Positions 1 to 64,000 of a stretch of DNA of 64,000 nt are shown in pieces. Made by a program: the position numbers and the translations under genes. Within the stretch, counting starts at the first letter, position 1. Each line of letters begins with the position of its first letter. This DNA comes from Alphaproteobacteria bacterium (GTDB lineage: Bacteria; Pseudomonadota; Alphaproteobacteria; Rs-D84), in assembly GCA_009777955.1 (NCBI GenBank), contig WRKW01000002.1, positions 5,294 to 69,293 of the forward strand, given 5' to 3'. Below the pieces are notes generated by a model. The model was not told the origin of the DNA. It searched no databases and saw only the letters and a list, made by a program, of their open reading frames with translations.

Positions 1-272
1 TTCATCATTTTTAACAAATTTCTGCTCTACAGTCAAAGATGCCGCGCCAACGTTTTTCACGATTGTTTCCACGATAAAATCATCTGCTATACGCAAGGGT
101 TTCTTATATTTTGCAGATAATTCGACAACCGCGAATCCGATGCTTTCGGGTGCTGGCTTGAAAGTTTTCAGCCAGCTCATCCGTGCACGTTCCGCGATTT
201 CGACATATCGTGCGTGATATACAATTCCACCGGCATCCGTGTCGGCAAAAGCTATTTCAAATGGGAATATAT
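1..272 (-). CDS. ybgC: Acyl-CoA thioesterase, YbgC/4HBT family (N-terminal part; the gene continues beyond the window start)
   Basis: Reverse-strand translation from the ATG at 270-272 gives MKPHIFPFEIAFADTDAGGIVYHARYVEIAERARMSWLK..., a hot-dog thioesterase N-terminus (DxD..G.V.HA.Y). It lies downstream of ruvB, as in alphaproteobacterial ruvB-ybgC-tol clusters. Confidence 0.6.
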
Positions 273-281
273 GCGGTTTCA

Positions 282-473
282 TTATAATTGCTCCAATGCC
301 AGCCTGCATTCGGGCGATTTATCCACAAAGCTGACTATGGCATCCAGATAAAATGCGACTTCGCCCCTTTTTTTATATTGATAATGCGCGACCGGAATCA
401 TGGCGCACGCGCCGATAATAATGCCTGTTAATAAGGCCGCCGTTGCGGCAAGCAATACTTTTTTGTTTTTCAT
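282..473 (-). CDS. Small lipoprotein (YnbE-like, 63 aa)
   Basis: Signal peptide plus lipobox (..IIGAC) in a 63-aa product. Reading frame is tightly packed between the flanking genes. Confidence 0.45.
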   Translation of the reverse strand: MKNKKVLLAATAALLTGIIIGACAMIPVAHYQYKKRGEVAFYLDAIVSFVDKSPECRLALEQL

Positions 474-937
474 GACAACTCCTTTAAGGTTTTTTGAATA
501 AATTCTTTTTGCACATCGGTAAATTTGTATGTTGAAAGTGCGTATGATTCGTAAAAATCTATGACGGTTTTAAACTTCCCATATGCGTTCAGTTTTTGAA
601 TATTTGCTGCGCACCAATCGCAACACATTTCCGCCAACGCGATTTCCGGCATATCGGCTATGTCATCACCCCAATATTCTGGATGGTGCGGGTTTGTCGT
701 TTTATGATTCATAATACCCAATTCGCAATCTGCAAGCTGTTCCGTGCTTGGCGGTGCGTCTGAATCTGGACTGTACCTTTTCCATACATATGGTGCCATC
801 ATGGAACAGATCGGATCATGCAGCTTGTCTTTGTCGTGATCCGGAAAATGCAGCCCCAGTTTTTCTGCGAAACTGTTCACCAATGCGACGTGTTCTGTCC
901 GCTTGGATATATAAAAATTTTTCATTTCCGGTGTCAT
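470..937 (-). CDS. Hypothetical protein (155 aa)
   Basis: ORF ends 4 bp into the ruvB stop. No motif recognised with confidence. Confidence 0.4.
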
Positions 938-1944
938 TTCAAAGATGGGGAAAATCCCAGATGTATATACCCCTGCTCTGTCACTATGCGTCCACGTGGG
1001 GTACGTTGTATAAATCCCTGTTGCATCAGGTACGGTTCTATAACATCCTCGATGGTATCCACCGGTTCGGATAGGACGGCGGAAAGATTTTCTATTCCGA
1101 CCGGGCCGCCGGCATAATGCTTTACTATCGCGTTCATATATTCGCGGTCGATTTCGTCCAGTCCGGATTCATCGATTTTAAGCTGGCGCAAGGTAATATT
1201 GACAATATCGGATGTTATATGTCCGTCAGATGTTTGGGAATCAGCTGCCGCAAAATCCCGCGCGCGTTTTAACAGACGGTTTGCGATGCGTGGTGTTCCG
1301 CGTGATGAAATCGCCAATCGCAATGCGCCGTCGGGATCAATCCGAACACCGATTATATGCGCGCTGCGCAAGATTATTTTTGCCAAATCTTCGGACGAAT
1401 AAAAGTTCAAACGCATGTCGATGCCGAATCGGTCGCGCAATGGATTCGACAATAAACCGGTACGGGTTGTCGCACCGACCAGGGTAAATTGCGGAAGATC
1501 TATACGAACGCTTTTTGCCGACGGCCCTTCGCCCAGCATTATGTCCAGTTTAAAATCTTCCATTGCCGAATAAAGTACTTCTTCGATTGCTGTTGGCAAA
1601 CGGTGGATTTCATCTATGAATAGAACATCATGCGATTCAAGAGAGGTCAAAATTGCGGCCAGGTCGCCCTGTTTTGTAAGCATCGGTGCGGCGGTCGCGC
1701 GGAAATTCGTGCCAAGTTCGTTCGCGACTATATGCGCCAGTGTAGTTTTCCCCAGCCCCGGTGGCCCGTAAAGCAATACGTGATCCATGGCTTCGCGTCG
1801 CGCCCGTGCCGCCGAAATAAAAACATTCAGATTTTGTTTAAGATCTTCCTGGCCGACAAAATCCGACAGTTTTCGCGGCCGTATTGTCGCGGCCATTTCA
1901 TCTGGAATATTCGGGTCTATAAAACGGTCGGGTTTTTCTTTCAT
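934..1944 (-). CDS. ruvB: Holliday junction branch migration helicase RuvB
   Basis: Walker [12 protein letters not shown]. Typical RuvB N-terminus ([13 protein letters not shown]) and C-terminal winged-helix ([27 protein letters not shown]). Confidence 0.95.
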
Positions 1945-2058
1945 TGTATATAGATTTCACTGTTTTTTCAGTATTTTTCTGTGTTGTTACTGCGGCCTGT
2001 GCCGGATTGCGATTAGAGCTATTTTTTACCCCTAAAACCAGCAATCCGAAACCATAAA

Positions 2059-2718
2059 TCACAATAATTTATTTTCCTCGTTCTCTCTTCCTACATATGC
2101 TTTTACGTCGTTATATAACTGTTTCAATTCTGCCGGGGTCGAAAATTTTTCATCCGCCCCCTTGATGTGTATTGTTTCAAGCGTTATCTGTGCATGCTTT
2201 TTCAGTATATGTGTAAGATGGGGGCCAAATGCCTGTGCATCTTCGTTTTCGTTCGCGCCCTGAAGCAACAGTCCGCGGTTTGGCCTTGGCGAAAGGAATG
2301 CAAAATCCGACACCCCATAATCTGGCGAAATCAATGTAAATCCCGATACTTCTGGCCGGCGCATCATGGCTTGTAATACATACCAGGCACCAATATGATT
2401 GCCAGACAGCCATATTTTGTCGCTGTCTTCGTTCTGATTCTGTATCCAGTCTATGACGGTGGCGATGTCGATCATATTGTCGGTTGTGGCCCCCAGGGTG
2501 CCTTCGGAATCGCCAACCCCGCGATAATTAAATCGTGCAACAGAAAACCCGATGTCCATATAGGCCCGAAATAAAGCATATGAAATCCTGTCATTCATGT
2601 GGTATCCGGCACGTGGATTTCCAGAAAGAACCACGGCCAGCGGGGCGATATCCGTGGCGGATTTGTGATATACAGCGTGAAGTTTGCCAGCCTCGCCGGG
2701 AATGATAACGTCAACCAT
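2059..2718 (-). CDS. Alpha/beta hydrolase (219 aa)
   Basis: Nucleophile elbow-like LSGNHIGA region and overall alpha/beta-hydrolase-like layout. Confidence 0.6.
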   Translation of the reverse strand: MVDVIIPGEAGKLHAVYHKSATDIAPLAVVLSGNPRAGYHMNDRISYALFRAYMDIGFSVARFNYRGVGDSEGTLGATTDNMIDIATVIDWIQNQNEDSDKIWLSGNHIGAWYVLQAMMRRPEVSGFTLISPDYGVSDFAFLSPRPNRGLLLQGANENEDAQAFGPHLTHILKKHAQITLETIHIKGADEKFSTPAELKQLYNDVKAYVGRENEENKLL

Positions 2719-2839
2719 TTATTGCTCCTTTTGATGGTTTATACAACATTATGATTTAAAATTTCAACAGTATTTTTTGACTTGCCAAGCAATGCGCAAT
2801 TGTTCTAATATTCGGTTAAGCAAAAGAGAGGATTCCGTA

Positions 2840-3814
2840 ATGCAGCAAATTTTTTACATCAAAAAGGCACGAAAGCCCGTATTATGGCAATATGCCGCCA
2901 TGTTTGCCGCGATGATGTTCCCTGTCGAGCTGAATGCATCATTGTTCGGTGCGCGCCAACCGGACAATTCATTTCAACAGGTAGTATATACGGAAACCCC
3001 GGTATCTTCCTATCATTCCTATCCGGATGATCCTAATTTTGTTCCGGAAAGCTTTTTCATGATGCGGACGGACAGCCTTAATTATGACAATAACATAGAA
3101 GCAGCCCGAATGGCGGAAGCGAACGCCCATCCCGGTGCCAGAATTTCATTTGCGGATCGTCCGACGATAGTCTGTCGCGATTTTGGTTGTACGAAAATGA
3201 ATGACCGTATAACCCGTACTTTTCTGTTTAATTCGCTTACGAACATGTTTATGATGAATGCCCATTCAAGGATGTATATTTGCGAGGCCGATCCTTTTAC
3301 GCGCGCATGTATATATGCCGGAATATCTTTTCCCGCACGTGCCGGAATTGCGAATGCAATGGTAAAAATTCCGAAAATAACTATTGATCAGGTCAATCTT
3401 TCCACCGGACTGTCAAAAGCAATGATAGGAATGAGTTACGAGCTTTTGATAAACGGGGTTCAGGTTCGTTGCGCGCCAACAGTTACCGATATAGTCGTGC
3501 CAACCAATGCTCAATCCACTTTGATATCCAGGGAATTTGCATGTGGCATGACGACCGACGGATATACAAATGTTTCGTTCATGTTTAATATCGACTATAT
3601 AGATTTGGACTATGGATTGTTGGGTGGGTATTATTCGCTGGGCTTACAGGGGCCATCTATGGGTGGCGGAACCGGATACGCCCTGTTCAAAACCGAATAT
3701 TCTAATGCAGGGCTACGGGCTAATAATGCCGGTATTACTGGTTCACAGCTTCCGGTTGGAACCCAAACCGCTATACGTCCGGGTGAATATGCGGTGGAAC
3801 CCCTGGAAAAATAA
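2840..3814 (+). CDS. Hypothetical secreted/outer-membrane protein
   Basis: RBS agagagga precedes the ATG at 2840. Hydrophobic N-terminus. Gly/Tyr-rich C-terminus ending in F/aromatic residues. Confidence 0.45.
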   Translation: MQQIFYIKKARKPVLWQYAAMFAAMMFPVELNASLFGARQPDNSFQQVVYTETPVSSYHSYPDDPNFVPESFFMMRTDSLNYDNNIEAARMAEANAHPGARISFADRPTIVCRDFGCTKMNDRITRTFLFNSLTNMFMMNAHSRMYICEADPFTRACIYAGISFPARAGIANAMVKIPKITIDQVNLSTGLSKAMIGMSYELLINGVQVRCAPTVTDIVVPTNAQSTLISREFACGMTTDGYTNVSFMFNIDYIDLDYGLLGGYYSLGLQGPSMGGGTGYALFKTEYSNAGLRANNAGITGSQLPVGTQTAIRPGEYAVEPLEK

Positions 3815-3878
3815 AAGCATGAAGCGTGCGGGTGCAAGATAAAGTTATTTGCTTCACGTTTCTTGTTCCTTGTGTCTT

Positions 3879-4508
3879 ATGATTATGAATAAAGCCATTC
3901 TTATTATAGACGATGATGCTGTGCTCCGGGTTTCGCTGGCAAAGGGGCTTCGTCAAAATGGCTTTAATGTTGTAACAGCAGACAGTGCCGAAACGGCCGG
4001 AAAAATCCTTGAAAGGCTTAAATTTGATGCGATTATTCTGGATAGAATGATGACGGGTGTCGATGGACTGACCGCCTTGCGGCAATGGCGTTCCAGTAAT
4101 ATGACTGCTCCGGTTATTATGCTTACCGCGTTGTCGGGGTCGGAAAACGCGATAGCTGGACTGGAAGGCGGCGCGGATGACTATCTTGCAAAACCTTTCA
4201 GTTTAAAGGAATTAATTCTAAGACTTAATAATGCAATGAAAATATCGGTACAGGTACCTGTGCCAGTAATGCCAAAGGGATTAAAGATTGTTGATGGCGA
4301 ATTTTTTGTCGGGCAGAAACTGCTTGCATTATCGACAGTTGAAAAAAAGTTGCTTTCTGCGCTTACTTTACCCACGGGAAGCATTGTTGCCGCCGCACCC
4401 ATGACCGCAAAGCGTTTACGGGAAAAGCTGTCCGCTGCCCTGCCCTGTATTGATATTTTGACAATCAGGGGAAAAGGGTATAAACTAGTTCCAGTCGCTG
4501 GTCGTTAA
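3879..4508 (+). CDS. Two-component response regulator (OmpR family)
   Basis: Receiver-domain motifs: IIDDD, phospho-acceptor D in IILDRMMTGVDG, and LTA...GADDYLAKPF. C-terminal winged-helix ending GYKLVPV. Confidence 0.8.
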   Translation: MIMNKAILIIDDDAVLRVSLAKGLRQNGFNVVTADSAETAGKILERLKFDAIILDRMMTGVDGLTALRQWRSSNMTAPVIMLTALSGSENAIAGLEGGADDYLAKPFSLKELILRLNNAMKISVQVPVPVMPKGLKIVDGEFFVGQKLLALSTVEKKLLSALTLPTGSIVAAAPMTAKRLREKLSAALPCIDILTIRGKGYKLVPVAGR

Positions 4509-4559
4509 TCATTAATCCATTTTTTGAACGGCTATCGGCGGAAACCAAAGGTTTTTGAA

Positions 4560-5837
4560 ATGAAGTTATTTCCGCGCAGTTTTTTCTGGCGAACAGCTTT
4601 GATGATTGTTGTACCGCTGATTATCGTGCAATTAATAATGTCGAATGTTTTCTTTGGCAACCACTGGGGGCGCATACATGCATTAATGGCGAATACTCTG
4701 TCCAGCGAAATCGCGACCATGATAAGCCTTATGGATAGTGGAAATATGTCCGCTATGGAAACATTGGCGAAAAATTCCAGAATCAATATGTCGGTAAACG
4801 CAAAGCTGAATCGTCCAAAGCGTGACGATAATGATTCCAGAGAGGTTGGTCATCTGGCTGCGAATTTAAAGGAAAGGATAAAAGAACCCGTATCTGTTTA
4901 TGTTGACCGGGGAAATCGGTTGTTATTTGTGGATGTGCCGCGGGACGGTAAAATCGTAACTTTTGCGACATCACTTCGCCGGGTGTATTCGACTTCGACG
5001 GATGTGTTCGCCATCTGGCTTGTCGCCAGTGCCCTGCTTGTGACGATTCTGGTGTCGCCCTTTGTAATCATGCATACCCGTTCCATAACCCGCATAGCAA
5101 AGGCCGCCGGTCGATTCGGTCGGGGACTGGACGCGCCGGGGTTCAAGCCATCGGGTTCAAAAGAGATTCGCGAAGCTGCGCATGCTTTGATTACAATGAA
5201 AGAACGTTTGAACAGATACAACCGCACCCGTACAGACATGCTGAATGCTGTATCGCATGATTTAAAAACTCCGTTGACGCGTATGCGCCTGTCTGTGGAA
5301 ACCGATTCGGCGGTAAAAAAGGTATTGCTTCGTGATATAGACAGGATGACGGATATGGTAAACGGATATCTGGCATTCGCGCGCGGCGAAATACCAGAAA
5401 TAGAACAAGAAATTGCCCTGCCCGCGATGCTTATGCGTATTGCGCGCGATGATGCGCCGGACAAGAAAATTGCAACCAATTTTCCGGAAAATCCAGTGAT
5501 GTTTTATGCGCGTCCGACCGCCCTGGCGCGCGCTTTTCAGAATATAGTTGCGAACGCGGCACAGTATGCGAAATCGAAAATAGAAATTACGGAAACCGAT
5601 TCGTCGGAACAAATAACAATAATAATCGACGATGACGGGCCAGGAATCCCGGTTGATAAGCGTGCTGATGCCTTGCGGCCTTTTGTGCGGTTGGATGGGG
5701 CACGTTCAGATGCTACCGGTGGTACGGGTCTTGGACTTTCCATAGCCCAGACGGCGATTGAAAACCATGGCGGACAGATATTGCTGGAAGATTCCCCATT
5801 GGGTGGCCTGCGCGTGCGTGTTGTGCTTCCGATATAA
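4560..5837 (+). CDS. Sensor histidine kinase (EnvZ-like)
   Basis: Two transmembrane segments. H-box (HDLKTPLTRMRL), N-box (NIVANAAQYA) and G-boxes (DDDGPGIP, GGTGLGLSI). Confidence 0.85.
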   Translation: MKLFPRSFFWRTALMIVVPLIIVQLIMSNVFFGNHWGRIHALMANTLSSEIATMISLMDSGNMSAMETLAKNSRINMSVNAKLNRPKRDDNDSREVGHLAANLKERIKEPVSVYVDRGNRLLFVDVPRDGKIVTFATSLRRVYSTSTDVFAIWLVASALLVTILVSPFVIMHTRSITRIAKAAGRFGRGLDAPGFKPSGSKEIREAAHALITMKERLNRYNRTRTDMLNAVSHDLKTPLTRMRLSVETDSAVKKVLLRDIDRMTDMVNGYLAFARGEIPEIEQEIALPAMLMRIARDDAPDKKIATNFPENPVMFYARPTALARAFQNIVANAAQYAKSKIEITETDSSEQITIIIDDDGPGIPVDKRADALRPFVRLDGARSDATGGTGLGLSIAQTAIENHGGQILLEDSPLGGLRVRVVLPI

Positions 5838-5853
5838 AAAGGGAATTTCAGTA

Positions 5854-6864
5854 ATGAAAATAGATCTTGTTTATTTATGGGTGGATGGATCCGATAAGAA
5901 ATGGCTTGCGAAAAAGAATGTATCATTGGCCGCTGGCGGCCGTCCGCTGGCCAACAATGCGACCCGCGATTCCCGATGGGATGATAATGACGAATTGAAA
6001 TATTCCTTGCGGTCTGCCGAAAAATTCGCGCCATGGATAAACCATATTTACATAATTACCGACGATCAGCGGCCAAGTTGGTTTAAAAGCAGCAACCGCA
6101 TTACAGTTATTGATCATCGTGATATAATTCCAAAAGAATATCTTCCGACATTCAATTCTTCGATGATCGAAATGTTTTTGCATAACATTCCGGGTTTGTC
6201 GGAACATTTTTTGTTTGCAAATGACGATTTCTTTTTCGGCGCGTCTGTCGGATCGGAATTCTTTTTTGATGCCGATGGAAACCCCATTGTGATCGCTGCG
6301 TCGCGCCGTTGGTCTTTGTCGCGTCGCGAAAATGACCAAAGCAGGCACCGTCTGTTTTTCAGAACCATCCGCAACAGCGCACGGCTGGTCTATTCGGTGT
6401 TCGGTCTTGGATACAATCTTACCATGAAGCATGCGATAGAGCCGATGCGAAAATCGTATCTGGCGGATAATATCAACCAATTTCGTGAAAATTTCTTGTC
6501 CACTACCGTGACACCATTCCGCGAAAATATAAACATTCAGCGCATAGTCTTTCCGATGTTGGATAACGCAAAAGGGCGTAATACGATTGTATTTAACTGG
6601 CGCGACGGCCAGAAACGAATCGCCTATGATGTACGCCGCGATTCGTTTTTTTATCGTTTAAGGCTGCGGCTGCGTTGGCTGGCCGCGACAGTATCGGGTC
6701 GGATAAAGTACGATCAGTTTGACAAGAATTTCTGCCTGCTGGGTCATTTGAAGAAATATCGTCCGAAAGAATTTTGTATAAATAACATTCCGGAAAAAAA
6801 GCTGGCTATTGTGACCGGATTTTTAAAAGAAATGTTTCCGGAAAAATCAGAATTTGAAAAGTAA
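5854..6864 (+). CDS. Stealth-family capsule/exopolysaccharide hexose-1-phosphotransferase
   Basis: CR1-like motif DLVYLWVDGSDKKW and CR2-like motif FLFANDDFFFG. Confidence 0.65.
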   Translation: MKIDLVYLWVDGSDKKWLAKKNVSLAAGGRPLANNATRDSRWDDNDELKYSLRSAEKFAPWINHIYIITDDQRPSWFKSSNRITVIDHRDIIPKEYLPTFNSSMIEMFLHNIPGLSEHFLFANDDFFFGASVGSEFFFDADGNPIVIAASRRWSLSRRENDQSRHRLFFRTIRNSARLVYSVFGLGYNLTMKHAIEPMRKSYLADNINQFRENFLSTTVTPFRENINIQRIVFPMLDNAKGRNTIVFNWRDGQKRIAYDVRRDSFFYRLRLRLRWLAATVSGRIKYDQFDKNFCLLGHLKKYRPKEFCINNIPEKKLAIVTGFLKEMFPEKSEFEK

Positions 6865-6922
6865 ATAAAAATGATCCGGCAAGAGAGCCTGTCCTTTGTA
6901 GCACGAAAGGTGCCCTATAATT

Positions 6923-7900
6923 CTATTTGGCGAATTTTTTCAGCTTGATGAACCATATCACCCTTGTGATGGATAGCCGTCCCAACCGCAACCAGCCGCG
7001 AGCCTTTGCGTCACAAAGCCATTCTCTGAAAAGCGGCCAAAGTTCTGTTTGTGATTCTTTCGGCATGCGTTTGATTCTTTTGTAAATGGTTCGTGCGTCA
7101 TTGAAAAGATATTTTATAAAAATATTCTTTATTCTTTTTGGCTCGTCTTTGTATAAATCATATATGATATTGTATGCTGTGTGGTAATCGTTTATATGTT
7201 TTGCGGCAACCCGTGCCCGTGTTATAGATTCCGAAAATTCGGAATAATAATACAAATTTTCGTTTGTAAAGACTGTGCGGGGATTTTTTTTCACCAATGT
7301 TGCAGTATGGATAAGATCTTCCCAATATAATCCTGACAAAAAGGGTATTTTGTTAAATAATTCGCGCCGGAATAATTTCAGCGGGCTTTTGACATACATT
7401 GAAAAGTTATATCTGCGTTTTCCAATATGGAATATAGGATTGTCTGATATTATAACGCGTATCTTGTCGATGGAATCATATTTTTGGAATTTTGGAAAAA
7501 TATTCGGGTGTGCGCCATTTTGGCGTTCCAGATCTTTGTCCCATACGAATGTGACCATATCGGCATTATGCCGAATGGCCAGTCCGTGTGTAATTTCCAA
7601 TAATTGTGGGTGTATAAAATCGTCGCTGTCCAGGAAATATACGAATTTACCGCGTGCAGCCGAAATACCGGTGTTTCTTGCTGTGGATACCCCGGCATTC
7701 TTTTGTGTTATTATTTCTATATTTTTGTATTTATTTGCGTATTCTTTTAAAATATTGCCAGAATTGTCCGGGCTGCCGTCATTTACGCAAATTATTTCAA
7801 AATCCTTGAAAGTTTGGTTTAAAACGGAATCCAGACACCGCGAAAGAAATTTTTCGGTCTTATATACGGGGATGATTACAGATACTGTTGGAATTTTCAT
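6923..7900 (-). CDS. Family 2 glycosyltransferase
   Basis: VSVIIPVYKTEKFLSRCLDSVLNQT...ICVNDGSPDNS, and DSDD in YFLDSDDFIH. Start taken at the internal MKIPTVS. Confidence 0.8.
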   Translation of the reverse strand: MKIPTVSVIIPVYKTEKFLSRCLDSVLNQTFKDFEIICVNDGSPDNSGNILKEYANKYKNIEIITQKNAGVSTARNTGISAARGKFVYFLDSDDFIHPQLLEITHGLAIRHNADMVTFVWDKDLERQNGAHPNIFPKFQKYDSIDKIRVIISDNPIFHIGKRRYNFSMYVKSPLKLFRRELFNKIPFLSGLYWEDLIHTATLVKKNPRTVFTNENLYYYSEFSESITRARVAAKHINDYHTAYNIIYDLYKDEPKRIKNIFIKYLFNDARTIYKRIKRMPKESQTELWPLFREWLCDAKARGWLRLGRLSITRVIWFIKLKKFAK

Positions 7901-7973
7901 GTCGCAATTATAGATAGCAATTTGTGGAAAGGCAATGGAAAATAATCCCCGGTTTTTGAACCGGGGGTTGTTT

Positions 7974-9878
7974 TTACTTTTTTTCTTCAAAATCCGCATC
8001 AGTGGCTTCTTGCCCGTTTTCGTCCGCTGCGGATGCCTCTGGTTCGGTTTTGGCTTCTTGTGCTTCCTGGGCTTGTTTGTAAATAATTTCGCCCAGTTTC
8101 ATTGCCTTTTCGGTAAGCGTCTCGGTTTTTGATTTCAAAGCTTCGGCCGTCGCATCGGTCTTTGCCAATTCATCCGCCAAATCTTTTTTGGCAGATTCAA
8201 TTCCGTCACGCGTTGCCGCGTCTAATTTGTCGCCATGTTCTTTCAAAGATTTTTCTATTGAATGAATCGCGGTTTCCCCCAAATTTCGCGTTTCGACAAC
8301 TTCACGCCGCTTTTTATCCGTTTCGGCATTTGCTTCGGCTTCGGCAACCATCTTTTTTATATCATCTTCGGAAAGTCCGCCGTCTGATTTAATCGATATT
8401 GCTTGTTCTTTTCCGGTGCCTTTGTCTTTTGCTGATACGTGAACTATGCCATTTGCGTCTATATCGAATGATACTTCGATTTGTGGCATTCCGCGTGGTG
8501 CCGGTGCTATACCTTCCAGATTGAATTGCCCCAGTAATTTATTATCTGTGGCCATATCGCGTTCGCCTTGGAACACACGGATGGTCACGGCATTCTGGTT
8601 ATCTTCTGCGGTAGAAAATACCTGGGATTTTTTCGTAGGAATCGTAGTATTGCGGTCTATAAGGCGGGTGAAAACACCACCCAATGTTTCAATGCCCAAA
8701 GACAATGGGGTAACGTCCAAAAGCAGAACATCCTTTACATCGCCTTTTAAAACACCGCCCTGGATTGCCGCACCTTGGGCAACTACTTCGTCTGGGTTTA
8801 CCCCCTTGTGCGGTTCTTTGCCAAAAAATTCTTTTACGGCTTTTTGCACTTTCGGCATGCGGGTTTGTCCGCCGACCAGAATTATTTCGTTGATTTGCGA
8901 CTTGTCCAATCCTGCATCGGCCAGTGCTTTGCGGCATGGGTCAATGGAACGTTCTATCAAATCTTCGACCAAAGATTCAAGTCGGGCGCGTGACAACGGA
9001 ATATTCAGATGTTTCGGCCCGCTTGCATCTGCGGTTATGAATGGAAGATTTATGTCACTTGTCTCTTTGGATGACAATTCGATTTTCGCCTTTTCCGCGG
9101 CTTCTTTCAGACGTTGCAGTGCCAGCTTATCCCCCGACAAATCAATGCCACTTTGCTTTTTGAACTCATCGACCAGATATTGTAGAACACGCTTGTCAAA
9201 ATCCGCCCCACCCAATTCGGTGTCGCCGTTTGTTGCTTTTACTTCGAATACCCCGTCGATAATTTCCAGAATGGATATGTCAAATGTTCCCCCACCCAAA
9301 TCGTATACAGCGACAATACCGTTCTTTTCTTTTTCCAGCCCGTATGCAAGCGCGGCCGCCGTTGGTTCATTTACAATACGCAACACATTCAACCCGGCGA
9401 TTCGACCCGCGTCTTTTGTCGCCTGGCGTTGAGAGTCGTTAAAATAGGCCGGAACAGTGATTACCGCGTCATTTATAGTTTCGCCAAGGTATGCCTCAGC
9501 ATCTTTTTTTAATTTGCCAAGAATTATTGCGGATAATTGCGATGGGGCGTATTTTTTGCCCTCGATTTCAACCCAAGCGTCGCCATTGTCGCCCTCAACG
9601 ATTTTATACGGTATATGTTTTTTAATTTCGGCGATGGTCGGACTGTCGAATCGCAAACCCATAAGACGCTTTATTTCATATATGGTATTTTCGGGATTAG
9701 TGACAGCCTGGTTCTTCGCGGTAATTCCGACCAGCTGTTCCCCGCTGGATGTAAATGCCACAACGGACGGGGTTGTCCGCTGGCCTTCTTGATTTTCTAT
9801 TATTTTCGGATCCGCGCCATCCATAAACGCCATTGCGCTGTTGGTGGTACCCAAATCGATACCCAAAACTTTTGCCAT
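7974..9878 (-). CDS. dnaK: Molecular chaperone DnaK (Hsp70)
   Basis: Full-length Hsp70 signatures: [16 protein letters not shown], and an acidic C-terminus. Confidence 0.97.
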
Positions 9879-9904
9879 TTCAGTTACTCCTTTTTTTAAA
9901 TTGG

Positions 9905-9945
9905 TCGCGCGGTATATAGTTAAAAAAAATCCCCAGTCAAGGGGG
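9905..9945 (-). promoter_or_regulatory. Candidate RpoH (sigma32)-type heat-shock promoter upstream of dnaK
   Basis: On the minus strand: CTTGACT, about 17-18 nt, CTATATAC. This resembles the alphaproteobacterial RpoH consensus CTTG-N17/18-CYTATNT. It is followed by AAGGAG and the ATG at 9878. Confidence 0.35.
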
Positions 9946-9949
9946 AGGC

Positions 9950-10606
9950 TTATAACTTTTTCTTATTTATCTTTCTGAATACTTTCCACCACCGGAATAA
10001 TGCAGCTGTATCGTTGCATCCGAACATGAACACTGCCGCCAGCATAAGATATGATCCCGCCAGCCAGAACAGAAATATTCCCGCAATGTCCGTGATTATG
10101 AACAGTGCCCAAACTTCGATTTTTTTTCGTGCCAGCAACAGTATTCCGATAACCCCGGCCGCCATAGAAAAATAATCCAAAGCACCAATCGTGCCGTTTG
10201 CTGTAATTCCGAATGCGGCTGCAAAGATTACGGCAAATGCGATTCCGATTCGTGGCAATGGACTTAAAAATGTGGGGCGGATTATTTTTCCCTTTTTTTT
10301 CACTGGTCTGATCCATGAATACAGTGCGATAAAATTCATTGTCACAAGAAACAGGGACAATATGACTTGACCTGTCAGACCCAGTCCCGTGAAATAAAGT
10401 GCAAGCAATGCGTTTCCGATGGCGGCAATGGCCAATCCGGATGGCAATTCGCGTTTTTGCAGCGGTCTTGATATTACAAGGGACAGTACGGCGCAAAGTT
10501 CCAGAATTGGTATCTTTACGGAACCAAAGAAATATGACATTACCGCCAATGCCAATATCAAATACGGAAAAACCAAAAGATCAAAGTTTTTTCTAAGAAA
10601 GTTCAT
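9950..10606 (-). CDS. Polytopic membrane protein, PnuC-like (nicotinamide riboside transporter family, tentative)
   Basis: Seven to eight hydrophobic helices. Tentatively PnuC-like on a loose resemblance ([10 protein letters not shown] here vs E. coli PnuC ANIYGWYAW). Confidence 0.4.
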
Positions 10607-11728
10607 CTATCGGGTCGAATTATTTATACCGGTCTTTTTTATTTCCCCGATATATGCGCCCATACTTACTGCGACAGAAAGCAAGGGGTGGTCATCGGGA
10701 ACAAATGCGTTTGCTATGAACATGTTTGGGATATTTGGATCCGGTTTTGCCGCGCCCCGATTTATCATTTCTGAAATCGGCACGGTTTTTACGGTACTGC
10801 CATCCAGCGAAGTCATAACATAGGTTTCATTGTTATCTATCGCGTCAAGTGCCGCCGTTGCGAATCGGGCGGCCAGAATACGATCTGTCGCGATCGTATC
10901 CCCCGTTCTTTGGGTATGTTCTGGGAATGCAGTGCGATTGTTGATATTGCGTTTTGTCAGTTCGCGTGAAATCATGTCTGCGGGTTGACCGGAATGTCCG
11001 CGTAACTTTATGCCTTCGGCCACTATTATTATTCCGTAATCACGCCCCTGTTCTTTTTGGATGTTTTCTATATGCCGGCACAGATTGCCGACATCAAATT
11101 TTATTTCTGGAATCAATATAGCATCAGCACCCGTGGCTATTCCGGCGTGCAAGGCCAAAGCCCCTACTTCGCGTCCCATGGCCTGTACCACGAACCATCG
11201 GTGATGTGATCGCCCGGTCAGCATAAGTTGGTTGCAGAATGTCGAAAGGCCATTAACAGCTGTATCGAATCCTATGGTGGTATCTGTTGCGGGTATGTCC
11301 ATGTCGATAGTTTTTGGAATTCCGATAAGTTGCAGATTACCGTAAACGCTTTGGCTTTTGGCGGCGATGGAAAGAGAGCCGTTTCCGCCGATTACGACCA
11401 GCGCGTCCAAATTCATCGCTTTCAATGACTTTCTCATACGTGTGGTGAATTTTTCGTACAAACCTGTTTTCTTTGCGGTTTCAAAGTTAAGGGCATGGCG
11501 ATTTCCGTTGCGCAACCAGCTTCCTGCCATATTCGCTTCTTCCGGTGGCAAGGTGTTATAATCAAATTCTACAAAATTTGGTGCAAAATCTTGTGTCAGC
11601 CCGTCTGTGCCGTCAAGTATTCCAAGTATACGATGTCCGCGGCGCAGACCTTGGGTGGCCAGGTTGCGTATTACGGAATTAAGGCCAGAGCAATCCCCGC
11701 CAGTTGTCATGATCGCGATGGTTTTCAT
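10607..11728 (-). CDS. pfk: 6-phosphofructokinase
   Basis: MTTGGDCSGLN, VVIGGNGSL, MGR motif (VVQAMGREVG) and PE...D. Confidence 0.85.
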   Translation of the reverse strand: MKTIAIMTTGGDCSGLNSVIRNLATQGLRRGHRILGILDGTDGLTQDFAPNFVEFDYNTLPPEEANMAGSWLRNGNRHALNFETAKKTGLYEKFTTRMRKSLKAMNLDALVVIGGNGSLSIAAKSQSVYGNLQLIGIPKTIDMDIPATDTTIGFDTAVNGLSTFCNQLMLTGRSHHRWFVVQAMGREVGALALHAGIATGADAILIPEIKFDVGNLCRHIENIQKEQGRDYGIIIVAEGIKLRGHSGQPADMISRELTKRNINNRTAFPEHTQRTGDTIATDRILAARFATAALDAIDNNETYVMTSLDGSTVKTVPISEMINRGAAKPDPNIPNMFIANAFVPDDHPLLSVAVSMGAYIGEIKKTGINNSTR

Positions 11729-11942
11729 ATTAAGTCCTCTTATGTGCATTATACCATATTTTCCTGTCGAAAAATAGCCGGATAGTCATATTTTGCCTTT
11801 CTTACTTTTTCATCATAAAAATAAGTTACGTTTTTGTAACAATTTGTGTATAATGTAACCATAAGATTGTCATTTTGGCAGCTTGTCCGTCGAAGTGTCG
11901 GCACGGATTAAAATTTAAAATATATACAAAAAGGAACATACT

Positions 11943-12227
11943 ATGAAAAAACTTATCTTCATACTTCCCGCAATTTTTATCGCGGCGAACTCAGCAAACG
12001 CGAATCCGCTGGTAGCCTGTCCGAACGGAATGACCATGGAGATTCATAGCAATGTAACACTGCGTCCCGGAACAACATGCAATACCGGAGAGGATGTACA
12101 CGAATCGAGCATACAGAAATGCACAGCGTCATCTACCACCAAATGCTGGCTGTTTGTGGATGAATCGGATGGCTTCAGCGATGATGTCGGTAATTATGGT
12201 TACGGTTTTTGCCCAATGACATCTTAA
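11943..12227 (+). CDS. Small secreted Cys-containing protein (94 aa)
   Basis: AAAGGAA RBS. Signal peptide ending ANA. Confidence 0.45.
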   Translation: MKKLIFILPAIFIAANSANANPLVACPNGMTMEIHSNVTLRPGTTCNTGEDVHESSIQKCTASSTTKCWLFVDESDGFSDDVGNYGYGFCPMTS

Positions 12228-12302
12228 AAAAGTTTGCCAAGTATTAAAGAGTATCTTTTTCAACAAAATTAATCCCTGTTTGTCGCCCTTATAAAAGTCA
12301 AT

Positions 12303-12415
12303 ACGGCTCTCGTCAGAGAGCCGTCATGTTTTCCGTTTTTTGAATGAATAATGAATAGTGAATAATGAATAATTAATGCGTCGCGCAAAGCGCACGATAC
12401 AAATTTATATTGCAT
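12303..12415. repeat. Mosaic palindromic intergenic repeat (hairpin acggctctcgtcagagagccgt, then gaatgaataatgaataat and cgcgcaaagcgcacgataca modules)
   Basis: Related modules recur at 15174, 25047, 42164, 48043, 50694 and 54610. Confidence 0.8.
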
Positions 12416-12550
12416 AATCTGTACGGTTGATAGCTTATTGAACCGATGTTATGTTTACTCTTGACAAACAGTCTGTTTTGATAGTACTATTGCGTTAATT
12501 AATTCAAAGGGCGTGGAGAGAGGGTCTTTGATAAACAAAAGGCACAACTC

Positions 12551-13810
12551 ATGTTTAACAGAAACAAAGGCAGATTTGCCGATATGGGAAAAGTAAAAAG
12601 AACAACCGAAGAAATAATTGACGATGCCAATGCAAAGCATAATCGCATCGCCGCCCTGTGGAGTCGCAACAGACCATCAACCCCGGCGGTACCCGCATCC
12701 GCAAACAATCCCCATGTTGCAAAATCTGCATCGGAAAAAAAGCCGGCTGATAAACAGTCGTCCGAATCAAAAGGGTTCGTGCCATACGCGCTGAACAAAC
12801 AAAGTGTTGGTGGTATATTGTCGGCTTATTGGTTTCCGATTGCGTGTGTTGTTATCGTGCTTTTGCTTGTGGTGTGGGCTATGTGGCCAAGCAGTGATAC
12901 CACTTCGGAAGATGCCCTGCCATTGGCACCCGCTGTTGTAATGGTTGATGGAGAGGTTGTTCATGCCAATCCGGATGAAACAGATGTTAATGTTTCAGAA
13001 CCCACTGTCCATATAATTAACGAAAAGCAGTTGCCAGAATTTGACATAGTTCGAATCGAGAAAAATGGCTCTATAATAATCGCCGGTCGTTATCTGCCCC
13101 AGCAAAGCATATCCGTGATGATTAATAATAAGATTGTCGCCACGGAACGCACCGATGCCAATGGCGAATTTGTGCATGCGCCTACAAAGCCTTTAAATCC
13201 GGGCAACTATACAATAAAGCTGACCGCTGTTGATCATGATGTTGTGTCTGAAAACGATGTATTCCTTTATATAGCACAGGGAAATGATTACAGCAGATCG
13301 CTTTCATTGCTGATGACAAAGGATGGAAGTAAAGTATTACAGGCACCGATGTTGGCTGACGGTGACTTGGCAGTGTCCAAGATAGATTATCTTGAAAATG
13401 GCCGCATAGTCGTCCAGGGTCGGGCTATCCCGCGCCTGCGTGTGACTTTGACATTGGATGGAAATAAAATTGGCACTTCGCGCACAAGCGACCACAAAAA
13501 CTTCATGCTTGGTGCGGATACCGGAAACCTGACAGCGGGTACGGAATATACCCTGGTTGTGAATTTGCATGATGCCAGTGGTAACGCTGTGTCTGCGGTC
13601 ACGCACAAGTTCAAGATGCCGGAAATGACCCCGGGTGATGATACTTGGTACACTGTACGTCGTGGCGATTCGTTATGGATAATTTCACGGAACTTTATTG
13701 GGCGTGGCGTGCGCTATACCGTGATATTCGAAGCAAACAAGGATAAGGTTAAAAAGGCAGATTTGATTTATCCAAATCAGAAACTTCGGATCCCGGTAAC
13801 GGCAAATTAA
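12551..13810 (+). CDS. LysM peptidoglycan-binding domain protein with N-terminal membrane anchor and Ig-like repeats
   Basis: C-terminal LysM (YTVRRGDSLWIISR...LIYPNQKLRIP). One transmembrane segment near aa 95-115. Confidence 0.7.
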   Translation: MFNRNKGRFADMGKVKRTTEEIIDDANAKHNRIAALWSRNRPSTPAVPASANNPHVAKSASEKKPADKQSSESKGFVPYALNKQSVGGILSAYWFPIACVVIVLLLVVWAMWPSSDTTSEDALPLAPAVVMVDGEVVHANPDETDVNVSEPTVHIINEKQLPEFDIVRIEKNGSIIIAGRYLPQQSISVMINNKIVATERTDANGEFVHAPTKPLNPGNYTIKLTAVDHDVVSENDVFLYIAQGNDYSRSLSLLMTKDGSKVLQAPMLADGDLAVSKIDYLENGRIVVQGRAIPRLRVTLTLDGNKIGTSRTSDHKNFMLGADTGNLTAGTEYTLVVNLHDASGNAVSAVTHKFKMPEMTPGDDTWYTVRRGDSLWIISRNFIGRGVRYTVIFEANKDKVKKADLIYPNQKLRIPVTAN

Positions 13811-13887
13811 TCTAAATTGGGGCGCGGAACTACCGCGCCCCACCCTTATAATCCGAATCAATTATTTATAAGTTTGGGGAAAATAAA

Positions 13888-14424
13888 ATGAAAGCCAAAG
13901 ATTTTCGCACCTTTTGCTTGCGTTTGCTGAAATATGAAATGGGTATAACGCTGACAATGCGCCAGCGGGGTCGGAATGTTCCGATAGAAATAAACGGCGA
14001 AAACCAAGATACCCAAAACTGGGATAAGCTTTTGTTAAATGTGGAATGGGGTGAATTCAAAGAAAAAATTTTGCTAAGGCTTATAATGCACGGTGAATAT
14101 CCTATCTGCGGGATCAGTGGCAGACCGATAAAAGAAGAATGCCAGTTATCCAAAGATCATCAAGTTTGCAAAAGCAACGGGGGGTCTTATCGGCTTTCTA
14201 ATCTTCAGCCCGCAATGCATGAAGCAAACGGCAAACGTGGTAATAAAAAATTGGGCAATTCGTCGCCGTATTTAAATTGTAATACCAACGGAAAGATTAT
14301 AACAAATATCCGGCAGATTGAAGAGCGTAAGGATCACAAGCCAAAGTACAGAAATAAAAAGAAAATCCGTGTTTTTAATCTGGCAGATGAGATGATAAAT
14401 AGGGCAAGCAGAAAACAAAGATAA
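13888..14424 (+). CDS. HNH endonuclease family protein
   Basis: CGISGRPI...LSKDHQVCKSNGGSYRLSNLQ...HEANGKRGNK matches the HNH beta-beta-alpha metal finger (DH...N...N/H). Confidence 0.55.
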   Translation: MKAKDFRTFCLRLLKYEMGITLTMRQRGRNVPIEINGENQDTQNWDKLLLNVEWGEFKEKILLRLIMHGEYPICGISGRPIKEECQLSKDHQVCKSNGGSYRLSNLQPAMHEANGKRGNKKLGNSSPYLNCNTNGKIITNIRQIEERKDHKPKYRNKKKIRVFNLADEMINRASRKQR

Positions 14425-14548
14425 AAAAATAGGCTTTGTGGTAGAGAGTATTTTTTTGCATTTTGGCAAAAATATTTATTAAAAATAAACTTGACAAATC
14501 CATATACAGGTCTATCATGTTTGTATAATCTAACCAAAAGGCAAAAAA

Positions 14549-15100
14549 ATGTTTAACATATTTAATAGAAAACCTAAAAAAACACAATCGCATGATGAAA
14601 CGCAACAGGCGCATAACAAAACGTATTTTATTAAAAACTATCTTATAGTTACCCACAATATCCCGACCAAGGGCGAAGTTCCGGTGTTCGTTCATGTCTT
14701 TTCCGAAAGTATGCAGATGCTGGGCGTGCCAGAAATGTACGCGTTAAGCGATAATTGCAAGGCCAATCAGAAAGAAAATTGCAGTGGACTTAGCGTTATG
14801 AAAAAAATGATAAATAAAGAAAATGGGGATGGCTATTTCGAAGGAACTATGAGTGAAATGAAAAAAAAGTTTCCAAAGATAGGTTTTGACTGTCTGGTAA
14901 GAACCGATATCGGTGAATATTATTTGCGTATAGTAAAGCTTAGCACTACGACCATGACCGAAGGTGGAACTGCGCCATGCAAAAATATCTGCGGAAAGTG
15001 CGATAAGTGTAGGGAATCCCAGCCAACGGTTATTGGTAACGTAAATAGCCTGGTCGAACGTTTTCTGGACAATTGCAATTCGTGCAGAAACGGCAGATAA
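14549..15100 (+). CDS. Hypothetical protein with C-terminal CxxC...CxxC cluster (183 aa)
   Basis: Upstream is very AT-rich. C-terminus has a zinc-ribbon-like CKNICGKCDKC...CNSCRNG. Confidence 0.4.
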   Translation: MFNIFNRKPKKTQSHDETQQAHNKTYFIKNYLIVTHNIPTKGEVPVFVHVFSESMQMLGVPEMYALSDNCKANQKENCSGLSVMKKMINKENGDGYFEGTMSEMKKKFPKIGFDCLVRTDIGEYYLRIVKLSTTTMTEGGTAPCKNICGKCDKCRESQPTVIGNVNSLVERFLDNCNSCRNGR

Positions 15101-15173
15101 AATCGCATTAAAAAATTACCATCATACCTGCGACGGCAAATGATTCCGTTGATATGATTATCCCTTAAACGGC

Positions 15174-15195
15174 TCTCGTAAGAGAGCCGTTAATA
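15174..15195. repeat. Hairpin repeat acggctctcgtaagagagccgt (probable terminator of the upstream gene)
   Basis: Perfect 8-bp stem. Same family as the 12303 repeat. Confidence 0.7.
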
Positions 15196-15225
15196 ATGCG
15201 TTCACTTTACATGACTAAATACAAA

Positions 15226-15254
15226 TTGACCTTTGTCATGGCATATGGTATAAT
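15226..15254 (+). promoter_or_regulatory. Near-consensus sigma70 promoter (TTGACC, 17 nt spacer, TGgTATAAT)
   Basis: -35 at 15226-15231. Extended -10 at 15246-15254. AAAGGAG RBS follows, then the ATG at 15276. Confidence 0.6.
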
Positions 15255-15275
15255 ATACCCAAAGGAGAGAGTATC

Positions 15276-15785
15276 ATGAATACATTTAACAAAACTATAA
15301 AGATAACAAGTATCCTTGCTGTATTAACGATAATCCCATTGCATGGGTCTATTGCCGCTGTTGCGTGTATGGCAAGACCCATAAGTCCGACGAGTTGTCC
15401 AGAAAGTGGCGTAACCCAGTGTCCTGCTAGCGGTACCAGTGGTAATGCCACAAATCAAGATTGTACCAACCTATCCCTTGGCGATTGGAAATTAACGGGT
15501 TGTACCGGAAGTAATGTATCAGAGTTCAGTGGCACAAGCCTGTGTTCAAGCACAAGCGGAACATATCCTAATTTTGGCAACCCTGTTACAGATGGTGGCA
15601 GTAATTGTTGGTGTAAGATAACCAGTATTCCCGGGTTTAGTGTCGCTTCGTCAGCTTGGGTTTGCCGGGGCACCGTCGGCGGGGGTTTGTCCGGTTGTGC
15701 GGATTACTGCGCGTACCATTGCGCGGACTTCGTCCGGAACGTTTCCGTATTCCGGTCGGCGCTGTTTGCGGCTCTCGGCCTTTAA
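15276..15785 (+). CDS. Cys-rich secreted protein, paralog A (169 aa)
   Basis: Signal peptide. About 90% identical over the first 60 aa to the product of 24443..24994. Shared CWCKITSIPGFSV block. Confidence 0.6.
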   Translation: MNTFNKTIKITSILAVLTIIPLHGSIAAVACMARPISPTSCPESGVTQCPASGTSGNATNQDCTNLSLGDWKLTGCTGSNVSEFSGTSLCSSTSGTYPNFGNPVTDGGSNCWCKITSIPGFSVASSAWVCRGTVGGGLSGCADYCAYHCADFVRNVSVFRSALFAALGL

Positions 15786-16085
15786 TGTTATGGCGGTCTG
15801 ATGTCATTGTGGTCTGGTGTCATTGCGAGTCACAAAGTGGCGAAGCAATCTTTTCAGGTATTCCGTGTCATTGCGAGTCGCGCCGTCAGGCGGACGAAGC
15901 AATCTGTTCCAACGATGGAAGTATAAAAATTCCATTGTCTGGAAGGATTGCTTCGCGGTCTTCGACCACTCGCAATGACACGGAATGCTGGAAAAGATTG
16001 CTTCGCGGTCTTCGACCACTCGCAATGACACAAAATATCTGGAAAGATTGCTTCGTGGTCTTCGACCACTCGCAATGACACGAAA
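15786..16085. repeat. Cluster of five ~50-bp units (GTGTCATTGCGAGT, variable hairpin core, CGAAGCAATC), two forward and three inverted
   Basis: Direct reading of 15817-16080. The six-frame ORFs here (15804..16130 etc.) are repeat artefacts. Confidence 0.8.
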
Positions 16086-16187
16086 TGTTATATTGGAATA
16101 CAATATAAATCTTAAACATTGAAAATTCATACTAATATTGATATACTAAGCCTGTGAAACTTAACCATTAATCATGGAGCCTATGAT

Positions 16188-16526
16188 ATGATAACAGAAT
16201 CGAATAATATAAAAATATTTGTAAAAAACGGTAACAAGGTACAGGTCAGCGAAGGTGTGTTTTTGGAACTGATTAATATGGAATATGTTGTTGATTTCTT
16301 AAAAGATATATCCAAACAGGTTCCATCACCAGGATTCAAGGTAACTTTATCATATAAGCTTACCGTAGATAATAACGAATATCTTGGCGAATTTACGCAT
16401 AACCATTATTCTGGGAATGAAAGTAAAATGGACGAAAAAAGTCCTTATGATGTTAAATTTATAACCTGGAAATTTGGGGACGATAATCCGGATAAATATT
16501 TTGAATTTGATGTTATAAAAAAATAG
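16188..16526 (+). CDS. Hypothetical protein (112 aa)
   Basis: ORF only. AT-rich island context. Confidence 0.3.
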   Translation: MITESNNIKIFVKNGNKVQVSEGVFLELINMEYVVDFLKDISKQVPSPGFKVTLSYKLTVDNNEYLGEFTHNHYSGNESKMDEKSPYDVKFITWKFGDDNPDKYFEFDVIKK

Positions 16527-16688
16527 AGAATCAAAACAGACGGCGTTCTGTTTTTATCCCCCGCCCCGCCCGGTAAAAATTGGTGGTGCGGGGAGAGAAT
16601 AAAAATAGTTTTCAATTTCAACCTTTACCAAAAGGCTACGGTGGTAACAAAAAACTGCGCCTTTTGGGTAAAGTTTAGAAAATATAAA

Positions 16689-17126
16689 CTAGTGCTGTTT
16701 TTCCTTTTCCGCTTTAATTGAAAGATGCCGTGCTGCCATATTCACGGCTTTGTAAAGCTCTTCCGTGCAATCGACACATTTTTTCTGGCAACTTTCGCAT
16801 TCTGGAAATTCGACTTTGAATACCATAACCCCTTTTATGAGATTATTTCTGGGTTCGATACCATTTGGGCGTTTATCCATATAGCCAAATTCGGCATCAT
16901 GTCCCCTGTAATCTGTTATTATTTTTGCTTCTTGGGTAAAAGTAATCGTTCCATTTACTCTGGTTTTGGCATCCATTTCTTTATCCGCCTTTTCATAGTC
17001 TTTTTTGATGCATTCGCAGATAAGATCCGTTATTTTCTCGTGCGGATTCGCAAAGCCAAAATATGGAAGCGAGATTTTAATTTCCTGGTTTTTAAAGAGA
17101 AATTTTGCTGTGTCATAATCATTCAT
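16689..17126 (-). CDS. Hypothetical protein with CxxC-x5-CxxC cluster (145 aa)
   Basis: CESCQKKCVDC near the C-terminus. Confidence 0.35.
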   Translation of the reverse strand: MNDYDTAKFLFKNQEIKISLPYFGFANPHEKITDLICECIKKDYEKADKEMDAKTRVNGTITFTQEAKIITDYRGHDAEFGYMDKRPNGIEPRNNLIKGVMVFKVEFPECESCQKKCVDCTEELYKAVNMAARHLSIKAEKEKQH

Positions 17127-17305
17127 TTATCATCCTTTAATGTTACTTCTCTCTCATAAAACAAAATATAGGGTATATCTATATTTAAAATGCAATCGAA
17201 AATTGGATAAATATGGTGCTGTGGGCAGCTGTGGGAGTATCGAACTAATTTTGGTTATGATATTGAGAGGTTAAGAAAGAAAATCGATACATTCAAACAG
17301 GAAAT

Positions 17306-17866
17306 CTATTTCAATACTTTCCACAAATCTTCAAATGTTGCACCTGTGTCAGAAAAGCAAAAATGTCCTTTGTCCGTATAGTCGTGTCGTGTGATGTTTG
17401 GATATATCTGCATAATATGGTTAACGCTTTTTGTAATCATATCCATATCATCTTGCGAATGAAACAAATGGACGTGTTTGATTTTATTTAACGCTTCTTT
17501 ATTAAAATCGAATTGTAAGAAATCACCCTCTCGTCTATCTGGGTCGATCCATGGCGCAACCAGTACAAGCTTATCCAAAGATATCCCTGGATTCCCATGC
17601 AACCATTTCAAAAAAAATCCACAGCCTGCACTATGTCCAACAACAACCGACAGATTAGAATGGTCTAATTGTTCAAAAGTCTTTTTCCATTCTTCATAAA
17701 CGGGTTTGTAAGGCGCTGGCATTTCCAGACACTGACACAACAGGCCAGAACGCAAAAATTTTTGCTGCAACCACGGCAACCAATGCGCATTTGACGGAGA
17801 TGGGAAGTCCATCTCGAAATACTCCTCTCTATCACAAACACCGTGCAATATAACTGCTGTTTTCAT
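17306..17866 (-). CDS. Serine hydrolase, YdeN/RBBP9 alpha/beta-hydrolase family
   Basis: About 186 aa. GHSAGC nucleophile elbow. Late Asp/His (HSQDD...H). Confidence 0.6.
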   Translation of the reverse strand: MKTAVILHGVCDREEYFEMDFPSPSNAHWLPWLQQKFLRSGLLCQCLEMPAPYKPVYEEWKKTFEQLDHSNLSVVVGHSAGCGFFLKWLHGNPGISLDKLVLVAPWIDPDRREGDFLQFDFNKEALNKIKHVHLFHSQDDMDMITKSVNHIMQIYPNITRHDYTDKGHFCFSDTGATFEDLWKVLK

Positions 17867-17946
17867 TTAATTTCCTTTGCTTTTTGAAATTATAAACAAC
17901 ATTTCATAAAATTAAAGTTAAAACTTAAACAATTTAAGAGAAAATT

Positions 17947-18741
17947 TTAGTCGCTGATTATATCTTCAACCCAGTCTAAAATCTCTTTACTCGGATTGCT
18001 TATCACAAGTTCTTGCCATTGGCCTGTCTTTTGAAAATAATCGTCTTTCCAACCTGGCGAACACACACTTGAAAACTCTGCATTTTTGAAAGAAGTAGGC
18101 AAATCCCATTTAGACCTGCTCATTCCATTTTTAGTTAGAACGCGTTTGTCTGCGTATTTTAATGTTCCGTATTGTCTATCTTTCGGGATAAAAAGCCAGT
18201 TATTATCATCCTGGTCAAAAAGACTTCGTGCAATCTCTTTTTTTGAGTGCGGATGCCATGGACAAATTCGTGCAATATCAGCCGTTCCTTTTATTATTCC
18301 ACCAACTTCCATAAAGCCATAAATTATGTGCTTATCCGGACCAACGAATGCAAGCTTACCATTGTCTTGTAATTCCGTTTGTCTGAACCAACCAAAAAAC
18401 ACAAACAAGTCGCCAATACCAACATTGGATTTTTTAAGGTGTGACAAGGCAGCCCCTTGTTGTCCGAATGCAGGAATCCAATTCTCAGGACAACTATTTA
18501 TGCAATCATTTCTTATGTCCGGGTCAAGATGACAGAATCTAATATCAAAAGCAGGGTTCAGTTCTTTTATTATCTGTTCATAAGTTTTTCCATTATAGGA
18601 AATGTCCGAGAATCTTCGTTCGCTATTTTTATCAGGAATTGGCAATGATAAAAGCGTACCGTCCGACAATATAGGATTTGGCATACCGCCTGCACTTGAA
18701 TCAAAGCCCTTACGGCTTAGAATAATTTTCTGTTTTTTCAT
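17947..18741 (-). CDS. Hypothetical protein (264 aa)
   Basis: Long clean ORF. No recognised motif. Confidence 0.45.
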   Translation of the reverse strand: MKKQKIILSRKGFDSSAGGMPNPILSDGTLLSLPIPDKNSERRFSDISYNGKTYEQIIKELNPAFDIRFCHLDPDIRNDCINSCPENWIPAFGQQGAALSHLKKSNVGIGDLFVFFGWFRQTELQDNGKLAFVGPDKHIIYGFMEVGGIIKGTADIARICPWHPHSKKEIARSLFDQDDNNWLFIPKDRQYGTLKYADKRVLTKNGMSRSKWDLPTSFKNAEFSSVCSPGWKDDYFQKTGQWQELVISNPSKEILDWVEDIISD

Positions 18742-18917
18742 ATATGAATTATAAAGTACGCAGATGCAAAAATAAAGCCCAAACAGGCGGTGAGAATCGA
18801 ACTCCGTGCCATTTCTCCGAAAGGTTGGATTTCCAAGCTTTTTCAGTAGATAGTTCGATAGCTCCGTAAAAACTGCTGATTTAAAATATCATATTAACGG
18901 GCAGTGCAAAAGACAAA

Positions 18918-19163
18918 TTATTTCCAAAGCCTTTTATTCGCGAACGCCTGGCCAGAATGTGTTTTAAGATAATATTCAAATTCTTTCGCCTGACGTTCAT
19001 CAGAAAATGATAAATATGTTATCAATTCCCACGGCTTAAATTTGCTTGTATGTATGGACTTTCCATTATTGTGATCTTTTATACGTTGTTTCAAATCAGA
19101 TGAAAATCCAATATATTTTTGATTTGGGGAGTTGATACTTTTTATAAGATATACATAAAACAT
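18918..19163 (-). CDS. GIY-YIG nuclease family protein (small, YhbQ/UPF0213-like)
   Basis: YVYLIKSINSPNQKYIGFSSDLKQRIKDHNNG matches the GIY...YIG...R..H.N core. 81 aa. Confidence 0.7.
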   Translation of the reverse strand: MFYVYLIKSINSPNQKYIGFSSDLKQRIKDHNNGKSIHTSKFKPWELITYLSFSDERQAKEFEYYLKTHSGQAFANKRLWK

Positions 19164-19185
19164 TGGTGCTTTTTTTGATTTGTGT

Positions 19186-19289
19186 CCAGGCTTCGCTTTT
19201 CAAGCTACGCCGGACTAGTCTTCGCTAACTTCTCTCTACGGCCTGCCTTACTGGCGTAAGCCAGGCGTAGCTCGAAGAGCGAAGCCTGG
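19186..19289. repeat. Long inverted repeat (26-bp arms, 2 mismatches, ~52-bp loop) abutting the tRNA-Gly 3' end
   Basis: ccaggcttcgcttttcaagctacgcc pairs with ggcgtagctcgaagagcgaagcctgg. A single-arm copy occurs at 61896-61920 after tRNA-Ser. Confidence 0.7.
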
Positions 19290-19360
19290 TGCGGGCGAAG
19301 GGAATCGAACCCTCGTCTCAAGCTTGGGAAGCTCGCATTCTGCCATTGAACCACGCCCGC
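19287..19360 (-). tRNA. tRNA-Gly (anticodon CCC)
   Basis: Reverse complement GCGGGCGTGGTTCAATGGCAGAATGCGAGCTTCCCAAGCTTGAGACGAGGGTTCGATTCCCTTCGCCCGCACCA. Near-identical architecture to E. coli tRNA-Gly(CCC). Confidence 0.85.
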
Positions 19361-19522
19361 GAAGTTTACGAATTATAACCAGATTTCATTTGACTTTCAA
19401 TAGATTTGTTATATACTTACCGTAAGTAAAAACGAATCCTTGGCCTGTGGGTCTGGGACACCGAACGGCAAGTGTTTGCTCTCGGTGGCTTTTTATTGGA
19501 AAAACAAAAAAGGATACAAAAC

Positions 19523-20029
19523 ATGGCAGTTGCAATAAGACTTTCAAGACATGGCGCGAAGAAACGGCCCTATTATCACATAGTTGTAACAGATTCCCGT
19601 CTTGCACGCGATTCTGGCAGTATTTTGGCCACCATAGGAAAATATGACCCGATGCAGCCAAAGGATAGTGACAGACGGATGAAAATTGATGCAGACAAGG
19701 TAAAATCTTGGATGGGAAAAGGGGCACGTCCATCGGACAGAGTTTACAAATTGTTGGCAAACGCAGGATTGTTGGAAAAAAGACCATTCCCGGTTCAGAC
19801 AAAGAAAAATCAGCCGTCTGAAAAAACCCTGATGAAACTGAAAGATCGCGAGGCAAAGCTTGCCAAAGTTGCCGAAGATAAAGCGGCGGTCGATGCGGCC
19901 GCGAAAACAGAGATGGAAAAACCGAACGATAATCCGGTGGAAACTTCGGCCGAAGCTGTTGTCGCAACAGAACCAGTGGCAGAATCAGTTCCAGTCGAAG
20001 CCCCGACAGAAGAAGCAAAAGCAGAATAA
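19523..20029 (+). CDS. rpsP: 30S ribosomal protein S16 with Ala/Glu-rich C-terminal extension
   Basis: MAVAIRLSRHGAKKRPYYHIVVTDSR. RBS AAGGA. Confidence 0.9.
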   Translation: MAVAIRLSRHGAKKRPYYHIVVTDSRLARDSGSILATIGKYDPMQPKDSDRRMKIDADKVKSWMGKGARPSDRVYKLLANAGLLEKRPFPVQTKKNQPSEKTLMKLKDREAKLAKVAEDKAAVDAAAKTEMEKPNDNPVETSAEAVVATEPVAESVPVEAPTEEAKAE

Positions 20030-20265
20030 ATTTATCTATTGTACAAACAAAGGATTCTGGATGGGCTTTTTTTACAAAACCGAAAACGGATACTGTTGCA
20101 AAATTACATGTAAATATTGCCCAGAAGTAAACGAACATTTCAAGAATTGGGGAAACGGCATCCGATATTTTGCAAAAAATAAAGTTCCAGATTTGTTTCT
20201 TGAACCATCGGATGAGGCATTATGTGGCATTGTTTTGAAATGTCATCTTGCAAATCAGGGGAAAA

Positions 20266-20724
20266 ATGTCGAAACAAAACAAGATCCTTGTCGGGAAGAT
20301 AGTCGGGGTACAGGGGCTGCGCGGCGAAATCCGTGTGCAATCCTATACCGAAAATTCCGGGGATTTTGCGTGGCTGGACGCAAGTATATGGGCAAATAAC
20401 ATTCGCCCAAAGCAATTTAGATTTGTCCGCGCATTGCCCAACTCCACCGTCGTCATAGCCAGAATCGACGGCATAGATAACCGTACCGCGGCGGAATCAT
20501 TGCGCGGGACAGAATTATTTATTGATCGCGACACCCTGCCCCTGCCCGACGAAAACGAGTATTACATAGCCGATTTAATTGGAATGAATGTTGGTGGTCG
20601 CAAAGTTGCCGCCGTACACAACTTTGGTGCCGGTGACATATTGGAATTGGATGATGGCGAAATGCTATCCTTTACGGGTGCAAAGGTTGATGTAGAAAAA
20701 AGAGAAATAATACTGCACGATTAA
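20266..20724 (+). CDS. rimM: Ribosome maturation factor RimM
   Basis: KILVGKIVGVQGLRGEIRV, the PRC-barrel RimM pattern. Operon position after rpsP. Confidence 0.85.
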   Translation: MSKQNKILVGKIVGVQGLRGEIRVQSYTENSGDFAWLDASIWANNIRPKQFRFVRALPNSTVVIARIDGIDNRTAAESLRGTELFIDRDTLPLPDENEYYIADLIGMNVGGRKVAAVHNFGAGDILELDDGEMLSFTGAKVDVEKREIILHD

Positions 20725-20753
20725 TTCAAATTATAAAGTAAAAGGGGGTTGCA

Positions 20754-21077
20754 ATGAAACTTAACTGCCCACGGAAAGTATTATCGTACATAGATTGTGG
20801 CGATGCTTACGAGATAACGTACATTGATGGTACGTCGACAGGTACCATAAGGTTTAATAAAACCGAATTCTTGAAACAAAATCCGGCGGTTCGCAAAAAT
20901 ATGTATATCGCGCCATGCGGATGGGGGTGGAGTTGCGCCACAACTGGTCGCTGGTGCAAAAAAGTCGAAAACCTTGCAGAACGGGATGTTCCTGATAAGC
21001 TTCAAAGCAGATATGTGCCCTTTCCTTGGCTTGTCAAATGTAACAGGCAATTCTATAAAATGATCAAAAACAGATAA
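20754..21077 (+). CDS. Hypothetical Cys/Trp-containing protein (107 aa) inserted between rimM and trmD
   Basis: Strong RBS AAAGGGGG. No homolog recognised. Confidence 0.35.
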   Translation: MKLNCPRKVLSYIDCGDAYEITYIDGTSTGTIRFNKTEFLKQNPAVRKNMYIAPCGWGWSCATTGRWCKKVENLAERDVPDKLQSRYVPFPWLVKCNRQFYKMIKNR

Positions 21078-21370
21078 TCCCGGAAAAAATGAAAAGGATG
21101 AAAAGTGCAGGAATTTCCAAGAATGTTTTCACAAAAAATAAAAGCCGCAAAGGTCGTTTCTAAACATCCTTTTATGACATGGCGTGTTTATTTACCTGGT
21201 GCCGTTGTACGTGATATAAAAAGCAGTGACCTGTTGGGCGAAAGCGAACCGGAATCCGGTGCCACCATTTATCCGTGCAATCTGGTCTGCGACAGCCGTG
21301 AAGAGTATTGCGTCAAATACGGACGGGAAAATCACAAATGCTGGGGACAGTTTTCTTATATCAGAAAGGG

Positions 21371-22066
21371 ATGCCGTTGATGCATTTCAACATACTGACT
21401 ATTTTTCCAGAAATGTTTCCTGGTACTTTGGGCGGTGGGGTTGTTGGGCGCGCGCTTGAAAAAAAAATCTGGTCATATAGTGCCATGGATCTGCGTGGAT
21501 TCGCGACAGATAATTATGGCAGTGTGGATGATGCCCAATTTGGTGGCGGTGCGGGGCAAGTAATGTTGCCGGAAGTTATTGGCAGTGCGATTGATTCGAT
21601 CCCATCGAATCATCGTGGGGATATTATATGTTTTTCACCGCGTGGCAGGTTATTGGATCAAAAAACAGTCAGAAAATTCGCAGATTCGGGCATGTCACAC
21701 TTCACGCTGATTTGTGGCCGGTACGAAGGAATTGACCAACGTGTCATTGAAGAGTATAATATGACAGAGCTTTCTGTCGGCGATTATATATTGTCTGGTG
21801 GTGAAATTGCGGCCCAGGTTTTTATTGACAGTTTGGTTCGTCTGTTGGATAATGTGGTTAATGGTGGCGCGGATGCGACCGCCAATGAAAGCTTTGAAAT
21901 CGGGGGGTTGGAATGGCCGTTATACACCCGCCCGTCAGCATGGCGTGGACGCAAAGTCCCAGAAGTCCTGTTGTCCGGTCATCACGGCAACATAGAAAGG
22001 TGGCGGAAAGAACAATCGGACGAAATAACAAAAAAGCGTCGTCCGGATTTAGTAAAGGAAAGTTAA
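21371..22066 (+). CDS. trmD: tRNA (guanine37-N1)-methyltransferase TrmD
   Basis: [12 protein letters not shown]...GGGAGQVM...[12 protein letters not shown]. The start could alternatively be the ATG at 21380. Confidence 0.9.
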
Positions 22067-22068
22067 AT

Positions 22069-22470
22069 ATGAATATTATTAGCAAAATTGAAAAAAATCA
22101 GATTGAAAAACTTGCCGCTGGCAAGAAAATTCCTGTATTCAAGGCGGGCGACACTGTGCGTGTCGGCGTTAAAATCAAAGATGGCGACAAATTCCGTACC
22201 CAGGTTTTCGAAGGTGTGGTAATTGAAAGGTCAGGCAGCGGGTCGAATGCCGCCTTTACAGTCCGCAAAGATTCTTATGGTGTTGGCGTAGAACGCAAAT
22301 TCCCGCTGTATTCACCATCCATAGAATATATTGAAAAAGTCCGCAATGGAAAAGTCCGCCGTGCGAAATTATTCTTCCTGCGCGCTCTTTCCGGTAAAAA
22401 GGCCAGAATTGTGGAAGATCTTGGCGCGACAGCGGCAGAAAAAAATGCAAGGCAGGGACAGGCGGCATGA
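22069..22470 (+). CDS. rplS: 50S ribosomal protein L19
   Basis: [35 protein letters not shown]...[15 protein letters not shown]. Confidence 0.92.
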
Positions 22471-22619
22471 ATCTCTTTCCGAATTTAAGTTTAGAGAAAT
22501 TATCAAAAGTATGCCTTGTCGGTGCGCTTGTGTCGATTGCTTCGCCCGTGCTTGCAAAATATTTTCTTGCGGGTGCGTTATTTGTTGCCGCATCGGATAT
22601 GGTTTCCAGACAGAAATAA

Positions 22620-23017
22620 TGAAGAATATAAAAAAATATCTTTCAGTTCTTTGTGTCTTGTGCTTTGCACCCTGCGCCTTGTCTGCGAATGAATTTATCG
22701 ACAAGAACACCGCCGTTATTCGTATAATGAACAAGGCTGCGGGTCGGGCAAGAAGCATAACCATTCCTGTCGGCAGAAAAACCGAATTTGAAAAGCTGGA
22801 AATACTGATTCGTTCCTGCAAGTCGACGGCTCCGTTTGCGGCACAGGATAACTTTATGTTCATAGAGATAGCGAAAAAGTCCGTGGCCGGACGGGATTCG
22901 GGCAACAATGCCGCCAATGCTACCCAAATATTCAGCGGCTGGATGATTGCAAGCGCGCCGGGTGATAACCCGCTTCAAGATGCTGAATATGACCTTTGGC
23001 TGGTTGAATGCGAATAG
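22620..23017 (+). CDS. Secreted hypothetical protein (132 aa)
   Basis: Signal peptide MKNIKKYLSVLCVLCFAPCALSA. Operon position immediately after rplS. Confidence 0.45.
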
Positions 23018-23033
23018 AATAGAGAGAGAACAA

Positions 23034-23357
23034 ATGAACTTTATAAAAATACATTTGAAACTTATTATTGGGATATTGGCATTGGGCATGGTTGCCGCGA
23101 TGTTTTTTATGTCCATGAAGCCCAGCGATTTGGAAGAAGGTGACTTGCGTGCCTGGCTATCTGCGACATCTGCCCGCCGCCAGGCGGCGATAGAAATTCT
23201 TACCGGTGGGTCTGAAAATATTGGAATTATGGTTGCTTGCATTGATCGTATGGCCGGTTTGCCCGAATCGGGCAAAGTAAAGGTTCGCGATGCCGCGTCC
23301 CTTTGCGCCGTTGGTATTGCGTTGCGGGAAAACAACAGGGATCCTGACACGCAATGA
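23034..23357 (+). CDS. Small membrane protein (107 aa)
   Basis: One N-terminal transmembrane helix. Confidence 0.35.
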   Translation: MNFIKIHLKLIIGILALGMVAAMFFMSMKPSDLEEGDLRAWLSATSARRQAAIEILTGGSENIGIMVACIDRMAGLPESGKVKVRDAASLCAVGIALRENNRDPDTQ

Positions 23358-24424
23358 AAACTTTTGTCGGATCGGTTCAAAAAAAAATCCTTTGCCTTGG
23401 CATTGAATCTTCGTGCGACGAAACCGGTGTCGCCATTGTCGATTCGGAAAGAAATATTTTATCAAATATAATTTATTCCCAAATTCCAGAACATCAAAAA
23501 TACGGCGGGGTTGTTCCTGAACTGGCCGCGCGCGCGCATATTCTGGCGATAGAAGATGTTGTGCGCCGCGCGCTTTCTGTTGCGGGCAGGACAATTGATG
23601 ATATTGATGTTATTGCGGCGACGGCTGGCCCCGGGCTTATCGGGGGGGTGCTGGTCGGATGGCTGGGCGCGGTCGGGATAGCCCAGGCCACTGGAAAGCC
23701 GCTGGTGGCGGTAAATCATCTAGAGGGGCATGCACTGGTGCCACGGCTGACAAATGACACGAAGTTTCCATTTTTGTTGCTATTGGCATCCGGGGGGCAC
23801 AGCCAGATACTTTTGGTAAACGGTGTGGGTAATTATGAATTAATCGGCCAGACGCTTGATGACAGTGCCGGCGAGGCATATGATAAAGTCGCAAAAATGC
23901 TTGGGCTGGGCTATCCCGGCGGGCCGATTGTCGATTCGCGTGCCGGACTTGGCGATTCAGTTGCGTTTAAGTTTCCACGGCCATTATGTGATAAGCCGGG
24001 ATGTGATTTTTCATTCAGTGGATTGAAAACCGCCGCACGCACTTTTGTAGAAAAGCAAAAAGCGATTGACGATACACAAATAAAAAACGATGAATTTATC
24101 AATAATATTTGCGCGTCGTTCCAATCCGCAGTGGTCGATTGTATGGAAAACAGGATGCGCAATGCGATGAAAGACGGGCGTGTTTTGGCTGCATCGCCCA
24201 ATGCCCTGGTTGTGGCGGGTGGTGTTGCGAAAAATTCTGCCATACGCGCGATGCTTTCGGTATTGGCATCGGAATCTGGTATGCAGTATGCCGCCCCGCC
24301 TTTGAACCTTTGTACTGATAACGGGGCTATGATTGCATGGGCCGGAATTGAAAACTATCTTGTTGGAAAGATTGTAAAAGAACCTGTCGCCCCCCGTCCC
24401 CGCTGGCCCTTGACGGAGTTATAA
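23354..24424 (+). CDS. tsaD: tRNA N6-adenosine threonylcarbamoyltransferase TsaD
   Basis: LGIESSCDETGVAIV...VNHLEGHAL...ASGGHS. Kae1/TsaD family. Confidence 0.9.
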   Translation: MKTFVGSVQKKILCLGIESSCDETGVAIVDSERNILSNIIYSQIPEHQKYGGVVPELAARAHILAIEDVVRRALSVAGRTIDDIDVIAATAGPGLIGGVLVGWLGAVGIAQATGKPLVAVNHLEGHALVPRLTNDTKFPFLLLLASGGHSQILLVNGVGNYELIGQTLDDSAGEAYDKVAKMLGLGYPGGPIVDSRAGLGDSVAFKFPRPLCDKPGCDFSFSGLKTAARTFVEKQKAIDDTQIKNDEFINNICASFQSAVVDCMENRMRNAMKDGRVLAASPNALVVAGGVAKNSAIRAMLSVLASESGMQYAAPPLNLCTDNGAMIAWAGIENYLVGKIVKEPVAPRPRWPLTEL

Positions 24425-24442
24425 GCACTTCCCGCAATGACA

Positions 24443-24994
24443 TCAAAGGCCAAGACCCGCAAACAGCGCCGACCGGACAGCGGAAGAGTTCTGGGCGAAG
24501 AATGCGCAATTGAACGCGCAGTTATCCGCGCAAATGGACGGAGTGCTGTAGTCGTTCGCGAAAACCCAAGCCGACAAAGCGACACTAAACCCAGGAATGC
24601 TGGTTATCTTACACCAACAGTATTGTCCGTTATCTGCAACAGGGTTGCCAATGTTAAGGTAGCTTCCGCTTGTATTTGAACAAAGGCTTGTGCCACTGAA
24701 TTCCGATACATTACTCCCGGTACAATTTGTTGCTTTCCAATCGCCAAGGGATAGGTTGGTGCAATCACGATTTTGCGTGGCATTACCACCAGTGCCACCA
24801 CTAGCAGGACACTGGGACCAATCACCACTTGGACAACTCGTCGGACTTATAGGTCTTGCCATACACGCCACAGCGGCAATAGACTGATGCAATGGGATTA
24901 TCGTTAATACAGCAAGGATACTTGTTATCTTTATAGTTTTGTTAAATGTATTCATGATACTCTCTCCTTTGGGTATATTTATATTATACCACAT
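24443..24994 (-). CDS. Cys-rich secreted protein, paralog B (183 aa)
   Basis: Paralog of the 15276..15785 product (MNTFNKTIKITSILAVLTIIPLH...). Confidence 0.6.
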   Translation of the reverse strand: MWYNINIPKGESIMNTFNKTIKITSILAVLTIIPLHQSIAAVACMARPISPTSCPSGDWSQCPASGGTGGNATQNRDCTNLSLGDWKATNCTGSNVSEFSGTSLCSNTSGSYLNIGNPVADNGQYCWCKITSIPGFSVALSAWVFANDYSTPSICADNCAFNCAFFAQNSSAVRSALFAGLGL

Positions 24995-25011
24995 ACCATG
25001 ACAAAGGTCAA
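24983..25011 (-). promoter_or_regulatory. Near-consensus sigma70 promoter for paralog B (TTGACC, 17 nt spacer, TATAAT)
   Basis: Mirror copy of the promoter at 15226..15254. Confidence 0.55.
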
Positions 25012-25023
25012 TTTTTATTTAGT

Positions 25024-25200
25024 CATGTAAAGTAAACGCATTCTTAACGGCTCTTTTAAAAGAGCCGTCATGCCTTCCGCCTTCGCTATCGCTACGGTGC
25101 GACAAGGCGCAGACACCCATTGTTCAATAAGGCATCGTGCGCACAGCGCACGATACATACATTATTCATTATTCATTCAGCTGAAATCCACAACCCATAC
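25024..25200. repeat. Mosaic palindromic repeat, inverted copy (hairpin acggctcttttaaaagagccgt plus cgcacagcgcacgataca...attattcattattcattc)
   Basis: Same modules as the 12303 and 50694 repeats in reverse orientation. Confidence 0.75.
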
Positions 25201-25242
25201 TTTCTACTGGAAAATCCGTTGTGTATTTTATATCATGCTTTT

Positions 25243-26487
25243 ATGACTATCCAGAAACCGGAACCTTTTGTAAAACCTGATATTATTTTCAGTGTCAGCG
25301 ATGCGGCCGCACTGTTGAAAAATGTGGTAGAAACGGCGTTCCCGCAAATAAAAATTCGTGGCGAATTGTCACAAATTACACGTGCCGCCAGCGGACATAT
25401 TTATATGACTGTAAAAGATGCCGGTGCCGCGATAAGCGTGATTATATGGCGTGGTACGCCCGTGCCTTTCCAACTGGCAGATGGATTGGAAGTCATCATA
25501 ACTGGAAAATTTACTACATATCCCGCCCGATCTAATTATCAAATAGTGGCAAACGAAATAGAAATGGCCGGTGCCGGCGCGATATTAAAAATGCTGGAAG
25601 AACGCAAGAAAAAACTGGCGGCAGAGGGTTTGTTTGATGCATCGCGCAAACGCCCTATTCCAAAATTTCCAAATATAATAGGAATTGTGACATCGCCGAC
25701 GGGCGCGGCTTTCCAGGATATACAGAATCGGTTGCGTGAACGTTTTCCGGTGCGTGTGTTGTTATATCCCGCACAGGTTCAGGGGGTAACGGCCGCCGCA
25801 GAGGTTGCCGCCGGGATAGAATATTTCAACAAAATGACCGATGTTCGTCCCGATATAATCATTGTGGCGCGTGGCGGCGGAAGTCTGGAAGATCTTTTGC
25901 CTTTTTCAGAAGAAATCGTTGTTCGCGCAACAGCCGCATCAAAAATTCCGTTGATTTCTGGTGTGGGGCACGAGCCTGACAATATGCTTATAGATTTCGC
26001 AGCAGATATACGTGCCCCGACACCGACGGGCGCGGCGGAAATAGCGGTGCCCACCAAAATATCAATAATGACCGAGATTGAAAATTTGTCGCACAGGATG
26101 TCCGGTGCCTATATCGCGCGGTTTCGTAATTTGCGGCACATAGTTGAAAGTTTGAATGTAAAAAGCCCGCGTCAGATGATTATGGAACGTACACAAAGGC
26201 TGGATGACATTGGTCGTACGATCAATATAATTTTCATGGGTCGTTTGAACGCCGCGCGCACCGCGATTTTGTCCGCAAACAGCTTTCCCGTGTTGTTATC
26301 GAACAAATTGGCCACAGTGCGGCAATCCGTTCTGCACGAAAGCCAGATGTTGAATTCGCTTTCTTATAAAAATGTGTTGTCGCGCGGATATGCAATTGTC
26401 CGTCACAACAATAAAATAATTTCCGTTAAATCAGAATTTGCACGTCCCGTGGAAATAGAATTTATGGACGGCACAGTAAACATATAA
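25243..26487 (+). CDS. xseA: Exodeoxyribonuclease VII large subunit
   Basis: N-terminal OB-fold (GELSQITRAASGHIYMTVKD). Catalytic region (GVGHEPD). Confidence 0.9.
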   Translation: MTIQKPEPFVKPDIIFSVSDAAALLKNVVETAFPQIKIRGELSQITRAASGHIYMTVKDAGAAISVIIWRGTPVPFQLADGLEVIITGKFTTYPARSNYQIVANEIEMAGAGAILKMLEERKKKLAAEGLFDASRKRPIPKFPNIIGIVTSPTGAAFQDIQNRLRERFPVRVLLYPAQVQGVTAAAEVAAGIEYFNKMTDVRPDIIIVARGGGSLEDLLPFSEEIVVRATAASKIPLISGVGHEPDNMLIDFAADIRAPTPTGAAEIAVPTKISIMTEIENLSHRMSGAYIARFRNLRHIVESLNVKSPRQMIMERTQRLDDIGRTINIIFMGRLNAARTAILSANSFPVLLSNKLATVRQSVLHESQMLNSLSYKNVLSRGYAIVRHNNKIISVKSEFARPVEIEFMDGTVNI

Positions 26488-26544
26488 ATTGCAGTTCCGT
26501 TGTTTTAAAAGCTTCGTGCCGTTAAAAATACTTTATCGAATCGC

Positions 26545-27600
26545 TTAATTCCACGGTATAGTGGATTTTCCGCATGAAGAATGACCAATAGGCAATGTGC
26601 CCAGATTCGCACAGATTTGATCTGTGGTGCCAATACCAATTTTATGACATGATAAAGCCCCGTCAGTATCATTTATCATAAAGCATCCATCCCAATCGCA
26701 CGAACATCCGCCCCATAACAATCCGCCCATAGATGTGCAAGCCGTCTGTGTTATTGTTTCGGGACACGAGAATATGTTTCCGGTTGTGTTACATGCGGTA
26801 TGTGTAGCGTTTACAACGCCGTCGCAATGTGCACAAGCCGTGCCGTTCCAATATTGGTTTGCGCCGGGACAGCGCAGTTCGCACTTGTTTTGGAAATAGT
26901 TGGGCACGGCGTAATCCACACAGTTGAAACCGATGTATACTTGCCGAATTTCGGTGCGATTCGCATCGGTGCATATTGCGCCCATTGCGTCCGCGCATAG
27001 ATTGCATGTATTGGTAACTGGATTCCAATATCTTCCAGACCATCTGCTGCATTCAATACAAGCACCTATTCCAGAGCTATAATATTGATAGGCGCAAAAT
27101 TCACAATTTCCATTGGAATATACACTGCCGGCCGGACATCCCGTGGATTGCAACGTACACGAACCCGGTGTTCCATAGTATTTGTTTGCTGCGTCGCATA
27201 TACATCCTGAATGCGATGGATCCGGGATTTCGCCCGTGTTGTCACATGTTTTACAGGCATTGCCATTCCAGTATTGGTTAGAACCATCGCAATTGTCGGG
27301 TCTGGGTAACGGTTCTCCGTAGCCAAGTTCTTCCGAATCGAAATAAAAGGTTTGTCCAGCATAGTTTTTCATGCGCAACGAATTCATTGGCATGCTTGAT
27401 GCGCCGTCGTTTGCGGGCGAATAATATAAATGTCCGCTGTCTGTAAGTATTCTTAACGAATTTGACGGTATGTCTGAAAGTTGTGCGGCCGGGGTCAATG
27501 GTATGGAATATTGTCCTATGCGCAGGGTTTGCTGTGCCAATGCTGTACATGTAATGATTTGTATGACGACAAATAGAAAAAATAATTTTAAATCGCGCAT
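26545..27600 (-). CDS. Cys-rich secreted repeat protein (351 aa)
   Basis: Signal peptide. Recurring NQYWNG.AC..CD motifs and about 40 Cys. Confidence 0.6.
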   Translation of the reverse strand: MRDLKLFFLFVVIQIITCTALAQQTLRIGQYSIPLTPAAQLSDIPSNSLRILTDSGHLYYSPANDGASSMPMNSLRMKNYAGQTFYFDSEELGYGEPLPRPDNCDGSNQYWNGNACKTCDNTGEIPDPSHSGCICDAANKYYGTPGSCTLQSTGCPAGSVYSNGNCEFCAYQYYSSGIGACIECSRWSGRYWNPVTNTCNLCADAMGAICTDANRTEIRQVYIGFNCVDYAVPNYFQNKCELRCPGANQYWNGTACAHCDGVVNATHTACNTTGNIFSCPETITQTACTSMGGLLWGGCSCDWDGCFMINDTDGALSCHKIGIGTTDQICANLGTLPIGHSSCGKSTIPWN

Positions 27601-27671
27601 TTCAAATCTCTTGGGATTGATTGTAAAGAAACATTCTTATTTTGTCTATTCAAAACTTTGCTGTCGTTATG

Positions 27672-29309
27672 TTATTTTTTCAACAGTGCTTTTGCCGCAG
27701 CCAAAGATTCGTCGGTAATTTTTTCCCCCGATATTATGCGGGCGATTTCGTTTATTCGCGCTGTCCCGGTTATCCCGCTGACAGTGGTGGTTGTGGCATC
27801 CTTTGTACTGGTTTTCTTTATAAGAAAATGCTTGTCGGCATGACCGGCAACTTGCGCGCTATGGGTAATGACCAGTGCTTGTCCCGCCGCGGCAAGCCGT
27901 CCCAGACGTTCGCCAACCGCGCTTGCCGTCGCGCCGGAAATTCCAGCATCAACTTCATCAAATACGAATGATTTTTCGGTATCGCCACGCATCAGAACCA
28001 CGCGCAGTGCCAGCATCAGGCGTGCCAATTCCCCGCCAGATGCGATTTTATGCAACGGTGCAAAATTACTTCCGGGATTGGTGCGAATCATGAATGTTAC
28101 AACGTCGGTTCCGGTGGATGATGGCTCGCCGGATTCGATTTGTATCGCAAAGTCCGCCTGCCCCAGCTTCAGTGCGGGCAATTCCGAAAGTATTGCTTTT
28201 CTTAACTTTTCTGATGCGGCAACGCGTGCCAGATTTATATTTTTTGAAAGCTCTATGAAATCTGATTTTTTACTTTTGACTTCTGATTCCAATTTATGTA
28301 ATGCGGCATCATTATCGTCAATTGCGGCCAATTGTTCTTGCATCTGTATTAATCTGTCAGAAAGTTCGTCCGGGCTTATACGATGTTTTCGCGCAATGGC
28401 ACGCAATGCGAACAAACGCTCTTCTGTCTGTTCCAAATCCGCCGTTTCCAATGATGCCGGGGCTATCTGTTCTTCTATTTCTGCGATCATGTTCCCTGTA
28501 TCATACAATTTATCAATTTGTGGTTGATATGGGTTTGGGTCGGTTTTTACACGTTCCAGAATATGTGCGATATTGAAAATTTGTTCACTTAATCCGCGGT
28601 TTGTGCCATTCAAGGCAGCCTTTGCATCGGCCAAGATTCCGGCATTTTTTTCCGCATCCATCATTGCTGCGCGCCGGTTGGACAGATCTTCTTCTTCGCC
28701 CGGTATTGGTTTTAATGTTTCTAATTCTTGGACATTGTGTTCTAGAAATTCACGTTCCGCCGCACTCCGCGCAAGCATGTCGCGCAGTTCGCCCAATTTT
28801 TTTTCCGCATTGCGCATCTCTTGATACGCAATGCGCACACTGGAAACAAATTCATTGTGTCCGCCGAATTCGTCCAATGATGTAATATGCGTCGACGGGT
28901 CAAGAAGAGTATGGTTTTCGAATTGTCCATGGATTTCAATCAGTGTGTCGCCGATTTGTTTTAACATTTTTACGCTGACGGGAACATCGTTTATCCACGC
29001 CTTGCTTTTTCCGTGTGCATCCAATGTACGCCGCAGTATCAATATGCCGTTGTCTGTTTCTATGCCAGATTCGTGCAGATGTGTAATATCTTGCGTGCCT
29101 ATGTCAAATTCTGCCGTGACGCTTGCACCCGCACTGCCTGTGCGAACCAACCCTGCTTCGGATCGTGCGCCCAATGCAAGCGCAAGCGCGTCAAGCAATA
29201 TGCTTTTACCCGCGCCGGTTTCCCCGGTCAATACATTAAGACCCCGGCCGAATTCCAATTCCAACCGATCGATAAGAACTATGTTTGAAATATACAAACG
29301 TGAAAGCAT
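27672..29309 (-). CDS. recN: DNA repair protein RecN
   Basis: MLSRLYISNIVLIDRLELEF...LTGETGAGKSIL (Walker A). Coiled-coil middle. C-terminal signature-motif region (SGGELARLMLAL). Confidence 0.9.
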   Translation of the reverse strand: MLSRLYISNIVLIDRLELEFGRGLNVLTGETGAGKSILLDALALALGARSEAGLVRTGSAGASVTAEFDIGTQDITHLHESGIETDNGILILRRTLDAHGKSKAWINDVPVSVKMLKQIGDTLIEIHGQFENHTLLDPSTHITSLDEFGGHNEFVSSVRIAYQEMRNAEKKLGELRDMLARSAAEREFLEHNVQELETLKPIPGEEEDLSNRRAAMMDAEKNAGILADAKAALNGTNRGLSEQIFNIAHILERVKTDPNPYQPQIDKLYDTGNMIAEIEEQIAPASLETADLEQTEERLFALRAIARKHRISPDELSDRLIQMQEQLAAIDDNDAALHKLESEVKSKKSDFIELSKNINLARVAASEKLRKAILSELPALKLGQADFAIQIESGEPSSTGTDVVTFMIRTNPGSNFAPLHKIASGGELARLMLALRVVLMRGDTEKSFVFDEVDAGISGATASAVGERLGRLAAAGQALVITHSAQVAGHADKHFLIKKTSTKDATTTTVSGITGTARINEIARIISGEKITDESLAAAKALLKK

Positions 29310-29435
29310 ATTTTGATTATATCCCAAAGATTTCGTGGATTTCAATGGAAAAAAGCAGGTGTGATGTTCAAATATCAAAATGGCCGATTATTGTTTATTC
29401 GGGTGTAAAATTGCCAAATCAAATATTCGCGGGTT

Positions 29436-30908
29436 TTATCCGATGGTTTGTCTTATGTAATCCAATACTATGTTTTGCATCGGATGATTTGCCGAAAGAT
29501 TTTGAATCGCTTTTTTCTGGGTAAAGACATTATGCAGTTTTATGGGTGGTACAGGCTTGTTATCTGGTTTTGTTGTTCCGTCGGTCATGTGTTGAATTTT
29601 CTTTTCTGGCATTTTTCCGTTCGATAAGTTTGCAAATGCCCCCTGTTGCCTGTCTATCAAAACAATGGCATCGGTCGCAGTTACATTATGGCTTTCAAGT
29701 AATTGCGCGACCTCCAGTATAGATTCCCCGCCGGTTGTAGTGTCTTCGACAACCAATGTGGTTCCAAATGCCTTTCCGACTATACTGCGCGTGTCGCCAT
29801 GATTTTTTGCGCCTTCTTTGCGCGGTGTTATGACGGGCTTTTTTAAATCCCGTGATATATCGAACCCCATACTTAATGCCCCGTATGGTACAGCGGTTAT
29901 ACTTTCCACATTGTCTGTGCCGATTGTTTCGCGTATCTTTTTTGACATAAGATAAGATGCTGTTTCGCGCAGATATGGATATGATTGAAGCATTCGTGCA
30001 TCCCAATAAAGCGGCGACAGTGTTCCGTTCTTTAATTTAAACCATTTTGCTTTATTCGCATCGGGTGCAATTTTCAGTATGTCATGTTTGATAAGATCTT
30101 CTATAAAATACTGTGTGATAGATTTCATTTGATATCCGTCTTTGGCCTCATTATTGATGGTATTTTTTAACATGTCCGCAAATTTCAAAGCCGTCAATCC
30201 GTTCGGGTATTTATTATCCGGTAATTCGATTGAAATCGGATAGATTGCGTTTGAACCCGCGCATGCAATGAAAGATAGTTCGCTGTCCTGATACCAAGAT
30301 TCCGGCATCATTATAAATACAGTGGTGTCGGTTGTATATCCGTTTTCCAACTCTGCCGCACGAATTTTTTGTAAATATTCTGGATTGGTGGAATCAATGG
30401 TTATCCCGACACGATCTGTATCGGCTTTGCGTATTTCTAATACTGTATGCTGGAATATCTGCATACCTTCGGAATACATATTTTGAATCCTGTTACATTT
30501 TGTTGCTGCAAAAACGCCTATGTTTGGATTGGCTTTAAGATATGGGATAATGGTTTCGGATTCTCCCATATATGAAGTGACGGTAATTATGTCTGGATGA
30601 AAATTTGCTATATTCTCTTTTGCCTGTTTTTCTTGGACGTTGTCAGTATCGTTGTGATTTGTATCAAGTATTCGTAATAAATCCGGATGTGTTTGTGCGG
30701 TATAAGACATGATGTCGCACAGGGTATTACAATTGTCTTTGTTATAATAGTCCGGATTTAGCTTGATTCCAACGATATGGGGAGCCAATTCGTCTATAAG
30801 TTTTTTTAATTGTATGGGGCTTATTTGTTTTTCGGATAATCTTGGCACAAGAATAAGACGGGAATTTTTTATTTTTATTTGTTGTAAGAGTTTTTTAAAT
30901 GCATGCAT
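29436..30908 (-). CDS. Fusion protein: OMP-decarboxylase-like N-domain plus orotate phosphoribosyltransferase C-domain (UMP-synthase-like, order OMPDC then OPRT)
   Basis: C-terminal half carries the OPRTase core (FKLKNGTLSPLYWD...PYGAL...PRKEGAKNHGD...LVVEDTTTGGESI PRPP loop). The N-terminal ~260 aa resemble a long-type OMP decarboxylase. Confidence 0.65.
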   Translation of the reverse strand: MHAFKKLLQQIKIKNSRLILVPRLSEKQISPIQLKKLIDELAPHIVGIKLNPDYYNKDNCNTLCDIMSYTAQTHPDLLRILDTNHNDTDNVQEKQAKENIANFHPDIITVTSYMGESETIIPYLKANPNIGVFAATKCNRIQNMYSEGMQIFQHTVLEIRKADTDRVGITIDSTNPEYLQKIRAAELENGYTTDTTVFIMMPESWYQDSELSFIACAGSNAIYPISIELPDNKYPNGLTALKFADMLKNTINNEAKDGYQMKSITQYFIEDLIKHDILKIAPDANKAKWFKLKNGTLSPLYWDARMLQSYPYLRETASYLMSKKIRETIGTDNVESITAVPYGALSMGFDISRDLKKPVITPRKEGAKNHGDTRSIVGKAFGTTLVVEDTTTGGESILEVAQLLESHNVTATDAIVLIDRQQGAFANLSNGKMPEKKIQHMTDGTTKPDNKPVPPIKLHNVFTQKKAIQNLSANHPMQNIVLDYIRQTIG

Positions 30909-30962
30909 GTCGTGTACTTTTTTGTTTGCAAAATTTGTCCATGAAATGATTGATTTTTACAA

Positions 30963-33900
30963 CTATATAAAGCTTTCCAATTCCCAATCATGTAACCAAA
31001 GGATATAGCCATGTATTGTTCGGTTTGGAAAGGCCGTGCGCAGCAAAGCCTCGTATTCCGCCACTTGTGCTGTGTATTTGTCCCGGTGTATTGTCTTGTC
31101 TGTGTCAGTTTTAAAGTCGACAAATTCGATGATATCGGATGTGACGATCATGCGGTCAATTCGTCGGCTGATGAATTTTCCGTTAACAAAACCCGCAACG
31201 GGGACTTCTGCGCGGGAATTTTTTTCAAAGAATCTGGCTATTTCCGGGTGCGTGCGGATTTTTTCTATCAACTTTGCATCGCCGTTGGTGTCGTCGCCGT
31301 CGATTAAAATATGCGATAATTGTCTGTGTATTTTTTCGCCCGCCTCGATAGCATATTTTCTACTTTCGCGTGCGGTAATAATATCCGATAAAGATTTATT
31401 CGAAAAGTCCGGGTTTAAAGGGGATTTTGTGATAAAAAGTGTACTTGATGTATTTTTTTCTCGTTTCGGACGGTCGTAAAATGTTTTTGTGTCGCTGCGG
31501 GATGTTTCGGGGGGGGCATCTTGCCCCGGGGCTTTCGGAACTTCTTTTTCTTGTGTGCATGCGATACGTGTTATGCCGTTTTCATCCGTTATTGCATTTG
31601 GATGTTCTGGAATCACATGTGACAGTGTTGTATGCCAGGCATCAATCGGGGGTTCTTTGGTGTTATTGAATCCGTAAATATATAATCTGTCACGGGCGCG
31701 CGTCATCGCAACATAAAGCAGACGATAATATTCTTCCAGTTGGATTTCGTATTTTTCCTGTATGGCCTTTAGAAACCTTTCTGATGCGACCGCCCGCCCT
31801 TTCCACAAGAACGGGTTGCCGTATTCAATGGTGTTGGGTATGGGGATTGGTTCTGCAATTCTGACCGCATTCGCACTGCGCGGGGTGCGAATAGTGTCGA
31901 CAAGGAATATGATCGGTGCCTCCAGGCCTTTAGAGCTGTGTGTAGTGACAATCCGAACCCCGGCACTTGCATCTATATCACGAATGATTTCATTGGCACC
32001 GTCTGTGAACCACCGTATGAATTCTTTCAGACCGCCCGGTCTTGTGCGTTCGTATGACAGGCAAATGGTTAAAAATTCTTCCAATGGGTCGATTGCCTGT
32101 CGTCCCAGGGCGGATATAAGTTTTTCTCTTCGTTCTTCGGTATTCAAAAGCCACATGAAAAATGAATAAGGCGAAAGGCTTTTTTGCACTATGATTTGTT
32201 CTATTTGTTTGTAACATTCGTTATTTAACCCGTTGATATGGCTGAATAAGTCAGTATATTGCCTGTTTCGGCATAAATCGAACAATTCTGCTTCATTCAT
32301 TCTAAAAAATGGGGATTTTAATATACAGGCAAGCAAATAGTCATCGGTCGGATCAAGTGCGAACCGCGCTGTGTTTAACAGGTCGCGTATTGCCGGAAAG
32401 TCAGGTAATCTTATGCGATCGCTTCCGGCCACGGGTATGTTTCGGGATTGTAATTCTTCTATCAGGGGTGCTGCAAATGGTGCACGTCGCTGTACCAGAA
32501 TCATGATGTCGGATGGTAAAATGTTACGGTCGGCAGATTCTAATCGTTCGCCACAGAGCAGACTTTCAATTTTTCCGGCTATTTTGCATATAAAATCATG
32601 CCGTCCCATAGCGGTGTCTTGGTTTTCTGCGGGTTTTGATAATGGATGTAATTCGACTAAGCCCGCATCGCCATTGCGGAATATTTTATGATGATTATTT
32701 TCAAACTTTGATAATGAACTGATTGATATATCGTTAAAAAAATAATCCACGCTTGATAAAATTGGCGCGGTAGAGCGAAAGGATTGTGACAGTGGCACTT
32801 CGGAAATTCGTCGTTGATCGTTTTTTATTTGTGTGTCTATGGTGTCTTTTGATGCCGAAAATGATCTTGGATTTGCGCCCTGGAATGAAAAAATCGACTG
32901 TTTTGCGTCCCCAACAACAAAAAGAGACCTTGGGTTTTCGGTTTTGTCCCCGTCGGTGAAAAAATTTGTGGTCATAGAGCACATAATTTCCCATTGCTCG
33001 GGGGATGTGTCTTGGGCTTCGTCTATTAATATATGTTTCAGGTTGTTATCCAGTTGTGATAGTATCCATCCCATTTTGGCGGGGTCGGAAAATAGTTTGT
33101 TAACGTGCAGAATTAAATCGTCAAAGTCAAGTGTTGCCCGCAAGTGTTTAATCGAACTGTATTTTTTTACAAACGCATCGGTAAGGTCAAACAATGCGAC
33201 AGAGTTTTCGAAAATTTCCCTGTTCGTATTTTCTTGATCTAATGCGTGCACAAGCTCTTGTTCTTCGGCCAGGTAATCTTTTTTTGCGACATTGGATATT
33301 TTTGTTCCTGTTGCGGTTAAAAACGCGCATTTGTATTCTTCAAAGTTTTCACCAGTGAATTTTTTCACAGCTTCCGAGATTTTTAATAAATATCCGGCGG
33401 GTTTGGCCTCTGTTGCAACCATGTCTGGGATTGAATTGCGATTCGTGGCGGCGGCGGGGCTGTGGAATTTGGTTTTGGCCGATTCGTTTATTTTTAAAAA
33501 TTGTTTAATATTATCAATATATTGTTCGCGATAATTAAAATTATTTCTAATCTTAAAAAAGTGTCTATATTGCCCGGTTATTATATTCAAAAGGTCATCT
33601 AATGAATATTCTGATACCTGATCCAGGATGCGGGAAAAGGCATCTTTTACCAATGGCGATTGATCGGTGCCACCCACCAATTCTTGAAATACGTCTTTCA
33701 GCAATCGCTTTTGATCCGCCCCGGATACAAGATGCCAGGCGGGTGCAATGCCGGCTTCCATGGGAAATCGGCGTAAAATTTCTTCGCAAAATCCATGAAT
33801 TGTCCGAATTTTCAACATTCCTGGATTGTCTATATATTCATAAAAGATTGTTCGCGCCCGTACCAGATCGCTTTCTGTTGGTACTGAACCATGATTTATC

Positions 33901-34172
33901 CCATGCAAAAGGTCGCGCAGTTCTTTGTCTTCCGCCATTGCCAATTTGCGCAATTCGGCCAGAACCCGGTTCCGCATTTCCCCCGCGCCGGCATTTGTAT
34001 ATGTCAGACATAGAATGCCATCCCGTGTATCGGTGCTTTTTAACAAAATTCGCAACAGACGCTGTACCAAAACACTTGTTTTTCCGGTTCCGGCATTGGC
34101 CTGAACCCAGACGTTTTGCGTGGGGTCACTGGCTTTGGCTTGTTCTTTTGAAAATTCTCGTTTTGATGACAT
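30963..34172 (-). CDS. addA: Double-strand break repair helicase-nuclease AddA (UvrD-like helicase plus C-terminal RecB-family nuclease)
   Basis: N-terminal Walker A ANAGTGKTSVL. Helicase motifs through aa 750. C-terminal nuclease motif IDRMIVTSDIIEFVDFKTD. Confidence 0.85.
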   Translation of the reverse strand: MSSKREFSKEQAKASDPTQNVWVQANAGTGKTSVLVQRLLRILLKSTDTRDGILCLTYTNAGAGEMRNRVLAELRKLAMAEDKELRDLLHGINHGSVPTESDLVRARTIFYEYIDNPGMLKIRTIHGFCEEILRRFPMEAGIAPAWHLVSGADQKRLLKDVFQELVGGTDQSPLVKDAFSRILDQVSEYSLDDLLNIITGQYRHFFKIRNNFNYREQYIDNIKQFLKINESAKTKFHSPAAATNRNSIPDMVATEAKPAGYLLKISEAVKKFTGENFEEYKCAFLTATGTKISNVAKKDYLAEEQELVHALDQENTNREIFENSVALFDLTDAFVKKYSSIKHLRATLDFDDLILHVNKLFSDPAKMGWILSQLDNNLKHILIDEAQDTSPEQWEIMCSMTTNFFTDGDKTENPRSLFVVGDAKQSIFSFQGANPRSFSASKDTIDTQIKNDQRRISEVPLSQSFRSTAPILSSVDYFFNDISISSLSKFENNHHKIFRNGDAGLVELHPLSKPAENQDTAMGRHDFICKIAGKIESLLCGERLESADRNILPSDIMILVQRRAPFAAPLIEELQSRNIPVAGSDRIRLPDFPAIRDLLNTARFALDPTDDYLLACILKSPFFRMNEAELFDLCRNRQYTDLFSHINGLNNECYKQIEQIIVQKSLSPYSFFMWLLNTEERREKLISALGRQAIDPLEEFLTICLSYERTRPGGLKEFIRWFTDGANEIIRDIDASAGVRIVTTHSSKGLEAPIIFLVDTIRTPRSANAVRIAEPIPIPNTIEYGNPFLWKGRAVASERFLKAIQEKYEIQLEEYYRLLYVAMTRARDRLYIYGFNNTKEPPIDAWHTTLSHVIPEHPNAITDENGITRIACTQEKEVPKAPGQDAPPETSRSDTKTFYDRPKREKNTSSTLFITKSPLNPDFSNKSLSDIITARESRKYAIEAGEKIHRQLSHILIDGDDTNGDAKLIEKIRTHPEIARFFEKNSRAEVPVAGFVNGKFISRRIDRMIVTSDIIEFVDFKTDTDKTIHRDKYTAQVAEYEALLRTAFPNRTIHGYILWLHDWELESFI

Positions 34173-34329
34173 CTGGCTTTCAATGTTATCTATAAATGGT
34201 TGTCTTGCTTATTCATTTTTATATTGCTTTGCTTTTACTAATTATAGTATAAATTCATTGAAAAATCAATAAAAAGCCGTCCGTACGGCTTGTGGCCGAA
34301 TGTTAAGTCTGTGACAAAGGATTTGTAAA

Positions 34330-34905
34330 ATGAAGAAATTAAAACGAAACGAATCTGGAATATGGGTAATGGTTGCCGTGGGGGATGAATTCATTCATCC
34401 GGATGCAAATATATGCAATAGCGGTATAGGAAAGATCAATGCCGCAATCGCTGTGCAGCATATTATAGATACGGAACAGCCAAAGCTTATTGTGCTTATG
34501 GGTATGGCCGGCAGTAGCAGATTCAAATACGGACAAATAGTAAATCCGACCAGCTGGGTGCAGCGGGATATGAATTTGACCGAATTTATGGGGTCAAAAT
34601 ATGTGGTGCCATTCAGTGATGATGATCCAATATTAAGATATGGTCGCCGCGACGAAAGATATCCAGACGCAATTTGTGGTTCTGGTGATGGCTTTATCCG
34701 CAACACGACAGAGGGTATTTGGGACTGTGTAGAGATGGAGGGCTTTGCGATAGCGTATGCATGCCGCGAAGCGGGTGTGCCGTTTATAGCGTACAAATTT
34801 ATCAGTGATCCGGCATCTGCAAATACACAAGATCACGAGTGGGAAGCATCTTTGGATGAAGCCCGCGCGGCGTTGCACGGGGTTTACGAAAATATGGAAA
34901 AATGA
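34330..34905 (+). CDS. MTA/SAH nucleosidase-family (PNP_UDP_1) protein
   Basis: SGIGKINAAIAV, LMGMAGS, VEMEGFAIAYAC and ISD align with E. coli MtnN motifs. Short at 191 aa. Confidence 0.65.
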   Translation: MKKLKRNESGIWVMVAVGDEFIHPDANICNSGIGKINAAIAVQHIIDTEQPKLIVLMGMAGSSRFKYGQIVNPTSWVQRDMNLTEFMGSKYVVPFSDDDPILRYGRRDERYPDAICGSGDGFIRNTTEGIWDCVEMEGFAIAYACREAGVPFIAYKFISDPASANTQDHEWEASLDEARAALHGVYENMEK

Positions 34906-35046
34906 ACAGATGTGCAACTTATTGTATAAATTTCGATTTGGATTGAATTGCGGGCATGATGGCTTTGGTGAAAGTTTTGTCGTGGGACGGATTGCCGTAT
35001 CAGCCCACCCGATTGTTCGAATTTAATTGATAAAAAAAGGTATAAA

Positions 35047-35631
35047 ATGGTGAAAGAAATAGAATTGAAATTTTATCCTGTGGACAAAGATGAAATTCGT
35101 GGGCGATTAAGCGCGGCGGGCTTTCGATTGGATGCCCCGGAATTTATGATGACGCGTGCAACTTTTGATGCTCCACCGCATTTGGGAAAATCATGGGGTC
35201 GTGTGCGTACAGAAAAGGACAGGGTTACAATGTCCATAAAGTGCGTAGATTCTTTGTGCCTTACGGGAACGTCTGAATGGCAGGTGGTGGTAAATTCTTT
35301 TGATGCGGCGGTTGGTTTTATGTCTGCCGCCGGGTTTAGAAAGAAAGCCATTCAAGAAAATACCAGAGAAATATGGATACGCGAAAGTGTCGAAGCCACC
35401 ATTGATACATGGCCGGGGCTGGATCCCTATATAGAAATTGAATCGGAAGCATCCGATGAAGACATTGCTGTTGCGGCGGTTTATAAAGCGGTATCAGATC
35501 TTGGCTTTAACAAAGACGATGCGATGTTTGGAAGTTCTGATCTTGTTTACGAAAAAATTCTGGGTATTCCAAGCCATGATATTTGTAGCCTGCCCGAAAT
35601 AACCTTTGATAATCCGCCGGTAAAAAAATAG
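35047..35631 (+). CDS. CYTH-domain protein (class IV adenylate cyclase / triphosphate tunnel metalloenzyme family)
   Basis: N-terminal EIELKF (ExExK signature). About 190 aa. Confidence 0.7.
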   Translation: MVKEIELKFYPVDKDEIRGRLSAAGFRLDAPEFMMTRATFDAPPHLGKSWGRVRTEKDRVTMSIKCVDSLCLTGTSEWQVVVNSFDAAVGFMSAAGFRKKAIQENTREIWIRESVEATIDTWPGLDPYIEIESEASDEDIAVAAVYKAVSDLGFNKDDAMFGSSDLVYEKILGIPSHDICSLPEITFDNPPVKK

Positions 35632-35758
35632 CGTGGGCGAATAATAAAAACGTGTACAGGATTTCAACGGCAACGAAATCGTTGCCTTAACTTTATCCTA
35701 GACTTTTATGTTCCTTTTTTGCTAGATTTGACTTTGATAAAGGAAATCGGAGAAAAGC

Positions 35759-37696
35759 ATGGATACTATTCTTATAATTGGTTTTGCTACGGCGTTGTTG
35801 GTCGTATGCGCGGTTATCATGGCATTAATGGCGCGCCGGTCGCAAAAGGCGGCGGAATCCTTGATGTTGCTGTTGACACGACCCGAACGCATGAAGGTTC
35901 AGGATGCAGCCCGCGTGTTACAGGTCGTGCTGGCCGGAGAGATAGAAAAAATAGAATCCAATTTCAAATCAATATCCGGTGTTTTGGATAATCAAATACA
36001 GCGTGCTGATGAATTGTCGAAACACTTGGGGCAGCATAATGCATTGTTGGTTGGTACCGCGGACGAAGCGTCGCGGAAAATGACTATAATGAATCAACGT
36101 CTTGAAAATATGTTGACCGGGTTTGACAGGATAGTCAATTCCCAAGAATGGTCTGAACTGGAAAGTGCGGCCGAAAGATTTCATGATAGAATCAATGATT
36201 TGTTAAATAGAGTTGATGCATCGGCGCAAGATGCGATAGAGCGTACGAAAACATTACAGGGTCATATAGATGGTTGGATTGATTCCGGTAAAAAGATGTC
36301 GGCGATGTTACATACGGATATGGAATCCAATACTTCGCAAATGAATTCAATGGTTGTAGAATCAGATGCCATGAAGGAAAAGCTGGAATCCCTGGCAAAA
36401 ACTGTGGCTGAGGGTTTTGGCGGCGTACGGCGCGAAGCCGTCGGGTACGAGGCATCAATGGTAGAAGGCGGAAAACTGTTGGATAGCCAGTTGGAAAAGC
36501 TGGATGATTTCACAAAAAAATCAAAAACACTGTTGGTGACGCAAATCAACGGGCTGACCAATACTGCTAATAGCGTCGGCGCACAAATACGCCTTGCCGA
36601 AGCGTCGATGGAAAAACAGGAAAAAATACTGCGCGAAACTATTACAGAAATGACAGCGGCCGCACAAAATACCGAGGGGTCTGTGCGTAATGTTGTCGGG
36701 GAAGTATCCATTCTGGCCGGTAAATTCAATGGTGAAATCAAAGACTTTACAAGCGAAGTTGTGTCAGAACTTAAAGCCGTCCAAGGTGTCGCAAACAATA
36801 CATTAGATGATACCAAAGCTGCGGCCGGGGCATTCAGCGAATCCGTACGCACGATGGCCGAAGGCGTACGCGAAACGCTTATAGAAATGAATAATGCCCA
36901 CACAATGCTGACCAGCCAGTCGGATGAGCTTATAAAAGTATCTGCCGATACGACTGCACAATTGCAACCATTGTCAGAGCTGATAGAAAGATACACTGGT
37001 GCCCTGCCCGAACTTACCAGTGGAAGTGCACAGCTGTCCGAGCAACTGGAAAACGATATTAATACATTGGAAGAAAAGATTGCCGGGCTTCATGGCACTA
37101 TGGAAACATCAATCGTGGGTATCGCAGATTCGTCTATGAAATTGGATCATTTGGCTGGTGAATCGCGTCAACAAATGATAGATCTTATGTCTGATTATGC
37201 AAAGGCGGTTGATACCATGAAAACTCTGACGGCGCAAATGGCTGAAACCCGCGCATCCGCTCCGATGAAAGCGGTTGCAAAGGGTATCGATGCCATGGCA
37301 TCTGGCGGCAGTGCTTCGGTCGCACCCAGAATATCGGCGGATGATTTCATAGGCAGTGCCGGCGCGCTTATAGAAAGGTTGCACGAACTTTCGGTCGACC
37401 TTACCCGTGCGGTTGGTGCGGAAATCCCTGACGCTGTTTGGGCAAAGTATCATTCCGGGGACAAGTCAATATTTTCCAAATGGTTTGCAAAGATGCTGAA
37501 TGCGGCCGATAAGCGAAAGGTAAAAGATTTGTTCAAATCCGATGCGGTATTCCGCAGCCAGGCGACGCAATTTGTACGTGGATTTGCAAAAATGTTGGCG
37601 GGTGCCGAACAGACGGATAACCGTGAACTTATAGTCGGAACTCTGTTAAAGACCGATTTGGGACAGATGTATTTGGCATTAAAGGCTTATCTTTGA
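35759..37696 (+). CDS. Membrane-anchored coiled-coil protein (645 aa)
   Basis: Single N-terminal transmembrane helix, then about 600 aa of heptad-rich Ala/Glu/Leu/Thr sequence. No MCP signalling motif seen. Confidence 0.5.
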   Translation: MDTILIIGFATALLVVCAVIMALMARRSQKAAESLMLLLTRPERMKVQDAARVLQVVLAGEIEKIESNFKSISGVLDNQIQRADELSKHLGQHNALLVGTADEASRKMTIMNQRLENMLTGFDRIVNSQEWSELESAAERFHDRINDLLNRVDASAQDAIERTKTLQGHIDGWIDSGKKMSAMLHTDMESNTSQMNSMVVESDAMKEKLESLAKTVAEGFGGVRREAVGYEASMVEGGKLLDSQLEKLDDFTKKSKTLLVTQINGLTNTANSVGAQIRLAEASMEKQEKILRETITEMTAAAQNTEGSVRNVVGEVSILAGKFNGEIKDFTSEVVSELKAVQGVANNTLDDTKAAAGAFSESVRTMAEGVRETLIEMNNAHTMLTSQSDELIKVSADTTAQLQPLSELIERYTGALPELTSGSAQLSEQLENDINTLEEKIAGLHGTMETSIVGIADSSMKLDHLAGESRQQMIDLMSDYAKAVDTMKTLTAQMAETRASAPMKAVAKGIDAMASGGSASVAPRISADDFIGSAGALIERLHELSVDLTRAVGAEIPDAVWAKYHSGDKSIFSKWFAKMLNAADKRKVKDLFKSDAVFRSQATQFVRGFAKMLAGAEQTDNRELIVGTLLKTDLGQMYLALKAYL

Positions 37697-38439
37697 TTAT
37701 AATTTGTGACAAATATGTCGTGCGCTTCGATTTGAAATGAGAAATCTGGATTTCTAGACATTATTTCGTGAATTTTGTTGTCGATCTTTGAATTGAACTC
37801 GATGGCGGATTCTTTTGGTTTTTCGAATATCCCATAAATTTCTTCGCCGCCAAATGTCATGTCGTAAATAGCGGTAATCCGCTTCATGCCGTCGGCTTGC
37901 AGTTCGTCTATAATTCTGATGCATTCCGGCCTTATCATATTAAAGTTTTGAAAATTTATTAGTTTTTTTGTTCTGTATTGCTCTATCTCTCTACCCTGGC
38001 ATCCATTTATTCGCAAGCGTCCGCCGGGTTTCAAATACAACATGGCCCTTAAATAAAACAATTTTGCGGCGGCGGCGTTTATCGCATACATAGGAAGCGA
38101 ATATAGTGCAAGCCCTTCGTCGAACGTTTCTGCCGAAAATCCCCTGTATGTCACAAAGTCGTCATTGATGGTTTTTACAGGTGAAGGATAATAACCCGGG
38201 TGCAGGTCTATGTTCGTAAAATTATATTTTTGCAATATTTGGTGTGTGAAATAAAGTGGGGATTCTCCGCCGCCGATAAGAAGTACATCGGAACCAGCGG
38301 TTGGATAAGATGATAAAAGCAACTTGTTTACATATTCATGAAATGGCCGTTCACGGTTTTGTTCGCACAGTCTGTTTGTTTTGTGTTCTGTTGTGTCGTA
38401 GTTATAATTCATAAAGGAATTATATTGCAAATGGGGCAT
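37687..38439 (-). CDS. Hypothetical protein, possibly class I SAM-methyltransferase-like
   Basis: VLLIGGGES glycine-rich motif. Convergent 10-bp overlap with the previous gene. Confidence 0.35.
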   Translation of the reverse strand: MPHLQYNSFMNYNYDTTEHKTNRLCEQNRERPFHEYVNKLLLSSYPTAGSDVLLIGGGESPLYFTHQILQKYNFTNIDLHPGYYPSPVKTINDDFVTYRGFSAETFDEGLALYSLPMYAINAAAAKLFYLRAMLYLKPGGRLRINGCQGREIEQYRTKKLINFQNFNMIRPECIRIIDELQADGMKRITAIYDMTFGGEEIYGIFEKPKESAIEFNSKIDNKIHEIMSRNPDFSFQIEAHDIFVTNYNQR

Positions 38440-38585
38440 TTGTCAATATGACTTTTGATTCTTGGGGTCGAAAGATATCGGATTTAAGATATAATTTTTG
38501 CATTATGCAGAAAAATCGCAAAAATTCCCTTGAAAATCGATTCGGTTTACATTATATTAACCCAAGCCAAATAAAGGAATTTCCT

Positions 38586-39110
38586 ATGAATTATCCGTAT
38601 ATGCCCAAATCCACTGCGTTGTGGCTGGTTGAAAATACCTCATTATCCTTTGAACAAATTGCTGATTTCTGCGGTTTGCACGAATTGGAAGTCAAATCAA
38701 TAGCCGATGCCGAAACACATAAAGTCCAGGGTTTGGATCCGGTTTTATCGGGTCAGATAGCGCGTGATGATATAAAGCGTTGCGAATCCGATCCGACTGC
38801 GCGGCTTGTTTTGCTGGAAAGCATCGTTATGGCTCAGAAATCCCAGAATAAAAAAGGTGTCGGATATACCCCGATGTTGCACCGCCAAAATCGTTTGGGT
38901 GGAATTTTGTGGATTGTGAAGAATTATCCTGAGCTGACCGATGGCCAGGTTGCCCGCCTTATGCGCAGCACCAACCCAACAGTGGCAAGCGTCCGTAACA
39001 AAACGCACAAGAATTATTCCAACATCCATATTCAAAGCCCGATAGTGCTGGGTCTGGTTTCGGAATCAGCACTGCACGAAGCTGTCGCCAAAGCGCGGAA
39101 AAATTCATAA
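38586..39110 (+). CDS. DUF1013-family protein (TrcR-like), tentative
   Basis: MPKSTALWLVENTSLSFEQIADFCGLHELEV and a conserved alphaproteobacterial neighbourhood upstream of rpoD. Confidence 0.5.
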   Translation: MNYPYMPKSTALWLVENTSLSFEQIADFCGLHELEVKSIADAETHKVQGLDPVLSGQIARDDIKRCESDPTARLVLLESIVMAQKSQNKKGVGYTPMLHRQNRLGGILWIVKNYPELTDGQVARLMRSTNPTVASVRNKTHKNYSNIHIQSPIVLGLVSESALHEAVAKARKNS

Positions 39111-39124
39111 ATTTTTAAGGTTTC

Positions 39125-41203
39125 ATGATGCCCAAACACATCGACGAAGCGACCAAATTTTTAATAGAATCGTTGCCTGAACACTTGCGGCGGCTTGCCG
39201 AAAGTGCCACCGATGTCGGATACATGTCGCATGTAGAGTTCGATGCCGCGATTGAATCCGATGAAATTCCGTCGAACGAAAAAGATGAAGTCCTGTCGTT
39301 TTTCCAACAGGATCTTGGACTGGAAGTCATAGAGAGTGCCGTGTTTTCGCGTGGCGACGAAAGATATGATGATTATGAAGAAAATCCCGGGGCAAAGCAC
39401 GATAAAAGCCGTAATTTTTTGAACAGTGATGCAGAGCAAGTAGATGTCGGTGATGAAGACTATGAACATTACGCCCGCCAATTGGAACGCAGTACCACCG
39501 GTGCCCTGACGCTGGGGGTTCAGGATTCCGTTCAATCTTATTTGAAACAGATCGGAACAGTGCAGCTATTGACTGCAATAGGCGAAGTAGCGATTGCCCA
39601 GCGTATCGAAGCCGCAAACCGGCTGGTTGTTTACGGTCTTTGCGAATCCCCGATGACCATACGTGCCATGCTGGATTGGTATGCACAGTTGCTGGCGGAC
39701 GAAATAAAGTTGCGCTATATCGTGAATCTGGAAGTCATGTATTCGTCTGACTCTGAAAAAAAGTCACTTGTGGCATTGGTCGATACCCTGAAAGCAAAGG
39801 GTGTAGAAGATGTCGAAGACCTTGACGATGAAGATCTGGAAGATGAAGAGCTGGGCGACGAAGAAGAGGAAGAAGACACCGCCGATGAAGACGGGGTAAG
39901 AAAGGAAGAGACCCCGCGCGGGACAAGTGGCGTTCCGGTTCCGATAATGGAAGAAACCTTGATGCCGATGATGTTGGATCTATTTGCGAAAATAAAGCGC
40001 ATATTCAACCAGATGGAAAAGTTGCAGAAACAGCGTCTTGAAAATCTGGTAAAGTCGGCAAAACCGGATGAAGTGCTTGAAAAGAAATATGCAAAATTGC
40101 GTCTGGAATTATTTGAATATGTAAGCAAAATCCGCCTTAGCGATGACCGTATTAACGAGATTCTATCCAACCTGACCGCACGCAATGCCTGGCTTATGGG
40201 ATTAGAGGGCAAGATGTTGCGTTTGGGATTGGCGATGAAGATAAAGCGTGACGAATTTTTGGTCGAATGGATGGGCAACGAATTGAACAAGAACTGGGTA
40301 AAAAAACTGCATAAAAGCAAGAATCAGGTTTGGGTAAAGTTTGCCGCTAAGCATGAAAAAGATATATTGAAAATCCAGGATGACATTACCAGCATTGCAA
40401 TCGAAACCGGCCAGCCGACGGGCGAATATAAAAAGGTCGTGGAACTTGTTCGCAGGGGTCAGGCAGAGGCCGCACGCGCAAAACGCGAAATGATAGAAGC
40501 CAATCTGCGCCTTGTTATAAAATTTGCAAAAAAATCGTCCAATCGTGGATTGGGTCTTGATTTTTCCGATCTGGTACAGGACGGCAACATAGGCCTTATG
40601 AAAGCGGTCGATAAATTTGATTATCGTTTGGGAAACAAATTTTCTACATATGCCACCAACTGGATACAGCAGGGGATTTCGCGCAGCATAGCGGATCAAG
40701 CGCGTACCATCCGCATACCGGTGCACATGATAGATAATATTCACAAGATACAAAAAGCCAGCCGACAATTCATGCATAAATACGGCCGCCAGCCGACAGC
40801 GGAGGAATTATCAAAGATAATATACCTGCCGGTGGAAAAGATACACAAAGCTCAGAAAGTAAATCTGCGCCCCATTTCATTGGAAGCCCCGGTGGGCAGC
40901 GAGGATGACAGCAGCCGTATAGAAATAATTGCAGACGAAACTGCGAAAAATCCGTTCGTATCCGCCGCACAAAAGAATTTGCGCAAGATTGTCACACAGA
41001 TTCTATCAGAATTGGATCCGAAAGAAGAAACGGTTATACGTCAGCGTTTCGGAATGTCTACCAACAAGACAAGTACACTGGAAGAAGTCGGGGAATATAT
41101 TGGTGTCACGCGCGAACGTATCCGCCAGATAGAACAAAAAGCACTGAACAAGTTAAAGCACCCTACCCGCGCCCGAAAACTTCGCAGCTTTTTGGAAGAG
41201 TAA
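39125..41203 (+). CDS. rpoD: RNA polymerase sigma factor RpoD (sigma70)
   Basis: Acidic non-conserved insert. Regions 2-4 (DLVQDGNIGLMKAVDKFDYRLGNKFSTYATNWIQQ...TLEEVGEYIGVTRERIRQIEQKAL). Confidence 0.95.
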   Translation: MMPKHIDEATKFLIESLPEHLRRLAESATDVGYMSHVEFDAAIESDEIPSNEKDEVLSFFQQDLGLEVIESAVFSRGDERYDDYEENPGAKHDKSRNFLNSDAEQVDVGDEDYEHYARQLERSTTGALTLGVQDSVQSYLKQIGTVQLLTAIGEVAIAQRIEAANRLVVYGLCESPMTIRAMLDWYAQLLADEIKLRYIVNLEVMYSSDSEKKSLVALVDTLKAKGVEDVEDLDDEDLEDEELGDEEEEEDTADEDGVRKEETPRGTSGVPVPIMEETLMPMMLDLFAKIKRIFNQMEKLQKQRLENLVKSAKPDEVLEKKYAKLRLELFEYVSKIRLSDDRINEILSNLTARNAWLMGLEGKMLRLGLAMKIKRDEFLVEWMGNELNKNWVKKLHKSKNQVWVKFAAKHEKDILKIQDDITSIAIETGQPTGEYKKVVELVRRGQAEAARAKREMIEANLRLVIKFAKKSSNRGLGLDFSDLVQDGNIGLMKAVDKFDYRLGNKFSTYATNWIQQGISRSIADQARTIRIPVHMIDNIHKIQKASRQFMHKYGRQPTAEELSKIIYLPVEKIHKAQKVNLRPISLEAPVGSEDDSSRIEIIADETAKNPFVSAAQKNLRKIVTQILSELDPKEETVIRQRFGMSTNKTSTLEEVGEYIGVTRERIRQIEQKALNKLKHPTRARKLRSFLEE

Positions 41204-41248
41204 GCCATACAATTTAAAATAAAATCCGCAGATAACTGCGGAAATTCA

Positions 41249-41324
41249 TGGTGGGTTGTACAGGATTCGAACCTGTGACCCAGTGATTAAAAGTCACTTG
41301 CTCTACCAACTGAGCTAACAACCC
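41249..41324 (-). tRNA. tRNA-Lys (anticodon UUU)
   Basis: Reverse complement GGGTTGTTAGCTCAGTTGGTAGAGCAAGTGACTTTTAATCACTGGGTCACAGGTTCGAATCCTGTACAACCCACCA. Confidence 0.9.
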
Positions 41325-41415
41325 AAACTTTGTCCCCAAAGCATGCAATGCAAATGGCGGATGGCATGGATTTTGACATATTTATACCTGGATGTCAAAC
41401 ATAAATTGTTTTTTA

Positions 41416-41445
41416 TTGACAGGGTGTTGGCTAATTTTTTACAAT
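41416..41445 (+). promoter_or_regulatory. Candidate sigma70 promoter for dcd (TTGACA, 18 nt spacer, TACAAT)
   Basis: Read directly from the sequence. AAGGAAGAAAGGA RBS precedes the ATG at 41496. Confidence 0.4.
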
Positions 41446-41495
41446 ATTAACCATAGCGGGAGACGGAGAGAAAAAAGGAAGAAAGGACTTTTGTA

Positions 41496-42122
41496 ATGCG
41501 TGCAAGAATTTCCGACACAATGCTGTCCGGCGAGATTATAAAACTCGAACTTACAATCCCCAGGTTGGGAAATCCCGATAGCAAACCCAATTTGATTATA
41601 AAGCCGTATGATGAAAAACACGTGTCAACGCGCAGCTATGACATTCATCTGGGAGACAAGCTTTTGGTATTTAAATGGGGGTTGCTTGAACGTTTTTGTA
41701 ATTTAGTATGCCCCTCTAAAATAGCAATTGATCCCACGACATTCCCGAACCCACAGCCAGTACGTATAAAAGAAATAGATATATCTAAAAAACCGTTCGT
41801 TTTAAAGCCCGGAAGATTCGCGCTTGGGACAACTTTGGAATATTTTGAAGTATATAACCATGCCTTGCAGATTGATGGTACTTCAAAGCTGGCGCGCAGT
41901 GGATTATCCAACCATCAGACTGCCGGTTGGACTGATGTTGGATTCTGTGGAGAGATAACCCTTGAATTTTCTACGTCGTATCCCATAAAGCTTAGCCATG
42001 GAATGAAAATAGGCCAAATTTCATGTCATCCGGTCAGCGAACAACACAATAATTACAAGGGTACGTTTCGCGGCCAGACCGGCCCGACCCTTCCCTGGAC
42101 ACTTAAACAAGTCCAGAGATAG
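41496..42122 (+). CDS. dcd: dCTP deaminase
   Basis: SYDIHLG. GTSKLARSGL. GWTDVGFCGEITLE (dUTPase-like fold motifs). Confidence 0.85.
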   Translation: MRARISDTMLSGEIIKLELTIPRLGNPDSKPNLIIKPYDEKHVSTRSYDIHLGDKLLVFKWGLLERFCNLVCPSKIAIDPTTFPNPQPVRIKEIDISKKPFVLKPGRFALGTTLEYFEVYNHALQIDGTSKLARSGLSNHQTAGWTDVGFCGEITLEFSTSYPIKLSHGMKIGQISCHPVSEQHNNYKGTFRGQTGPTLPWTLKQVQR

Positions 42123-42163
42123 GGGGCAATGCACAGGATGTCGCGGCCAGAATTATAACCAAA

Positions 42164-42232
42164 ACGGCTCTCGTAAGAGAGCCGTCATGCTTGCCGTTGC
42201 ATGTATGACGGCAACTGCGTTGCCGTGCCCGC
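42164..42232. repeat. Hairpin repeat acggctctcgtaagagagccgt plus a second palindrome gacggcaactgcgttgccgt
   Basis: Lies between the convergent dcd and bamD genes. Confidence 0.7.
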
Positions 42233-42951
42233 TACTTTAATTTCTGTGTCCACTCGTTATCCGGGAAATTAATGCGCAACATTTCTGCATATCCCGTCGA
42301 CTGTTCGGGGATGCCGATGGCTTTATATGTTTCGGTAAGTCTGTACAATGCTTCTGGGGTCATTACCGTTTCTTGGGCACCTATGATTATGGATTGTAAT
42401 TGTTCTATGGCACTGGGCCAGTTTTGACGCGCCATGTCGCGTCGCGCCGAATACATTATCTTTCCGGCGATATAGTTCTTTAAAATCAGAATCTTGTTCC
42501 TTGTATTTTCGGTATAGGGGCTGTTCGGGAATCGTTCGACCAGTTGTTGAAAAGTATTCAGTGCATGAGCCGACATTCCGGGTTCCCGTCTTACGTCTGA
42601 TACTTGGCGGTAATAGCTCATCCCGCGAAGGTAAAGCACATACGGTACATCCCCGTGTCCGGGATGGAATCGCATGAATCGGTCGGTAATTATCAGTGTA
42701 TTTGCAAAGTCATCATCCATATATGCGCTGTATGCCGCCATTACCAGGGCATCCGCAGCCCAGGGGCTGGCCGGATGGGTTCTTTCCGCATTCTGGAACT
42801 CTTCGGATGCCTGGCTGTAATTTCTGCGATTAAACTGGCGATAGGCTTCGTTATAAATTTCCGTCAGCGGTACTTCTGGCACAATTTTATCCCCGCCACA
42901 GGCGAAAAGTGAAAAGCAAACGGCAAACAGTAAAAGTACTCTTTTAATCAT
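42232..42951 (-). CDS. bamD: Outer membrane protein assembly factor BamD (lipoprotein, TPR)
   Basis: Lipobox LFACGG. TPR-like repeats. YfiO/BamD-like length and composition. Confidence 0.75.
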   Translation of the reverse strand: MIKRVLLLFAVCFSLFACGGDKIVPEVPLTEIYNEAYRQFNRRNYSQASEEFQNAERTHPASPWAADALVMAAYSAYMDDDFANTLIITDRFMRFHPGHGDVPYVLYLRGMSYYRQVSDVRREPGMSAHALNTFQQLVERFPNSPYTENTRNKILILKNYIAGKIMYSARRDMARQNWPSAIEQLQSIIIGAQETVMTPEALYRLTETYKAIGIPEQSTGYAEMLRINFPDNEWTQKLK

Positions 42952-43102
42952 GTTGGAAAGTATAATACGCTGGGTTATAAAATAAAAGCGGAAAATTTAA
43001 TTGTTATCGTCATGCCTGCGGCGGCAGACATCCATTGCACGATACAAATATGTATTCGCGGGCAAAGCCCGCGAATAGTAATACCGGGCTTGTAATACAA
43101 AA

Positions 43103-43303
43103 TTACTTTAAGAACTCGATACAGTCTTTTTCAGAACGATTTTCGTTTGTCCAATCGGATTCCTGGTATCCAAGCAAGGCGTTGCCGTTCTTGGTTACTT
43201 TATACACACATTCTTTATTACCGGATTTTATGGTGCGATCTGTGGAATAAGAATAGCAACCTGTTAAAATGACGGCAATGGCGGCGAACAACATATATTT
43301 CAT
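43103..43303 (-). CDS. Small lipoprotein (66 aa)
   Basis: Lipobox LTGC. Confidence 0.45.
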   Translation of the reverse strand: MKYMLFAAIAVILTGCYSYSTDRTIKSGNKECVYKVTKNGNALLGYQESDWTNENRSEKDCIEFLK

Positions 43304-43403
43304 AGGATTCTCCTTTTTGTTTGTTAAGCCGGATTTACCATAGCAAAAGAAAAAAATTCCATCAACAGAAAAGTCTTGATTGCTTTTCCTTGCATAAGAC
43401 TAT

Positions 43404-44906
43404 ATGATTAACACTATGTCACTTTCTGCCAATATTTTTAAAATAGGCGCGTGGACGGGGCTTTCCCGTGTTCTTGGTTTTGTGCGTGACCTGTTGATTG
43501 CGAATGTTTTGGGTGCGGGTCGGTTGTCTGACATATTTCTTACCGCGTTCAGGCTGCCCAACCTGTTCCGTGATCTTTTGGGCGAAGGCGCACTTTCCCT
43601 GGTTTTCGTTCCAATGTTTGCTTCTCATAAAAACCGTAATAAAGCTGGGGCGTTGTTTGCCAGCAATGTTTTTTCTTGGCTTATGGCTATTTTGTTGGTC
43701 ATTACCGTGATTGCCCTTGTCGCAATGCCGTTGATTATATGGGGTATTGCGCCCGGATTTGCGGACGATCCCGGAAAGATGTATATGACGGTACAGGTTT
43801 CGCGTATTTTGTTCCTGTACGTTATTCTGGTATGCGGCATAGCGTTCCTGTCTGGAATCCTTAACGCATTTTCCGACTTTGCGCGTGCGGCCATGATGCC
43901 TGCGTTGTTGAATGTTTTTATGATCGGCGGGCTTGTCCTTGCGATACATTTGGATGCCGGAGAAAATGCCATTTATATCCTGTCTGGTGCGGTGCTGTTA
44001 TCCGGGGTCACCCAATTTGCTATATTGTGGCAACGGCTTCGTGCGCGGCGGTTTGGCCTTTGCATTGTTCGTCCGCGCGTAACCCCCCAGATAAAAACAA
44101 TGGTAAAGCGCATAGGCCTTGGCTTTGTCGGATCTGGATTTTACCAATTGAATATCCTTGCAGGAACATTAATAGCTTCGTATCAGTCTGGTGCCATATC
44201 TTGGTTGTATTATTCGGACAGAATGGTACAACTGCCGTTTGCCGTCATAGGGCTGGCGGCGGGAACTGTATTGCTGACAAGTATTTCGGATGCGCTGGCG
44301 ACAAAGGACTTTAACAGGGTTTATGACTATCAGAACAAGGCTATACGCAGTACGATGATGCTTACGCTTCCTTGTATGGCGGGGTTGTTTGTGCTGGCGC
44401 GGCCAATAATGGGTCTTTTATTCGAACATGGTGCCTGGACTTCGGAATCCACGCTGGCGGTTGCGTTTGCCATTATGATACAGGTTTTTGCCCTGCCCGC
44501 CATGACGACAAGCCAGGTGTTCGGCCGGACTTTATATGCGGCCCAAGATGTCAAGGCCCCCGTGAAGATAAGTATCATATCGCTTATAATTGGAATAGTG
44601 ACCATGTTTGCCCTGGTCGGGTTCATAGGATACCTTGCCGTACCGGTTGGTACCGTATTGGCCGGATATCTGCGCGCCGTCTGGTTAAGGACTGAATGCC
44701 GGCGACGCGGCCTGTTCCGCATGCAGCGTTCTACTAACTTTGCTGTATTTATGTTTGGTATGCTGTCGATAGCAATGGGGGCGGGTCTGTGGTGGGCTAT
44801 GTCGGTTGGGATTATAACAGGAATCTGGACGCTTGCGCTGGCGATTATTTTGTCGGGCTGTGTATATTTGCCGATGGCATTATTTGTGGATAGAAAAATC
44901 GGCTGA
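43404..44906 (+). CDS. murJ: Lipid II flippase MurJ
   Basis: GLSRVLGFVRDLLIANVLGAG...DIF..AFRLPNLFR. About 14 transmembrane helices. Confidence 0.9.
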   Translation: MINTMSLSANIFKIGAWTGLSRVLGFVRDLLIANVLGAGRLSDIFLTAFRLPNLFRDLLGEGALSLVFVPMFASHKNRNKAGALFASNVFSWLMAILLVITVIALVAMPLIIWGIAPGFADDPGKMYMTVQVSRILFLYVILVCGIAFLSGILNAFSDFARAAMMPALLNVFMIGGLVLAIHLDAGENAIYILSGAVLLSGVTQFAILWQRLRARRFGLCIVRPRVTPQIKTMVKRIGLGFVGSGFYQLNILAGTLIASYQSGAISWLYYSDRMVQLPFAVIGLAAGTVLLTSISDALATKDFNRVYDYQNKAIRSTMMLTLPCMAGLFVLARPIMGLLFEHGAWTSESTLAVAFAIMIQVFALPAMTTSQVFGRTLYAAQDVKAPVKISIISLIIGIVTMFALVGFIGYLAVPVGTVLAGYLRAVWLRTECRRRGLFRMQRSTNFAVFMFGMLSIAMGAGLWWAMSVGIITGIWTLALAIILSGCVYLPMALFVDRKIG

Positions 44907-44972
44907 AATTTTTCACTTTTTTATAACTCCTTTTTATGATAAAATGCAAGTGTGAAAGGAAGGAGTAAATCA

Positions 44973-45836
44973 ATGAATATAAGGAAATTAATATCACTCG
45001 CTATTTTGCCCGTCGTGCTGGCGGCATGCGGTGGCGGCGAAAGTATAAACGATTATAATCATCCGATGCTGGCCGAAGAATCGCTAGGCGGCTCTTACAC
45101 AAGTGTCAGCAATAATGCGCCCTATCTGATGGCTCCGGGGGCAAGGTATTACCTTGGAAGCCCGTACCAGCTGGAAGGCGTACAGTATGTTCCGGCGGAA
45201 GATTTGTTCTATAACCAAACCGGCATTGCTGGGATAATTCCGAACGAAATGAACGGGGTTCAGACCATCAACGGCGAAACTTTCAATGCAGATCAATTAC
45301 TTGGGACAAGCAAGACATTACCATTGCCAAGCATAGTAAGGGTTACGAATTTGGATAACGGTCGTTCAGCGGTCTTGCGTGTGAATAATCGTGGTCCGTT
45401 TGTGAATTCCCGGATTATGGACGTATCGCCTGCGGCGGCGCGTCAACTGGGGATGGGCGGCCAGACCAAAGTTCAGATTCAGATTTTGGCCGAACAATCG
45501 ACCCAGGTAAAGAATGCGACATTGGGTAATGTTGATGTTTCTGCTGTGGAAATGGCTCCGCCACCACCACCGGCCACCGCACCTGAATCATCGGGCGGGC
45601 CGTATGCTGTCCAGCTGGGGGCATTTCATTCCGAAGACAGCGCACAGTCGGTTGTCCAAAAGGTTGCGTACATAGGAAGGGCGACGGTTGTCTATGAAGA
45701 TGATCTTTATAAAGTTCGCATAACCGGCCTTGATGCATCTGCTGCGCGTAATACCATAGATACATTACGCAGAAACGAAGCGATGAGCCCGGGTCTGTTA
45801 ATGAACGGCCGATGGGTGAATGCCGACTCTATATAA
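44973..45836 (+). CDS. rlpA: Septal ring lytic transglycosylase RlpA (DPBB plus SPOR domains)
   Basis: Lipobox LAACGG. DPBB region (VTNLDNGRSAVLRVNNRGPF). C-terminal SPOR (YAVQLGAFHSEDSAQ). Confidence 0.85.
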   Translation: MNIRKLISLAILPVVLAACGGGESINDYNHPMLAEESLGGSYTSVSNNAPYLMAPGARYYLGSPYQLEGVQYVPAEDLFYNQTGIAGIIPNEMNGVQTINGETFNADQLLGTSKTLPLPSIVRVTNLDNGRSAVLRVNNRGPFVNSRIMDVSPAAARQLGMGGQTKVQIQILAEQSTQVKNATLGNVDVSAVEMAPPPPPATAPESSGGPYAVQLGAFHSEDSAQSVVQKVAYIGRATVVYEDDLYKVRITGLDASAARNTIDTLRRNEAMSPGLLMNGRWVNADSI

Positions 45837-46039
45837 TAAAAACGTGGCGAAAAAGCCACGTTTTTTCTTATTTATCTTATTCGAATTGGTGTGATAATCT
45901 TGCGGTAAAACCACCTGCATGTGCGGGTCGATAAATTAATAATCGATGATAAATAGAAATTCTACCGACTAATGACTATCGACTACCGACTATCAACTTG
46001 AACCTTGATTTCCCGTTTCCCTGTGCTATCCTGTTATTT

Positions 46040-46945
46040 ATGAATCAAACCAGATCCGGTTTTGTCGCAATTATCGGCCCCACAAATGCGGGCAAGTCTA
46101 CATTGATGAATCACATCATGGGACGCAAAGTATCTATTGTTTCGCACAAGGTTCAAACCACCCGCACCCGCATGCGTGCGGTAAAAATGATTGATGATAC
46201 ACAGCTGATTTTCGTTGATACCCCCGGTATATTTAAACCTGCGCGGCGGCTTGACCGCGCCATGGTTGCGGCGGCGATGGATGCAATATCCGATGCGGAT
46301 GCAGTGCTTCTTTTAATCGACGCTACAAAGGGGGTTACCGAAACAATAAAAGAACTGGTGAAAAAAATCAGCAATCGGCAATCAGAAATCAACAATATGT
46401 TCGCCGTTATCAACAAAACCGATGCCGTAAAAAAACCTGATCTTTTGCCCATAGCGGCAGAGCTCTCCGCGCTGGCAAATTTCCATACAATATTTATGAT
46501 TTCCGCAACAAAGGGCGATGGTATTGCAGCCATGCTGGAATCGATTGCCGCAGTCATGCCGTCTTCCCCTTATTTGTTCGATCCGACTGATGCGCCGGAT
46601 GTTCCGGATGAACTGTACCTTGCCGAATTGACCCGCGAAAAAATTTACAAATATGTTCACCAGGAATTGCCATATCGTATTCATGTGGTAACGGAAAAGG
46701 TCGACAAAGGAACGGACGGAGTTTTGGAAATTTATCAAAAAATAGTTGTGAATTCCAATAATCATAAAAAGATAATCGTTGGCAAGGGTGGCGCACAGCT
46801 TAAACAAATCGGTATGGCGGCACGACTGGATATTCAGCATCAGTGGAATGTTTCCGCCCGCCTTCATCTTTTTGTACGCATAGAACCGGATTGGGAAAAT
46901 AAGCGCGAAAATTATGAAGAACAAGGTCTGGAATTCAAGAATTAA
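46040..46945 (+). CDS. era: GTPase Era
   Basis: G1 GPTNAGKSTL. G3 DTPG. NKTD. C-terminal KH domain. Confidence 0.92.
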   Translation: MNQTRSGFVAIIGPTNAGKSTLMNHIMGRKVSIVSHKVQTTRTRMRAVKMIDDTQLIFVDTPGIFKPARRLDRAMVAAAMDAISDADAVLLLIDATKGVTETIKELVKKISNRQSEINNMFAVINKTDAVKKPDLLPIAAELSALANFHTIFMISATKGDGIAAMLESIAAVMPSSPYLFDPTDAPDVPDELYLAELTREKIYKYVHQELPYRIHVVTEKVDKGTDGVLEIYQKIVVNSNNHKKIIVGKGGAQLKQIGMAARLDIQHQWNVSARLHLFVRIEPDWENKRENYEEQGLEFKN

Positions 46946-48013
46946 ATGCTTATCTCTGAATTTGATTTTCAGCTATCAGAAGAATTAATTGCCACACGTC
47001 CATTGTCACAGCGTGATGCCAGCCGGATGTTGGTGGTTAATGCACCCATCCATGGAAAAAAAGACACGGGTGATTTATTTCAAGACAAATATATTTTTGA
47101 CTTCATTTCTTATATTAAACCCGGTGACGTTGTTGTATTCAATAATTCAAGGGTAATTCCCGCGCGGTTCACAGCAACCGACAAAGATGGCACGGGATAT
47201 GAAATAACTTTGCATACCAACCATTCGGATAAAACGTGGTGGGGATTATGCAAAAAATTTAACAAAATTGATATTGGCGACGAATTGATACTGGCGGATG
47301 ACACACGCATAAATATTATTTCAAAAGATGATGAAAGCGGATTGTTGTTAAAATTTGATTGCGATAACGAATTTGCTTTGTTGGAAAAAATTGGCAAGAT
47401 GCCCCTGCCCCCCTATATGAAACGCGACGATGATGCCGATGACCGTGAGCGTTATCAAACCGTATATGCCGCATCGCCGGGTTCTATGGCTGCGCCGACG
47501 GCGGGTTTGCACTTCACCCGGGAACTTATTGCCGCGATTAAAAATGCCGGTGCGGCGGTTGTTAATGTAACTTTACATGTTGGCGCGGGAACCTGGGCAC
47601 CGGTAAAATCCAACGATATTACAAATCACAAGATGCACAAAGAATGGGGAACGATTACGCCCGGACAGGCGGATATAATCAATCATGCCCGTGCGAATGG
47701 TAAAAAAATTATTGCGGTTGGTACGACAAGTATGCGGTTGCTTGAAAGCGCGGCGGATAATTCCCGTGATGTAAAATCCTTTTGCGGTACTACAGATATT
47801 TTTATAACGCCGGGGTATGATTTCAGGGTTGTCGACATATTACTGACCAATTTTCATCTGCCGAAATCGACACTGTTCATATTGGTGTCGGCATTTGCTG
47901 GATTGCCAGAAATGCACGCTGCATACTCGCACGCTATTGCGAAAAAATATCGTTTCTTTTCCTATGGCGATTGTTGTTTGTTATTCCGAAAAAACCTTGA
48001 ATTTGTGATTTAG
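46946..48013 (+). CDS. queA: S-adenosylmethionine:tRNA ribosyltransferase-isomerase QueA
   Basis: MLISEFDFQLSEELIATRP...PLPPYMKR...TVYA...GAPTAGLHFT. Confidence 0.92.
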   Translation: MLISEFDFQLSEELIATRPLSQRDASRMLVVNAPIHGKKDTGDLFQDKYIFDFISYIKPGDVVVFNNSRVIPARFTATDKDGTGYEITLHTNHSDKTWWGLCKKFNKIDIGDELILADDTRINIISKDDESGLLLKFDCDNEFALLEKIGKMPLPPYMKRDDDADDRERYQTVYAASPGSMAAPTAGLHFTRELIAAIKNAGAAVVNVTLHVGAGTWAPVKSNDITNHKMHKEWGTITPGQADIINHARANGKKIIAVGTTSMRLLESAADNSRDVKSFCGTTDIFITPGYDFRVVDILLTNFHLPKSTLFILVSAFAGLPEMHAAYSHAIAKKYRFFSYGDCCLLFRKNLEFVI

Positions 48014-48042
48014 TTATCGTTATTCCTGCCTTATGCAGGCAT

Positions 48043-48064
48043 GACGGCTCTTTTAAAAAAGCCG
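48043..48064. repeat. Hairpin repeat acggctcttttaaaaaagccgt (probable bidirectional terminator between queA and galE)
   Basis: Same family as the other acggctct...agagccgt hairpins. Confidence 0.7.
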
Positions 48065-48065
48065 T

Positions 48066-49058
48066 TTAGGATATAATTTTATTCTGGAAATTCCAACTGT
48101 CGCGGCACATATCAGACAAATCTTTTTCCGCGCGCCAGTCCAGTTCCGTCACTGCCTTTGACGGATTGGCGTAAATTATCGGCGCATCGCCCGCACGGCG
48201 GGGTTTTATAGCAAATGGAATTTTTTGCCCAGTCACTTTTTCAAACATACGAATACATTCCAGAACGCTGTATCCACGACCGGTGCCAAGATTGTATATT
48301 GATAATCCACCAATACGTTCCAAAGCCTTTATATGACCTTTTGCCAAATCCGCAACATGTATATAGTCGCGTATAGCTGTGCCGTCCGGTGTACCGTAAT
48401 CATCCCCGAATACGCCCAGTTGTTCCAGTTGGCCGGCTGCCACACGCATAATAAAAGGAAATAGATTATTCGGGATGCCGCGCGGATTTTCACCGATAAT
48501 ACCGCTTTCATCTGCGCCAACCGGATTAAAGTAACGCAATAACGTGATATTCCATCCATTGTCCGCTGCCCAAATATCACGCAACATATTTTCTTGAACC
48601 AGTTTTGTATATCCATACGGGTTAAGTGCCGATAACGGGGAATCTTCGGTAACAGGCAGAGTTTCCGGCATTCCGTACACGGTCGCACTGGACGAGAATA
48701 TAAGATTTCTGCAATCGGCATCCTGCATGGTTTTCAAAAGGTTTAACGTAGAAATTAAATTATTCCGGTAATACAACAGCGGACTGGCGACGCTTTCACC
48801 AACCGCCTTTAATCCGGCAAAATGCATTACAGCATCGATTTTCTGGTCACGGAATATATTTGATAATGCCGACATATCCAATATGTCGCATTCGTAAAAT
48901 ATGACTTTTTGTCCGGTTATTTGTTCTATGCCACGCACACTATCGATAGAAGAATTGGACAGATTGTCGACGATCACGACCCTGTGGCCGGATCTTAAAA
49001 GTTCTGTCGCAGTATGGCTTCCGATGTATCCGGCACCGCCGGTAAGGAGAATTTTCAT
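48066..49058 (-). CDS. galE: UDP-glucose 4-epimerase
   Basis: MKILLTGGAGYIGSH. YGYTK catalytic motif. SDR extended family. Confidence 0.9.
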   Translation of the reverse strand: MKILLTGGAGYIGSHTATELLRSGHRVVIVDNLSNSSIDSVRGIEQITGQKVIFYECDILDMSALSNIFRDQKIDAVMHFAGLKAVGESVASPLLYYRNNLISTLNLLKTMQDADCRNLIFSSSATVYGMPETLPVTEDSPLSALNPYGYTKLVQENMLRDIWAADNGWNITLLRYFNPVGADESGIIGENPRGIPNNLFPFIMRVAAGQLEQLGVFGDDYGTPDGTAIRDYIHVADLAKGHIKALERIGGLSIYNLGTGRGYSVLECIRMFEKVTGQKIPFAIKPRRAGDAPIIYANPSKAVTELDWRAEKDLSDMCRDSWNFQNKIIS

Positions 49059-49090
49059 ATTGTGTTACCATCGCTTTGCCCGATAAAAAC

Positions 49091-49165
49091 TGGTGCCGGT
49101 GGTCGGATTTGAACCAACGACCTTTCGCTTACGAAGCGACTGCACTACCACTGTGCTACACCGGC
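49091..49165 (-). tRNA. tRNA-Thr (anticodon CGU)
   Basis: Reverse complement GCCGGTGTAGCACAGTGGTAGTGCAGTCGCTTCGTAAGCGAAAGGTCGTTGGTTCAAATCCGACCACCGGCACCA. Confidence 0.85.
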
Positions 49166-49418
49166 ACGGATTCTATTATACATAAGCAATGCCGTATTTC
49201 AAGCGATTTTACCTGTATGGACTATTTAAAAAGCTATTCGCGGGCTTTGCCCGCGAATGGTTTATATAAACATTGGATTCCCACCTGCGCAGGAATGACG
49301 GCAACGAAGTTGCCGTTAAGAATATGTCCGCGAAACTGTTGCTCCCCTTCTCTTGACATATTCTTTTATATGAAATATAGTTGCCATATACAGAGAGAAA
49401 ACATAAAAGGAAGACACA

Positions 49419-50612
49419 ATGTCAAAATTTACCAAAGCTGATGTAAACAATTTTGATTTTGATACCCCCATTGCAGATGGCAAGACAAAAAAAATATGGC
49501 AGACGGTTCATCCCGGAATAGTTGCTTTCGAACAAAAACCGGATCTGGTCATGGCCAACGGCACAAGCGTAATGACGGCAGAACCGGAAAAAGCCGCTAT
49601 TTTGGTAAATTATTTGAATATCCAGAATAACAATATATTCAACTATTTGAACTCGTTGGGTTTTGCCACTACGTACCAGGGATTCAAAGACGGATTTTTG
49701 TTTCATAAAGAATGCGCGCCATTGAAAATAGAATTCGTGGTACGCTTTGCCGCATGTGACAATGCCAGCCTGTTAAAGCGAGAGCCGGAAAAATACGCGC
49801 TTTGGGATGAAAGCAGTAATTCTTATAACACCGATAAAGCAAACCGTAAATACTTTAACGAAGACGGAACGATTATTACATTTGCAAGTCCGATTTTGGA
49901 AAGTTTTCATAAATATCCATTGGTAATTACCGAAAACGGCATCGACATGATTCCCGAATCAAAGGCAAAGGAACATCCGCGTTATTTCAGAAACGGCAAA
50001 ATGACAGAGTTCATGAATGAAGATCCGATACTTATAACCCCACCGGATAATAAAGTTGTATGGCATGTGCATAACCAAAAAAAGCCGGTTGTTCCCGGAA
50101 AACCGCTGGCGATTATAGATCGTCGTGCCAAAGAATTATATGATGCAGGTAACGGAAATATCAAATTTGTACGCCGTTTGGATCAGACCGAATGCATATC
50201 TTACAGTGACGAACTGGGGCTGCAGCGACAAACATTGGAAATTGCCCAGGCGATTGATTATGCATGCCGCAATACTATGTTCAAAAAGACCGAATTTGAC
50301 GGGAATGGAAATATTGTATTTTTGGGCGAAGAAAAACCGTTCAATGTAATTGATATAAAGTTGGAGTATGGAATAACTGCGGACGGTTATGCCCTTACCG
50401 ATGATATTGTTACCAGTAATGCACGTTTTGCATGGGGCGGACTGCCAACTATGTCTTTCAAAAAAATGTTCAAAGGTGCGTATGTACCCCCCGTATTCCA
50501 GAATGCCAATGATCTTCCGGAACATCTTTTGACCGCTGCGATGTTTACAGCCGGTACGGAACACTTTTCAAAGGCAAGACAGGGCTATCTGTCCAAAAAT
50601 ATCGGCAGATAA
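49419..50612 (+). CDS. Hypothetical 397-aa protein with distant SAICAR-synthetase (PurC-family)-like N-terminal region
   Basis: ADGKTKKIWQT...VAFEQKPD and IEFVVRFAACDNASLLKR resemble PurC motifs (GKTK..Y; E.VVRN.AAGS..KR). Roughly 160 aa longer than bacterial PurC. Confidence 0.4.
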   Translation: MSKFTKADVNNFDFDTPIADGKTKKIWQTVHPGIVAFEQKPDLVMANGTSVMTAEPEKAAILVNYLNIQNNNIFNYLNSLGFATTYQGFKDGFLFHKECAPLKIEFVVRFAACDNASLLKREPEKYALWDESSNSYNTDKANRKYFNEDGTIITFASPILESFHKYPLVITENGIDMIPESKAKEHPRYFRNGKMTEFMNEDPILITPPDNKVVWHVHNQKKPVVPGKPLAIIDRRAKELYDAGNGNIKFVRRLDQTECISYSDELGLQRQTLEIAQAIDYACRNTMFKKTEFDGNGNIVFLGEEKPFNVIDIKLEYGITADGYALTDDIVTSNARFAWGGLPTMSFKKMFKGAYVPPVFQNANDLPEHLLTAAMFTAGTEHFSKARQGYLSKNIGR

Positions 50613-50693
50613 ATATAACCTATTTTTAACGGCAACTTTGTTGCCATTATTCCTGTACATGTAGTATTTCGTGGACGGAATTATAACCTGAAC

Positions 50694-50830
50694 GGCTCTT
50701 TTAAAAGAGCCGTCATGCTTTCCGTTTTTTGAATGAATAATGAATAATTAATGCGTCGCGCAAAGCGCGACACCGCCCCCAACATTGTCACTCCGGCGCA
50801 TGTGGATTAAAGTTTGAAGCGAGTCATTTG
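50694..50830. repeat. Mosaic palindromic repeat (hairpin plus gaatgaataatgaataat, cgcgcaaagcgcgac, and caacattgtcactccggcgca modules)
   Basis: Shares modules with the 12303 and 54610 repeats. Confidence 0.8.
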
Positions 50831-50881
50831 ATTTTTACAAAAGTGACAAACAGAAATAAAGATACTTAAATCGAATATTGT

Positions 50882-53800
50882 TTAATACCCCCATTTCCAC
50901 ATAGTGGGCATGTCGTCGTAATCGCTTAAATTATACGAATTTGAATAACAGTATGCGACATCGTAAAGGCCTGCGTTTGGCCATGCCTGATATATTGGTA
51001 TGGAAACACCATCCTTGTCCCTTGTGGTGGCCGATGATCCCGTAAGATGGAAACAATTTTCGAACGTTCCCAAGTATCTGTCTACTCTATAGTCATCCCA
51101 TATCTGATATACCCCGCCGAACATCCAATTTTTGACATTAGAACAATAAACATCATCTTCGGCTAACCGCCATTCACAATAATTATTTGTTTCGCAGAAA
51201 TTGCATTGGTAACCGTCAAATAGATTATTTAAGAAAACGGTTGGAATGTGATATGCGCCGGATCCATATTGATTATAACAATAATGTATACTACCATAAG
51301 TAAGATTTTCTTCTTCCACGGTAATGTAACCATACTGTACGTTAGCTTCAGTCGGTATTCTGACATCGCAATTGTAATAATAACCCGCGTGTTCTGTAAG
51401 GGTACTGGGATCAAGAATTGTAAAACCGTAGTATTCGCCAGCCTTATCATTTCCATAACAACTATAGTATCCGTATGTTATAGTAACGTCGTTGGTATAA
51501 TAAGCATTCCAATATTTACCATTATTATCCGTGCCATAGCACTGATAAAGACCATATTCCCATACGGCACTGTGGGTTGGAATATATATATATTCACCAT
51601 TTTCATTCGTATCCTGGCAAATCTTAATCTCATAATCCTGATAAACTTCGGTAGTGGTGAAATTTATGGGGGATCCGTTATTGTTATAGTATGTACAAAC
51701 CTTACGTTCCCAATCGTAGTCCCAATCTGTTGTGTAAAAAGAAGTCCAGATGCCTTGTTCATTGTAATGTTCACAAGCTTTTCGATTTTCATCATAATAA
51801 ACATTGGTGGTGTCGAAGGTGATGGAATTACCAAATTCGTCGCGAACATTGGTATCACATGTCATCAAGTTTTCGTTATAATATACATCATTGGTAACAA
51901 AATCGGTTCCATGATTATAGTCATGACATCTGTACGCCTGAAAAACTTCGTCTTCTGTAAAATATCTGCCTCCCCACGAACCATTATCATAGTATCCAGA
52001 GCAATAATATGGCGGATTACTATATGAATAGTAAGAGCAGCTCCAATTATTAACAATATCAAAATAGGATGGATAGCATGGATGATTGCCATCAATACTT
52101 AACCAATCTGAAACTTTCCAGCAATTATAATCACCATCGGTACTAAAATAAAAACTCCACGGTTGGTAGCAAGGAATATTACCATTGGTGCTGAATGTAC
52201 CTTCTGGATGATCTTCGCAATAATGGTTGCCATTTACGCTTAGATATTCATGGTAACCAAGATCATAGCACATATATCCATTAAAAACAAAGCCGTTATT
52301 CATAAAATCACTATAACAGTCAAGTCCATTGTTGGTTTTAATAATATTATTGTAGTTGTAATTACAAGGGATATAAGCACCATTTTCAAGAGCGTATAAA
52401 TAGCCAGAAGAGCTCCAAGCCGTATGACATACATTATGATCTGAATCAAAGAAGCCTTCGTTATTGTAATAACAGTAATCATATTCTCGATATGGATTTA
52501 CATAACGTTCATTGTGTTTTGAACAATTACTTCCGCCGTCATAACTGCTACAGGTATGAACTGAAGTCCAATTCTGAATTCCATCGAATAAACCGGCACC
52601 TATGCTTGTGATATTGGTATTCGCGAAAGTCGAAGCAAACATGCCCTCTGCCGGTGGCCCTATGATATTGGAAAATAGATTACCGGGTACTTTGCCGGTA
52701 ATATTTCTTGCGCCAGAAAATGTGCCAAGGAACATATATGATGCCGGTGACCCGAAAAGCGTACCGAATATATTGTGCGGGATTGTTCCGGTAAGTCCGC
52801 TGCAACCAACAAATGTGCCATAGTACATGGAACTTGCTGGCATACCATTTACCCCAGAAAATAACGGCGGTAATGCATACGGTTGCGAGTTCTCGCTGGT
52901 AAGGCCGCGGCAGTTTCTGAAAGTTTCATAGAACATACTATCTGCCGGTGCGCCATTAATTCCGGCAAACAGGTTTGCAGGAATTGAACCGGTCAATCCT
53001 TGACAATTCCAGAATGTCTGGCTGAACATACTGCTAGCAGCCGATCCTGTAAAAGTTCCGAACAATCCCGGTGGGATTGAACCGGTCAGGCCAGTGGCAT
53101 GGTAAAATGTAGAGCTGAACATACTATTCGCTGGCACACCATTGATTCCGGCGAATAATGCGCCGCCTATACCGGTAAAGCCGGTGTAAGCGAATGTACC
53201 ACTAAACATACTAGACGCTGGCGCACCTTTTATTCCTTTGAACAGATCTTTTGGAATAATTCCCGTTAATCCATAAACATTCCAAAATGTACTACTGAAC
53301 ACGCTGTCTGCTGGTGGTCCATCAAGTCCCGCAAATAAATCTTCTGGAATTTCGCCAGAAAGTCGGGCTTGAGAAAACGTGCCACTGAACATACCAGACG
53401 CTGGCGCGCCGGTAATACTTGCGAACAGGCGGTTTGGAAGTGTTGGGGGGGGAAAATTCCATCCATAATTTTGTCCTAAATTACCAAATGTGTACGCAAA
53501 CATACTGCTTTTTCCCGTACCTATGACACTTTCAAACAATGTTCCCGGAATTTTTCTTAAAGCATTGCAGTAGAAAGTTTGATAAAAACTTGGTATCTCG
53601 GCATTGGTGGTGCCAAGTATTGGGAACAGGCGACCCAAATCTCCACATATATCTCTCATTCTTGTATCCGTATTACAATTATTTTGCCACCATCCGACGT
53701 AATTATGATTTCTTGCGAAACTGATTGCTGGTGTCGAGCTTGATAAATTATATGCCGTTGCCCCCCCACCGATACCGACGGTGTAATTGCCCGGTACCCT

Positions 53801-54496
53801 ATATGTTCTTGAATACATTCTTTCTTCTGTGTCGGTTTTTTTTATCACGGTTATTCCGTTCCACTCTTCGCCTTCTGCTTCGCGATCGCCCCAATCTATG
53901 CAAAATTCCCCTTTGGCTGAAATGGTAAAGTGGAAAAATCCGCCGGATGGTACATCTTCAAGTTTTACAAAAAATTTGGGCTTACATTCGACCAATTTTT
54001 CGATGCCTTCAATTACCGTGGCACCGTTTGTGGCGGTTTCGGTTGAAAGGACGTGGTCGCAGAAATTGCTTCTGTTCGCTGGACCGCCAATATGTTCGTT
54101 TATCCGGTCGATTGTGCATAAAAGAAACTTCATGTTCGATACGGCTTTCCATACTACGTCATTGCCCGCTTCCAATGATACGGGAAAGGCACAATCACCA
54201 TCCAGACACATTGTTTTGGTTGATCCTACCTTGTGCTTTATGTAATCTTTCACAAGCTGGTTATTCGCAATTTGACAGCTTTGGGTCGCGGAATGCAGAT
54301 CTGGTTTCTCATAGATATCGCCGGGCATTACAACGGATGGAATATCTGGAACATTGTTAAGACAATCCGGGGATACGAACCCGATATCTTTTACCACTTC
54401 GCATGTGTCCCAGTCAACGATATATTTCGCCCATGCATGCGGCGCAAACAGTATGAATGACAGGCAAACAGCAAAGAAAAAGGAATACTTTTTCAC
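50882..54496 (-). CDS. Giant secreted tandem-repeat protein (1204 aa)
   Basis: Signal peptide. About 10 copies of a ~33-aa repeat (G.PA.SMFS.TF..C.GLTG.IP..LF.GI.G). Then a Tyr/Asn/Asp/Cys-rich region with ~26-aa repeats (YYDEN...C..YN..G....FTTT.VY). Confidence 0.7.
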   Translation of the reverse strand: MKKYSFFFAVCLSFILFAPHAWAKYIVDWDTCEVVKDIGFVSPDCLNNVPDIPSVVMPGDIYEKPDLHSATQSCQIANNQLVKDYIKHKVGSTKTMCLDGDCAFPVSLEAGNDVVWKAVSNMKFLLCTIDRINEHIGGPANRSNFCDHVLSTETATNGATVIEGIEKLVECKPKFFVKLEDVPSGGFFHFTISAKGEFCIDWGDREAEGEEWNGITVIKKTDTEERMYSRTYRVPGNYTVGIGGGATAYNLSSSTPAISFARNHNYVGWWQNNCNTDTRMRDICGDLGRLFPILGTTNAEIPSFYQTFYCNALRKIPGTLFESVIGTGKSSMFAYTFGNLGQNYGWNFPPPTLPNRLFASITGAPASGMFSGTFSQARLSGEIPEDLFAGLDGPPADSVFSSTFWNVYGLTGIIPKDLFKGIKGAPASSMFSGTFAYTGFTGIGGALFAGINGVPANSMFSSTFYHATGLTGSIPPGLFGTFTGSAASSMFSQTFWNCQGLTGSIPANLFAGINGAPADSMFYETFRNCRGLTSENSQPYALPPLFSGVNGMPASSMYYGTFVGCSGLTGTIPHNIFGTLFGSPASYMFLGTFSGARNITGKVPGNLFSNIIGPPAEGMFASTFANTNITSIGAGLFDGIQNWTSVHTCSSYDGGSNCSKHNERYVNPYREYDYCYYNNEGFFDSDHNVCHTAWSSSGYLYALENGAYIPCNYNYNNIIKTNNGLDCYSDFMNNGFVFNGYMCYDLGYHEYLSVNGNHYCEDHPEGTFSTNGNIPCYQPWSFYFSTDGDYNCWKVSDWLSIDGNHPCYPSYFDIVNNWSCSYYSYSNPPYYCSGYYDNGSWGGRYFTEDEVFQAYRCHDYNHGTDFVTNDVYYNENLMTCDTNVRDEFGNSITFDTTNVYYDENRKACEHYNEQGIWTSFYTTDWDYDWERKVCTYYNNNGSPINFTTTEVYQDYEIKICQDTNENGEYIYIPTHSAVWEYGLYQCYGTDNNGKYWNAYYTNDVTITYGYYSCYGNDKAGEYYGFTILDPSTLTEHAGYYYNCDVRIPTEANVQYGYITVEEENLTYGSIHYCYNQYGSGAYHIPTVFLNNLFDGYQCNFCETNNYCEWRLAEDDVYCSNVKNWMFGGVYQIWDDYRVDRYLGTFENCFHLTGSSATTRDKDGVSIPIYQAWPNAGLYDVAYCYSNSYNLSDYDDMPTMWKWGY

Positions 54497-54559
54497 GAAC
54501 TTTTCTCTCTTGTTTTGATAAACGTAGCAAAATGGAAAATTTATATCAACAGGAAAATT

Positions 54560-54790
54560 TACGGCCGGTCATTTAGCCGGTAGTCGATAGCCGATAGTCG
54601 GTAGTCGGTAGAATTTTCCGTTTTTTGAATGAATAGTGAATAATGAATAATGTATGTATCGTGCGCTTTGCGAGACATCACCCCCAACATTGTCACTCCG
54701 GCGCAGGCCGGAGTGGGACTTAAAACCGCAACGCAAAGCGTTGCCAACCAGCCCAGGTCGCGTTTTGCGCGATTAGATGTACTTCCCCGG
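54560..54790. repeat. Composite repeat: (ccgact)-type block ggtagtcgatagccgatagtcggtagtcggtag plus mosaic modules (gaatgaatagtgaataatgaataat; caacattgtcactccggcgca; gcaacgcaaagcgttgcc)
   Basis: The ccgact-type block is an inverted copy of 45962-46000. The other modules match the 50694 repeat. Confidence 0.75.
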
Positions 54791-54862
54791 ACTTATACTT
54801 ATATTTTTCTCTTGCCTTGTCGGTTTGTATTTCGCTATCATGCCGCGAAAAGGAGAAGCCAA

Positions 54863-55399
54863 ATGAGAAAAATTTCAATATTCTGCACCCTGTTTTCCGT
54901 GCTTTGTATATCTTCGTATGCTGCCCGGGAAATTACAGTTTACCATTCCCCGAACTGTATGTATTGTCATCATGCGATTGACTTTATAAATGACAACCTT
55001 GTGAATGAATACCCGGATCTGATTGTGACACAGGTAAATGCCGCCCTGCCCGCCAATGGCGAAACTTTCCGTGCGGCGGTCAGAAAATGTGACCTGTCGG
55101 GATTTGGTGTTCCATTGGTTGTAATCGGCGACAGATGTTTCCAGGGATTTTCTGCGGCAACTGGTGATGAATACCGTAATGTCCTTGAAGCCATTGTTCC
55201 AGAAGAAGTCGCGGCCGCTGGACAAGGTTTGATTGCCGATGAAACAATGGGTATGGAAACAGAAACTGTTCATGCGGTACAGACCCCGAGTAATGATGCC
55301 CGCATTGGCAAAACCCCGGTTTTCCTTTATGCTTTATTCGGAATATTCCTTTTGGCACTGGGGACAGTGTTGTTGGCAAAAAAAAGACGCAAGGCGTGA
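54863..55399 (+). CDS. Secreted thioredoxin-fold protein (CxxC) with C-terminal membrane anchor
   Basis: Signal peptide. YHSPNCMYCHHA CxxC motif. C-terminal transmembrane segment plus KKRRKA. RBS AAAAGGAGAA. Confidence 0.5.
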   Translation: MRKISIFCTLFSVLCISSYAAREITVYHSPNCMYCHHAIDFINDNLVNEYPDLIVTQVNAALPANGETFRAAVRKCDLSGFGVPLVVIGDRCFQGFSAATGDEYRNVLEAIVPEEVAAAGQGLIADETMGMETETVHAVQTPSNDARIGKTPVFLYALFGIFLLALGTVLLAKKRRKA

Positions 55400-55431
55400 A
55401 GCGTGAGTTCGTGAAGCGTAAGACGTAAGAC
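55393..55431. repeat. Inverted-repeat element, left copy (gcgtgaagcgtgagttcgtgaagcgtaagacgtaagacg)
   Basis: Pairs at about 26/31 with the reverse complement of 55808..55847. A third related copy is at 56592..56624. Confidence 0.65.
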
Positions 55432-55438
55432 GAAAAAA

Positions 55439-55789
55439 ATGGCAGTAATGGAAGATTTGGATGTTTATAAACTAGCATATCAGATTGTTCTGAAAATATA
55501 TAAACTGACCGCACAATATCCGAATGATGAAAAATTCGGATTAATATCGCAAATGCGTCGCGCTGCAATATCAGTAGTTTCCAACTTGGCCGAAGGCGGG
55601 GCAAGAATAACTTATGGAGAGCAAAGGCACTTTGTTGGAAATGCTAGGGATTCTATTGTAGAATTGCGTACTCAAGTATGGATATCTAGAGATATCGGTA
55701 TTATGTCAAAAGAAGATTCGGTTGATATCTTGAATGATATTGAAAGAACAAAAATGATGATGAACGGATTGTTAAAAACAATAAAATAA
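55439..55789 (+). CDS. Four-helix-bundle protein (23S rRNA intervening-sequence protein family)
   Basis: DVYKLAYQ...VLKIYKLTAQYPNDEKFGLISQMRRAAISVVSNLAEG is the conserved core of this family. 116 aa. Confidence 0.75.
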   Translation: MAVMEDLDVYKLAYQIVLKIYKLTAQYPNDEKFGLISQMRRAAISVVSNLAEGGARITYGEQRHFVGNARDSIVELRTQVWISRDIGIMSKEDSVDILNDIERTKMMMNGLLKTIK

Positions 55790-55807
55790 ACCAAAGGAAA
55801 GATTGTG

Positions 55808-55847
55808 CTTCGTTTTACGCCTTACGCCTTACGAACTCACGTCTTAT
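55808..55847. repeat. Inverted-repeat element, right copy
   Basis: cttcgttttacgccttacgccttacgaactcacgtcttat. Confidence 0.65.
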
Positions 55848-55853
55848 AAAACC

Positions 55854-56582
55854 ATGTTCGACCTTACTATTATTGACTATATTTATATCGGGGTGCTTTT
55901 GGCATCGACCGTTTGGGCTTCTATACGTGGTGGGGTCTATGAAACCGTGACCATGATGGCATGGGTTGTGGCGGCATTGGTGTCGCGCTTTGCATCCCCG
56001 TACCTTAACGAAGTATTCCAAAGCTGGTTCGGGTTGGCAGAACCCACCATAGGGACGCTTGTGGCGGCGTATTTTATAGTGTTTTTTGTTATATTGCTGT
56101 TATTCAGCATGTTTAACCAACGGCTTCGATGGAGTGTCCAGCAAAGTATGATGAGCCTTACCGATCATACATTCGGCATAGTGTTTGGGCTTGTCCGGGG
56201 CGTGGTCGTCATGGGTTTTGTGTATTGGGGAATGCTTTGGTATTATTCGGACGGGCCATTGCCCAGTTTTATGTCGGATGCGCGATCCAGGCCGCTTATG
56301 CAGCTTACAGCTGTAAAAATGCACCAATGGTTCATTCCCGGTGAGAACAAGCTGTTGGATGACGACATGACTGGTGAACATTCGGCCCAGGAAGTTTATG
56401 AAAACCTGATTAACCCGATGGTAAAAAGAAAAGATACGGATGAACACGAAATAAATCTTGACCCGGATGCTTTGCCATCTTCTGAAAACATTGGCACCGG
56501 TTACCGTGATTCCGAACGTGACTCGCTTGAAAACAAACTATTACAGCTGGAAAATGTGTTAGAGCAAGATCAAACCGAATAA
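55854..56582 (+). CDS. cvpA: CvpA-family membrane protein with acidic C-terminal tail
   Basis: MFDLTIIDYIYIGVLLASTVWASIRGGVYE, a typical CvpA start. Four transmembrane helices. Confidence 0.7.
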   Translation: MFDLTIIDYIYIGVLLASTVWASIRGGVYETVTMMAWVVAALVSRFASPYLNEVFQSWFGLAEPTIGTLVAAYFIVFFVILLLFSMFNQRLRWSVQQSMMSLTDHTFGIVFGLVRGVVVMGFVYWGMLWYYSDGPLPSFMSDARSRPLMQLTAVKMHQWFIPGENKLLDDDMTGEHSAQEVYENLINPMVKRKDTDEHEINLDPDALPSSENIGTGYRDSERDSLENKLLQLENVLEQDQTE

Positions 56583-56677
56583 TACGGTATTCGTTTCACG
56601 CCTTGTGAACTCACGTTTCACACCAATATAATTTTTCCCTTTCCCTACTTTGCGAAATTTGGTACAATTGGCCTAAG

Positions 56678-59158
56678 GTGAGAATAAAACATTCATTTTT
56701 TGCACTATTGTGCGCCGTGCCGTTTGTTGTGAACGCTGCCCCGGCTCCCAATCCCCGCGCAACCGGCGATCAATCGGTGCGCCAGTCGGCCGACACGGCC
56801 GCACCGTCATCTGCTACGATTCGGAAAAGCATGCCTTCGGATTATGTTACCCGCTCTTCTTCTCGTACCGCTGTACAGCCCCGTGCAACTGCAAACCCCG
56901 CAGTTCAAAGTCGTGCGGCGGCCATTGGTGCCACGGCAAATCGTGCGCAAATGCCTTCGACCCAACCGGTAATATCGCGTCGTGCGCGATCTGCAACAAT
57001 GATGCCAGCCGGGGGTCAGGTTTCCCGCGCCGCTACATCGCGTTCTGCCGTTAATCCTGCGATGGCGCGTTCCGCCACTATGCATGGTGGTCGTGCCGGT
57101 ACAAATCTTTCCCGCGCCGGTGTTGCGCGCGCGCCAACCCCGATATTCGGCGATATGTCCAAAATGGGGGGGGCTTATGCTGCGTGCCGCGAAACCTATG
57201 CCACATGTATGGATCAGTTTTGTGCCAATAAAAGCGATGTTTATCGCAGATGTATATGTTCTGAAAAATTCCGTGAATTTGCCGATACGGAAGACGCTAT
57301 AAAAACAGCCCAAAATATGTTAAGTAACTTTGAAGACGAAAACCTTACTAATGTCAGCCTGTCCGCAGCAGAAGCGGCCAGCCAGTACCAAGCGACTGAG
57401 GGCGAAAAAGCCGCCGCGAAATTCAAAGACAAATCCGCCGCCGCGAAAATGCTGGAAAACATAGGCGATATCTTGTCTGGTAAAAGTAAGCCGGACAAAG
57501 GGGGCGCATCGAAAATATTGGCACCGATTAACTTTTCCGCCGCGATGGATGATATCTGGGGTGGTGGCGATACTTGGGGTTCCAGCAGTGGTCCGGACGT
57601 AGCAGAAATGGAGGGCAAGGCATTGTATGACGAGGTTAATCGCCAATGTTCCAATATGGCAAAATCAGCATGCGAAACCGAAGCGAATTTGCAGATGGTG
57701 CGCAGTGCATACGGGATAATGGTGGTTCAGGACTGTAACGCATACCAGAAAGGTATCAACACGATGCGTGACAAGGTTGTAGAGCGTGTGCGTGAAATGA
57801 ACGTTGCGTTACGCAATGCACGTCTGGAAGATTATCGTTCGCACAATTCGGCATCGGTCAATGAATGTATTGCAAAAGTTCGTGCGGAAATACTTCAACC
57901 GACGGCTTGTGGTCCGAATTGGGAAAGATGTCTGGACTTTACCGGAAACTATATAAACGCAACAACGGGCGAGGCTATATTCTCTATGAATTTGTTTCAG
58001 TTGTCCAGCCTTATCAATTTACCCGATCTTGGTGCCAAACCTGATCAGGTTACACAAAGATATCTTTCCGAACTGGATGCATTCAGGGCAAAAGGTTTTG
58101 TAAAGGGACCACTTGACAGCTGTCGCGATGATGCAGATAATGTGTGGAATTCTTTCAGAATGCAGGCACTTATCGAAATCGCCCAGGCTCAAGATGCAAA
58201 GATAAAACAAGTAAAGGATAGTTGTGTTGCGACCATGAAAGAATGTTATGATACGACTAGCGACGGTTTAAAAGATATGGACGATACTACTGCGCAAATG
58301 TCGGGTGCGTTGTCCGCGCGCGCGGCGAAACAGATGTGCGCGGACAAGGTAGCCGGTTGCGCAAGTCTTTACTTTTTGCCAAGTCCCGGAAATCCGACAC
58401 CGCGTGCATGTGAATTCGCAGCCAATGGAACCATTACGAATGCCCAAAGTTGTGGTGCGGCGGCTCTTATTGCCTTTGTATCGGCGGTAGACGATATTAA
58501 AATTGAAGAAGGTTGCAAGATGGCTTTGGAAAATTATGTTCAGGATCTTTGCCAACCGGCTTCGGGCGCGACGGGAAGAACTTGGCCGTGGGGATGCGTG
58601 TTGCGGGGGATATGGGCAGAGGGTGGAATTGTCGATATGGTTATAAGGCGTGCCAACGATGTATGTTTGGATGTGGCGATGGAAGAACAGCCATATAGAT
58701 ACAGCTATGACAACGATAGCCCAAAATTGATGCAGGGAGATAAAGATTTGACGGACAGTGATGAATATAACGCCAGCGGAGCCATGATTAGTGAAGTATT
58801 AGAGAGAATAATCGACGATATCGAGGGTTCGCTTATCTCGCAGATGCAAAAGGAATGCGATACTGTCGGTGGGGTATGGTTACCGACATTGGGGGGGCAG
58901 ACACTGGATCCTACGTATAAAAACAATGTTTATGGTGGAAGAGAACCGCCAACTGGCACAGTTGGATTCTGTGCCGAGAATAGTACAAGGTTGTTATGCG
59001 AAGTATTGAACGAACAAACGGGTGGTAGCGGACTTGTAACATACAGCAGTGCTGGTAATGAATGTGTGTTCCAAGCGGACTATTACAAATATCGTTGCGA
59101 AAACGATATGGGCGGAATATGGCAGGACAGCAACTGTTATGTGCAACCATTGCAATAA
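56678..59158 (+). CDS. Large Cys-rich secreted protein (826 aa), GTG start
   Basis: Signal peptide AVPFVVNAAPA. Ala/Arg/Ser-rich low-complexity region. Then a domain with more than 30 Cys. Confidence 0.55.
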   Translation: MRIKHSFFALLCAVPFVVNAAPAPNPRATGDQSVRQSADTAAPSSATIRKSMPSDYVTRSSSRTAVQPRATANPAVQSRAAAIGATANRAQMPSTQPVISRRARSATMMPAGGQVSRAATSRSAVNPAMARSATMHGGRAGTNLSRAGVARAPTPIFGDMSKMGGAYAACRETYATCMDQFCANKSDVYRRCICSEKFREFADTEDAIKTAQNMLSNFEDENLTNVSLSAAEAASQYQATEGEKAAAKFKDKSAAAKMLENIGDILSGKSKPDKGGASKILAPINFSAAMDDIWGGGDTWGSSSGPDVAEMEGKALYDEVNRQCSNMAKSACETEANLQMVRSAYGIMVVQDCNAYQKGINTMRDKVVERVREMNVALRNARLEDYRSHNSASVNECIAKVRAEILQPTACGPNWERCLDFTGNYINATTGEAIFSMNLFQLSSLINLPDLGAKPDQVTQRYLSELDAFRAKGFVKGPLDSCRDDADNVWNSFRMQALIEIAQAQDAKIKQVKDSCVATMKECYDTTSDGLKDMDDTTAQMSGALSARAAKQMCADKVAGCASLYFLPSPGNPTPRACEFAANGTITNAQSCGAAALIAFVSAVDDIKIEEGCKMALENYVQDLCQPASGATGRTWPWGCVLRGIWAEGGIVDMVIRRANDVCLDVAMEEQPYRYSYDNDSPKLMQGDKDLTDSDEYNASGAMISEVLERIIDDIEGSLISQMQKECDTVGGVWLPTLGGQTLDPTYKNNVYGGREPPTGTVGFCAENSTRLLCEVLNEQTGGSGLVTYSSAGNECVFQADYYKYRCENDMGGIWQDSNCYVQPLQ

Positions 59159-59180
59159 TAGAACCAAGGATAAAAATGGT

Positions 59181-59987
59181 ATGATGAACATTGCCCGGAT
59201 TTTTGTAATCACTGTTATAATGACAGTTGGCACACCTACTGAATCTAACGCTTTTCTGAAAAAGGCCTGGAACGCTGTCAAAACCACTGTTGCCAATGTG
59301 GTCAGTGTGGGTGGTTTAATCAGCGTGTGTAAAAACAATGACTTTACTCATGCCGGTGAAATGTGGTGCTGTGACAAGACTGTAAGCAGCGGTTGCAAAT
59401 ATAACATCAAAAATAATGAATTTGCGTTTCATGAATTTCCCAATATGCGTAAATGTGTTAAAAAGACTGGGTGTAATCAATTTGATGATCCGGCAGAGAG
59501 AATTTGCGGTGGAAAAACATTGGCGGAATATCAAGGGGAAACAGTATCCAAAGGAAGTGGTTGTTGGGATTGGACACCGAATACGACGGGTGGTCCCGAC
59601 TCTGCTGCTGGTGGTTCTGGTGCCGCTGGTGGCGGTGGTGGTTCATCTGCTTCCCCAGAGGATTGCACGGAATTCCAATATTGGACAGGCTCGGCTTGTG
59701 CCAATAAAACTTCTGTTTCCCTTGCGAATATGCAAAGTTGCAGAAACGAGAGAGAATTTGTAAATTGCGTAAGTCAGCACATGAAAGGCCCACCCGCCGC
59801 AACTTTGCCGACCAGTACCGGAGCCAATGGGTGCCCTTCGAATTCATCCCCTGACTCCAGTTGTGGCAGACAAACTGCTATTGGGTTTCTAAAAAAATTA
59901 AAGTCTGACTCGGGTTGTATAAGAAAGGGCGGTTGCAGATGTAATTCCGGGTATAGGGCATTTTTAAACGCATGCAGACCTGGTTAA
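59181..59987 (+). CDS. Cys-rich secreted protein (268 aa)
   Basis: RBS AAGGA. Signal peptide. Gly-rich linker. Many Cys. Confidence 0.5.
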   Translation: MMNIARIFVITVIMTVGTPTESNAFLKKAWNAVKTTVANVVSVGGLISVCKNNDFTHAGEMWCCDKTVSSGCKYNIKNNEFAFHEFPNMRKCVKKTGCNQFDDPAERICGGKTLAEYQGETVSKGSGCWDWTPNTTGGPDSAAGGSGAAGGGGGSSASPEDCTEFQYWTGSACANKTSVSLANMQSCRNEREFVNCVSQHMKGPPAATLPTSTGANGCPSNSSPDSSCGRQTAIGFLKKLKSDSGCIRKGGCRCNSGYRAFLNACRPG

Positions 59988-60080
59988 TTCGCATCACCCG
60001 CGCTGTTGTAATATATGTGTCAATAATATAATGGCAACTTCGTTGCCGTCCAGGTTAAATTCTATCCACGAGATTATTCG

Positions 60081-61310
60081 CTATACCGCTTCCGCTATAA
60101 AACGTGGCTCTTTATCCGGTTCAATATCTATCAGTTTCACATCTATTATACTGCGCGCTGGAATTATTTCGCCCCTGCCCCCGTTGTTGACGATCTTTAT
60201 CGGTACATCATGTGTGTCACGCGCGATGTTATTTTTTTCAATCAATACCGAAACCGTTCGACCAACTTGTTCCCGCATAAATTCCAGCATATTTGTCCGT
60301 GTCAGTTCGGTAACTATGCGAACGCGGCGTTTTGACTCTGCCGTATCAATTTGATTTGGCATTGTCGCGGCCGGTGTTCCCGGTCGCGGACTGAATGGGA
60401 ATACATGCAGACGTATCGGTTTTAATTCGTTGATAAGTGCACAGGTTTCATCAAAATATTCTTTTGTTTCGCCCGGAAACCCGCAAATCAAATCCCAAGA
60501 AAAAGACACATTATCCGCATATTTCATCAAATCCCGTACCATTTGTGCATTGTGCCGACGACCCATGCGGTATAAAATCGCATCGCTTCCGGATTGCATC
60601 GAAAGGTGCATGTGTGGCATCATCCGCATATTTTCGCGCATCATATCGGCCAATGGTCGTAAATCTGTACCGGGATCCAGCGATGACAGCCGTAATCGCC
60701 GCAATGTCGGGATATCGGCCAGCAATTTATTACATAAACCGGAAAGCCCGAATTTGTTGTCATCCTGCCAACTATATCCCGCGATGTCCACCCCGGTAAG
60801 GACTATTTCACCGTATCCATTGTCCGTCAACGCGCCGGTTTGTGCCAATATCTGTTCGTATGGAAATGATACATTACGACCGCGCAACCGACTTACTATG
60901 CAATATGCACAGGAATGATTACAGCCATTTTGAATCTGGACGAAACCTTTTGAAAGCGAAGAATGGCTGGAAAGAAGCGGTGGAATTACATCACAATCAA
61001 TGCCATAGGCCTTGATATCCATCTTGTCTTTATTTATGATTACCCGTGTTACACCGTCGATTGCCCGAAAATCATCCGGTGCGCGTGTTGCGGCGCAACC
61101 CGTTACAAATAACATGGTGCCCGGGTTTTCCCGTGCCAGCTTTCGGATTGCTTGTTTTGACTGACGCTCTGCTTCTTTTGTTACTGTACAGGTATTCACG
61201 ATAATGGCGCGGGATAACCCCGCTTTCATCAGCATCGCTTTTATCTTTTCGGCCTCCAAAGCATTCAATCGACAGCCCAGAGATATAAAATTTATTTCTT
61301 GATTTTTCAT
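60081..61310 (-). CDS. Radical-SAM methylthiotransferase, MiaB/RimO/MtaB family (MtaB-like, 409 aa)
   Basis: N-terminal MTTase domain (ISLGCRLN). CNHSCAYC radical-SAM cluster. C-terminal TRAM-like region. Confidence 0.85.
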   Translation of the reverse strand: MKNQEINFISLGCRLNALEAEKIKAMLMKAGLSRAIIVNTCTVTKEAERQSKQAIRKLARENPGTMLFVTGCAATRAPDDFRAIDGVTRVIINKDKMDIKAYGIDCDVIPPLLSSHSSLSKGFVQIQNGCNHSCAYCIVSRLRGRNVSFPYEQILAQTGALTDNGYGEIVLTGVDIAGYSWQDDNKFGLSGLCNKLLADIPTLRRLRLSSLDPGTDLRPLADMMRENMRMMPHMHLSMQSGSDAILYRMGRRHNAQMVRDLMKYADNVSFSWDLICGFPGETKEYFDETCALINELKPIRLHVFPFSPRPGTPAATMPNQIDTAESKRRVRIVTELTRTNMLEFMREQVGRTVSVLIEKNNIARDTHDVPIKIVNNGGRGEIIPARSIIDVKLIDIEPDKEPRFIAEAV

Positions 61311-61361
61311 TGTTGGTGGTGCATTATAGCGGGACTTTGGAACAATTCAAGAGGTTATGAT

Positions 61362-61754
61362 ATGGCTCGCATAACAAATACAGACACATTACCATTCGTA
61401 AGCAGTCGTTACGAACTGGGCATGCTTTCGGCACAACGTGTGCGTGATTTGAATGGTGGGGCGGAACCATTGGTTCCGGTCAAAGGTGACAAGCAAACTG
61501 TAACTTCCCTGCGTGAAATTGCATCCGGAAAACTGGATATTGATAACCTGCGTCATGAATTTATCCAGTCTTATAAAAATGTACCTGTTGCCAATGATAC
61601 CGAAGGCGCAATAGAATCAAAGTCCGAAGATCCCCTGTTGAAAGAAATCGATGTGGAATTGGAAAGCGCGATAGTCGAATCCGATGAAGTGATGCCCGTG
61701 GAAGAGATTGCTGACGAACCGAAAGAATCGACATCAGATTCCGTGGAAGAATAA
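61362..61754 (+). CDS. rpoZ: DNA-directed RNA polymerase subunit omega
   Basis: MARITNTDTL...SRYELGMLSAQRVRDLNGGAEPLV...DKQTVTSLREIASG. Confidence 0.85.
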   Translation: MARITNTDTLPFVSSRYELGMLSAQRVRDLNGGAEPLVPVKGDKQTVTSLREIASGKLDIDNLRHEFIQSYKNVPVANDTEGAIESKSEDPLLKEIDVELESAIVESDEVMPVEEIADEPKESTSDSVEE

Positions 61755-61760
61755 GTTTCA

Positions 61761-61850
61761 GGAGACGTCGCATAGCGGTCTAGTGCGCTCGCTTGGAAAG
61801 CGAGTATGGGGGCAACTCCATCGAGAGTTCGAATCTCTCCGTCTCCGCCA
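61761..61850 (+). tRNA. tRNA-Ser (anticodon GGA)
   Basis: GGAGACGTCGCATAGCGGTCTAGTGCGCTCGCTTGGAAAGCGAG, a long variable arm, then GAGAGTTCGAATCTCTCCGTCTCCGCCA. Confidence 0.9.
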
Positions 61851-61940
61851 CCAATTTTCGTTAATTTTTGCAAAGCAAAAATTTAAGAAAATTGAGTGCC
61901 CGCCGTAGCTTTAGCGAAGGCTGGGCTGTTGGAGCATCTT

Positions 61941-62039
61941 TATGTATTTTCAAAGTGAAATTCATCCTGATATTACATGCGTTGGCTATTCAACAGACCT
62001 AAAACAGCGTCTTTCAGAGCATAACTCCGACAGCAAATA
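61941..62039 (+). pseudogene. Truncated GIY-YIG nuclease gene remnant (32 codons)
   Basis: MYFQSEIHPDITCVGYSTDLKQRLSEHNSDSK* aligns with the N-terminal half of the 18918..19163 product (YIGFSSDLKQRIKDHNNGKS). A single-arm copy of the 19186-19289 inverted repeat sits at 61896-61920. Confidence 0.55.
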
Positions 62040-62046
62040 AGAGATT

Positions 62047-62994
62047 ATGGAAATGACTGCAACAATACACTTAATACATGGTTTTATTGGTTTTGGAAAG
62101 ACCACAATTGCGAAACAGCTTGCGCACGAATTGCCCGCCGTTATTTTGACCAATGATGATTTTATGGTTCGGTTATATGGACGGAATCCCCCGGCGGACA
62201 TGTTCCAAAGTTATTATAATCGTGTCGATGATCTAATCTGGGATTTGGCAGAGAAAATTATAAAAGCAGGAACCGATGTAATTATAGACCATGGATTCTG
62301 GACCAAAGAATCGCGTGGGGTTGCCCATAATCGGGCAAAGGAAATTACGGATAATGTTGTTTTCCATAATATTCAATGTGATATAGACACAGCCCGTCAA
62401 AGCGTATTAGAGCGCACAAAAAGAAACAGGTCAGAGCTGACCATAGATGAAAATGCTTTTGACTTGTTTTATCCACAGTTTCAACCGATAAGTTCAGATG
62501 AAAATTATGAAATAATAAACCACGATAATAATCTTAAAGAATGGAATTATGCCGTATACATTTTGCCGGTACGTGAAATTGATGGTAAAAAACAGGTCGC
62601 TTTATCAGTTTATAAAACTGAATGGTATTGTGCAATTGGCGGGCGCAAAGATGGTAACGAATCCCCACGTGAAACCGCCATCCGGGAAATGATAGAAGAA
62701 TTGGGCGACAGTGCAAGATCTGTTATGGATAATGCCATGGAATTTTCAAAGAAAAATATATGCAAGATTCGTGACATTTGGTTCCGTCGCGCAAAAAATG
62801 AAGAACATACATATTTTATTGCCCGGGTATCGGCGGATACGGAATTATCGTTTTGTGAAAAAGATAATCCGGGATTTGAAATTGAATGGTTGGATGTCGA
62901 TGCCTTGGGCGACGCAAATATAATCAAGTTGGATGAAGTGCGTGAATATTATATAGAACATATTATCCCCGCTATAAAATCTGATTCATTTTAA
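62047..62994 (+). CDS. Fusion protein: P-loop NTP-binding kinase-like domain (AAA_33/zeta-like) plus C-terminal Nudix hydrolase
   Basis: Walker A GFIGFGKTT with D-rich downstream motifs. C-terminal Nudix box GGRKDGNESPRETAIREMIEELG. Confidence 0.65.
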   Translation: MEMTATIHLIHGFIGFGKTTIAKQLAHELPAVILTNDDFMVRLYGRNPPADMFQSYYNRVDDLIWDLAEKIIKAGTDVIIDHGFWTKESRGVAHNRAKEITDNVVFHNIQCDIDTARQSVLERTKRNRSELTIDENAFDLFYPQFQPISSDENYEIINHDNNLKEWNYAVYILPVREIDGKKQVALSVYKTEWYCAIGGRKDGNESPRETAIREMIEELGDSARSVMDNAMEFSKKNICKIRDIWFRRAKNEEHTYFIARVSADTELSFCEKDNPGFEIEWLDVDALGDANIIKLDEVREYYIEHIIPAIKSDSF

Positions 62995-63062
62995 ACAATT
63001 TATCAGATTTTCCAAATGTTCGTTGGGCGATTTTCCGGCAACTATCACAAACCCCACAATTA
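62968..63062. repeat. ~95-bp direct repeat, copy 1 (second copy at 63599..63695, about 93% identical)
   Basis: acatattatccccgctataaaatc[t/g]gattcattttaaacaatttatcagattttccaaa[t/c]gttcgttgggcgatt... Confidence 0.85.
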
Positions 63063-63461
63063 GCATATTTGCTGTACAATCTTTTTAAGAAAATCGTCCA
63101 GTTTGCCATCATCTTTCCCAACCCAGCAATGGTCACAGTGTTCACAACTGATTGTGATATCGGGCAAATATGTCAATTGGATCAAATAGTTAATTTGCAA
63201 ATAACGATCTTTTTTATCTAATCCAGTGAATTCTTCCGAAATTCCCAAAAATTTGATCGGCGTTCCTTTTAAATCCACCCCGATTTCTTCTTGGAGCTCT
63301 CGAAATAAAGCATCTGTAATTTCTTCATGTTCTTCTACACTGCCACCAGGAAATTCCCAAACCAAGGGAAGAAAGTCTTCTGAGGCACTTCGCTGTAGAA
63401 CCAAAAATTTATCATTGTGAGTTATAAGTGCACAAGTAGATAATTTGGTTTTTTGGCTCAT
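63060..63461 (-). CDS. Nudix hydrolase (134 aa)
   Basis: Nudix box GGSVEEHEEITDALFRELQEEIGV. RBS AAAGGG precedes MSQKTK. Confidence 0.75.
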   Translation of the reverse strand: MSQKTKLSTCALITHNDKFLVLQRSASEDFLPLVWEFPGGSVEEHEEITDALFRELQEEIGVDLKGTPIKFLGISEEFTGLDKKDRYLQINYLIQLTYLPDITISCEHCDHCWVGKDDGKLDDFLKKIVQQIC

Positions 63462-63598
63462 AATTACCCTTTTGTTTTGCCGAATTGTATATTCGATTCC
63501 TTGTTTTTGCAAGTTTTATTTCGAGAGAGATTCAATTGCAAATTCAAAATAGAAGTGCAATATTCCTTATAATTAAAAAGCTACTAGATGTAGGTGAA

Positions 63599-63695
63599 CA
63601 TATTATCCCCGCTATAAAATCGGATTCATTTTAAACAATTTATCAGATTTTCCAAACGTTCGTTGGGCGATTTCCCGGCATCTACATCTTCGCCA
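63599..63695. repeat. ~95-bp direct repeat, copy 2
   Basis: See copy 1. It overlaps the 3' end of the APH-like gene. Confidence 0.85.
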
Positions 63696-64000
63696 ATGTC
63701 GTTCAAGGTATTGACCATCATCTGGAATTTTTGTCGTCGTGGTAAAAATTCATCACCGTTATCACCGTATCCGGATAATATGGATTTTGCGCCATCGCCC
63801 CAATAATAATGCATATCCCGTGATGGTTCAGCATAATGCGCCGCGCCAAAATCTAATAATCCGGAAATCTTTTTTGCGTCCGCATCAAACATCAGGTTTC
63901 CAAAGTGTAAATCACTGTGGCAGAAAACCGGTTGCACCGGATGTTCGGCAGAGAGCCGTTTATAATCATCCGCAGTTGCCATGATTTTCTTAATCTGATC
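63626..64000 (-). CDS. Aminoglycoside/choline-kinase-like (APH-family) phosphotransferase, C-terminal part (the gene continues beyond the window end)
   Basis: Brenner motif HSDLHFGN. DFG motif LLDFGAAH. Confidence 0.6.
   Translation of the reverse strand, partial: DQIKKIMATADDYKRLSAEHPVQPVFCHSDLHFGNLMFDADAKKISGLLDFGAAHYAEPSRDMHYYWGDGAKSILSGYGDNGDEFLPRRQKFQMMVNTLNDIGEDVDAGKSPNERLENLINCLK

Follow-up and report, generated by a model that had tools for sequence, protein, structure and literature searches.

Mosaic intergenic arrays of palindromic modules, including CGTC/TGTC-tagged REPs, in an uncultured alphaproteobacterium

A 64,000-nt stretch of DNA from an Alphaproteobacteria bacterium (the window; positions are counted from its first letter) carries between its genes a genuine dispersed family of repeats built from shuffled modules, and these sites are probably (at a rough probability of 0.6) mosaic arrays of REPs resembling the BIMEs and NIMEs. 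In composition, CGTC/TGTC-tagged REPs are interleaved with lineage-specific GC hairpins, namely H1, H2, H3/H3b and F (in H1 and H2 the CGTC tag shares bases with the 3' arm, GCCGT), and with AT-rich linkers that include two 7-bp microsatellites, GAATAAT and TAGTCGG (Table 1).

A dispersed family of shuffled modules

The original prediction had several intergenic sites share six short modules; all six are present in the window, with about zero matches of each expected from dinucleotide-preserving shuffles. H1, the palindrome ACGGCTCT-N6-AGAGCCGT, occurs six times, with the loops CGTCAG (once), CGTAAG (twice) and TTTAAA (three times), and most modules have just two to four copies each within the window. 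The positions first given as 12303, 25047 and 42164 are exact, and those given as 15174, 50694 and 48043 are corrected to 15169, 50692 and 48044. To the original list we add H2 (ACGGCAAC-N3-GTTGCCGT), the TAGTCGG heptamer palindromes (the S module) and units of the form GTCATTGCGAG...CGAAGCAATC. Module order and orientation do differ from site to site, as had been claimed, in short arrays of 70-200 bp with two to six modules, among which the number of heptamers ranges from 2 to 7. H1 and H2 have common flanks, TTAACGGC...GCCGTCAT(G/T)CC, and the differences between their stems (TCT/AGA in one, AAC/GTT in the other; ninth pair C-G versus T-A) compensate each other, which keeps the structure intact. 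The folds are much more stable than those of shuffles (z between -3 and -5.6; -5.5 for the array at 42135..42226).

Confinement to the window would have spoken against a proliferating family; the modules recur elsewhere in this metagenome-assembled genome of ~1,000 genes and roughly 1 Mb, on at least seven further contigs, and also on one contig of a related organism, which has four H1 copies in 17.7 kb. In ~164 kb of non-redundant host sequence (window included; biased towards paralog genes) there are nine H1 copies, nine heptamer arrays and six S arrays, with roughly 20 intergenic sites bearing modules. Full S palindromes lie at L008 9846-9912 and L011 3830-3897 (L-numbers designate sequences outside the window). 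H1 is sparser outside the window, at three copies in ~100 kb of the same genome, and extrapolation from this paralog-biased sample gives ~50-70 copies per module type genome-wide. REPs commonly exceed 100 copies per genome, a point against reading the sites as REP arrays. Other assemblies of the host organism are 100% identical to the window, and the nearest QueA homologue is 68% identical. Among Rfam covariance models only tRNAs scored above threshold and no module region was matched, the best sub-threshold match on such a region, to FtrB, scoring 35 bits where 66 are required.

Table 1. Modules and module-bearing sites in the window
Position	Strand	Feature	Context
12325; 50714; 54614; 25155-25185 (reversed)		T-run plus GAATAAT-heptamer module	
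12375; 50750		AATGCGTCGCGCAAAGCGC module	
12392; 43037		GCACGATACAAAT module	
50780; 54685		CAACATTGTCACTCCGGCGCA module	
43055; 49237		TTCGCGGGC(A/T)TTGCCCGCGAA module	
12303..12404	+	H1 12303-12324 (loop CGTCAG); CGTC head with T-run 12321-12345; four GAATAAT/GAATAGT heptamers 12346-12373; bulged H3/H3b chimera hairpin and GCACGATACAAAT 12378-12404	76 nt past stop of 11943-12227 (+); LysM gene 12551 (+) downstream
15140..15190	+	A'-type flank (ATGATTCCGTTGATATGATTATCCCTTAA) and H1 15169-15190 (loop CGTAAG)	Directly adjoins conserved promoter region of Cys-rich protein gene 15276-15785; outer end of an inverted duplication
15191..15275	+	P: AATGCGTTCACTTTACATGAC, TTGACC-17-TATAAT, AAAGGAGAG (Shine-Dalgarno)	Conserved 5' part of paralog cassette
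15800..16087	.	Five TGTC-tagged palindromic units GTCATTGCGAG-[variable hairpin]-CGAAGCAATC; two forward, three reversed, the latter a 50-nt tandem repeat	Just 3' of paralog gene
24956..25185	-	GAATAAT heptamers 25185-25155; H3b ATCGTGCGC-ACA-GCGCACGAT 25154-25134; long CGTC-headed hairpin 25133-25065; H1 25068-25047 (loop TTTAAA); P/promoter region 25046-24956 of paralog gene 24955-24443	Divergent paralog (-) / xseA (+, from ~25243)
35667..35688	.	Looser H2-like hairpin ACGGCAACG-AAAT-CGTTGCCTT	Same-direction genes either side
42135..42226	+	A flank 42135-42163; H1 42164-42185 (loop CGTAAG); short CGTC-headed hairpin 42183-42206; H2 ACGGCAAC-TGC-GTTGCCGT 42208-42226	Convergent dcd (+) / bamD (-); H2 end 6 nt from bamD stop
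43008..43077	+	CGTC-1-type REP CGTC-ATGCCTGC-GGCG-GCAGACAT-CCA 43008-43034; linker GCACGATACAAAT; F hairpin TATTCGCGGGC-AAA-GCCCGCGAATA 43053-43077	26 nt downstream of 66-aa gene 43103-43303 (-); upstream of bamD
45953..45993	-	Half TAGTCGG-heptamer palindrome (S)	
48019..48100	-	A-like segment 48100-48066; H1 48065-48044 (one mismatch; reverse orientation, judged by flanks); CGTC REP CGTC-ATGCCTGC-ATAAG-GCAGGAAT 48046-48019	Convergent queA (+) / galE (-); A-like segment is last 11 codons of galE; H1 touches galE stop codon
49236..49316	-	Three-hairpin composite: H2 49316-49298; dRS3-like CGTC-1 REP CGTC-ATTCCTGC-GCAG-GTGGGAAT-CCA 49300-49274; spacer; F 49258-49236	Divergent tRNA-Thr (-) / 49419 (+)
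50629..50800	+	Longest array: imperfect H2 50629-50647; REP-like hairpin 50645-50691, right arm being module A; H1 50692-50713; CGTC head with T-run 50710-50734; two heptamers 50735-50748; H3 GCGTCGCGC-AAA-GCGCGAC 50753-50771; truncated E module 50776-50800	Convergent 49419-50612 (+) / 50882-54496 (-)
54572..54776	+	Array without H1: S half-palindrome 54572-54612; T-run 54614-54630; three heptamers 54631-54651; H3b/H3 chimera 54655-54675; complete E module; TGTC-tagged REP TGTC-ACTCCGGC-GCAG-GCCGGAGT 54691-54717; two more GC hairpins 54728-54744, 54757-54776	Divergent genes
60031..60049	.	Solo H2 variant ATGGCAAC-TTC-GTTGCCGT	Convergent genes either side

Modules with the architecture of CGTC-tagged REPs

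The CGTC-tagged REP superfamily, published in 2013 (Di Nocera, De Gregorio & Rocco, PMC3733652), is typical of Alphaproteobacteria and includes dRS3 of Neisseria and RPE-4 and RPE-6 of R. conorii. By definition its members are palindromes that end on one side in an unpaired CGTC tag (or in TGTC or CCTC); the first two pairs of the 8-9-bp stem are A-T, the loop measures 4-5 nt, and the tail is short and unpaired, most often CCA. They occur in high copy number, mainly 3' of genes, between convergent or same-direction ORFs (PMC3733652). Judged by this architecture, several of our modules are CGTC/TGTC-tagged REPs. The strict form is found at 43008-43034, 49300-49274 (-), 48046-48019 (-), L004 1864 and L008 15490, all of which carry the CGTC tag, as does 42183; its TGTC version lies at 54691-54717, and the TGTC tag is further present at L014 9500 and in all GTCATTGCGAG units. 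Stem and loop conform in ATGCCTGC-GGCG-GCAGACAT, ATTCCTGC-GCAG-GTGGGAAT and ATGCCTGC-ATAAG-GCAGGAAT, and do not in H1, H2, H3, F and the long-loop variants. The tail is CCA at 43032-43034, 49276-49274 (-) and L004 1888-1890, AAC at 48021-48019 and GGG at 54715-54717. H1 and H2 fall outside the definition, as the CGT of the tag is paired within their stem and a CCA tail is missing; this CGT doubles as the H1/H2 stem end in four of the six B-type copies. The order hairpin-REP-CCA-spacer-F of the composite at 49236..49316 recurs at L004 1845-1928.

Seen in this light, the 'CATGC...' flank of the original prediction is the head of a CGTC/TGTC-tagged REP, its CAACATTGTCACTCCGGCGCA module is a TGTC-tagged REP, and the GTCATTGCGAG...CGAAGCAATC units carry the TGTC tag and have enlarged loops. 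At 43008, 49300 (-) and L004 1864 the likeness to the superfamily takes in unpaired tag, 8-bp stem starting with AT, 4-5-nt loop and CCA tail, with the TGTC form at 54691, and it extends to the alphaproteobacterial host (as for most CGTC REPs) and to the lack of an evident transposase. The differences are that in most cases the tag here merges into a second conserved hairpin, H1 or H2, at its 3' arm, a feature which the published definition does not include, that some loops are greatly enlarged (25065-25133, 50645-50691) and that the copy number is seemingly below that of typical REP-rich genomes.

Module boundaries and the question of transposition

The analogy first drawn, with Rickettsia RPEs and Neisseria Correia elements, pointed in the right direction insofar as some modules are CGTC REPs, as are RPE-4, RPE-6 and dRS3, but its Correia/MITE side found no support. 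In MITE-like non-autonomous transposons (Correia- or RPE-1-like), served by a transposase elsewhere, H1 would be enclosed by A and B acting as imperfect terminal inverted repeats. Partial complementarity does exist between A (GGACGGAA) and B (TTCCGTTT or TTCCGCC), such that A-H1-B is a ~65-nt imperfect palindrome; moreover, copies are dispersed across many contigs, some are 90-100% identical over 35-67 nt, and an A-like segment overlaps the final codons of galE. However, alignment of 20 H1 and H2 copies revealed no terminal inverted repeats bounding a unit: homology ends at varying points, with at least five flank types on each side, and the partial A/B complementarity is the sole likeness to an inverted repeat. 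Neither target-site duplications nor other direct repeats were seen at module edges in any copy inspected (window sites and copies on other contigs), and the modules recombine freely rather than travel as one unit. Gene calls of ~120 kb contain no transposase or RAYT, with no PF01797-type RAYT gene in those of L001, L006, L008 and L011-L015 or among the scanned window ORFs, and a 26-nt H1+CATG pattern is absent from viral contigs and has one, chance-level match in 185,579 species genomes. We accordingly consider a MITE-like origin highly improbable.

Association with genes for secreted Cys-rich proteins

The modules often adjoin genes of a family of secreted Cys-rich proteins with at least 24 members, a tie absent from the original prediction, as was the derivation of two H1 copies from a gene duplication: those at 15169 and 25047 lie one at either end of a single ~630-bp inverted duplication (15169-15796 versus 24432-25068). 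Among 13 H1 copies (from the window, other contigs and the related organism), seven or eight have the arrangement A-H1-B and five abut Cys-rich cassettes, where the flanks switch exactly at the palindrome foot to give the hybrids A'-H1-P, rcB-H1-P, Q-H1-B, Q-H1-rcA and E^H1-P. The P region is near-identical 5' of 12 paralog copies, and the same TGTC units lie 3' of most paralogs on other contigs. Rearrangement is directly visible at L004 7280-7300, where module E is joined to H1 via a common CGGC, as it is in the varying heptamer number and in a fusion at L012 4432-4540.

The modules might instead be conserved flanks or decayed remnants of a dispersed cassette comprising promoter, Cys-rich gene and downstream palindromes, with solo copies marking lost cassettes. 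Consistent with this, H1, H2, heptamers or S arrays are joined directly to the P box 5' of paralogs, while 3' of them come TGTC units followed by E, A, H1 and B; L012 4432-4540, where a heptamer/H3b unit runs straight into the final ~40 nt of a paralog's coding sequence, is clearly what a deletion has left behind, and two of the six window H1 copies stem from cassette duplication. Yet paralog sequence, P box and TGTC units are all missing from the neighbourhood of eight of the ten multi-module window sites and of the solo H1 at L015 4061; the flanking modules vary widely by cassette and are missing at some (L011 10001, L008, L012), and CGTC REPs occur in many genomes without the Cys-rich gene family (PMC3733652). 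A cassette origin of the modules thus strikes us as unlikely. On the reading that we prefer, the mosaic REP arrays would have been duplicated along with the gene family (at least 24 copies) and reshuffled by illegitimate or short-homology recombination at palindrome feet, the insertion of a bounded transposon not being a likely route.

Genomic placement and potential roles in transcripts

Nearly all copies had been placed at gene 3' ends with a T-run after the hairpin and regarded as very likely intrinsic terminators. The 12 module sites of the window lie between four convergent, five same-direction and three divergent gene pairs (4/11, 5/39 and 3/11 of the respective intergenic classes), so the first claim was overstated; REPs in general favour convergent and same-direction intergenic regions. 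The T-run TTTTCCGTTTTTT follows H1 in two of the six window copies, with its onset 4-5 nt past the stem. A lenient hairpin-plus-T scan is passed by H1 at 12303 (both strands) and 42164 (- strand) and by F and H3 (both on the - strand), and it is failed by the other four window H1 copies (15169, 25047, 48044, 50692) because the tail past the stem is CATGC... on one side.

Were the family primarily one of SPRITE-like 'terminator repeats', H1, H2, H3 and F would be copied Rho-independent terminators. Besides the hairpins that pass the scan, this would fit the location of seven of the 13 H1 copies no more than ~80 nt past a stop codon, the solo H1 at L015 4061, whose 10-bp stem leads into GUUUCUGUCUUU and which lies 30 nt past the gapR stop, and L013 7071-7110, an H2 whose 18-bp stem is accompanied by an A-run and a T-run. 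Nevertheless, H1 25047, the composite at 49236-49316 and the whole array at 54572-54776 sit between divergent genes, which places the last in a 5' region and not at a 3' end; canonical terminators of unrelated sequence are used at 45838 (a textbook one, 45838-45865), 7947, 16533 and 41225, and terminator function alone leaves the conserved flanks and the heptamer arrays unexplained. Termination as the primary role is therefore, in our view, very doubtful. If the mosaic arrays behave as REPs are established to do, they would, once transcribed, form very stable stem-loops that mainly shield upstream mRNA 3' ends and insulate neighbouring genes, and the minority with U-rich tails could terminate transcription.

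Comparison with known repeat systems

The closest analogues are the BIME and NIME mosaic arrays and not Correia-type MITEs. NIMEs consist of dRS3 plus RS elements (Bentley et al. 2007, PMC1797815), with dRS3 (consensus ATTCCCN8GGGAAT) flanking the RS repeat segments, and are dynamic arrays that adjoin surface-protein genes (PMC1797815). Both are arrays of variable composition in which short inverted repeats, rich in GC, take turns with AT-richer segments from many families; both adjoin genes for variable secreted or surface proteins, and paralogous arrays differ in composition; one unit here (49277-49296) fits the Y/R-relaxed form of dRS3 and is one base off its consensus. In contrast to NIMEs, which are often long runs of many dRS3 units, our short arrays have this single dRS3-like unit in the window and consist mainly of other palindromes, the dominant H1 and H2 not being dRS3; the host is a small-genome alphaproteobacterium, and no dRS3-targeting phage or recombinase was identified in it. 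The resemblance is one of architecture, not membership.

The BIMEs of E. coli are likewise modular extragenic mosaics of palindromes in alternating orientation with conserved linkers between them, but their REPs have GTAG tags, seen on no module here, and an associated RAYT, also not seen in the gene calls covered here, and their linker families are unrelated to ours. With the RPEs, of which RPE-4 and RPE-6 are CGTC-type REPs (PMC3733652), the family has in common a reduced-genome alphaproteobacterial host and one A-H1 copy overlapping a coding 3' end, that of galE; however, RPEs are ~150 bp long, lie characteristically in-frame within genes, whereas here only the terminal codons of galE are affected, and are unrelated in sequence to H1. 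Correia elements (CREE) and bacterial MITEs are also small, non-coding, dispersed and hairpin-forming in transcripts, but Correia elements are discrete units of ~100-155 bp with long inverted repeats at their ends and target duplications, in contrast to modules without fixed boundaries. The pneumococcal SPRITE, a Rho-independent terminator-like repeat, is similarly a repeated terminator-like hairpin at gene 3' ends, while most H1 copies have no U-tract and some lie in 5' regions between divergent genes.

Finally, H1/H2 might be more than passive repeats and provide the sites of crossover or integration for a recombination system, possibly with a hairpin-recognising or site-specific recombinase, that would insert, invert and exchange promoter-bearing Cys-rich cassettes. 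A hint in this direction is that all four junctions predicted for cassette insertion into A-H1-B, in one orientation or the other, are seen (A-H1-P, Q-H1-B, rcB-H1-P and Q-H1-rcA), and a recombinase-type role has been proposed for dRS3 in NIMEs; we think the odds of such a system slim. As mosaic REP arrays, the sites are useful knowledge for this organism and not a new kind of element. Were the recombination-site proposal true, they would amount to a NIME-like diversification device, to our knowledge so far reported in Neisseria only, for hypervariable secreted proteins in a small-genome alphaproteobacterium.

Module inventory and spread of the family

Every intergenic module listed in the original prediction was recovered by pattern search, with dinucleotide-preserving shuffles giving an expectation of about zero, and self-comparison of the window bore out the shuffled order and orientation that had been described. 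The first of two GC-rich palindromes, H1 (ACGGCTCT-N6-AGAGCCGT), has six copies in the window, and the five other listed modules have 2-4 apiece. Their coordinates had been placed correctly to within a few bases, with 15174 to be read as 15169 and 50694 as 50692. To this list we add the second GC-rich palindrome, H2 (ACGGCAAC-N3-GTTGCCGT), TAGTCGG heptamer palindromes and an array of GTCATTGCGAG...CGAAGCAATC units (see table). Rfam searches at gathering and E-value thresholds returned no family matching any module, and literature queries with GTCATTGCGAG and ACGGCTCT/AGAGCCGT yielded nothing but primer matches of no relevance.

The collections were scanned with a 26-nt pattern of H1 plus CATG (ACGGCTCT-N6-AGAGCCGTCATG, 20 fixed bases), which gave one chance-level match, in a Cellvibrio MAG, among 185,579 species genomes, zero among viral contigs and, in JGI metagenomes, a single related contig, Ga0099364_10005186, that bears four further H1 copies and most other modules in a different arrangement. 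These sparse matches indicate that the host genome is poorly represented in those collections; hence, the same genome was sampled instead through exact-protein look-ups, yielding the left extension of the window (L006) and further stretches (L008, L010-L015), for a total of about 164 kb of non-redundant sequence. In this sample we found nine H1 copies (six in the 64 kb of the window versus three, at L014 9655, L010 761 and L015 4061, in about 100 kb of other DNA), nine GAATAAT-heptamer arrays, six TAGTCGG palindromes and altogether about 20 module-bearing intergenic sites. The modules thus form a family that extends well beyond the window, whereas confinement to it would have refuted the original prediction. 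As for the host itself, NCBI lists the QueA of the window under a metagenome-assembled 'Alphaproteobacteria bacterium', and the closest other QueA is only 68% identical among 5.8 billion proteins, which means that the databases hold no close relative. Its FWG80 locus tags, reaching about 05050 in increments of 5, suggest a MAG of roughly 1,000 genes; the GC content is about 44%, genes for BamD, RlpA (a SPOR protein) and an RpoD of the proteobacterial type are found, and the organism's assemblies at ENA and JGI show no difference from the window.

Coordinates of repeat modules, paralog genes and neighboring features. Positions without a prefix are those of the window; L004 and L005 belong to the related contig, and other L numbers to further DNA of the same genome. 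A and B, usual flanks of H1; A', variant of A; rc, reverse complement; P, conserved promoter region of the paralogs; Q, other flank type at cassette junctions; E, TGTC-tagged REP module.
Feature	Location	Strand or orientation	Details
H1, exact copies	12303, 15169, 25047, 42164, 50692		
H1, one mismatch	48044	reverse	orientation judged from flanks
H2	42208, 49298, 50629, 60031		
H2-like, looser match	35667		
TAGTCGG heptamer palindromes	45953, 54572		
Module sites in 5' regions	25047-25185; 49236-49316; 54572-54776		
CGTC REP, exact fit	43008-43034		CGTC-ATGCCTGC-GGCG-GCAGACAT-CCA; structural scan
CGTC REP, exact fit	49300-49274	-	CGTC-ATTCCTGC-GCAG-GTGGGAAT-CCA; structural scan
CGTC REP, exact fit	48046-48019	-	structural scan
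CGTC REPs, exact fit, outside window	L004 1864; L008 15490		structural scan
CAACATTGTCACTCCGGCGCA module, a TGTC-tagged REP	54691-54717; 50776-50800		complete; truncated
Three-hairpin composite	49316-49236	-	
Three-hairpin composite	L004 1845-1928		
Composite without H hairpin	43008-43077		
GTCATTGCGAG...CGAAGCAATC repeat	15800-16087; L010 549-673; L011 4495-4819, 10516-10628; L012 4560-4702; L013 590-714; L014 5677-5881, 9727-9902, 10538-10712; L015 230-350, 5818-6105		15800-16087 is the unit array added here
Hybrid H1	15169		A'-H1-P
Hybrid H1	25047		rcB-H1-P
Hybrid H1	L005 597		Q-H1-B
Hybrid H1	L004 6534		Q-H1-rcA
Hybrid H1	L004 7280		E fused into H1, junction through the common CGGC; rearrangement seen directly
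Paralog genes inside duplication	15276-15785; 24955-24443	+; -	169-aa Cys-rich protein with signal peptide
Paralog genes elsewhere	L008 10001; L010 32; L011 3986, 10001; L012 100; L013 88, 7217; L014 10001; L015 6123, 9909		
CCAGGCTTCGC...GCGAAGCCTGG / GCCCGCCGTAGCTTTAGCGAAGGCTGGGC repeat type	19186-19216, 19259-19289; 61895-61925		
Nmad3-domain gene; serine hydrolase gene	17947-18741; 17306-17866	-; -	low-GC stretch (~36%), 16-18 kb

Relationship to the CGTC REPs

In repetitive extragenic palindromes (REPs) of the CGTC superfamily, as defined by Di Nocera et al. (PMC3733652), a CGTC, TGTC or CCTC tag is left unpaired, the stem measures 8-9 bp and opens with A-T pairs, the loop spans 4-5 nt and the tail most often reads CCA. 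They occur mostly in Alphaproteobacteria, include Neisseria dRS3 and Rickettsia conorii's RPE-4 and RPE-6, and have no known dedicated transposase (PMC3733652). Several of the modules have the features of this superfamily and are members of it: a CGTC-tagged REP has its head in the 'CATGC...' sequence after H1, and a structural scan found exact fits both within the window and outside it. The unit at 49277-49296 also matches the Y/R-relaxed dRS3 consensus, being one base off ATTCCCN8GGGAAT. A three-hairpin composite of H1 or H2, a CGTC REP with CCA tail, a spacer and a further hairpin, F, was found three times, and in a REP-like hairpin with a long loop, located after H2, the right arm consists of module A (GGACGGAATTATAACC). 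Its core reversed (GAATTATAACC) is identical to the -10 region (GGTTATAATTC) of the predicted tRNA-Gly promoter (TTGAAA-17-TATAAT, 19372-19400 (-)), which may be coincidence or a hint at the origin of module A.

The GTCATTGCGAG...CGAAGCAATC units carry a TGTC tag, have larger variable loops and are found as inverted pairs. With this tag and a stem opening with AT, the repeat probably belongs to the CGTC REP superfamily as a member with a large loop. It is abundant, encloses a variable small hairpin, and is usually arranged as inverted pairs or tandem 50-nt units that lie nearly always directly 3' of a gene for a secreted Cys-rich paralog (discussed below); its core motif occurs in many phyla. 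A different palindromic repeat (CCAGGCTTCGC...GCGAAGCCTGG, and GCCCGCCGTAGCTTTAGCGAAGGCTGGGC) adjoins tRNA-Gly and tRNA-Ser, and the stretch 3' of the latter (61853-61909) is 88% identical to L004 11531-11587, beside the tRNAs of the rRNA operon of the relative.

H1 and H2 themselves fall outside the published REP definition. They are nevertheless clearly one family: they have common flanks (TTAACGGC...GCCGTCAT(G/T)CC), their stems differ by fully compensatory changes (TCT/AGA versus AAC/GTT, with a ninth pair that is C-G versus T-A), and almost all remaining variation is confined to the loop. These changes were taken straight from the sequences; a MAFFT alignment had put the H2 stem out of register. 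The CGT of the neighboring REP tag comes from the 3' arm of H1 or H2.

Other identities for these palindromes were considered and set aside. A promoter role of H1 is rejected: the TATAAT seen when module A is reverse-complemented is without a usable -35 box or TG extension and would face antisense genes. An Xer/dif-like 11+6+11 core site is at odds with the 3-nt loops of H2 and the co-varying ninth pair that lengthens the stem, both of which indicate a hairpin and not a duplex core with a 6-8-bp crossover region. Integron attC sites are likewise rejected, as both R'/R'' (GTTRRRY) cores and cassette arrays are absent, and the modules showed no consistent match to CtrA, DnaA, IHF or CcrM sites.

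The elements had also been likened to MITEs, an idea to which their organization lends a single point: flanks A and B are partly complementary, such that A-H1-B makes an imperfect palindrome of about 65 nt. Against this, no unit bounded by terminal inverted repeats and no target-site duplication was found, the gene calls of about 120 kb include no transposase or RAYT gene, and flank homology stops at differing points from copy to copy. Accordingly, a MITE origin is unlikely.

Position relative to genes and the terminator question

The original prediction placed nearly all copies at gene 3' ends, with a T-run after the hairpin, and took them very likely to be intrinsic terminators. The gene map of the window has 11 convergent, 11 divergent and 39 same-direction intergenic regions, with module sites in four, three and five of these, respectively; convergent regions are somewhat enriched for them. 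The proposed placement is too sweeping, with three module sites in 5' regions, and a T-run trails just two H1 copies, with its onset 4-5 nt past the stem. In a lenient hairpin-plus-T scan only H1 at 12303 and 42164 passed, and the four others in the window (15169, 25047, 48044 and 50692) failed; F and another hairpin, H3, pass on the minus strand. Some copies do have the look of good terminators, such as L015 4061, whose 10-bp stem runs into GUUUCUGUCUUU 30 nt past the gapR stop, and L013 7071-7110, in which an 18-bp stem sits between an A-run and a T-run. Canonical terminators unrelated in sequence are also present in the window (e.g. 45838-45865). For all the arrays, folding is much more stable than in shuffled controls (z of -3 to -5.6), and H1 at galE and H2 at bamD lie at most 6 nt from the stop codon. 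From what is established for REPs in general, we infer that most copies would act as 3' stem-loops stabilizing or insulating transcripts, with only a minority serving as terminators.

Association with a family of secreted Cys-rich proteins

The H1 copies at 15169 and 25047 form the outer ends of an inverted duplication of about 630 bp (15169-15796 versus 24432-25068; 81-97% identity in self-comparison). Each copy has a paralog gene with a strong predicted promoter (TTGACC-17-TATAAT) and a Shine-Dalgarno sequence. The 8.6 kb thus bracketed contains housekeeping genes, namely tRNA-Gly, rimM, trmD, a DUF2155 protein gene and tsaD, and could flip by homologous recombination. The paralogs number at least 24 and are spread over at least 11 contigs of the MAG, the genes all having a near-identical strong promoter of this type and 5' UTR. 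In these proteins of about 165 aa, the signal peptide (MNTFNKTIKITSILAVLTIIPLH), ten cysteines and both termini are invariant, the conserved C-terminus reading RSALFAGLGL, and there are hypervariable patches; the proteins matched no Pfam domain, and homologs were found only in this MAG and its relative.

Upstream of the paralog promoter box lie H1, H2 plus heptamers, TAGTCGG palindromes or TGTC units, and downstream of the genes come inverted TGTC pairs, behind which some copies also carry E, A, H1 and B. The A and B flanks are present on 7-8 of the 13 H1 copies, and five of the 13 are hybrids in which cassette sequence replaces one flank, the switch falling exactly at the foot of the palindrome. 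A rearrangement is also seen directly at L012 4432-4540, where a unit of heptamers and the hairpin H3b is joined to the final ~40 nt of a paralog CDS. The heptamer number per array ranges from 2 to 7. No paralog sequence lies near most multi-module window sites (12303, 42135, 43008, 48019, 49236, 50629 and 54572) or near the solo H1 at L015 4061. A more far-reaching proposal, in which H1 and H2 would serve for crossover or integration and so shuffle secreted-protein cassettes, as a NIME-like diversification device outside Neisseria, is in our estimate improbable.

Directly 3' of the 5S gene of a complete rRNA operon on the related contig (L004 7467-13422 (-); 16S, two tRNAs, 23S and 5S) is a module array, B-heptamers-H3-E-H1, with a Cys-rich paralog; the 16S sequence is usable for taxonomic placement of the lineage.

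Other features of the sampled DNA

Directly 3' of the array at 54572-54776, the gene at 55439-55789 (+) codes for a stand-alone four-helix-bundle protein (Pfam 23S_rRNA_IVP, weak bAvd match), with no reverse transcriptase or template repeat nearby. Two copies of an 89-nt direct repeat unrelated to the modules (62956-63044 and 63596-63684; 96% identity, 640 bp apart) flank, at the window's right edge, a small ORF (63060-63512 (-)), the second copy overlapping the 3' end of the ORF at 63626-63982. An Nmad3-domain protein (nucleotide modification associated domain 3, E = 2e-54) adjoins a serine hydrolase, and two very large ORFs code for proteins of 1,204 aa (50882-54496 (-), with no Pfam match on record) and 1,069 aa (30963-34172 (-)). 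Elsewhere, we observed a polymorphic-toxin-like 1,254-aa protein with MuF_C and ART-PolyVal domains (L014 1794-5558 (-)) and further hallmarks of mobile DNA in a VirD4/TraG-type coupling protein (L014 12804-15068 (-)) and a phage-type integrase (L013 2768-3769 (+)); none of these genes adjoins H1 or H2 in the sampled DNA.

Comparison with known systems and implications

The closest known kinds of element are the CGTC-REP superfamily, the NIME arrays of Neisseria and the BIMEs of E. coli. With NIMEs and BIMEs the likeness is architectural, namely a mosaic of palindromes and linkers; NIME arrays adjoin variable surface-protein genes and are proposed recombinase targets. The suggested analogy with Correia elements fails, with no unit bearing terminal inverted repeats and no target-site duplication found, and that with Rickettsia RPEs holds only insofar as RPE-4 and RPE-6 are CGTC REPs. 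What sets the present arrays apart is that the CGTC tag is fused to the H1/H2 hairpins, that the linkers include 7-bp microsatellites and that a lineage-restricted secreted-protein family is associated with them.

Palindromic repeats at gene ends are widespread in bacteria, and in this respect the finding is ordinary. With it, the known range of the CGTC-REP superfamily and of NIME/BIME-style mosaic arrays comes to include an uncultured, small-genome alphaproteobacterium, in which the arrays are linked to at least 24 secreted proteins, cysteine-rich and partly hypervariable, that form a lineage-specific family. For annotators of this lineage, about one-sixth of the intergenic regions bear such arrays, at which short-read assemblies break, the ENA contigs stopping at the inverted copies near 15.3 kb and 24.9 kb. 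Should the palindromes favor recombination of the paralog genes, the organism would provide a second and independent case in which to test the NIME hypothesis, which is long-standing but unproven.

Follow-up and report, generated by a model that had tools for sequence, protein, structure and literature searches.

Two inverted Cys-rich genes flanking an rpsP block are members of a dispersed multigene family

Two modules, each consisting of a promoter and a gene for a Cys-rich protein, lie about 9 kb apart in mirror image within the 64,000-nt stretch of DNA analysed here (the window), and between them sits a block that includes a ribosomal-protein operon. Are these modules a local duplicate pair with the capacity to flip the intervening genes, or are they part of something larger? 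We addressed this question through comparisons of the two modules with each other, with related copies elsewhere, and with more distant relatives of the encoded proteins.

Two inverted copies and the family to which they belong

Pairwise alignment and a repeat finder both recover the mirror-image duplication proposed in an initial annotation of this DNA, as four collinear inverted arms (Table 1). Modules A and B are 97% identical across the promoter, ribosome-binding site (RBS) and signal peptide and 81–84% identical elsewhere. The encoded proteins are paralogous, Cys-rich and of about 170 aa, as had been claimed, and residues 1–42 and the CWCKITSIPGFSVA core are identical between them, in agreement with the near-identical N-terminus and core described earlier. 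Copy B truly starts at 24955; the mechanical ORF (24443–24994) begins within the promoter. Two other early descriptions required adjustment. The downstream segment said to be shared is indeed shared, but the last codons (RSALFA.LGL) and the opening ~12 nt of a palindromic repeat account for most of it. Likewise, A and B do converge on the rpsP-rimM-trmD-rplS-tsaD block they were said to bracket, but four minus-strand genes and a tRNA-Gly lie in this block as well.

Table 1. Coordinates of features at the two loci
Feature	Position	Strand	Remarks
Inverted duplicates A/B	15169-15796/24432-25068	+/-
A/B arm 1	15169-15257/24980-25068	inverted	89 nt, 91%
A/B arm 2	15252-15401/24830-24979	inverted	150 nt, 97%
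A/B arm 3	15452-15663/24562-24773	inverted	212 nt, 84%
A/B arm 4	15689-15796/24432-24539	inverted	108 nt, 81%
Longest exact A/B match	15252-15344 = 24979-24887	inverted	93 nt
Palindromic hairpin ACGGCTCTCGTAAGAGAGCCGT	15169..15190		dispersed repeat
Copy A promoter/5'UTR module	15200..15275	+	A/T-rich upstream stretch; nearly invariant over nine family copies
Copy A promoter	15226-15254	+	TTGACC-17-TATAAT
Copy A -35 TTGACC	15226-15231	+	17-nt spacer to -10
Copy A TG plus -10 TATAAT	15249-15254	+
Copy A RBS AAAGGAG	15261-15267	+
Family copy A (P0001, FWG80_01225)	15276..15785	+	169 aa
Copy A 3' array	15786..16090		two forward and three inverted GTCATTGCGAG...GAAGCAATC units
Tandem within copy A array	15938-16087		3 x 50 nt
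Intervening block	16188..24424		outside the Cys-rich family (gene calls and Pfam)
Block, first part		- except first ORFan	two ORFans, Ser_hydrolase, Nmad3, GIY-YIG
tRNA-Gly(ccc) in block	19287-19360	-
Block, later part		+	rpsP, rimM, two small ORFs, trmD, rplS, DUF2155, small ORF, tsaD
3' repeat remnant GTCATTGCGGG	24431..24442	-	immediately past copy B stop
Family copy B (P0004, FWG80_01310)	24443..24955	-	170 aa
Copy B promoter/5'UTR module	24956..25037	-	-35 25011-25006, -10 24988-24983
Copy B promoter	25011-24983	-	TTGACC-17-TATAAT
Second dispersed hairpin copy ACGGCTCTTTTAAAAGAGCCGT	25047..25068		between divergent B and xseA

The reading of A and B as a local duplicate pair did not survive a wider search, which placed them in a dispersed family of at least 25 members. 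The paralogues in databases share 65–81% identity, and at least 23 of them are present in one MAG (FWG80_ locus tags), where they are spread over 11 or more contigs summing to at least 0.96 Mb. Copy A is nearer to P0002 (81%) and P0003 (77%) than to B (about 75–76%). Because at least 25 members exist and two of them are closer to A than B is, the two copies form no special pair. Another inverted family pair, with a spacing of 3.3 kb, occurs in L005, and the neighbours of the family copies examined are housekeeping genes. The best reading is that A and B are typical copies from a multigene family found specifically in this genome.

A common cassette and two distinct palindromic repeats

The promoters attributed to A and B at the outset are present and align with each other. 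Each scores 11/12 against the consensus and has a TG extended -10; of 55 promoter-like sites between 12 and 28 kb, only these two combine both properties, which bears out their description as near-consensus sigma-70 promoters. An RpoD with regions 1.2–4 is encoded in the same genome. In both genes the AAAGGAG RBS is positioned 8 nt ahead of the ATG, and an inverted repeat (CATGAC-N19-GTCATG) surrounds the -35 of copy A. This arrangement extends to the family: a promoter/5'UTR module of ~88 nt (TTGACC-17-TGnTATAAT, AAAGGAG) precedes all nine copies having upstream sequence. The 5'UTR of copy B is a long form with an additional AATATA between the -10 and the RBS. This 6-nt indel varies among family copies, and at locus B two assemblies disagree on it.

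A hairpin had been reported as shared by the two modules, and ACGGCTCT-N6-AGAGCCGT is found at both loci. Its status as an integral module part is ruled out, however, by six copies in the window (versus zero expected) and by its presence upstream of only three of nine family copies; it is a separate dispersed repeat. We also considered the ACGGCTCT hairpin as an intrinsic (Rho-independent) terminator, that is, a GC-rich stem-loop followed by a T-run at a gene 3' end, and rejected it. Neither the 15169 nor the 25047 hairpin appears in the terminator scan output, and the former has no T-run. The latter cannot act as a terminator because the genes on either side of it, B and xseA, are divergent. 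The sole copy reported by the scan, at 12303, has a weak tail.

A second palindromic repeat is found at the other end of the genes. Arrays of GTCATTGCGAG follow most family copies, and 53 of the 64 occurrences of this 11-mer (all loci) fall within 450 nt 3' of a family-gene stop. As RNA, the copy A array folds into a single long nested hairpin (-167.7 kcal/mol, z = -16). Copy B is without a full array because the end of tsaD is only 18 nt off. An Rfam scan of the window reached the gathering score for four tRNAs only, and the matches for 15100–16200, which takes in the 5'UTR and the 3' array, were limited to miRNAs at chance level. The 3' palindromic hairpin may serve to terminate or stabilise the mRNA.

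The predicted exported domain and its variation

The proposal that these proteins are secreted fits a reading of the sequence, in which a putative N-terminal export signal can be seen: an n-region with two Lys, a 13-residue hydrophobic core, and A-V-A ahead of Cys31. The signal sequence, MNTFNKTIK(I/L)TSILAVLTIIPLH.SIAAVAC, is invariant across the family. In copy A the predicted signal peptide spans residue 1 to ~28–30 and is followed by a Cys-rich beta-sheet and two C-terminal helices. These features suggest that the family proteins are exported by means of a Sec-type signal peptide. Compared with the lipobox pattern ([LVI][ASTVI][GAS]C), the family sequence A-V-A-C has an atypical Ala at -3, and distant homologues violate the lipobox at -1 with V, M or L (IVC, AVC, NMC, FVC). 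Cleavage at AVA|C would therefore more likely be by signal peptidase I than by lipoprotein processing.

Eleven Cys are conserved in the family. An AF2 model of copy A (pLDDT 87.2) places CWC in a strand (110–118) and CxxxCxxxC in a helix (137–155). The resulting CxC...CxxxCxxxC signature occurs in 24 of 25 family members and in 225 of 237 retrieved relatives. The domain is absent from curated families, with no significant profile or fold match in Pfam-A, NCBIfam or PDB. A profile search nonetheless retrieved 661 relatives (cluster representatives) that carry it, usually at the extreme C-terminus, in some cases internally and in others as 2–7 tandem copies. Many of the larger relatives have InlB B-repeats, a mark of surface proteins. 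All named relatives are from gut Alphaproteobacteria, including Ca. Enterousia, which belongs to the order Rs-D84, a group with reduced genomes and a predicted dependence on partner cells (PMC12306168).

Variation among the copies is distributed unevenly. Nucleotide identity drops from 94% within the signal peptide to 78% in mid-gene and 72% at the 3' end, and pS is 0.12 in codons 1–25 versus 0.41 in the mature N-part (bootstrap CI of 0.12–0.33 for the difference between codons 1–25 and all from codon 32). A low 5' pS of this kind would fit gene conversion and selection on mRNA or DNA alike, and does not separate them. In the C-terminal helix region (alignment columns 135–165), pN exceeds pS (0.38 versus 0.25; one-sided bootstrap p about 0.04), a borderline excess of nonsynonymous change in pairwise Nei-Gojobori counts from 12 sequences. 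Windowed dN/dS is 1.5–2.7 in the C-terminal helices and 0.03–0.09 in the invariant cores, and entropy along the predicted helix has a period of 4, with conserved C/A positions alternating with hypervariable ones.

On balance we favor the interpretation that A and B come from a diversifying, highly expressed family of predicted exported binding proteins, through which a small-genome gut bacterium probably varies what host or partner cells are shown. Each member would be a self-contained cassette in which a strong, extended -10 sigma-70 promoter, a short 5'UTR and a strong RBS drive production of a Sec-type signal peptide and a ~140-aa disulfide-rich domain, usually with a palindromic-repeat hairpin at the 3' end. 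After export, the conserved Cys scaffold would hold the domain together, with the strand CxC probably bonded to one face of the CxxxCxxxC helix. Hypervariable loops and a hypervariable helix face would be displayed on that scaffold, and the family, under diversifying selection, would thus supply a set of varied binding modules, exported or surface-located, with which to contact host or partner cells. Gene conversion, nucleotide-level constraint, or both may keep the promoter, UTR and signal peptide near-identical. The inverted layout around the rpsP block would be incidental, although it makes homologous inversion possible.

Alternative readings and comparison with known systems

Part of the same evidence could instead reflect programmed antigenic or phase variation, with gene conversion of variable segments and switching of copies, for example via the AATATA repeat. 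Conversion tracts would give the very low 5' synonymous divergence, the dimorphic blocks MARPIS/VPKPNS, CPASG/CSALG and KI/KL occur in every combination, and the indel differs as described above. We nevertheless consider such a system unlikely. Each of the nine copies examined has a complete promoter and RBS of its own, so silent cassettes and a single expression site are both lacking. The AATATA indel follows the -10 and does not alter the -35/-10 spacing, and the assembly difference at locus B coincides with a contig terminus within a multi-copy repeat and could result from chimeric assembly. The PHI test for recombination fell short of significance (p = 0.078), and we found no homopolymeric tracts, no invertase sites and no recombinase nearby.

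Inversion of the intervening segment, raised by the initial annotation, is possible in principle given the exact match and the 150-nt arm in inverted orientation, but there is no evidence that it occurs. The window does encode recombination functions (ruvB, a RecN-like SMC protein and a UvrD-type helicase), and the ENA assembly gives the segment a contig of its own (9,824 nt), terminating 72 nt upstream of the ATG at either end. Many other family copies also have contig breaks at their 5' module, however, so the multi-copy repeat alone explains contig ends inside both promoters. JGI contigs L013, running from the left flank through the entire A gene, and L012, which spans the A body to the B body, tile the orientation of the window, and a contig search found none in which the left flank connects with the B body; the assemblies compared derive from one population or from very similar ones. 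GC skew in the rpsP-tsaD part (+0.14 to +0.15) shares its sign with the flanks. No site-specific recombinase is present in or adjoining the block (Nmad3, Ser_hydrolase, GIY-YIG, ribosomal and tRNA-modification genes, xseA), and a crossover in the 5' module would exchange gene bodies only, with the expression of neither gene altered. It is thus improbable that flipping of the 9-kb ribosomal-protein block is a regulatory or strand-switching device, or a frequent structural polymorphism.

The C-terminal position preference of the domain could alternatively mean an anchoring or sorting role at the outer membrane or cell wall, with the small copies as abundant envelope-structural proteins, for which very strong promoters would be fitting. 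In 134 of 165 larger proteins and 69 of 71 small ones, no more than 8 aa separate the end of the domain from the C-terminus, and the terminal motif FRSALF..LG is conserved. Sorting and anchor domains are normally conserved, yet in this family variability peaks in the C-terminal helices, where pN > pS; the internal and tandem occurrences also argue against this role, and no known sorting-signal model matches. We give it little credence. Least probable of all are secreted defensin-like toxins or antimicrobial proteins against competitors or host cells: a conserved signal sequence ahead of a mature region that is hypervariable around a fixed Cys framework, and a CxC/CxxxC signature resembling cysteine-stabilised alpha/beta peptides, would suit them, but no immunity or export genes adjoin any copy examined (the neighbours are housekeeping genes), the same domain ends giant repeat-rich surface proteins, the mature protein of ~140 aa is far larger than defensin-type peptides, and Foldseek found no toxin-like fold.

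Features of the favored family of exported binding proteins can be matched individually to known systems. Large chromosomal inversions take place between inverted rrn operons, IS elements or tuf genes, and also in shufflons; A and B similarly offer an inverted homologous pair, separated by 9 kb and identical over one stretch of 93 nt, but with no alternative isomer observed, no dedicated recombinase and no expression change expected. REP/BIME, ERIC, the Rickettsia palindromic elements and the Neisseria Correia elements are short dispersed intergenic palindromes, and 3' hairpins of this sort can stabilise or terminate transcripts. The arrays described here are likewise stable hairpins at gene 3' ends, but GTCATTGCGAG is nearly confined to the 3' side of one gene family and has no Rfam match.

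Conotoxin and defensin superfamilies have the same combination of a signal conserved even at synonymous sites, a fixed Cys framework and hypervariable inter-Cys residues, and the CxC strand and CxxxC helix recall the CS-alpha-beta motif (here by sequence signature and AF2). Those are eukaryotic peptides of 10–50 aa in which the helix comes before the CxC strand, whereas the present domain is ~130 aa, has the reverse order and a third helix Cys (CxxxCxxxC), and its disulfides are putative. Intimin and invasin are fibrillar adhesins with a C-terminal lectin-like tip domain. The likeness is to a disulfide-stabilised (here putatively) terminal domain on repeat-rich surface proteins, the repeats of the relatives being InlB B-repeats; no sequence or fold similarity to these tips was detected, and in the present genome a signal peptide is all that precedes the domain.

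The Erp/OspE-F and Mlp proteins of Borrelia cp32 are host-binding lipoproteins, plasmid- or prophage-borne and co-regulated from their own promoters. Near-identical promoter/operator regions and leader peptides ahead of divergent mature proteins, and a promoter for every copy, are common to both systems, but the copies here are chromosomal, among housekeeping operons, and unrelated in sequence and fold. Mycoplasma vsp (M. bovis), vlp (M. hyorhinis) and vsa (M. pulmonis) are families of variable lipoprotein genes whose surface-exposed products are repeat-rich and Cys-poor; each family occupies one locus and is switched through poly-A promoters or site-specific inversion. In contrast, the present copies are dispersed, have a full promoter each, encode a compact, predicted disulfide-rich fold, and have no switch or invertase that we could find. 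What they share with the Mycoplasma families is a large set of paralogues in a reduced genome, in which a near-identical 5' non-coding region and signal peptide precede divergent mature regions.

A dispersed family of identically promoted cassettes

Copies A and B of the Cys-rich gene had been described in the initial annotation as mirror-image modules, and alignment of 15100-15900 on the plus strand with the reverse complement of 24350-25150 bears this out, with a mean column identity of 84%. Similarity sets in sharply at the hairpin and ends as sharply about 12 nt past both stop codons. A repeat finder resolved four collinear inverted arms (89 nt at 91%, 150 nt at 97%, 212 nt at 84% and 108 nt at 81%), and the longest exact match spans 93 nt. 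The hairpin ACGGCTCT-N6-AGAGCCGT, the TTGACC-17-TATAAT promoter and the AAAGGAG ribosome-binding site (RBS) all lie where they had been placed, and the encoded proteins are indeed Cys-rich paralogues of about 170 aa, ~75-76% identical. A start giving B a 183-aa ORF was rejected, since that ATG sits within the promoter. Searching the window by tblastn with A and B returned no third copy.

A search of 5.8 billion proteins returned 25 family members of 163-170 aa with 65-81% identity to copy A, 23 of them bearing the FWG80_ tags of one metagenome-assembled genome (MAG; 'Alphaproteobacteria bacterium'). The FWG80_ copies are spread over at least 11 contigs summing to at least 0.96 Mb. Copies besides A and B stand in direct and inverted orientation (locus L005 holds a divergent pair 3.3 kb apart), between unrelated housekeeping genes that include dnaN, efp, pyrG, purL, gyrA, murG/ftsW and gatB. 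Copy A is nearer to its relatives P0002 (81%) and P0003 (77%) than to B, so the two are not local inverted duplicates. A scan of genome contigs, a collection that apparently does not include this MAG, yielded only one distant relative (locus L001, 33% over the C-terminal half), and a metagenome scan added only two copies, both from one contig. If locus tags step by 5, as in the PGAP convention, tags running up to 05050 correspond to ~1,000 genes, of which the family would make up roughly 2%. The initial annotation was partly right about the kind of genes involved and wrong about what makes them notable: the object of interest is the family itself, ~25 autonomous cassettes in a reduced gut alphaproteobacterial genome, each with the same promoter, a predicted exported and probably disulfide-rich domain with one hypervariable face, and a link to a dedicated 3' palindromic element. 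It is also what chiefly breaks up contigs when the genome of this organism is assembled.

Cassette anatomy was taken from the aligned upstream regions of nine copies. The conserved stretch opens with GTTCACTTTACATGACTAAATACAAA, ~88 nt ahead of the ATG; TTGACC, a 17-nt spacer, TGGTATAAT, AAAGGAG and the ATG follow nearly unchanged in all nine. This 5' module varies only by a 6-nt indel, AATATA, which lies between the -10 element and the RBS. The indel separates long from short 5'UTR forms (A, B and loci L004, L005, L007 and L009); at B the NCBI and ENA assemblies differ in it, which could be a real polymorphism or a chimeric contig end. Both A and B promoters carry the TG of an extended -10, and among 55 promoter-like sites between 12 and 28 kb only these two combine it with an 11/12 consensus match. 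Full-length RpoD is encoded in the window, so the sigma-70 consensus is relevant here. An inverted repeat, CATGAC-N19-GTCATG, surrounds the -35 element; its two occurrences in the window are both at family promoters, and it may be an operator.

Repeats around the cassettes and the intervening block

In most copies the stop codon is followed directly by GTCATTGCGAG...GAAGCAATC units, forward first and inverted after. Across all fetched loci, 53 of the 64 occurrences of this 11-mer follow the stop codon of a family gene by no more than 450 nt. Within the 64-kb window it is confined to five copies after A and a one-mismatch remnant just past the stop of B, which is almost without an array because the end of tsaD lies only 18 nt from that stop. 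As RNA, the array behind A has a folding energy of -167.7 kcal/mol, whereas shuffled sequences reach -89 +/- 5 (z = -16). REP/BIME elements offer an analogy, by which the array would terminate or stabilise the transcript. Rfam gave no match except tRNAs. Mechanical ORFs of 108-140 aa over the array on both strands were discarded as palindromic artefacts; their translations repeat 'CHCES...EAI' and 'VIASGRRPRSNL'.

The ACGGCTCT hairpin had been counted as part of the duplicated unit. It stands upstream of only three of the nine copies (A, B and the one at locus L002) and recurs at four unrelated intergenic sites in the window, and is therefore a separate dispersed palindrome that abuts these copies by chance. 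A role as classical terminator was rejected, as the hairpin has no T-run and its B-side copy lies between divergent genes. Further dispersed repeats, of the TGAATGAATAATGAATAAT type and in units containing GCGCAAAGCGCG, often adjoin it, and short repeats form a mosaic across the intergenic DNA of this genome; two copies of an 89-nt direct repeat (96% identity) also lie 640 nt apart.

Between A and B the plus strand carries rpsP, rimM, trmD, rplS, a DUF2155 gene, tsaD and a second ORFan, and the minus strand Ser_hydrolase, Nmad3, a GIY-YIG protein, an ORFan and tRNA-Gly. GC content is 0.38-0.39 in a patch next to tRNA-Gly(ccc), versus a window mean of 0.44. Nmad3, Ser_hydrolase, the GIY-YIG protein (81 aa) and two ORFans lie in this patch, a possible small islet of acquired DNA within the so-called ribosomal block.

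The suggested inversion of the block is one that A/B homology, sufficient for a RecA-type event, would allow, but no contig among the assemblies joins the left flank to B. The source metagenomes are ENA ERZ27257348 and JGI 3300002469. In the ENA assembly a 9,824-nt segment forms its own contig, with both ends 72 nt upstream of the A and B ATGs. Many other family loci likewise have contig ends inside the 5' module, so this one reflects repeat-induced graph branching. Two JGI contigs, L013, which covers the left flank, all of A and a further 160 nt, and L012, which runs from the body of A to that of B, tile the window orientation; L013 was rejected as independent confirmation, being 100% identical to the window and hence from the same population. 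GC skew of the rpsP-tsaD stretch agrees with that of the flanks, though over 9 kb the skew is so noisy that an old inversion could go unseen. A crossover in the common 5' module leaves both promoters driving a family gene, so no regulatory consequence is expected. Inversion of the block is possible, incidental and undemonstrated.

Positions of features in the window, or in locus L007 where stated
Feature	Position	Strand	Remarks
Copy A	15276-15785	+	FWG80_01225, P0001; 169 aa
Copy B	24443-24955	-	FWG80_01310, P0004; 170 aa
Onset of A/B similarity	15169 / 25068		at hairpin
Longest exact A/B match	15252-15344 = 24979-24887
AATATA indel	15254-15255; 24974-24979
3' repeat 11-mers	15819-16079		after A
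Array ORFs (artefacts)	15656-16078	+	within 15656-16130
	15804-16130	-
Low-GC patch	15000-19500
tRNA-Gly(ccc)	19287-19360
RpoD	39125-41203
Dispersed repeats	12329-12405; ~25160-25185; 50718-50800; 54614-54705		TGAATGAATAATGAATAAT type and GCGCAAAGCGCG units
Direct repeat	62956-63044 / 63596-63684
Cys-rich 351-aa protein	26545-27600	-
Stealth CR1/CR2 protein	5758-6864	+
645-aa ORF	35759-37696	+
1204-aa ORF	50882-54496	-
826-aa ORF	56678-59158	+
ART-PolyVal/MuF_C protein	1794-5558		locus L007; 1254 aa
VirD4/TraG-type protein	12804-15068		locus L007

A variable protein with a constant N-terminus

Divergence was measured on 12 distinct paralogue coding sequences. Nucleotide identity over nt 1-93, 94-400 and 400-end is 94% for the signal peptide, 78% for the mid segment with the mature N-terminal part and 72% for the 3' segment with the C-terminal helices. 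The corresponding pS and pN values, over ranges that overlap these segments inexactly, are 0.12 and 0.03 (codons 1-25), 0.41 and 0.17, and 0.25 and 0.38 (alignment columns 135-165). Compared with codon 32 onward, the signal peptide has a lower pS, by a difference whose bootstrap CI is 0.12-0.33, and silent sites, too, are thus almost invariant at the 5' end. Gene conversion, nucleotide-level constraint or both could be the cause; the PHI recombination test on the paralogue coding sequences was not significant (p = 0.078), and gene conversion is therefore treated as a candidate mechanism. The C-terminal helices have more nonsynonymous than synonymous change (pN > pS, one-sided bootstrap p ~0.04), with a windowed dN/dS of 1.5-2.7 against 0.03-0.09 in the invariant cores. 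These values are suggestive, at a borderline level, of diversifying selection on the exposed helix face.

The N-terminus MNTFNKTIK(I/L)TSILAVLTIIPLH.SIAAVAC is invariant among the paralogues. Its two Lys, its hydrophobic core of 13 residues and the A-x-A ahead of Cys31 suggest a Sec signal peptide; distant homologues carry V, M or L at -1, which speaks against a lipobox. Eleven Cys are conserved, and the invariant cores are CTGSNVSEFSGTSLCS and CWCK(I/L)TSIPGFSVASSAW. Variability lies mainly in loops at about 42-48, 54-61, 72-75, 94-100 and 107-110 and is strongest at 130-160. An AlphaFold2 model built from a 96-sequence alignment is confident (pLDDT 87.2, pTM 0.77), with a disordered signal peptide, a five-stranded sheet (46-48, 70-73, 84-91, 110-118 and 128-133) and C-terminal helices at 137-155 and 157-165. 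Entropy along the first helix follows the pattern C A # # C A # # C A # # (# being hypervariable), so patterned that one face is conserved Cys/Ala and the opposite face hypervariable. Disulfide bonds would tie the Cys face, with C141, C145 and C149, to C90, C111 and C113 in the sheet. The predicted CxC/CxxxC arrangement recalls cysteine-stabilised alpha/beta motifs.

Pfam and NCBIfam hold no family for A, B or the distant relatives (Flg_new in large relatives excepted), and neither Foldseek against PDB and BFVD nor a PDB sequence profile search gave a match. No curated family or solved relative covers the domain, which makes it a rewarding subject for structural work. Another secreted-looking protein, of 351 aa with roughly 40 Cys, is encoded 1.5 kb from B; it has only a sub-threshold TNFR/ELAPOR1-like Pfam match, and tblastn found it unrelated to the family.

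Relatives, host biology and known systems

Run against 1.84 billion cluster representatives, the family profile matched 661 proteins at E <= 1e-3, of which 83 also passed E <= 1e-10. One group comprises small stand-alone secreted proteins, several in paralogous sets with a common signal peptide (P0039, P0040, P0042 and P0083, for example); the other comprises large proteins of up to 6,218 aa with 1-7 domain copies, many also carrying Listeria-Bacteroides/InlB B-repeats (PF09479). Among proteins outside the family, the domain ends no more than 8 residues short of the C-terminus in 134 of the 165 with at least 200 aa and in 69 of 71 smaller ones, and CxC...CxxxCxxxC is kept in 225 of 237 relatives.

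All named relatives come from gut alphaproteobacterial MAGs (Rickettsiales bacterium LBD50_, Alphaproteobacteria bacterium ACLRF*_ and Candidatus Enterousia merdequi). Enterousia belongs to the order Rs-D84, whose members have genomes under 1 Mb, lack most biosynthesis and have been proposed to depend on partner cells (PMC12306168). Rs-D84/Enterousia relatives, with genomes of ~1 Mb, are widespread in the guts of animals and termites. Here ~2% of genes are devoted to one predicted exported, hypervariable, strongly promoted protein, and in relatives its domain caps giant surface proteins, making the family a testable candidate for a contact or recognition factor toward other cells. Elsewhere in the window, a Stealth CR1/CR2 protein (capsule-type hexose-1-phosphoryltransferase family) adjoins a GT2 glycosyltransferase, which hints at surface polysaccharide modification, and three large ORFs have no Pfam match at E <= 1e-5. 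Near the family copy at locus L007 are a VirD4/TraG-type coupling protein and an ART-PolyVal/MuF_C polyvalent protein, a type known from phages and conjugative elements.

A joint reading, speculative and less likely than not as a whole, would make this undescribed disulfide-stabilised alpha/beta domain, one with no Foldseek match in PDB, the main cell-contact determinant of reduced-genome, partner-dependent gut Alphaproteobacteria (Rs-D84/Enterousia-like), amplified here into ~25 autonomous cassettes with a common promoter, 5' ends homogenised by gene conversion, a dedicated 3' palindromic element and an exposed helix face under positive selection. If true, it would be a new kind of bacterial surface-repertoire system, in which variants are displayed in parallel, not switched. 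The family is a clean natural case of a scaffold that diversifies behind a conserved cassette for expression and predicted secretion.

The closest resemblances are to the paralogous surface-protein families of mycoplasmas and Borrelia, with their common 5' region and leader and divergent mature parts, and to conotoxins and defensins, in which a conserved leader is joined to a variable Cys framework. The family has the defining features of neither group and is a member of neither.

Follow-up and report, generated by a model that had tools for sequence, protein, structure and literature searches.

Conserved and lineage-specific cysteine-rich putative exported proteins in an alphaproteobacterium of the order Rs-D84

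Why does one 64,000-nucleotide stretch of an alphaproteobacterial genome (the window, by which we mean the whole of the DNA that was analysed) encode so many unannotated, cysteine-rich proteins that look exported, and what could they do for such an organism? The bacterium belongs to Rs-D84, the order in which Ca. Enterousia has been placed in the literature. Ca. Enterousia and its relatives are common in the guts of animals and insects, their genomes are below 1 Mb, the respiratory chain is absent, transporters are few, hypothetical membrane proteins are many and the lifestyle is probably partner-dependent (PMC12306168). How members of Rs-D84 obtain metabolites or attach to partners is a puzzle (PMC12306168), and exported proteins are an obvious starting point for addressing it.

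Cysteine content and export signals of the set

Seven open reading frames of the window have signal-peptide-like N-termini and a cysteine content between 3.5% and 8.5%. The original prediction had named six of them, all found at the coordinates it had assigned, and had omitted the seventh, an open reading frame of 1204 aa. In the mature parts we counted 28 cysteines for the 351-aa protein (8.5%), 28 for the 826-aa protein (3.5%), 18 for the 268-aa protein (7.4%), 12 for paralogue A (8.5%), 11 for paralogue B (7.7%) and 5 for the 94-aa protein (6.8%), counts that rest on our own estimates of the cleavage sites. The number is even in four of the seven (28, 28, 18 and 12) and odd in the other three (11 in paralogue B, 5 in the 94-aa protein and 43 in the 1204-aa protein). 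Pooled, cysteine makes up 4.97% of the seven proteins versus 0.90% of the products of 37 further window genes used for comparison (odds ratio 5.8, Fisher p = 3e-42, in a post hoc test counted per residue), and the claim of an unusual density of unannotated, exported-looking, cysteine-rich proteins holds at these values. The enrichment is limited to these seven unannotated signal-like proteins; the recognisable envelope proteins of the window (BamD, RlpA and a LysM protein) contain at most 0.4% cysteine. None of the seven scored above threshold in Pfam or NCBIfam. The NCBI annotation lists paralogues A and B and the 94-, 178- and 1204-aa open reading frames as hypothetical proteins of identical lengths, and the 351- and 268-aa proteins are present there with FWG80_ locus tags. 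The members had also been called unrelated, which is broadly right, except that paralogues A and B share 76% identity and that a weak QYW.G.AC motif is common to the 351- and 268-aa proteins. The seven proteins differ in standing and are not equivalent.

A putative Sec signal peptide was called in all seven proteins, and in a 178-aa protein with a CMYC motif, by a simple hydropathy heuristic combined with reading of the sequences. The n-region is basic, the hydrophobic h-region spans 10-15 residues and positions -3/-1 carry small residues, the cleavage sites being of the small-x-small kind, such as ALA/Q, VNA/A, SNA/F, IAA/V and ANA/N. From what is observed, namely the open reading frames, their cysteine content, signal-like N-termini, conservation and gene order, we infer export, disulfide bonding, location and function. 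The reading that we prefer, and that we regard as having roughly an even chance of being correct, is that the proteins are exported by Sec, reside in the envelope or at the surface and are stabilised by disulfides, and that one of them is a conserved core component and several others change fast. The many cysteines would most likely pair as disulfides within each molecule, and perhaps also between molecules, and so keep small modules and helical hairpins in shape.

The 826-aa family and its partner slot

The 826-aa protein (56678..59158, plus strand) belongs to a large family, as yet without a name, in gut Alphaproteobacteria. Its putative signal peptide is followed by an APNPR motif, a tract of about 135 aa rich in Ala, Ser and Arg that is basic and disordered and contains SR[ST]A repeats, and a cysteine domain of about 670 aa. 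The predicted low-complexity segment rich in Ala, Arg and Ser is evident in the composition of residues 21-157 (A 22%, S 13%, R 12%, net charge +15). The domain had been credited with more than 30 cysteines; the actual number is 28 in the mature protein and 29 in total. We found at least 637 homologues, with identities of about 40%, and Pfam domains were absent from all of them. They come from metagenome-assembled genomes of gut Alphaproteobacteria, many of them named Ca. Enterousia. Relatives occur in 277 species genomes. Among the 119 homologues listed of the at least 637, alignments are full-length at 38-48% identity and all cysteine columns are common, and each of the 28 mature cysteines of the 826-aa protein is kept in 119-120 of 120 sequences. 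The protein of the window has every element of the family definition, i.e., signal peptide, APNPR motif, SR[ST]A tract and 28-cysteine domain. A lineage core of this breadth, with every mature cysteine conserved, suggests a conserved structural or envelope role, and the sequence comparison points to a core lineage family, not a strain-specific effector.

Modelling with AlphaFold, one of the checks proposed with the original prediction, was useful for only one of the two proteins to which it was applied. The AF2 model of the 826-aa protein, built from 51 sequences, is of moderate confidence (pLDDT 64) and predicts residues 1-157 to be disordered and the remainder to be helical with a small beta-containing C-terminal part. 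The single-sequence model of the 351-aa protein reached a pLDDT of 39, which made it unusable, and it was left out of the fold search for that reason. Foldseek searches of the PDB and BFVD with the 826-aa model gave no match, nor did a search of PDB sequences with the family profile. An exported-looking family with heavily constrained cysteines is kept across the lineage while matching no known domain or solved fold.

Two pairs of cysteines, C516-x6-C523 and C554-x6-C561, fall on consecutive long predicted helices (H486-533 and H543-564), and both pairs are kept in all 120 family members examined. If the model is correct, this arrangement would resemble disulfide-stapled helical hairpins. Hairpins of this type are formed by the twin CX3C/CX9C proteins of the mitochondrial intermembrane space. 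The likeness lies in cysteine pairs placed on two consecutive long predicted helices; the 826-aa protein differs in that its spacing is x6, it is far larger, it shares no homology with them and its pairing is putative. Because every cysteine is conserved, co-loss of cysteines cannot be used to deduce disulfide partners in this family. Under the preferred reading the 826-aa protein would be the conserved core of the set, in which a basic, disordered SR[ST]A tether precedes a helical domain with up to 14 disulfides.

The gene order around the family adds a second component. Of 82 related loci, 69 have a gene for a signal-peptide protein with 15-38 cysteines immediately downstream of the 826 homologue. 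These downstream partners belong to two unrelated families (65 and 4 loci), and since both fill the same position, the partner slot is conserved and its occupant turns over. The 826 gene would then normally be co-transcribed with a second exported, cysteine-rich protein that has been replaced several times in evolution. In the window the slot is occupied by a putative exported orphan of 268 aa (59181..59987, plus strand) with 18 cysteines and the Gly-rich linker that had been predicted for it. Its gene starts 22 nt past the 826-aa gene behind a good AAGGA ribosome-binding site, and it would take the position of the co-transcribed partner here. A protein database search with the 268-aa protein returned only the protein itself. 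We considered whether the 268- or the 351-aa protein could be a diverged member of a partner family and rejected this, as all comparisons were negative: with a profile of the 69 downstream partners, hmmsearch scored the 268-aa protein at E = 1.4 and did not report the 351-aa protein, and tblastn and blastp found no match. The 268-aa protein resembles neither of the two partner families. The 826 family and the swapped cysteine-rich partner slot beside it offer a concrete target for structure and localisation work.

The 351-aa protein and the chemistry of the cysteines

The 351-aa putative exported protein (26545..27600, minus strand) is a near-orphan. After its signal peptide come, in this order, the N-terminal module 'IPSNSLR..LYY', five modules of the form Y[WY]..C..C and the C-terminal module 'GGLLWGGCSCDWDGC'. 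The recurrence of NQYWNG.AC..CD, already noted in the original prediction, amounts to two exact copies (residues 108-120 and 248-260) and three further, degenerate Y[WYS]..C..C units. Six C-x2-C pairs, including 116/119, 166/169, 181/184, 199/202 and 256/259, are spaced by 11-15 residues, and a pattern search found five units with the spacing C-x2-C ... aromatic ... C-x2-C. Among 5.8 billion proteins the 351-aa protein matched only itself, and an exhaustive HMMER search yielded 6 matches in 1.84 billion representatives. One match is an 89-aa fragment with 74% identity. A 410-aa protein, P0125, is a true homologue with its modules in altered order, P0124 was rejected as a spurious, repeat-derived match, and the remaining matches are at the level of repeats.

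Comparison of the cysteine spacing with known folds, which had been recommended as a check, gave a pattern like that of ephrin-receptor and TNFR modules, but at a score under the Pfam cut-off. The sole Pfam match is TNFR_ELAPOR1_6th (PF23091) at residues 161-184, with 19.4 bits versus a cut-off of 33.2; no match to Ephrin_rec_like (PF07699) was found in Pfam at E <= 1, and none to PDB sequences. What is shared with both families is the unit C..(aromatic-aromatic)..G..C-x2-C, present five times; what differs are the modules at the two ends of the protein, which recur only in P0125 and have no known counterpart. An exported protein of a related bacterium carries the surface-protein repeat Flg_new alongside true Ephrin_rec_like repeats (63.5 bits), and residues 163-185 of the 351-aa protein align locally to one of the latter (E = 0.019, from a single comparison). 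As judged from sequence, and below the family thresholds, the modules bear a resemblance to ephrin-receptor/TNFR-like repeats and nothing closer. Repeats of the ephrin-receptor, TNFR and furin-like kinds also occur in CxxC-rich surface proteins, e.g., the VSPs of Giardia.

Pairs of the form C-x2-C at 11-15 residues from each other are also typical of zinc ribbons and knuckles. The cysteines could accordingly bind metal, in which case the proteins would be periplasmic binders of Zn or Fe, or redox buffers, in a strict anaerobe for which disulfides are hard to make; we consider this reading unlikely. A lack of oxidative folding genes is consistent with it, as the window and its short flanks, the region covered by the search, showed no DsbA, DsbB, VKOR or DsbD. 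In the DsbA-DsbB pathway, DsbB is normally re-oxidised via quinones, and since the order is reported to lack respiratory chains, this route of re-oxidation would be missing. However, the 28 conserved cysteines of the 826 family include no CxxC, CxxCH or other classic metal motif, and the modules of the 351-aa protein and its relatives resemble disulfide-knotted modules of the ephrin-receptor, TNFR or EGF type. If the cysteines do bind metal, or if the proteins are not at the surface, the finding shrinks to a group of lineage-specific hypothetical proteins. If disulfides are formed, the question is raised of how an anaerobe without quinone-linked Dsb machinery folds proteins with up to 14 of them.

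One candidate for such a task is the 178-aa CMYC protein (54863..55399, plus strand), a putative periplasmic thiol-disulfide oxidoreductase whose gene has a good AAAGGAG ribosome-binding site. It corresponds to the secreted CxxC protein that had been predicted nearby, which is indeed a signal-peptide protein with a glutaredoxin-like domain encoded 1.3 kb upstream of the 826-aa gene. The putative signal peptide and small glutaredoxin-like domain are followed by a linker, a C-terminal transmembrane helix and a KKRRKA tail. The CxxC stands after beta-strand 1 in 'ITVYHSPNCMYCHH', and the cis-Pro loop is represented by 'FGVPLVVIG', in which 'GVP' stands at the cis-proline position of the thioredoxin fold. 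Scores for Glutaredoxin (PF00462; 16.3 bits, below 22.9) and the YruB-type family TIGR02196 (24.3 bits, below 88.55) are under threshold, the PDB match, to ScsC, is weak (E = 0.016), and Pfam and NCBIfam gave no DSBA match, the domain being too short for the helical insert of DsbA. The likeness to DsbA, ScsC, YruB and NrdH consists in the signal peptide, the CMYC directly after a beta-strand and the 'GVP' element; unlike DsbA, the domain is only about 85 aa long, has no helical insert and is accompanied by a C-terminal transmembrane anchor. The CMYC protein may assist the oxidative folding of the cysteine-rich proteins. Its proposed role as their oxidase or isomerase is a plausible guess without comparative support, given that it was absent from all 82 related loci around the 826-family gene.

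In most relatives the cluster runs from a small membrane protein (mature N-terminus VCPVCT) through a 204-aa protein (ending in NCCIE) and the 826 family to the exchangeable cysteine-rich partner. A tblastn search of the window for the two upstream genes, which in relatives encode the CPVC membrane protein and the 204-aa protein, was negative. It is conceivable, if rather improbable, that the 826 family and its neighbours constitute a hitherto undescribed module that serves the envelope or attachment in partner-dependent gut Alphaproteobacteria, with its own thiol oxidoreductase that enables disulfides without a respiratory chain or DsbA/DsbB. A different exported CxxC protein would here replace the first two genes.

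Surface location, host contact and the smaller members

The chlamydial proteins OmcB and OmcA are exported, cysteine-rich and encoded by adjacent genes, with a basic tract before the cysteine-rich body. The 826-aa protein and its partner might likewise form a lattice, cross-linked between molecules by disulfides, that reinforces the envelope, comparable to the chlamydial cysteine-rich outer membrane complex, though we hold this to be quite unlikely. The parallel extends to the two-gene arrangement of exported, cysteine-rich proteins kept across the lineage, the basic N-terminal tract ahead of the cysteine-rich body and a host-associated bacterium with a reduced genome. On the other hand, the 826-aa protein is predicted to be helical whereas OmcB is beta-rich, it has no likeness to OmcB in sequence or fold, and it has no match in Pfam or NCBIfam. 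The organism, unlike Chlamydia in this comparison, keeps genes for peptidoglycan and outer-membrane assembly: BamD, MurJ, RlpA-SPOR and ExbB/ExbD, i.e., diderm and wall genes, are encoded in the window, and MreB, RodA and MrdA are kept in its lineage (PMC12306168). An even, fully conserved set of cysteines also fits intramolecular pairing equally well.

The original prediction had favoured a host-interaction or effector repertoire. That such effectors or toxins are delivered to a host, with the CxxC protein encoded nearby assisting them, appears improbable to us. There are indeed several unrelated, exported-looking, cysteine-rich orphans in a gut-dwelling lineage that may depend on partners, with a glutaredoxin-like signal-peptide protein encoded close to them. 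Yet the 826-aa protein belongs to the lineage core and its cysteines are under strong constraint, the CxxC protein is unlinked to the 826 family in the 82 related loci, no secretion system beyond Sec and no host-targeting or toxin domain was found in the window, and the neighbouring genes are housekeeping genes such as recN, xseA, uvrD, rpoD and dnaK. An effector role is not supported for the set as a whole. A role in interaction with the host or a partner is possible for the variable members, i.e., the 351-aa, 268-aa, A/B and 1204-aa proteins. Under the preferred reading, a second, lineage-specific and fast-changing tier would be made up of paralogues A and B and the 94-, 351- and 1204-aa proteins. 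This tier is probably surface decoration, with a possible function in contact with partner cells or in protection from the conditions in the gut.

Paralogue A (169 aa; 15276..15785, plus strand) and paralogue B (170 aa from the MNTFNK start; 24443..24955, minus strand) each have a putative signal peptide and are held in the two arms of an inverted repeat, A in 15169-15796 and B in 24432-25068. Paralogue A had no match in Pfam. One relative of the pair, 69% identical, is found on a JGI metagenome contig, and 10 cysteines are common to the three known family members. Positive selection on the pair was considered but is not demonstrated, as dN/dS for A and B is 0.5-0.8 (about 0.5 between the two in the mature part) and never above 1. 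The 94-aa putative exported protein (11943..12227, plus strand) is the weakest of the set. NCBI lists it as the sole member of its 90%-identity cluster, and it matched no Pfam or NCBIfam family. Its shortness, its lack of known relatives and its odd cysteine count could suggest that it, and possibly A and B, are non-genes whose cysteines arise from composition. We consider this very improbable, as strong ribosome-binding sites precede all three (a good AAAGGA for the 94-aa gene), the NCBI gene calls agree in their coordinates, a further homologue of A and B is known, with conserved cysteines and dN/dS below 1, and the large open reading frames (268-1204 aa) are impossible by chance at 44% GC.

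The 1204-aa putative exported protein (50882..54496, minus strand) had no match in Pfam up to E = 5 or among PDB sequences. Its middle part consists of repeats of about 30 aa ('G.PA.SMF..TF....GLTG.IP..LF') and its C-terminal half is rich in Cys and Tyr. The gene is divergent from that of the CMYC protein. Directly beyond the window, the same genome encodes three further small cysteine-rich proteins.

Cysteine-rich, probably exported proteins of the window

The ORFs named in the original prediction all exist where it had placed them, and NCBI gene calls agree for the five ORFs of the window that were looked up by exact sequence. The N-terminus of each Cys-rich ORF is basic and leads into a hydrophobic core and a small-x-small site, from which a sequence heuristic predicts a signal peptide. 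The mature Cys counts are 28 for the 351-aa protein (26545-27600, minus strand), 28 for the 826-aa protein (56678-59158, plus), where more than 30 had been overcounted, 18 for the 268-aa protein (59181-59987, plus), 12 and 11 for paralogues A (15276-15785, plus; 169 aa) and B (24443-24955, minus; 170 aa), and five for a 94-aa ORF (11943-12227, plus). The original list lacked a seventh such protein, encoded by a 1204-aa ORF (50882-54496, minus) and containing 43 mature Cys. Pooled, Cys accounts for 4.97% of residues in the seven versus 0.90% in 37 other genes (odds ratio 5.8 in a post-hoc, residue-level test). The recognisable exported proteins of the window, BamD, RlpA and a LysM protein, are Cys-poor, and Cys-richness is therefore a trait of those exported proteins that lack annotation rather than a general one. 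Three small ORFs that lie in this genome immediately beyond the window (4782-5180, minus, on L090; 17349-17648 and 17666-17995, plus, on L086) encode proteins of 99-132 aa that contain 6-8% Cys, start with signal-like sequences and had no match in a Pfam search; they suggest that the trait is genome-wide.

The Cys-rich ORFs sit among chromosomal genes of an ordinary housekeeping kind (ruvB, a two-component pair, glycosyltransferases, dnaK, pfk, rpsP-rimM-trmD-rplS, tsaD, xseA, recN, uvrD, rpoD, dcd, murJ, era, queA, bamD, rlpA and a UPF0004-type, MiaB-like radical-SAM enzyme). With bamD, rlpA and murJ among them, this gene content identifies the organism as a diderm with peptidoglycan. Every relative recovered via the 826-aa protein is a gut MAG; they include Ca. 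Enterousia, rumen and faecal MAGs, and "Rickettsiales bacterium" MAGs with isolate codes resembling termite-gut bins. Judged from these relatives, the MAG of the window probably belongs to the Enterousia/Rs-D84 lineage. In 2025, Enterousia was assigned to the uncultured order Rs-D84, with a description of genomes below 1 Mb, neither TCA cycle nor respiratory chain, few transporters, numerous membrane proteins annotated as hypothetical, and a lifestyle that probably depends on partners (PMC12306168).

A conserved protein family and its gene cluster

Cys-rich exported bacterial proteins are an already known kind, and most of the present set are orphans. What is new is a lineage-wide family, that of the 826-aa protein, with fully conserved Cys and no match to a curated domain or solved fold. 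Homologues of the 826-aa protein (740-950 aa, ~40% identity) number at least 637, none with a Pfam domain, and with one genome scanned per species, 277 genomes contain a relative. Mean column identity is 38% in a 51-sequence alignment, and all 28 mature Cys are kept in 119 or 120 of 120 aligned members. A conserved APNPR motif comes after the signal peptide, then 100-160 residues of SR[ST]A/ARSA repeats with conserved arginines; the tract of the window protein is 22% Ala, 13% Ser and 12% Arg, with a net charge of +15. AlphaFold2, given 51 sequences, predicts this tract as disordered and the remainder as long helices with a small, more confident C-terminal part, at moderate overall confidence (pLDDT 64). 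The model resembles no fold in the PDB or among viral models, and the family profile found no solved relative. The Cys pattern contains neither CxxC nor heme-type motifs. Pairs such as C516-x6-C523 and C554-x6-C561 sit on consecutive long predicted helices, an arrangement that may correspond to disulfide-stapled hairpins.

Also new, in a lineage of almost unknown biology, is the conserved gene cluster of this family with its swappable Cys-rich partner. A gene for a signal-peptide protein (270-550 aa, 15-38 Cys) directly follows the 826-aa homologue, on the same strand, in 69 of 82 related loci. Sixty-five of these partners form one family and four a second, unrelated one, which includes that of L022, the closest relative by best-segment identity (46%); some partners have weak EGF-like matches. 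The 268-aa gene starts 22 nt past the 826-aa gene with a good ribosome-binding site. Its product matches neither partner family, nor anything else among 5.8 billion proteins, and we take it to be a unique protein, the third type to occupy the conserved slot. Upstream, a conserved 204-aa protein with an NCCIE end is encoded in 67 of the 82 loci, and ~60% of relatives also have a multi-pass membrane protein of ~170 aa with the predicted mature N-terminus VCPVCT. Examples from related loci are 8777-9313 and 9329-9943 on L005 and 6126-7274 on L004. Neither protein matched in a Pfam search, and neither was found in the window, where their place is taken by a 178-aa CxxC protein (CMYC protein; 54863-55399, plus), a bAvd/23S-IVS-type protein (23S_rRNA_IVP; 116-aa four-helix bundle; 55439-55789, plus, between the CMYC gene and cvpA) and CvpA.

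Disulfides, metal binding and other readings

The most economical reading of the set is that of Sec-exported envelope or surface proteins stabilised by disulfides, a function that we infer. The 826-aa protein would be a conserved core component paired with an exchangeable partner (here the 268-aa protein), and the 351-aa, A/B, 94-aa and 1204-aa proteins would be fast-changing and lineage-specific. An oxidase or isomerase for such proteins had been proposed in the glutaredoxin-like CMYC protein, which has a predicted signal peptide, ITVYHSPNCMYCHH, GVP at the cis-proline position of the thioredoxin fold, and a C-terminal transmembrane helix with a basic tail. None of its matches (Glutaredoxin, YruB-type glutaredoxin-like proteins, ScsC) reaches threshold, and it was not found among the 82 related loci. 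Notably, the 826-family gene of relatives is preceded by another membrane protein with a CxxC, a parallel only, from which an oxidase role for either protein does not follow.

The main rival to disulfide stabilisation is metal binding by the cysteines. The CxxC spacing of the 351-aa protein would permit it, and it gains appeal from the reported absence of a respiratory chain (PMC12306168), which would remove the usual means of re-oxidising DsbB; no Dsb or VKOR genes were seen in the ~78 kb of genome inspected. A cross-linked envelope layer, by analogy with chlamydiae, is a further, more speculative possibility. The effector repertoire originally proposed is a weak reading, because the best-characterised member, the 826-aa protein, belongs to the core genes of the lineage, and neither a secretion system nor a toxin domain was found nearby.

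Probably lineage-specific proteins

The 351-aa protein, the focal one of the original prediction, is identical to hypothetical protein FWG80_01320 of the "Alphaproteobacteria bacterium" MAG and is present also on JGI and ENA metagenome contigs. It is nearly unique, as a word-indexed search returned itself alone and exhaustive HMMER against 1.84 billion representatives gave six matches, among them an 89-aa fragment at 74% identity. The one true homologue (P0125, 410 aa) has the same N-terminal IPxNSLR..LYY module, Cys-repeat region and GGLL.GC.CGWD.C module in a different order; its contig resembles gut-alphaproteobacterial loci in gene content and differs in neighbourhood. Three matches have only the CxCD..N.YYGT.GSC.LC repeat, beside DUF6273, in common with the 351-aa protein. 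Another, P0124, is regarded as a spurious, repeat-derived sequence. The NQYWNG.AC..CD unit described originally occurs in two exact and three looser copies. The only family signal is a sub-threshold match to TNFR_ELAPOR1_6th (residues 161-184), and residues 163-185 align to one Ephrin_rec_like repeat of an 852-aa exported protein of a related gut alphaproteobacterium (11844-14402, plus, on L063). The latter has true Ephrin_rec_like repeats (63.5 bits) and the Listeria-Bacteroides (Flg_new) surface-protein repeat, so eukaryote-like Cys-rich modules do occur in this lineage. Because of the match and the alignment, the 351-aa protein seems to be a mosaic in which small Cys-knotted modules resemble those of ephrin receptors and TNFRs, although it falls short of membership in these families. 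Single-sequence structure prediction gave no usable model (pLDDT 39).

The 1204-aa protein is exported-looking, with ~30-aa repeats (G.PA.SMF..TF....GLTG.IP..LF) reminiscent of leucine-rich repeats and a C-terminal half rich in Cys and Tyr; Pfam and PDB searches gave no match. A strong ribosome-binding site precedes the 94-aa ORF, for which no relatives were found and which is the least certain gene of the set.

Paralogues A and B are 76% identical and lie in the arms of a ~630-bp inverted repeat (15169-15796 and 24432-25068), 8.6 kb apart, which enclose tRNA-Gly, rpsP-rimM-trmD-rplS and tsaD. Identity is 91-97% across the upstream region/5′ UTR and signal peptide and 81-84% in the mature part. 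Both arms coincide exactly with breaks in the ENA assembly, and a segment that can invert, or gene conversion at the 5′ end, could be involved. A third member (69% identity) lies in a different neighbourhood in another metagenome, and ten Cys are conserved in all three. The dN/dS of 0.5-0.8 in the mature part indicates relaxed constraint; positive selection is not demonstrable. Directly 3′ of A are tandem 50-nt units (15840-16087; three and one inverted copy) containing ACTCGCAATGACAC...GATTGCTTCGCGG, and a similar-looking element lies 3′ of the A homologue in L089. A low-GC stretch (13888-19300; 35-42%) adjoining tRNA-Gly (19287-19360) may be a small genomic island, and contains an HNH-like ORF, a 183-aa ORF with nine Cys and no signal peptide, an Nmad3-domain protein and a Ser_hydrolase.
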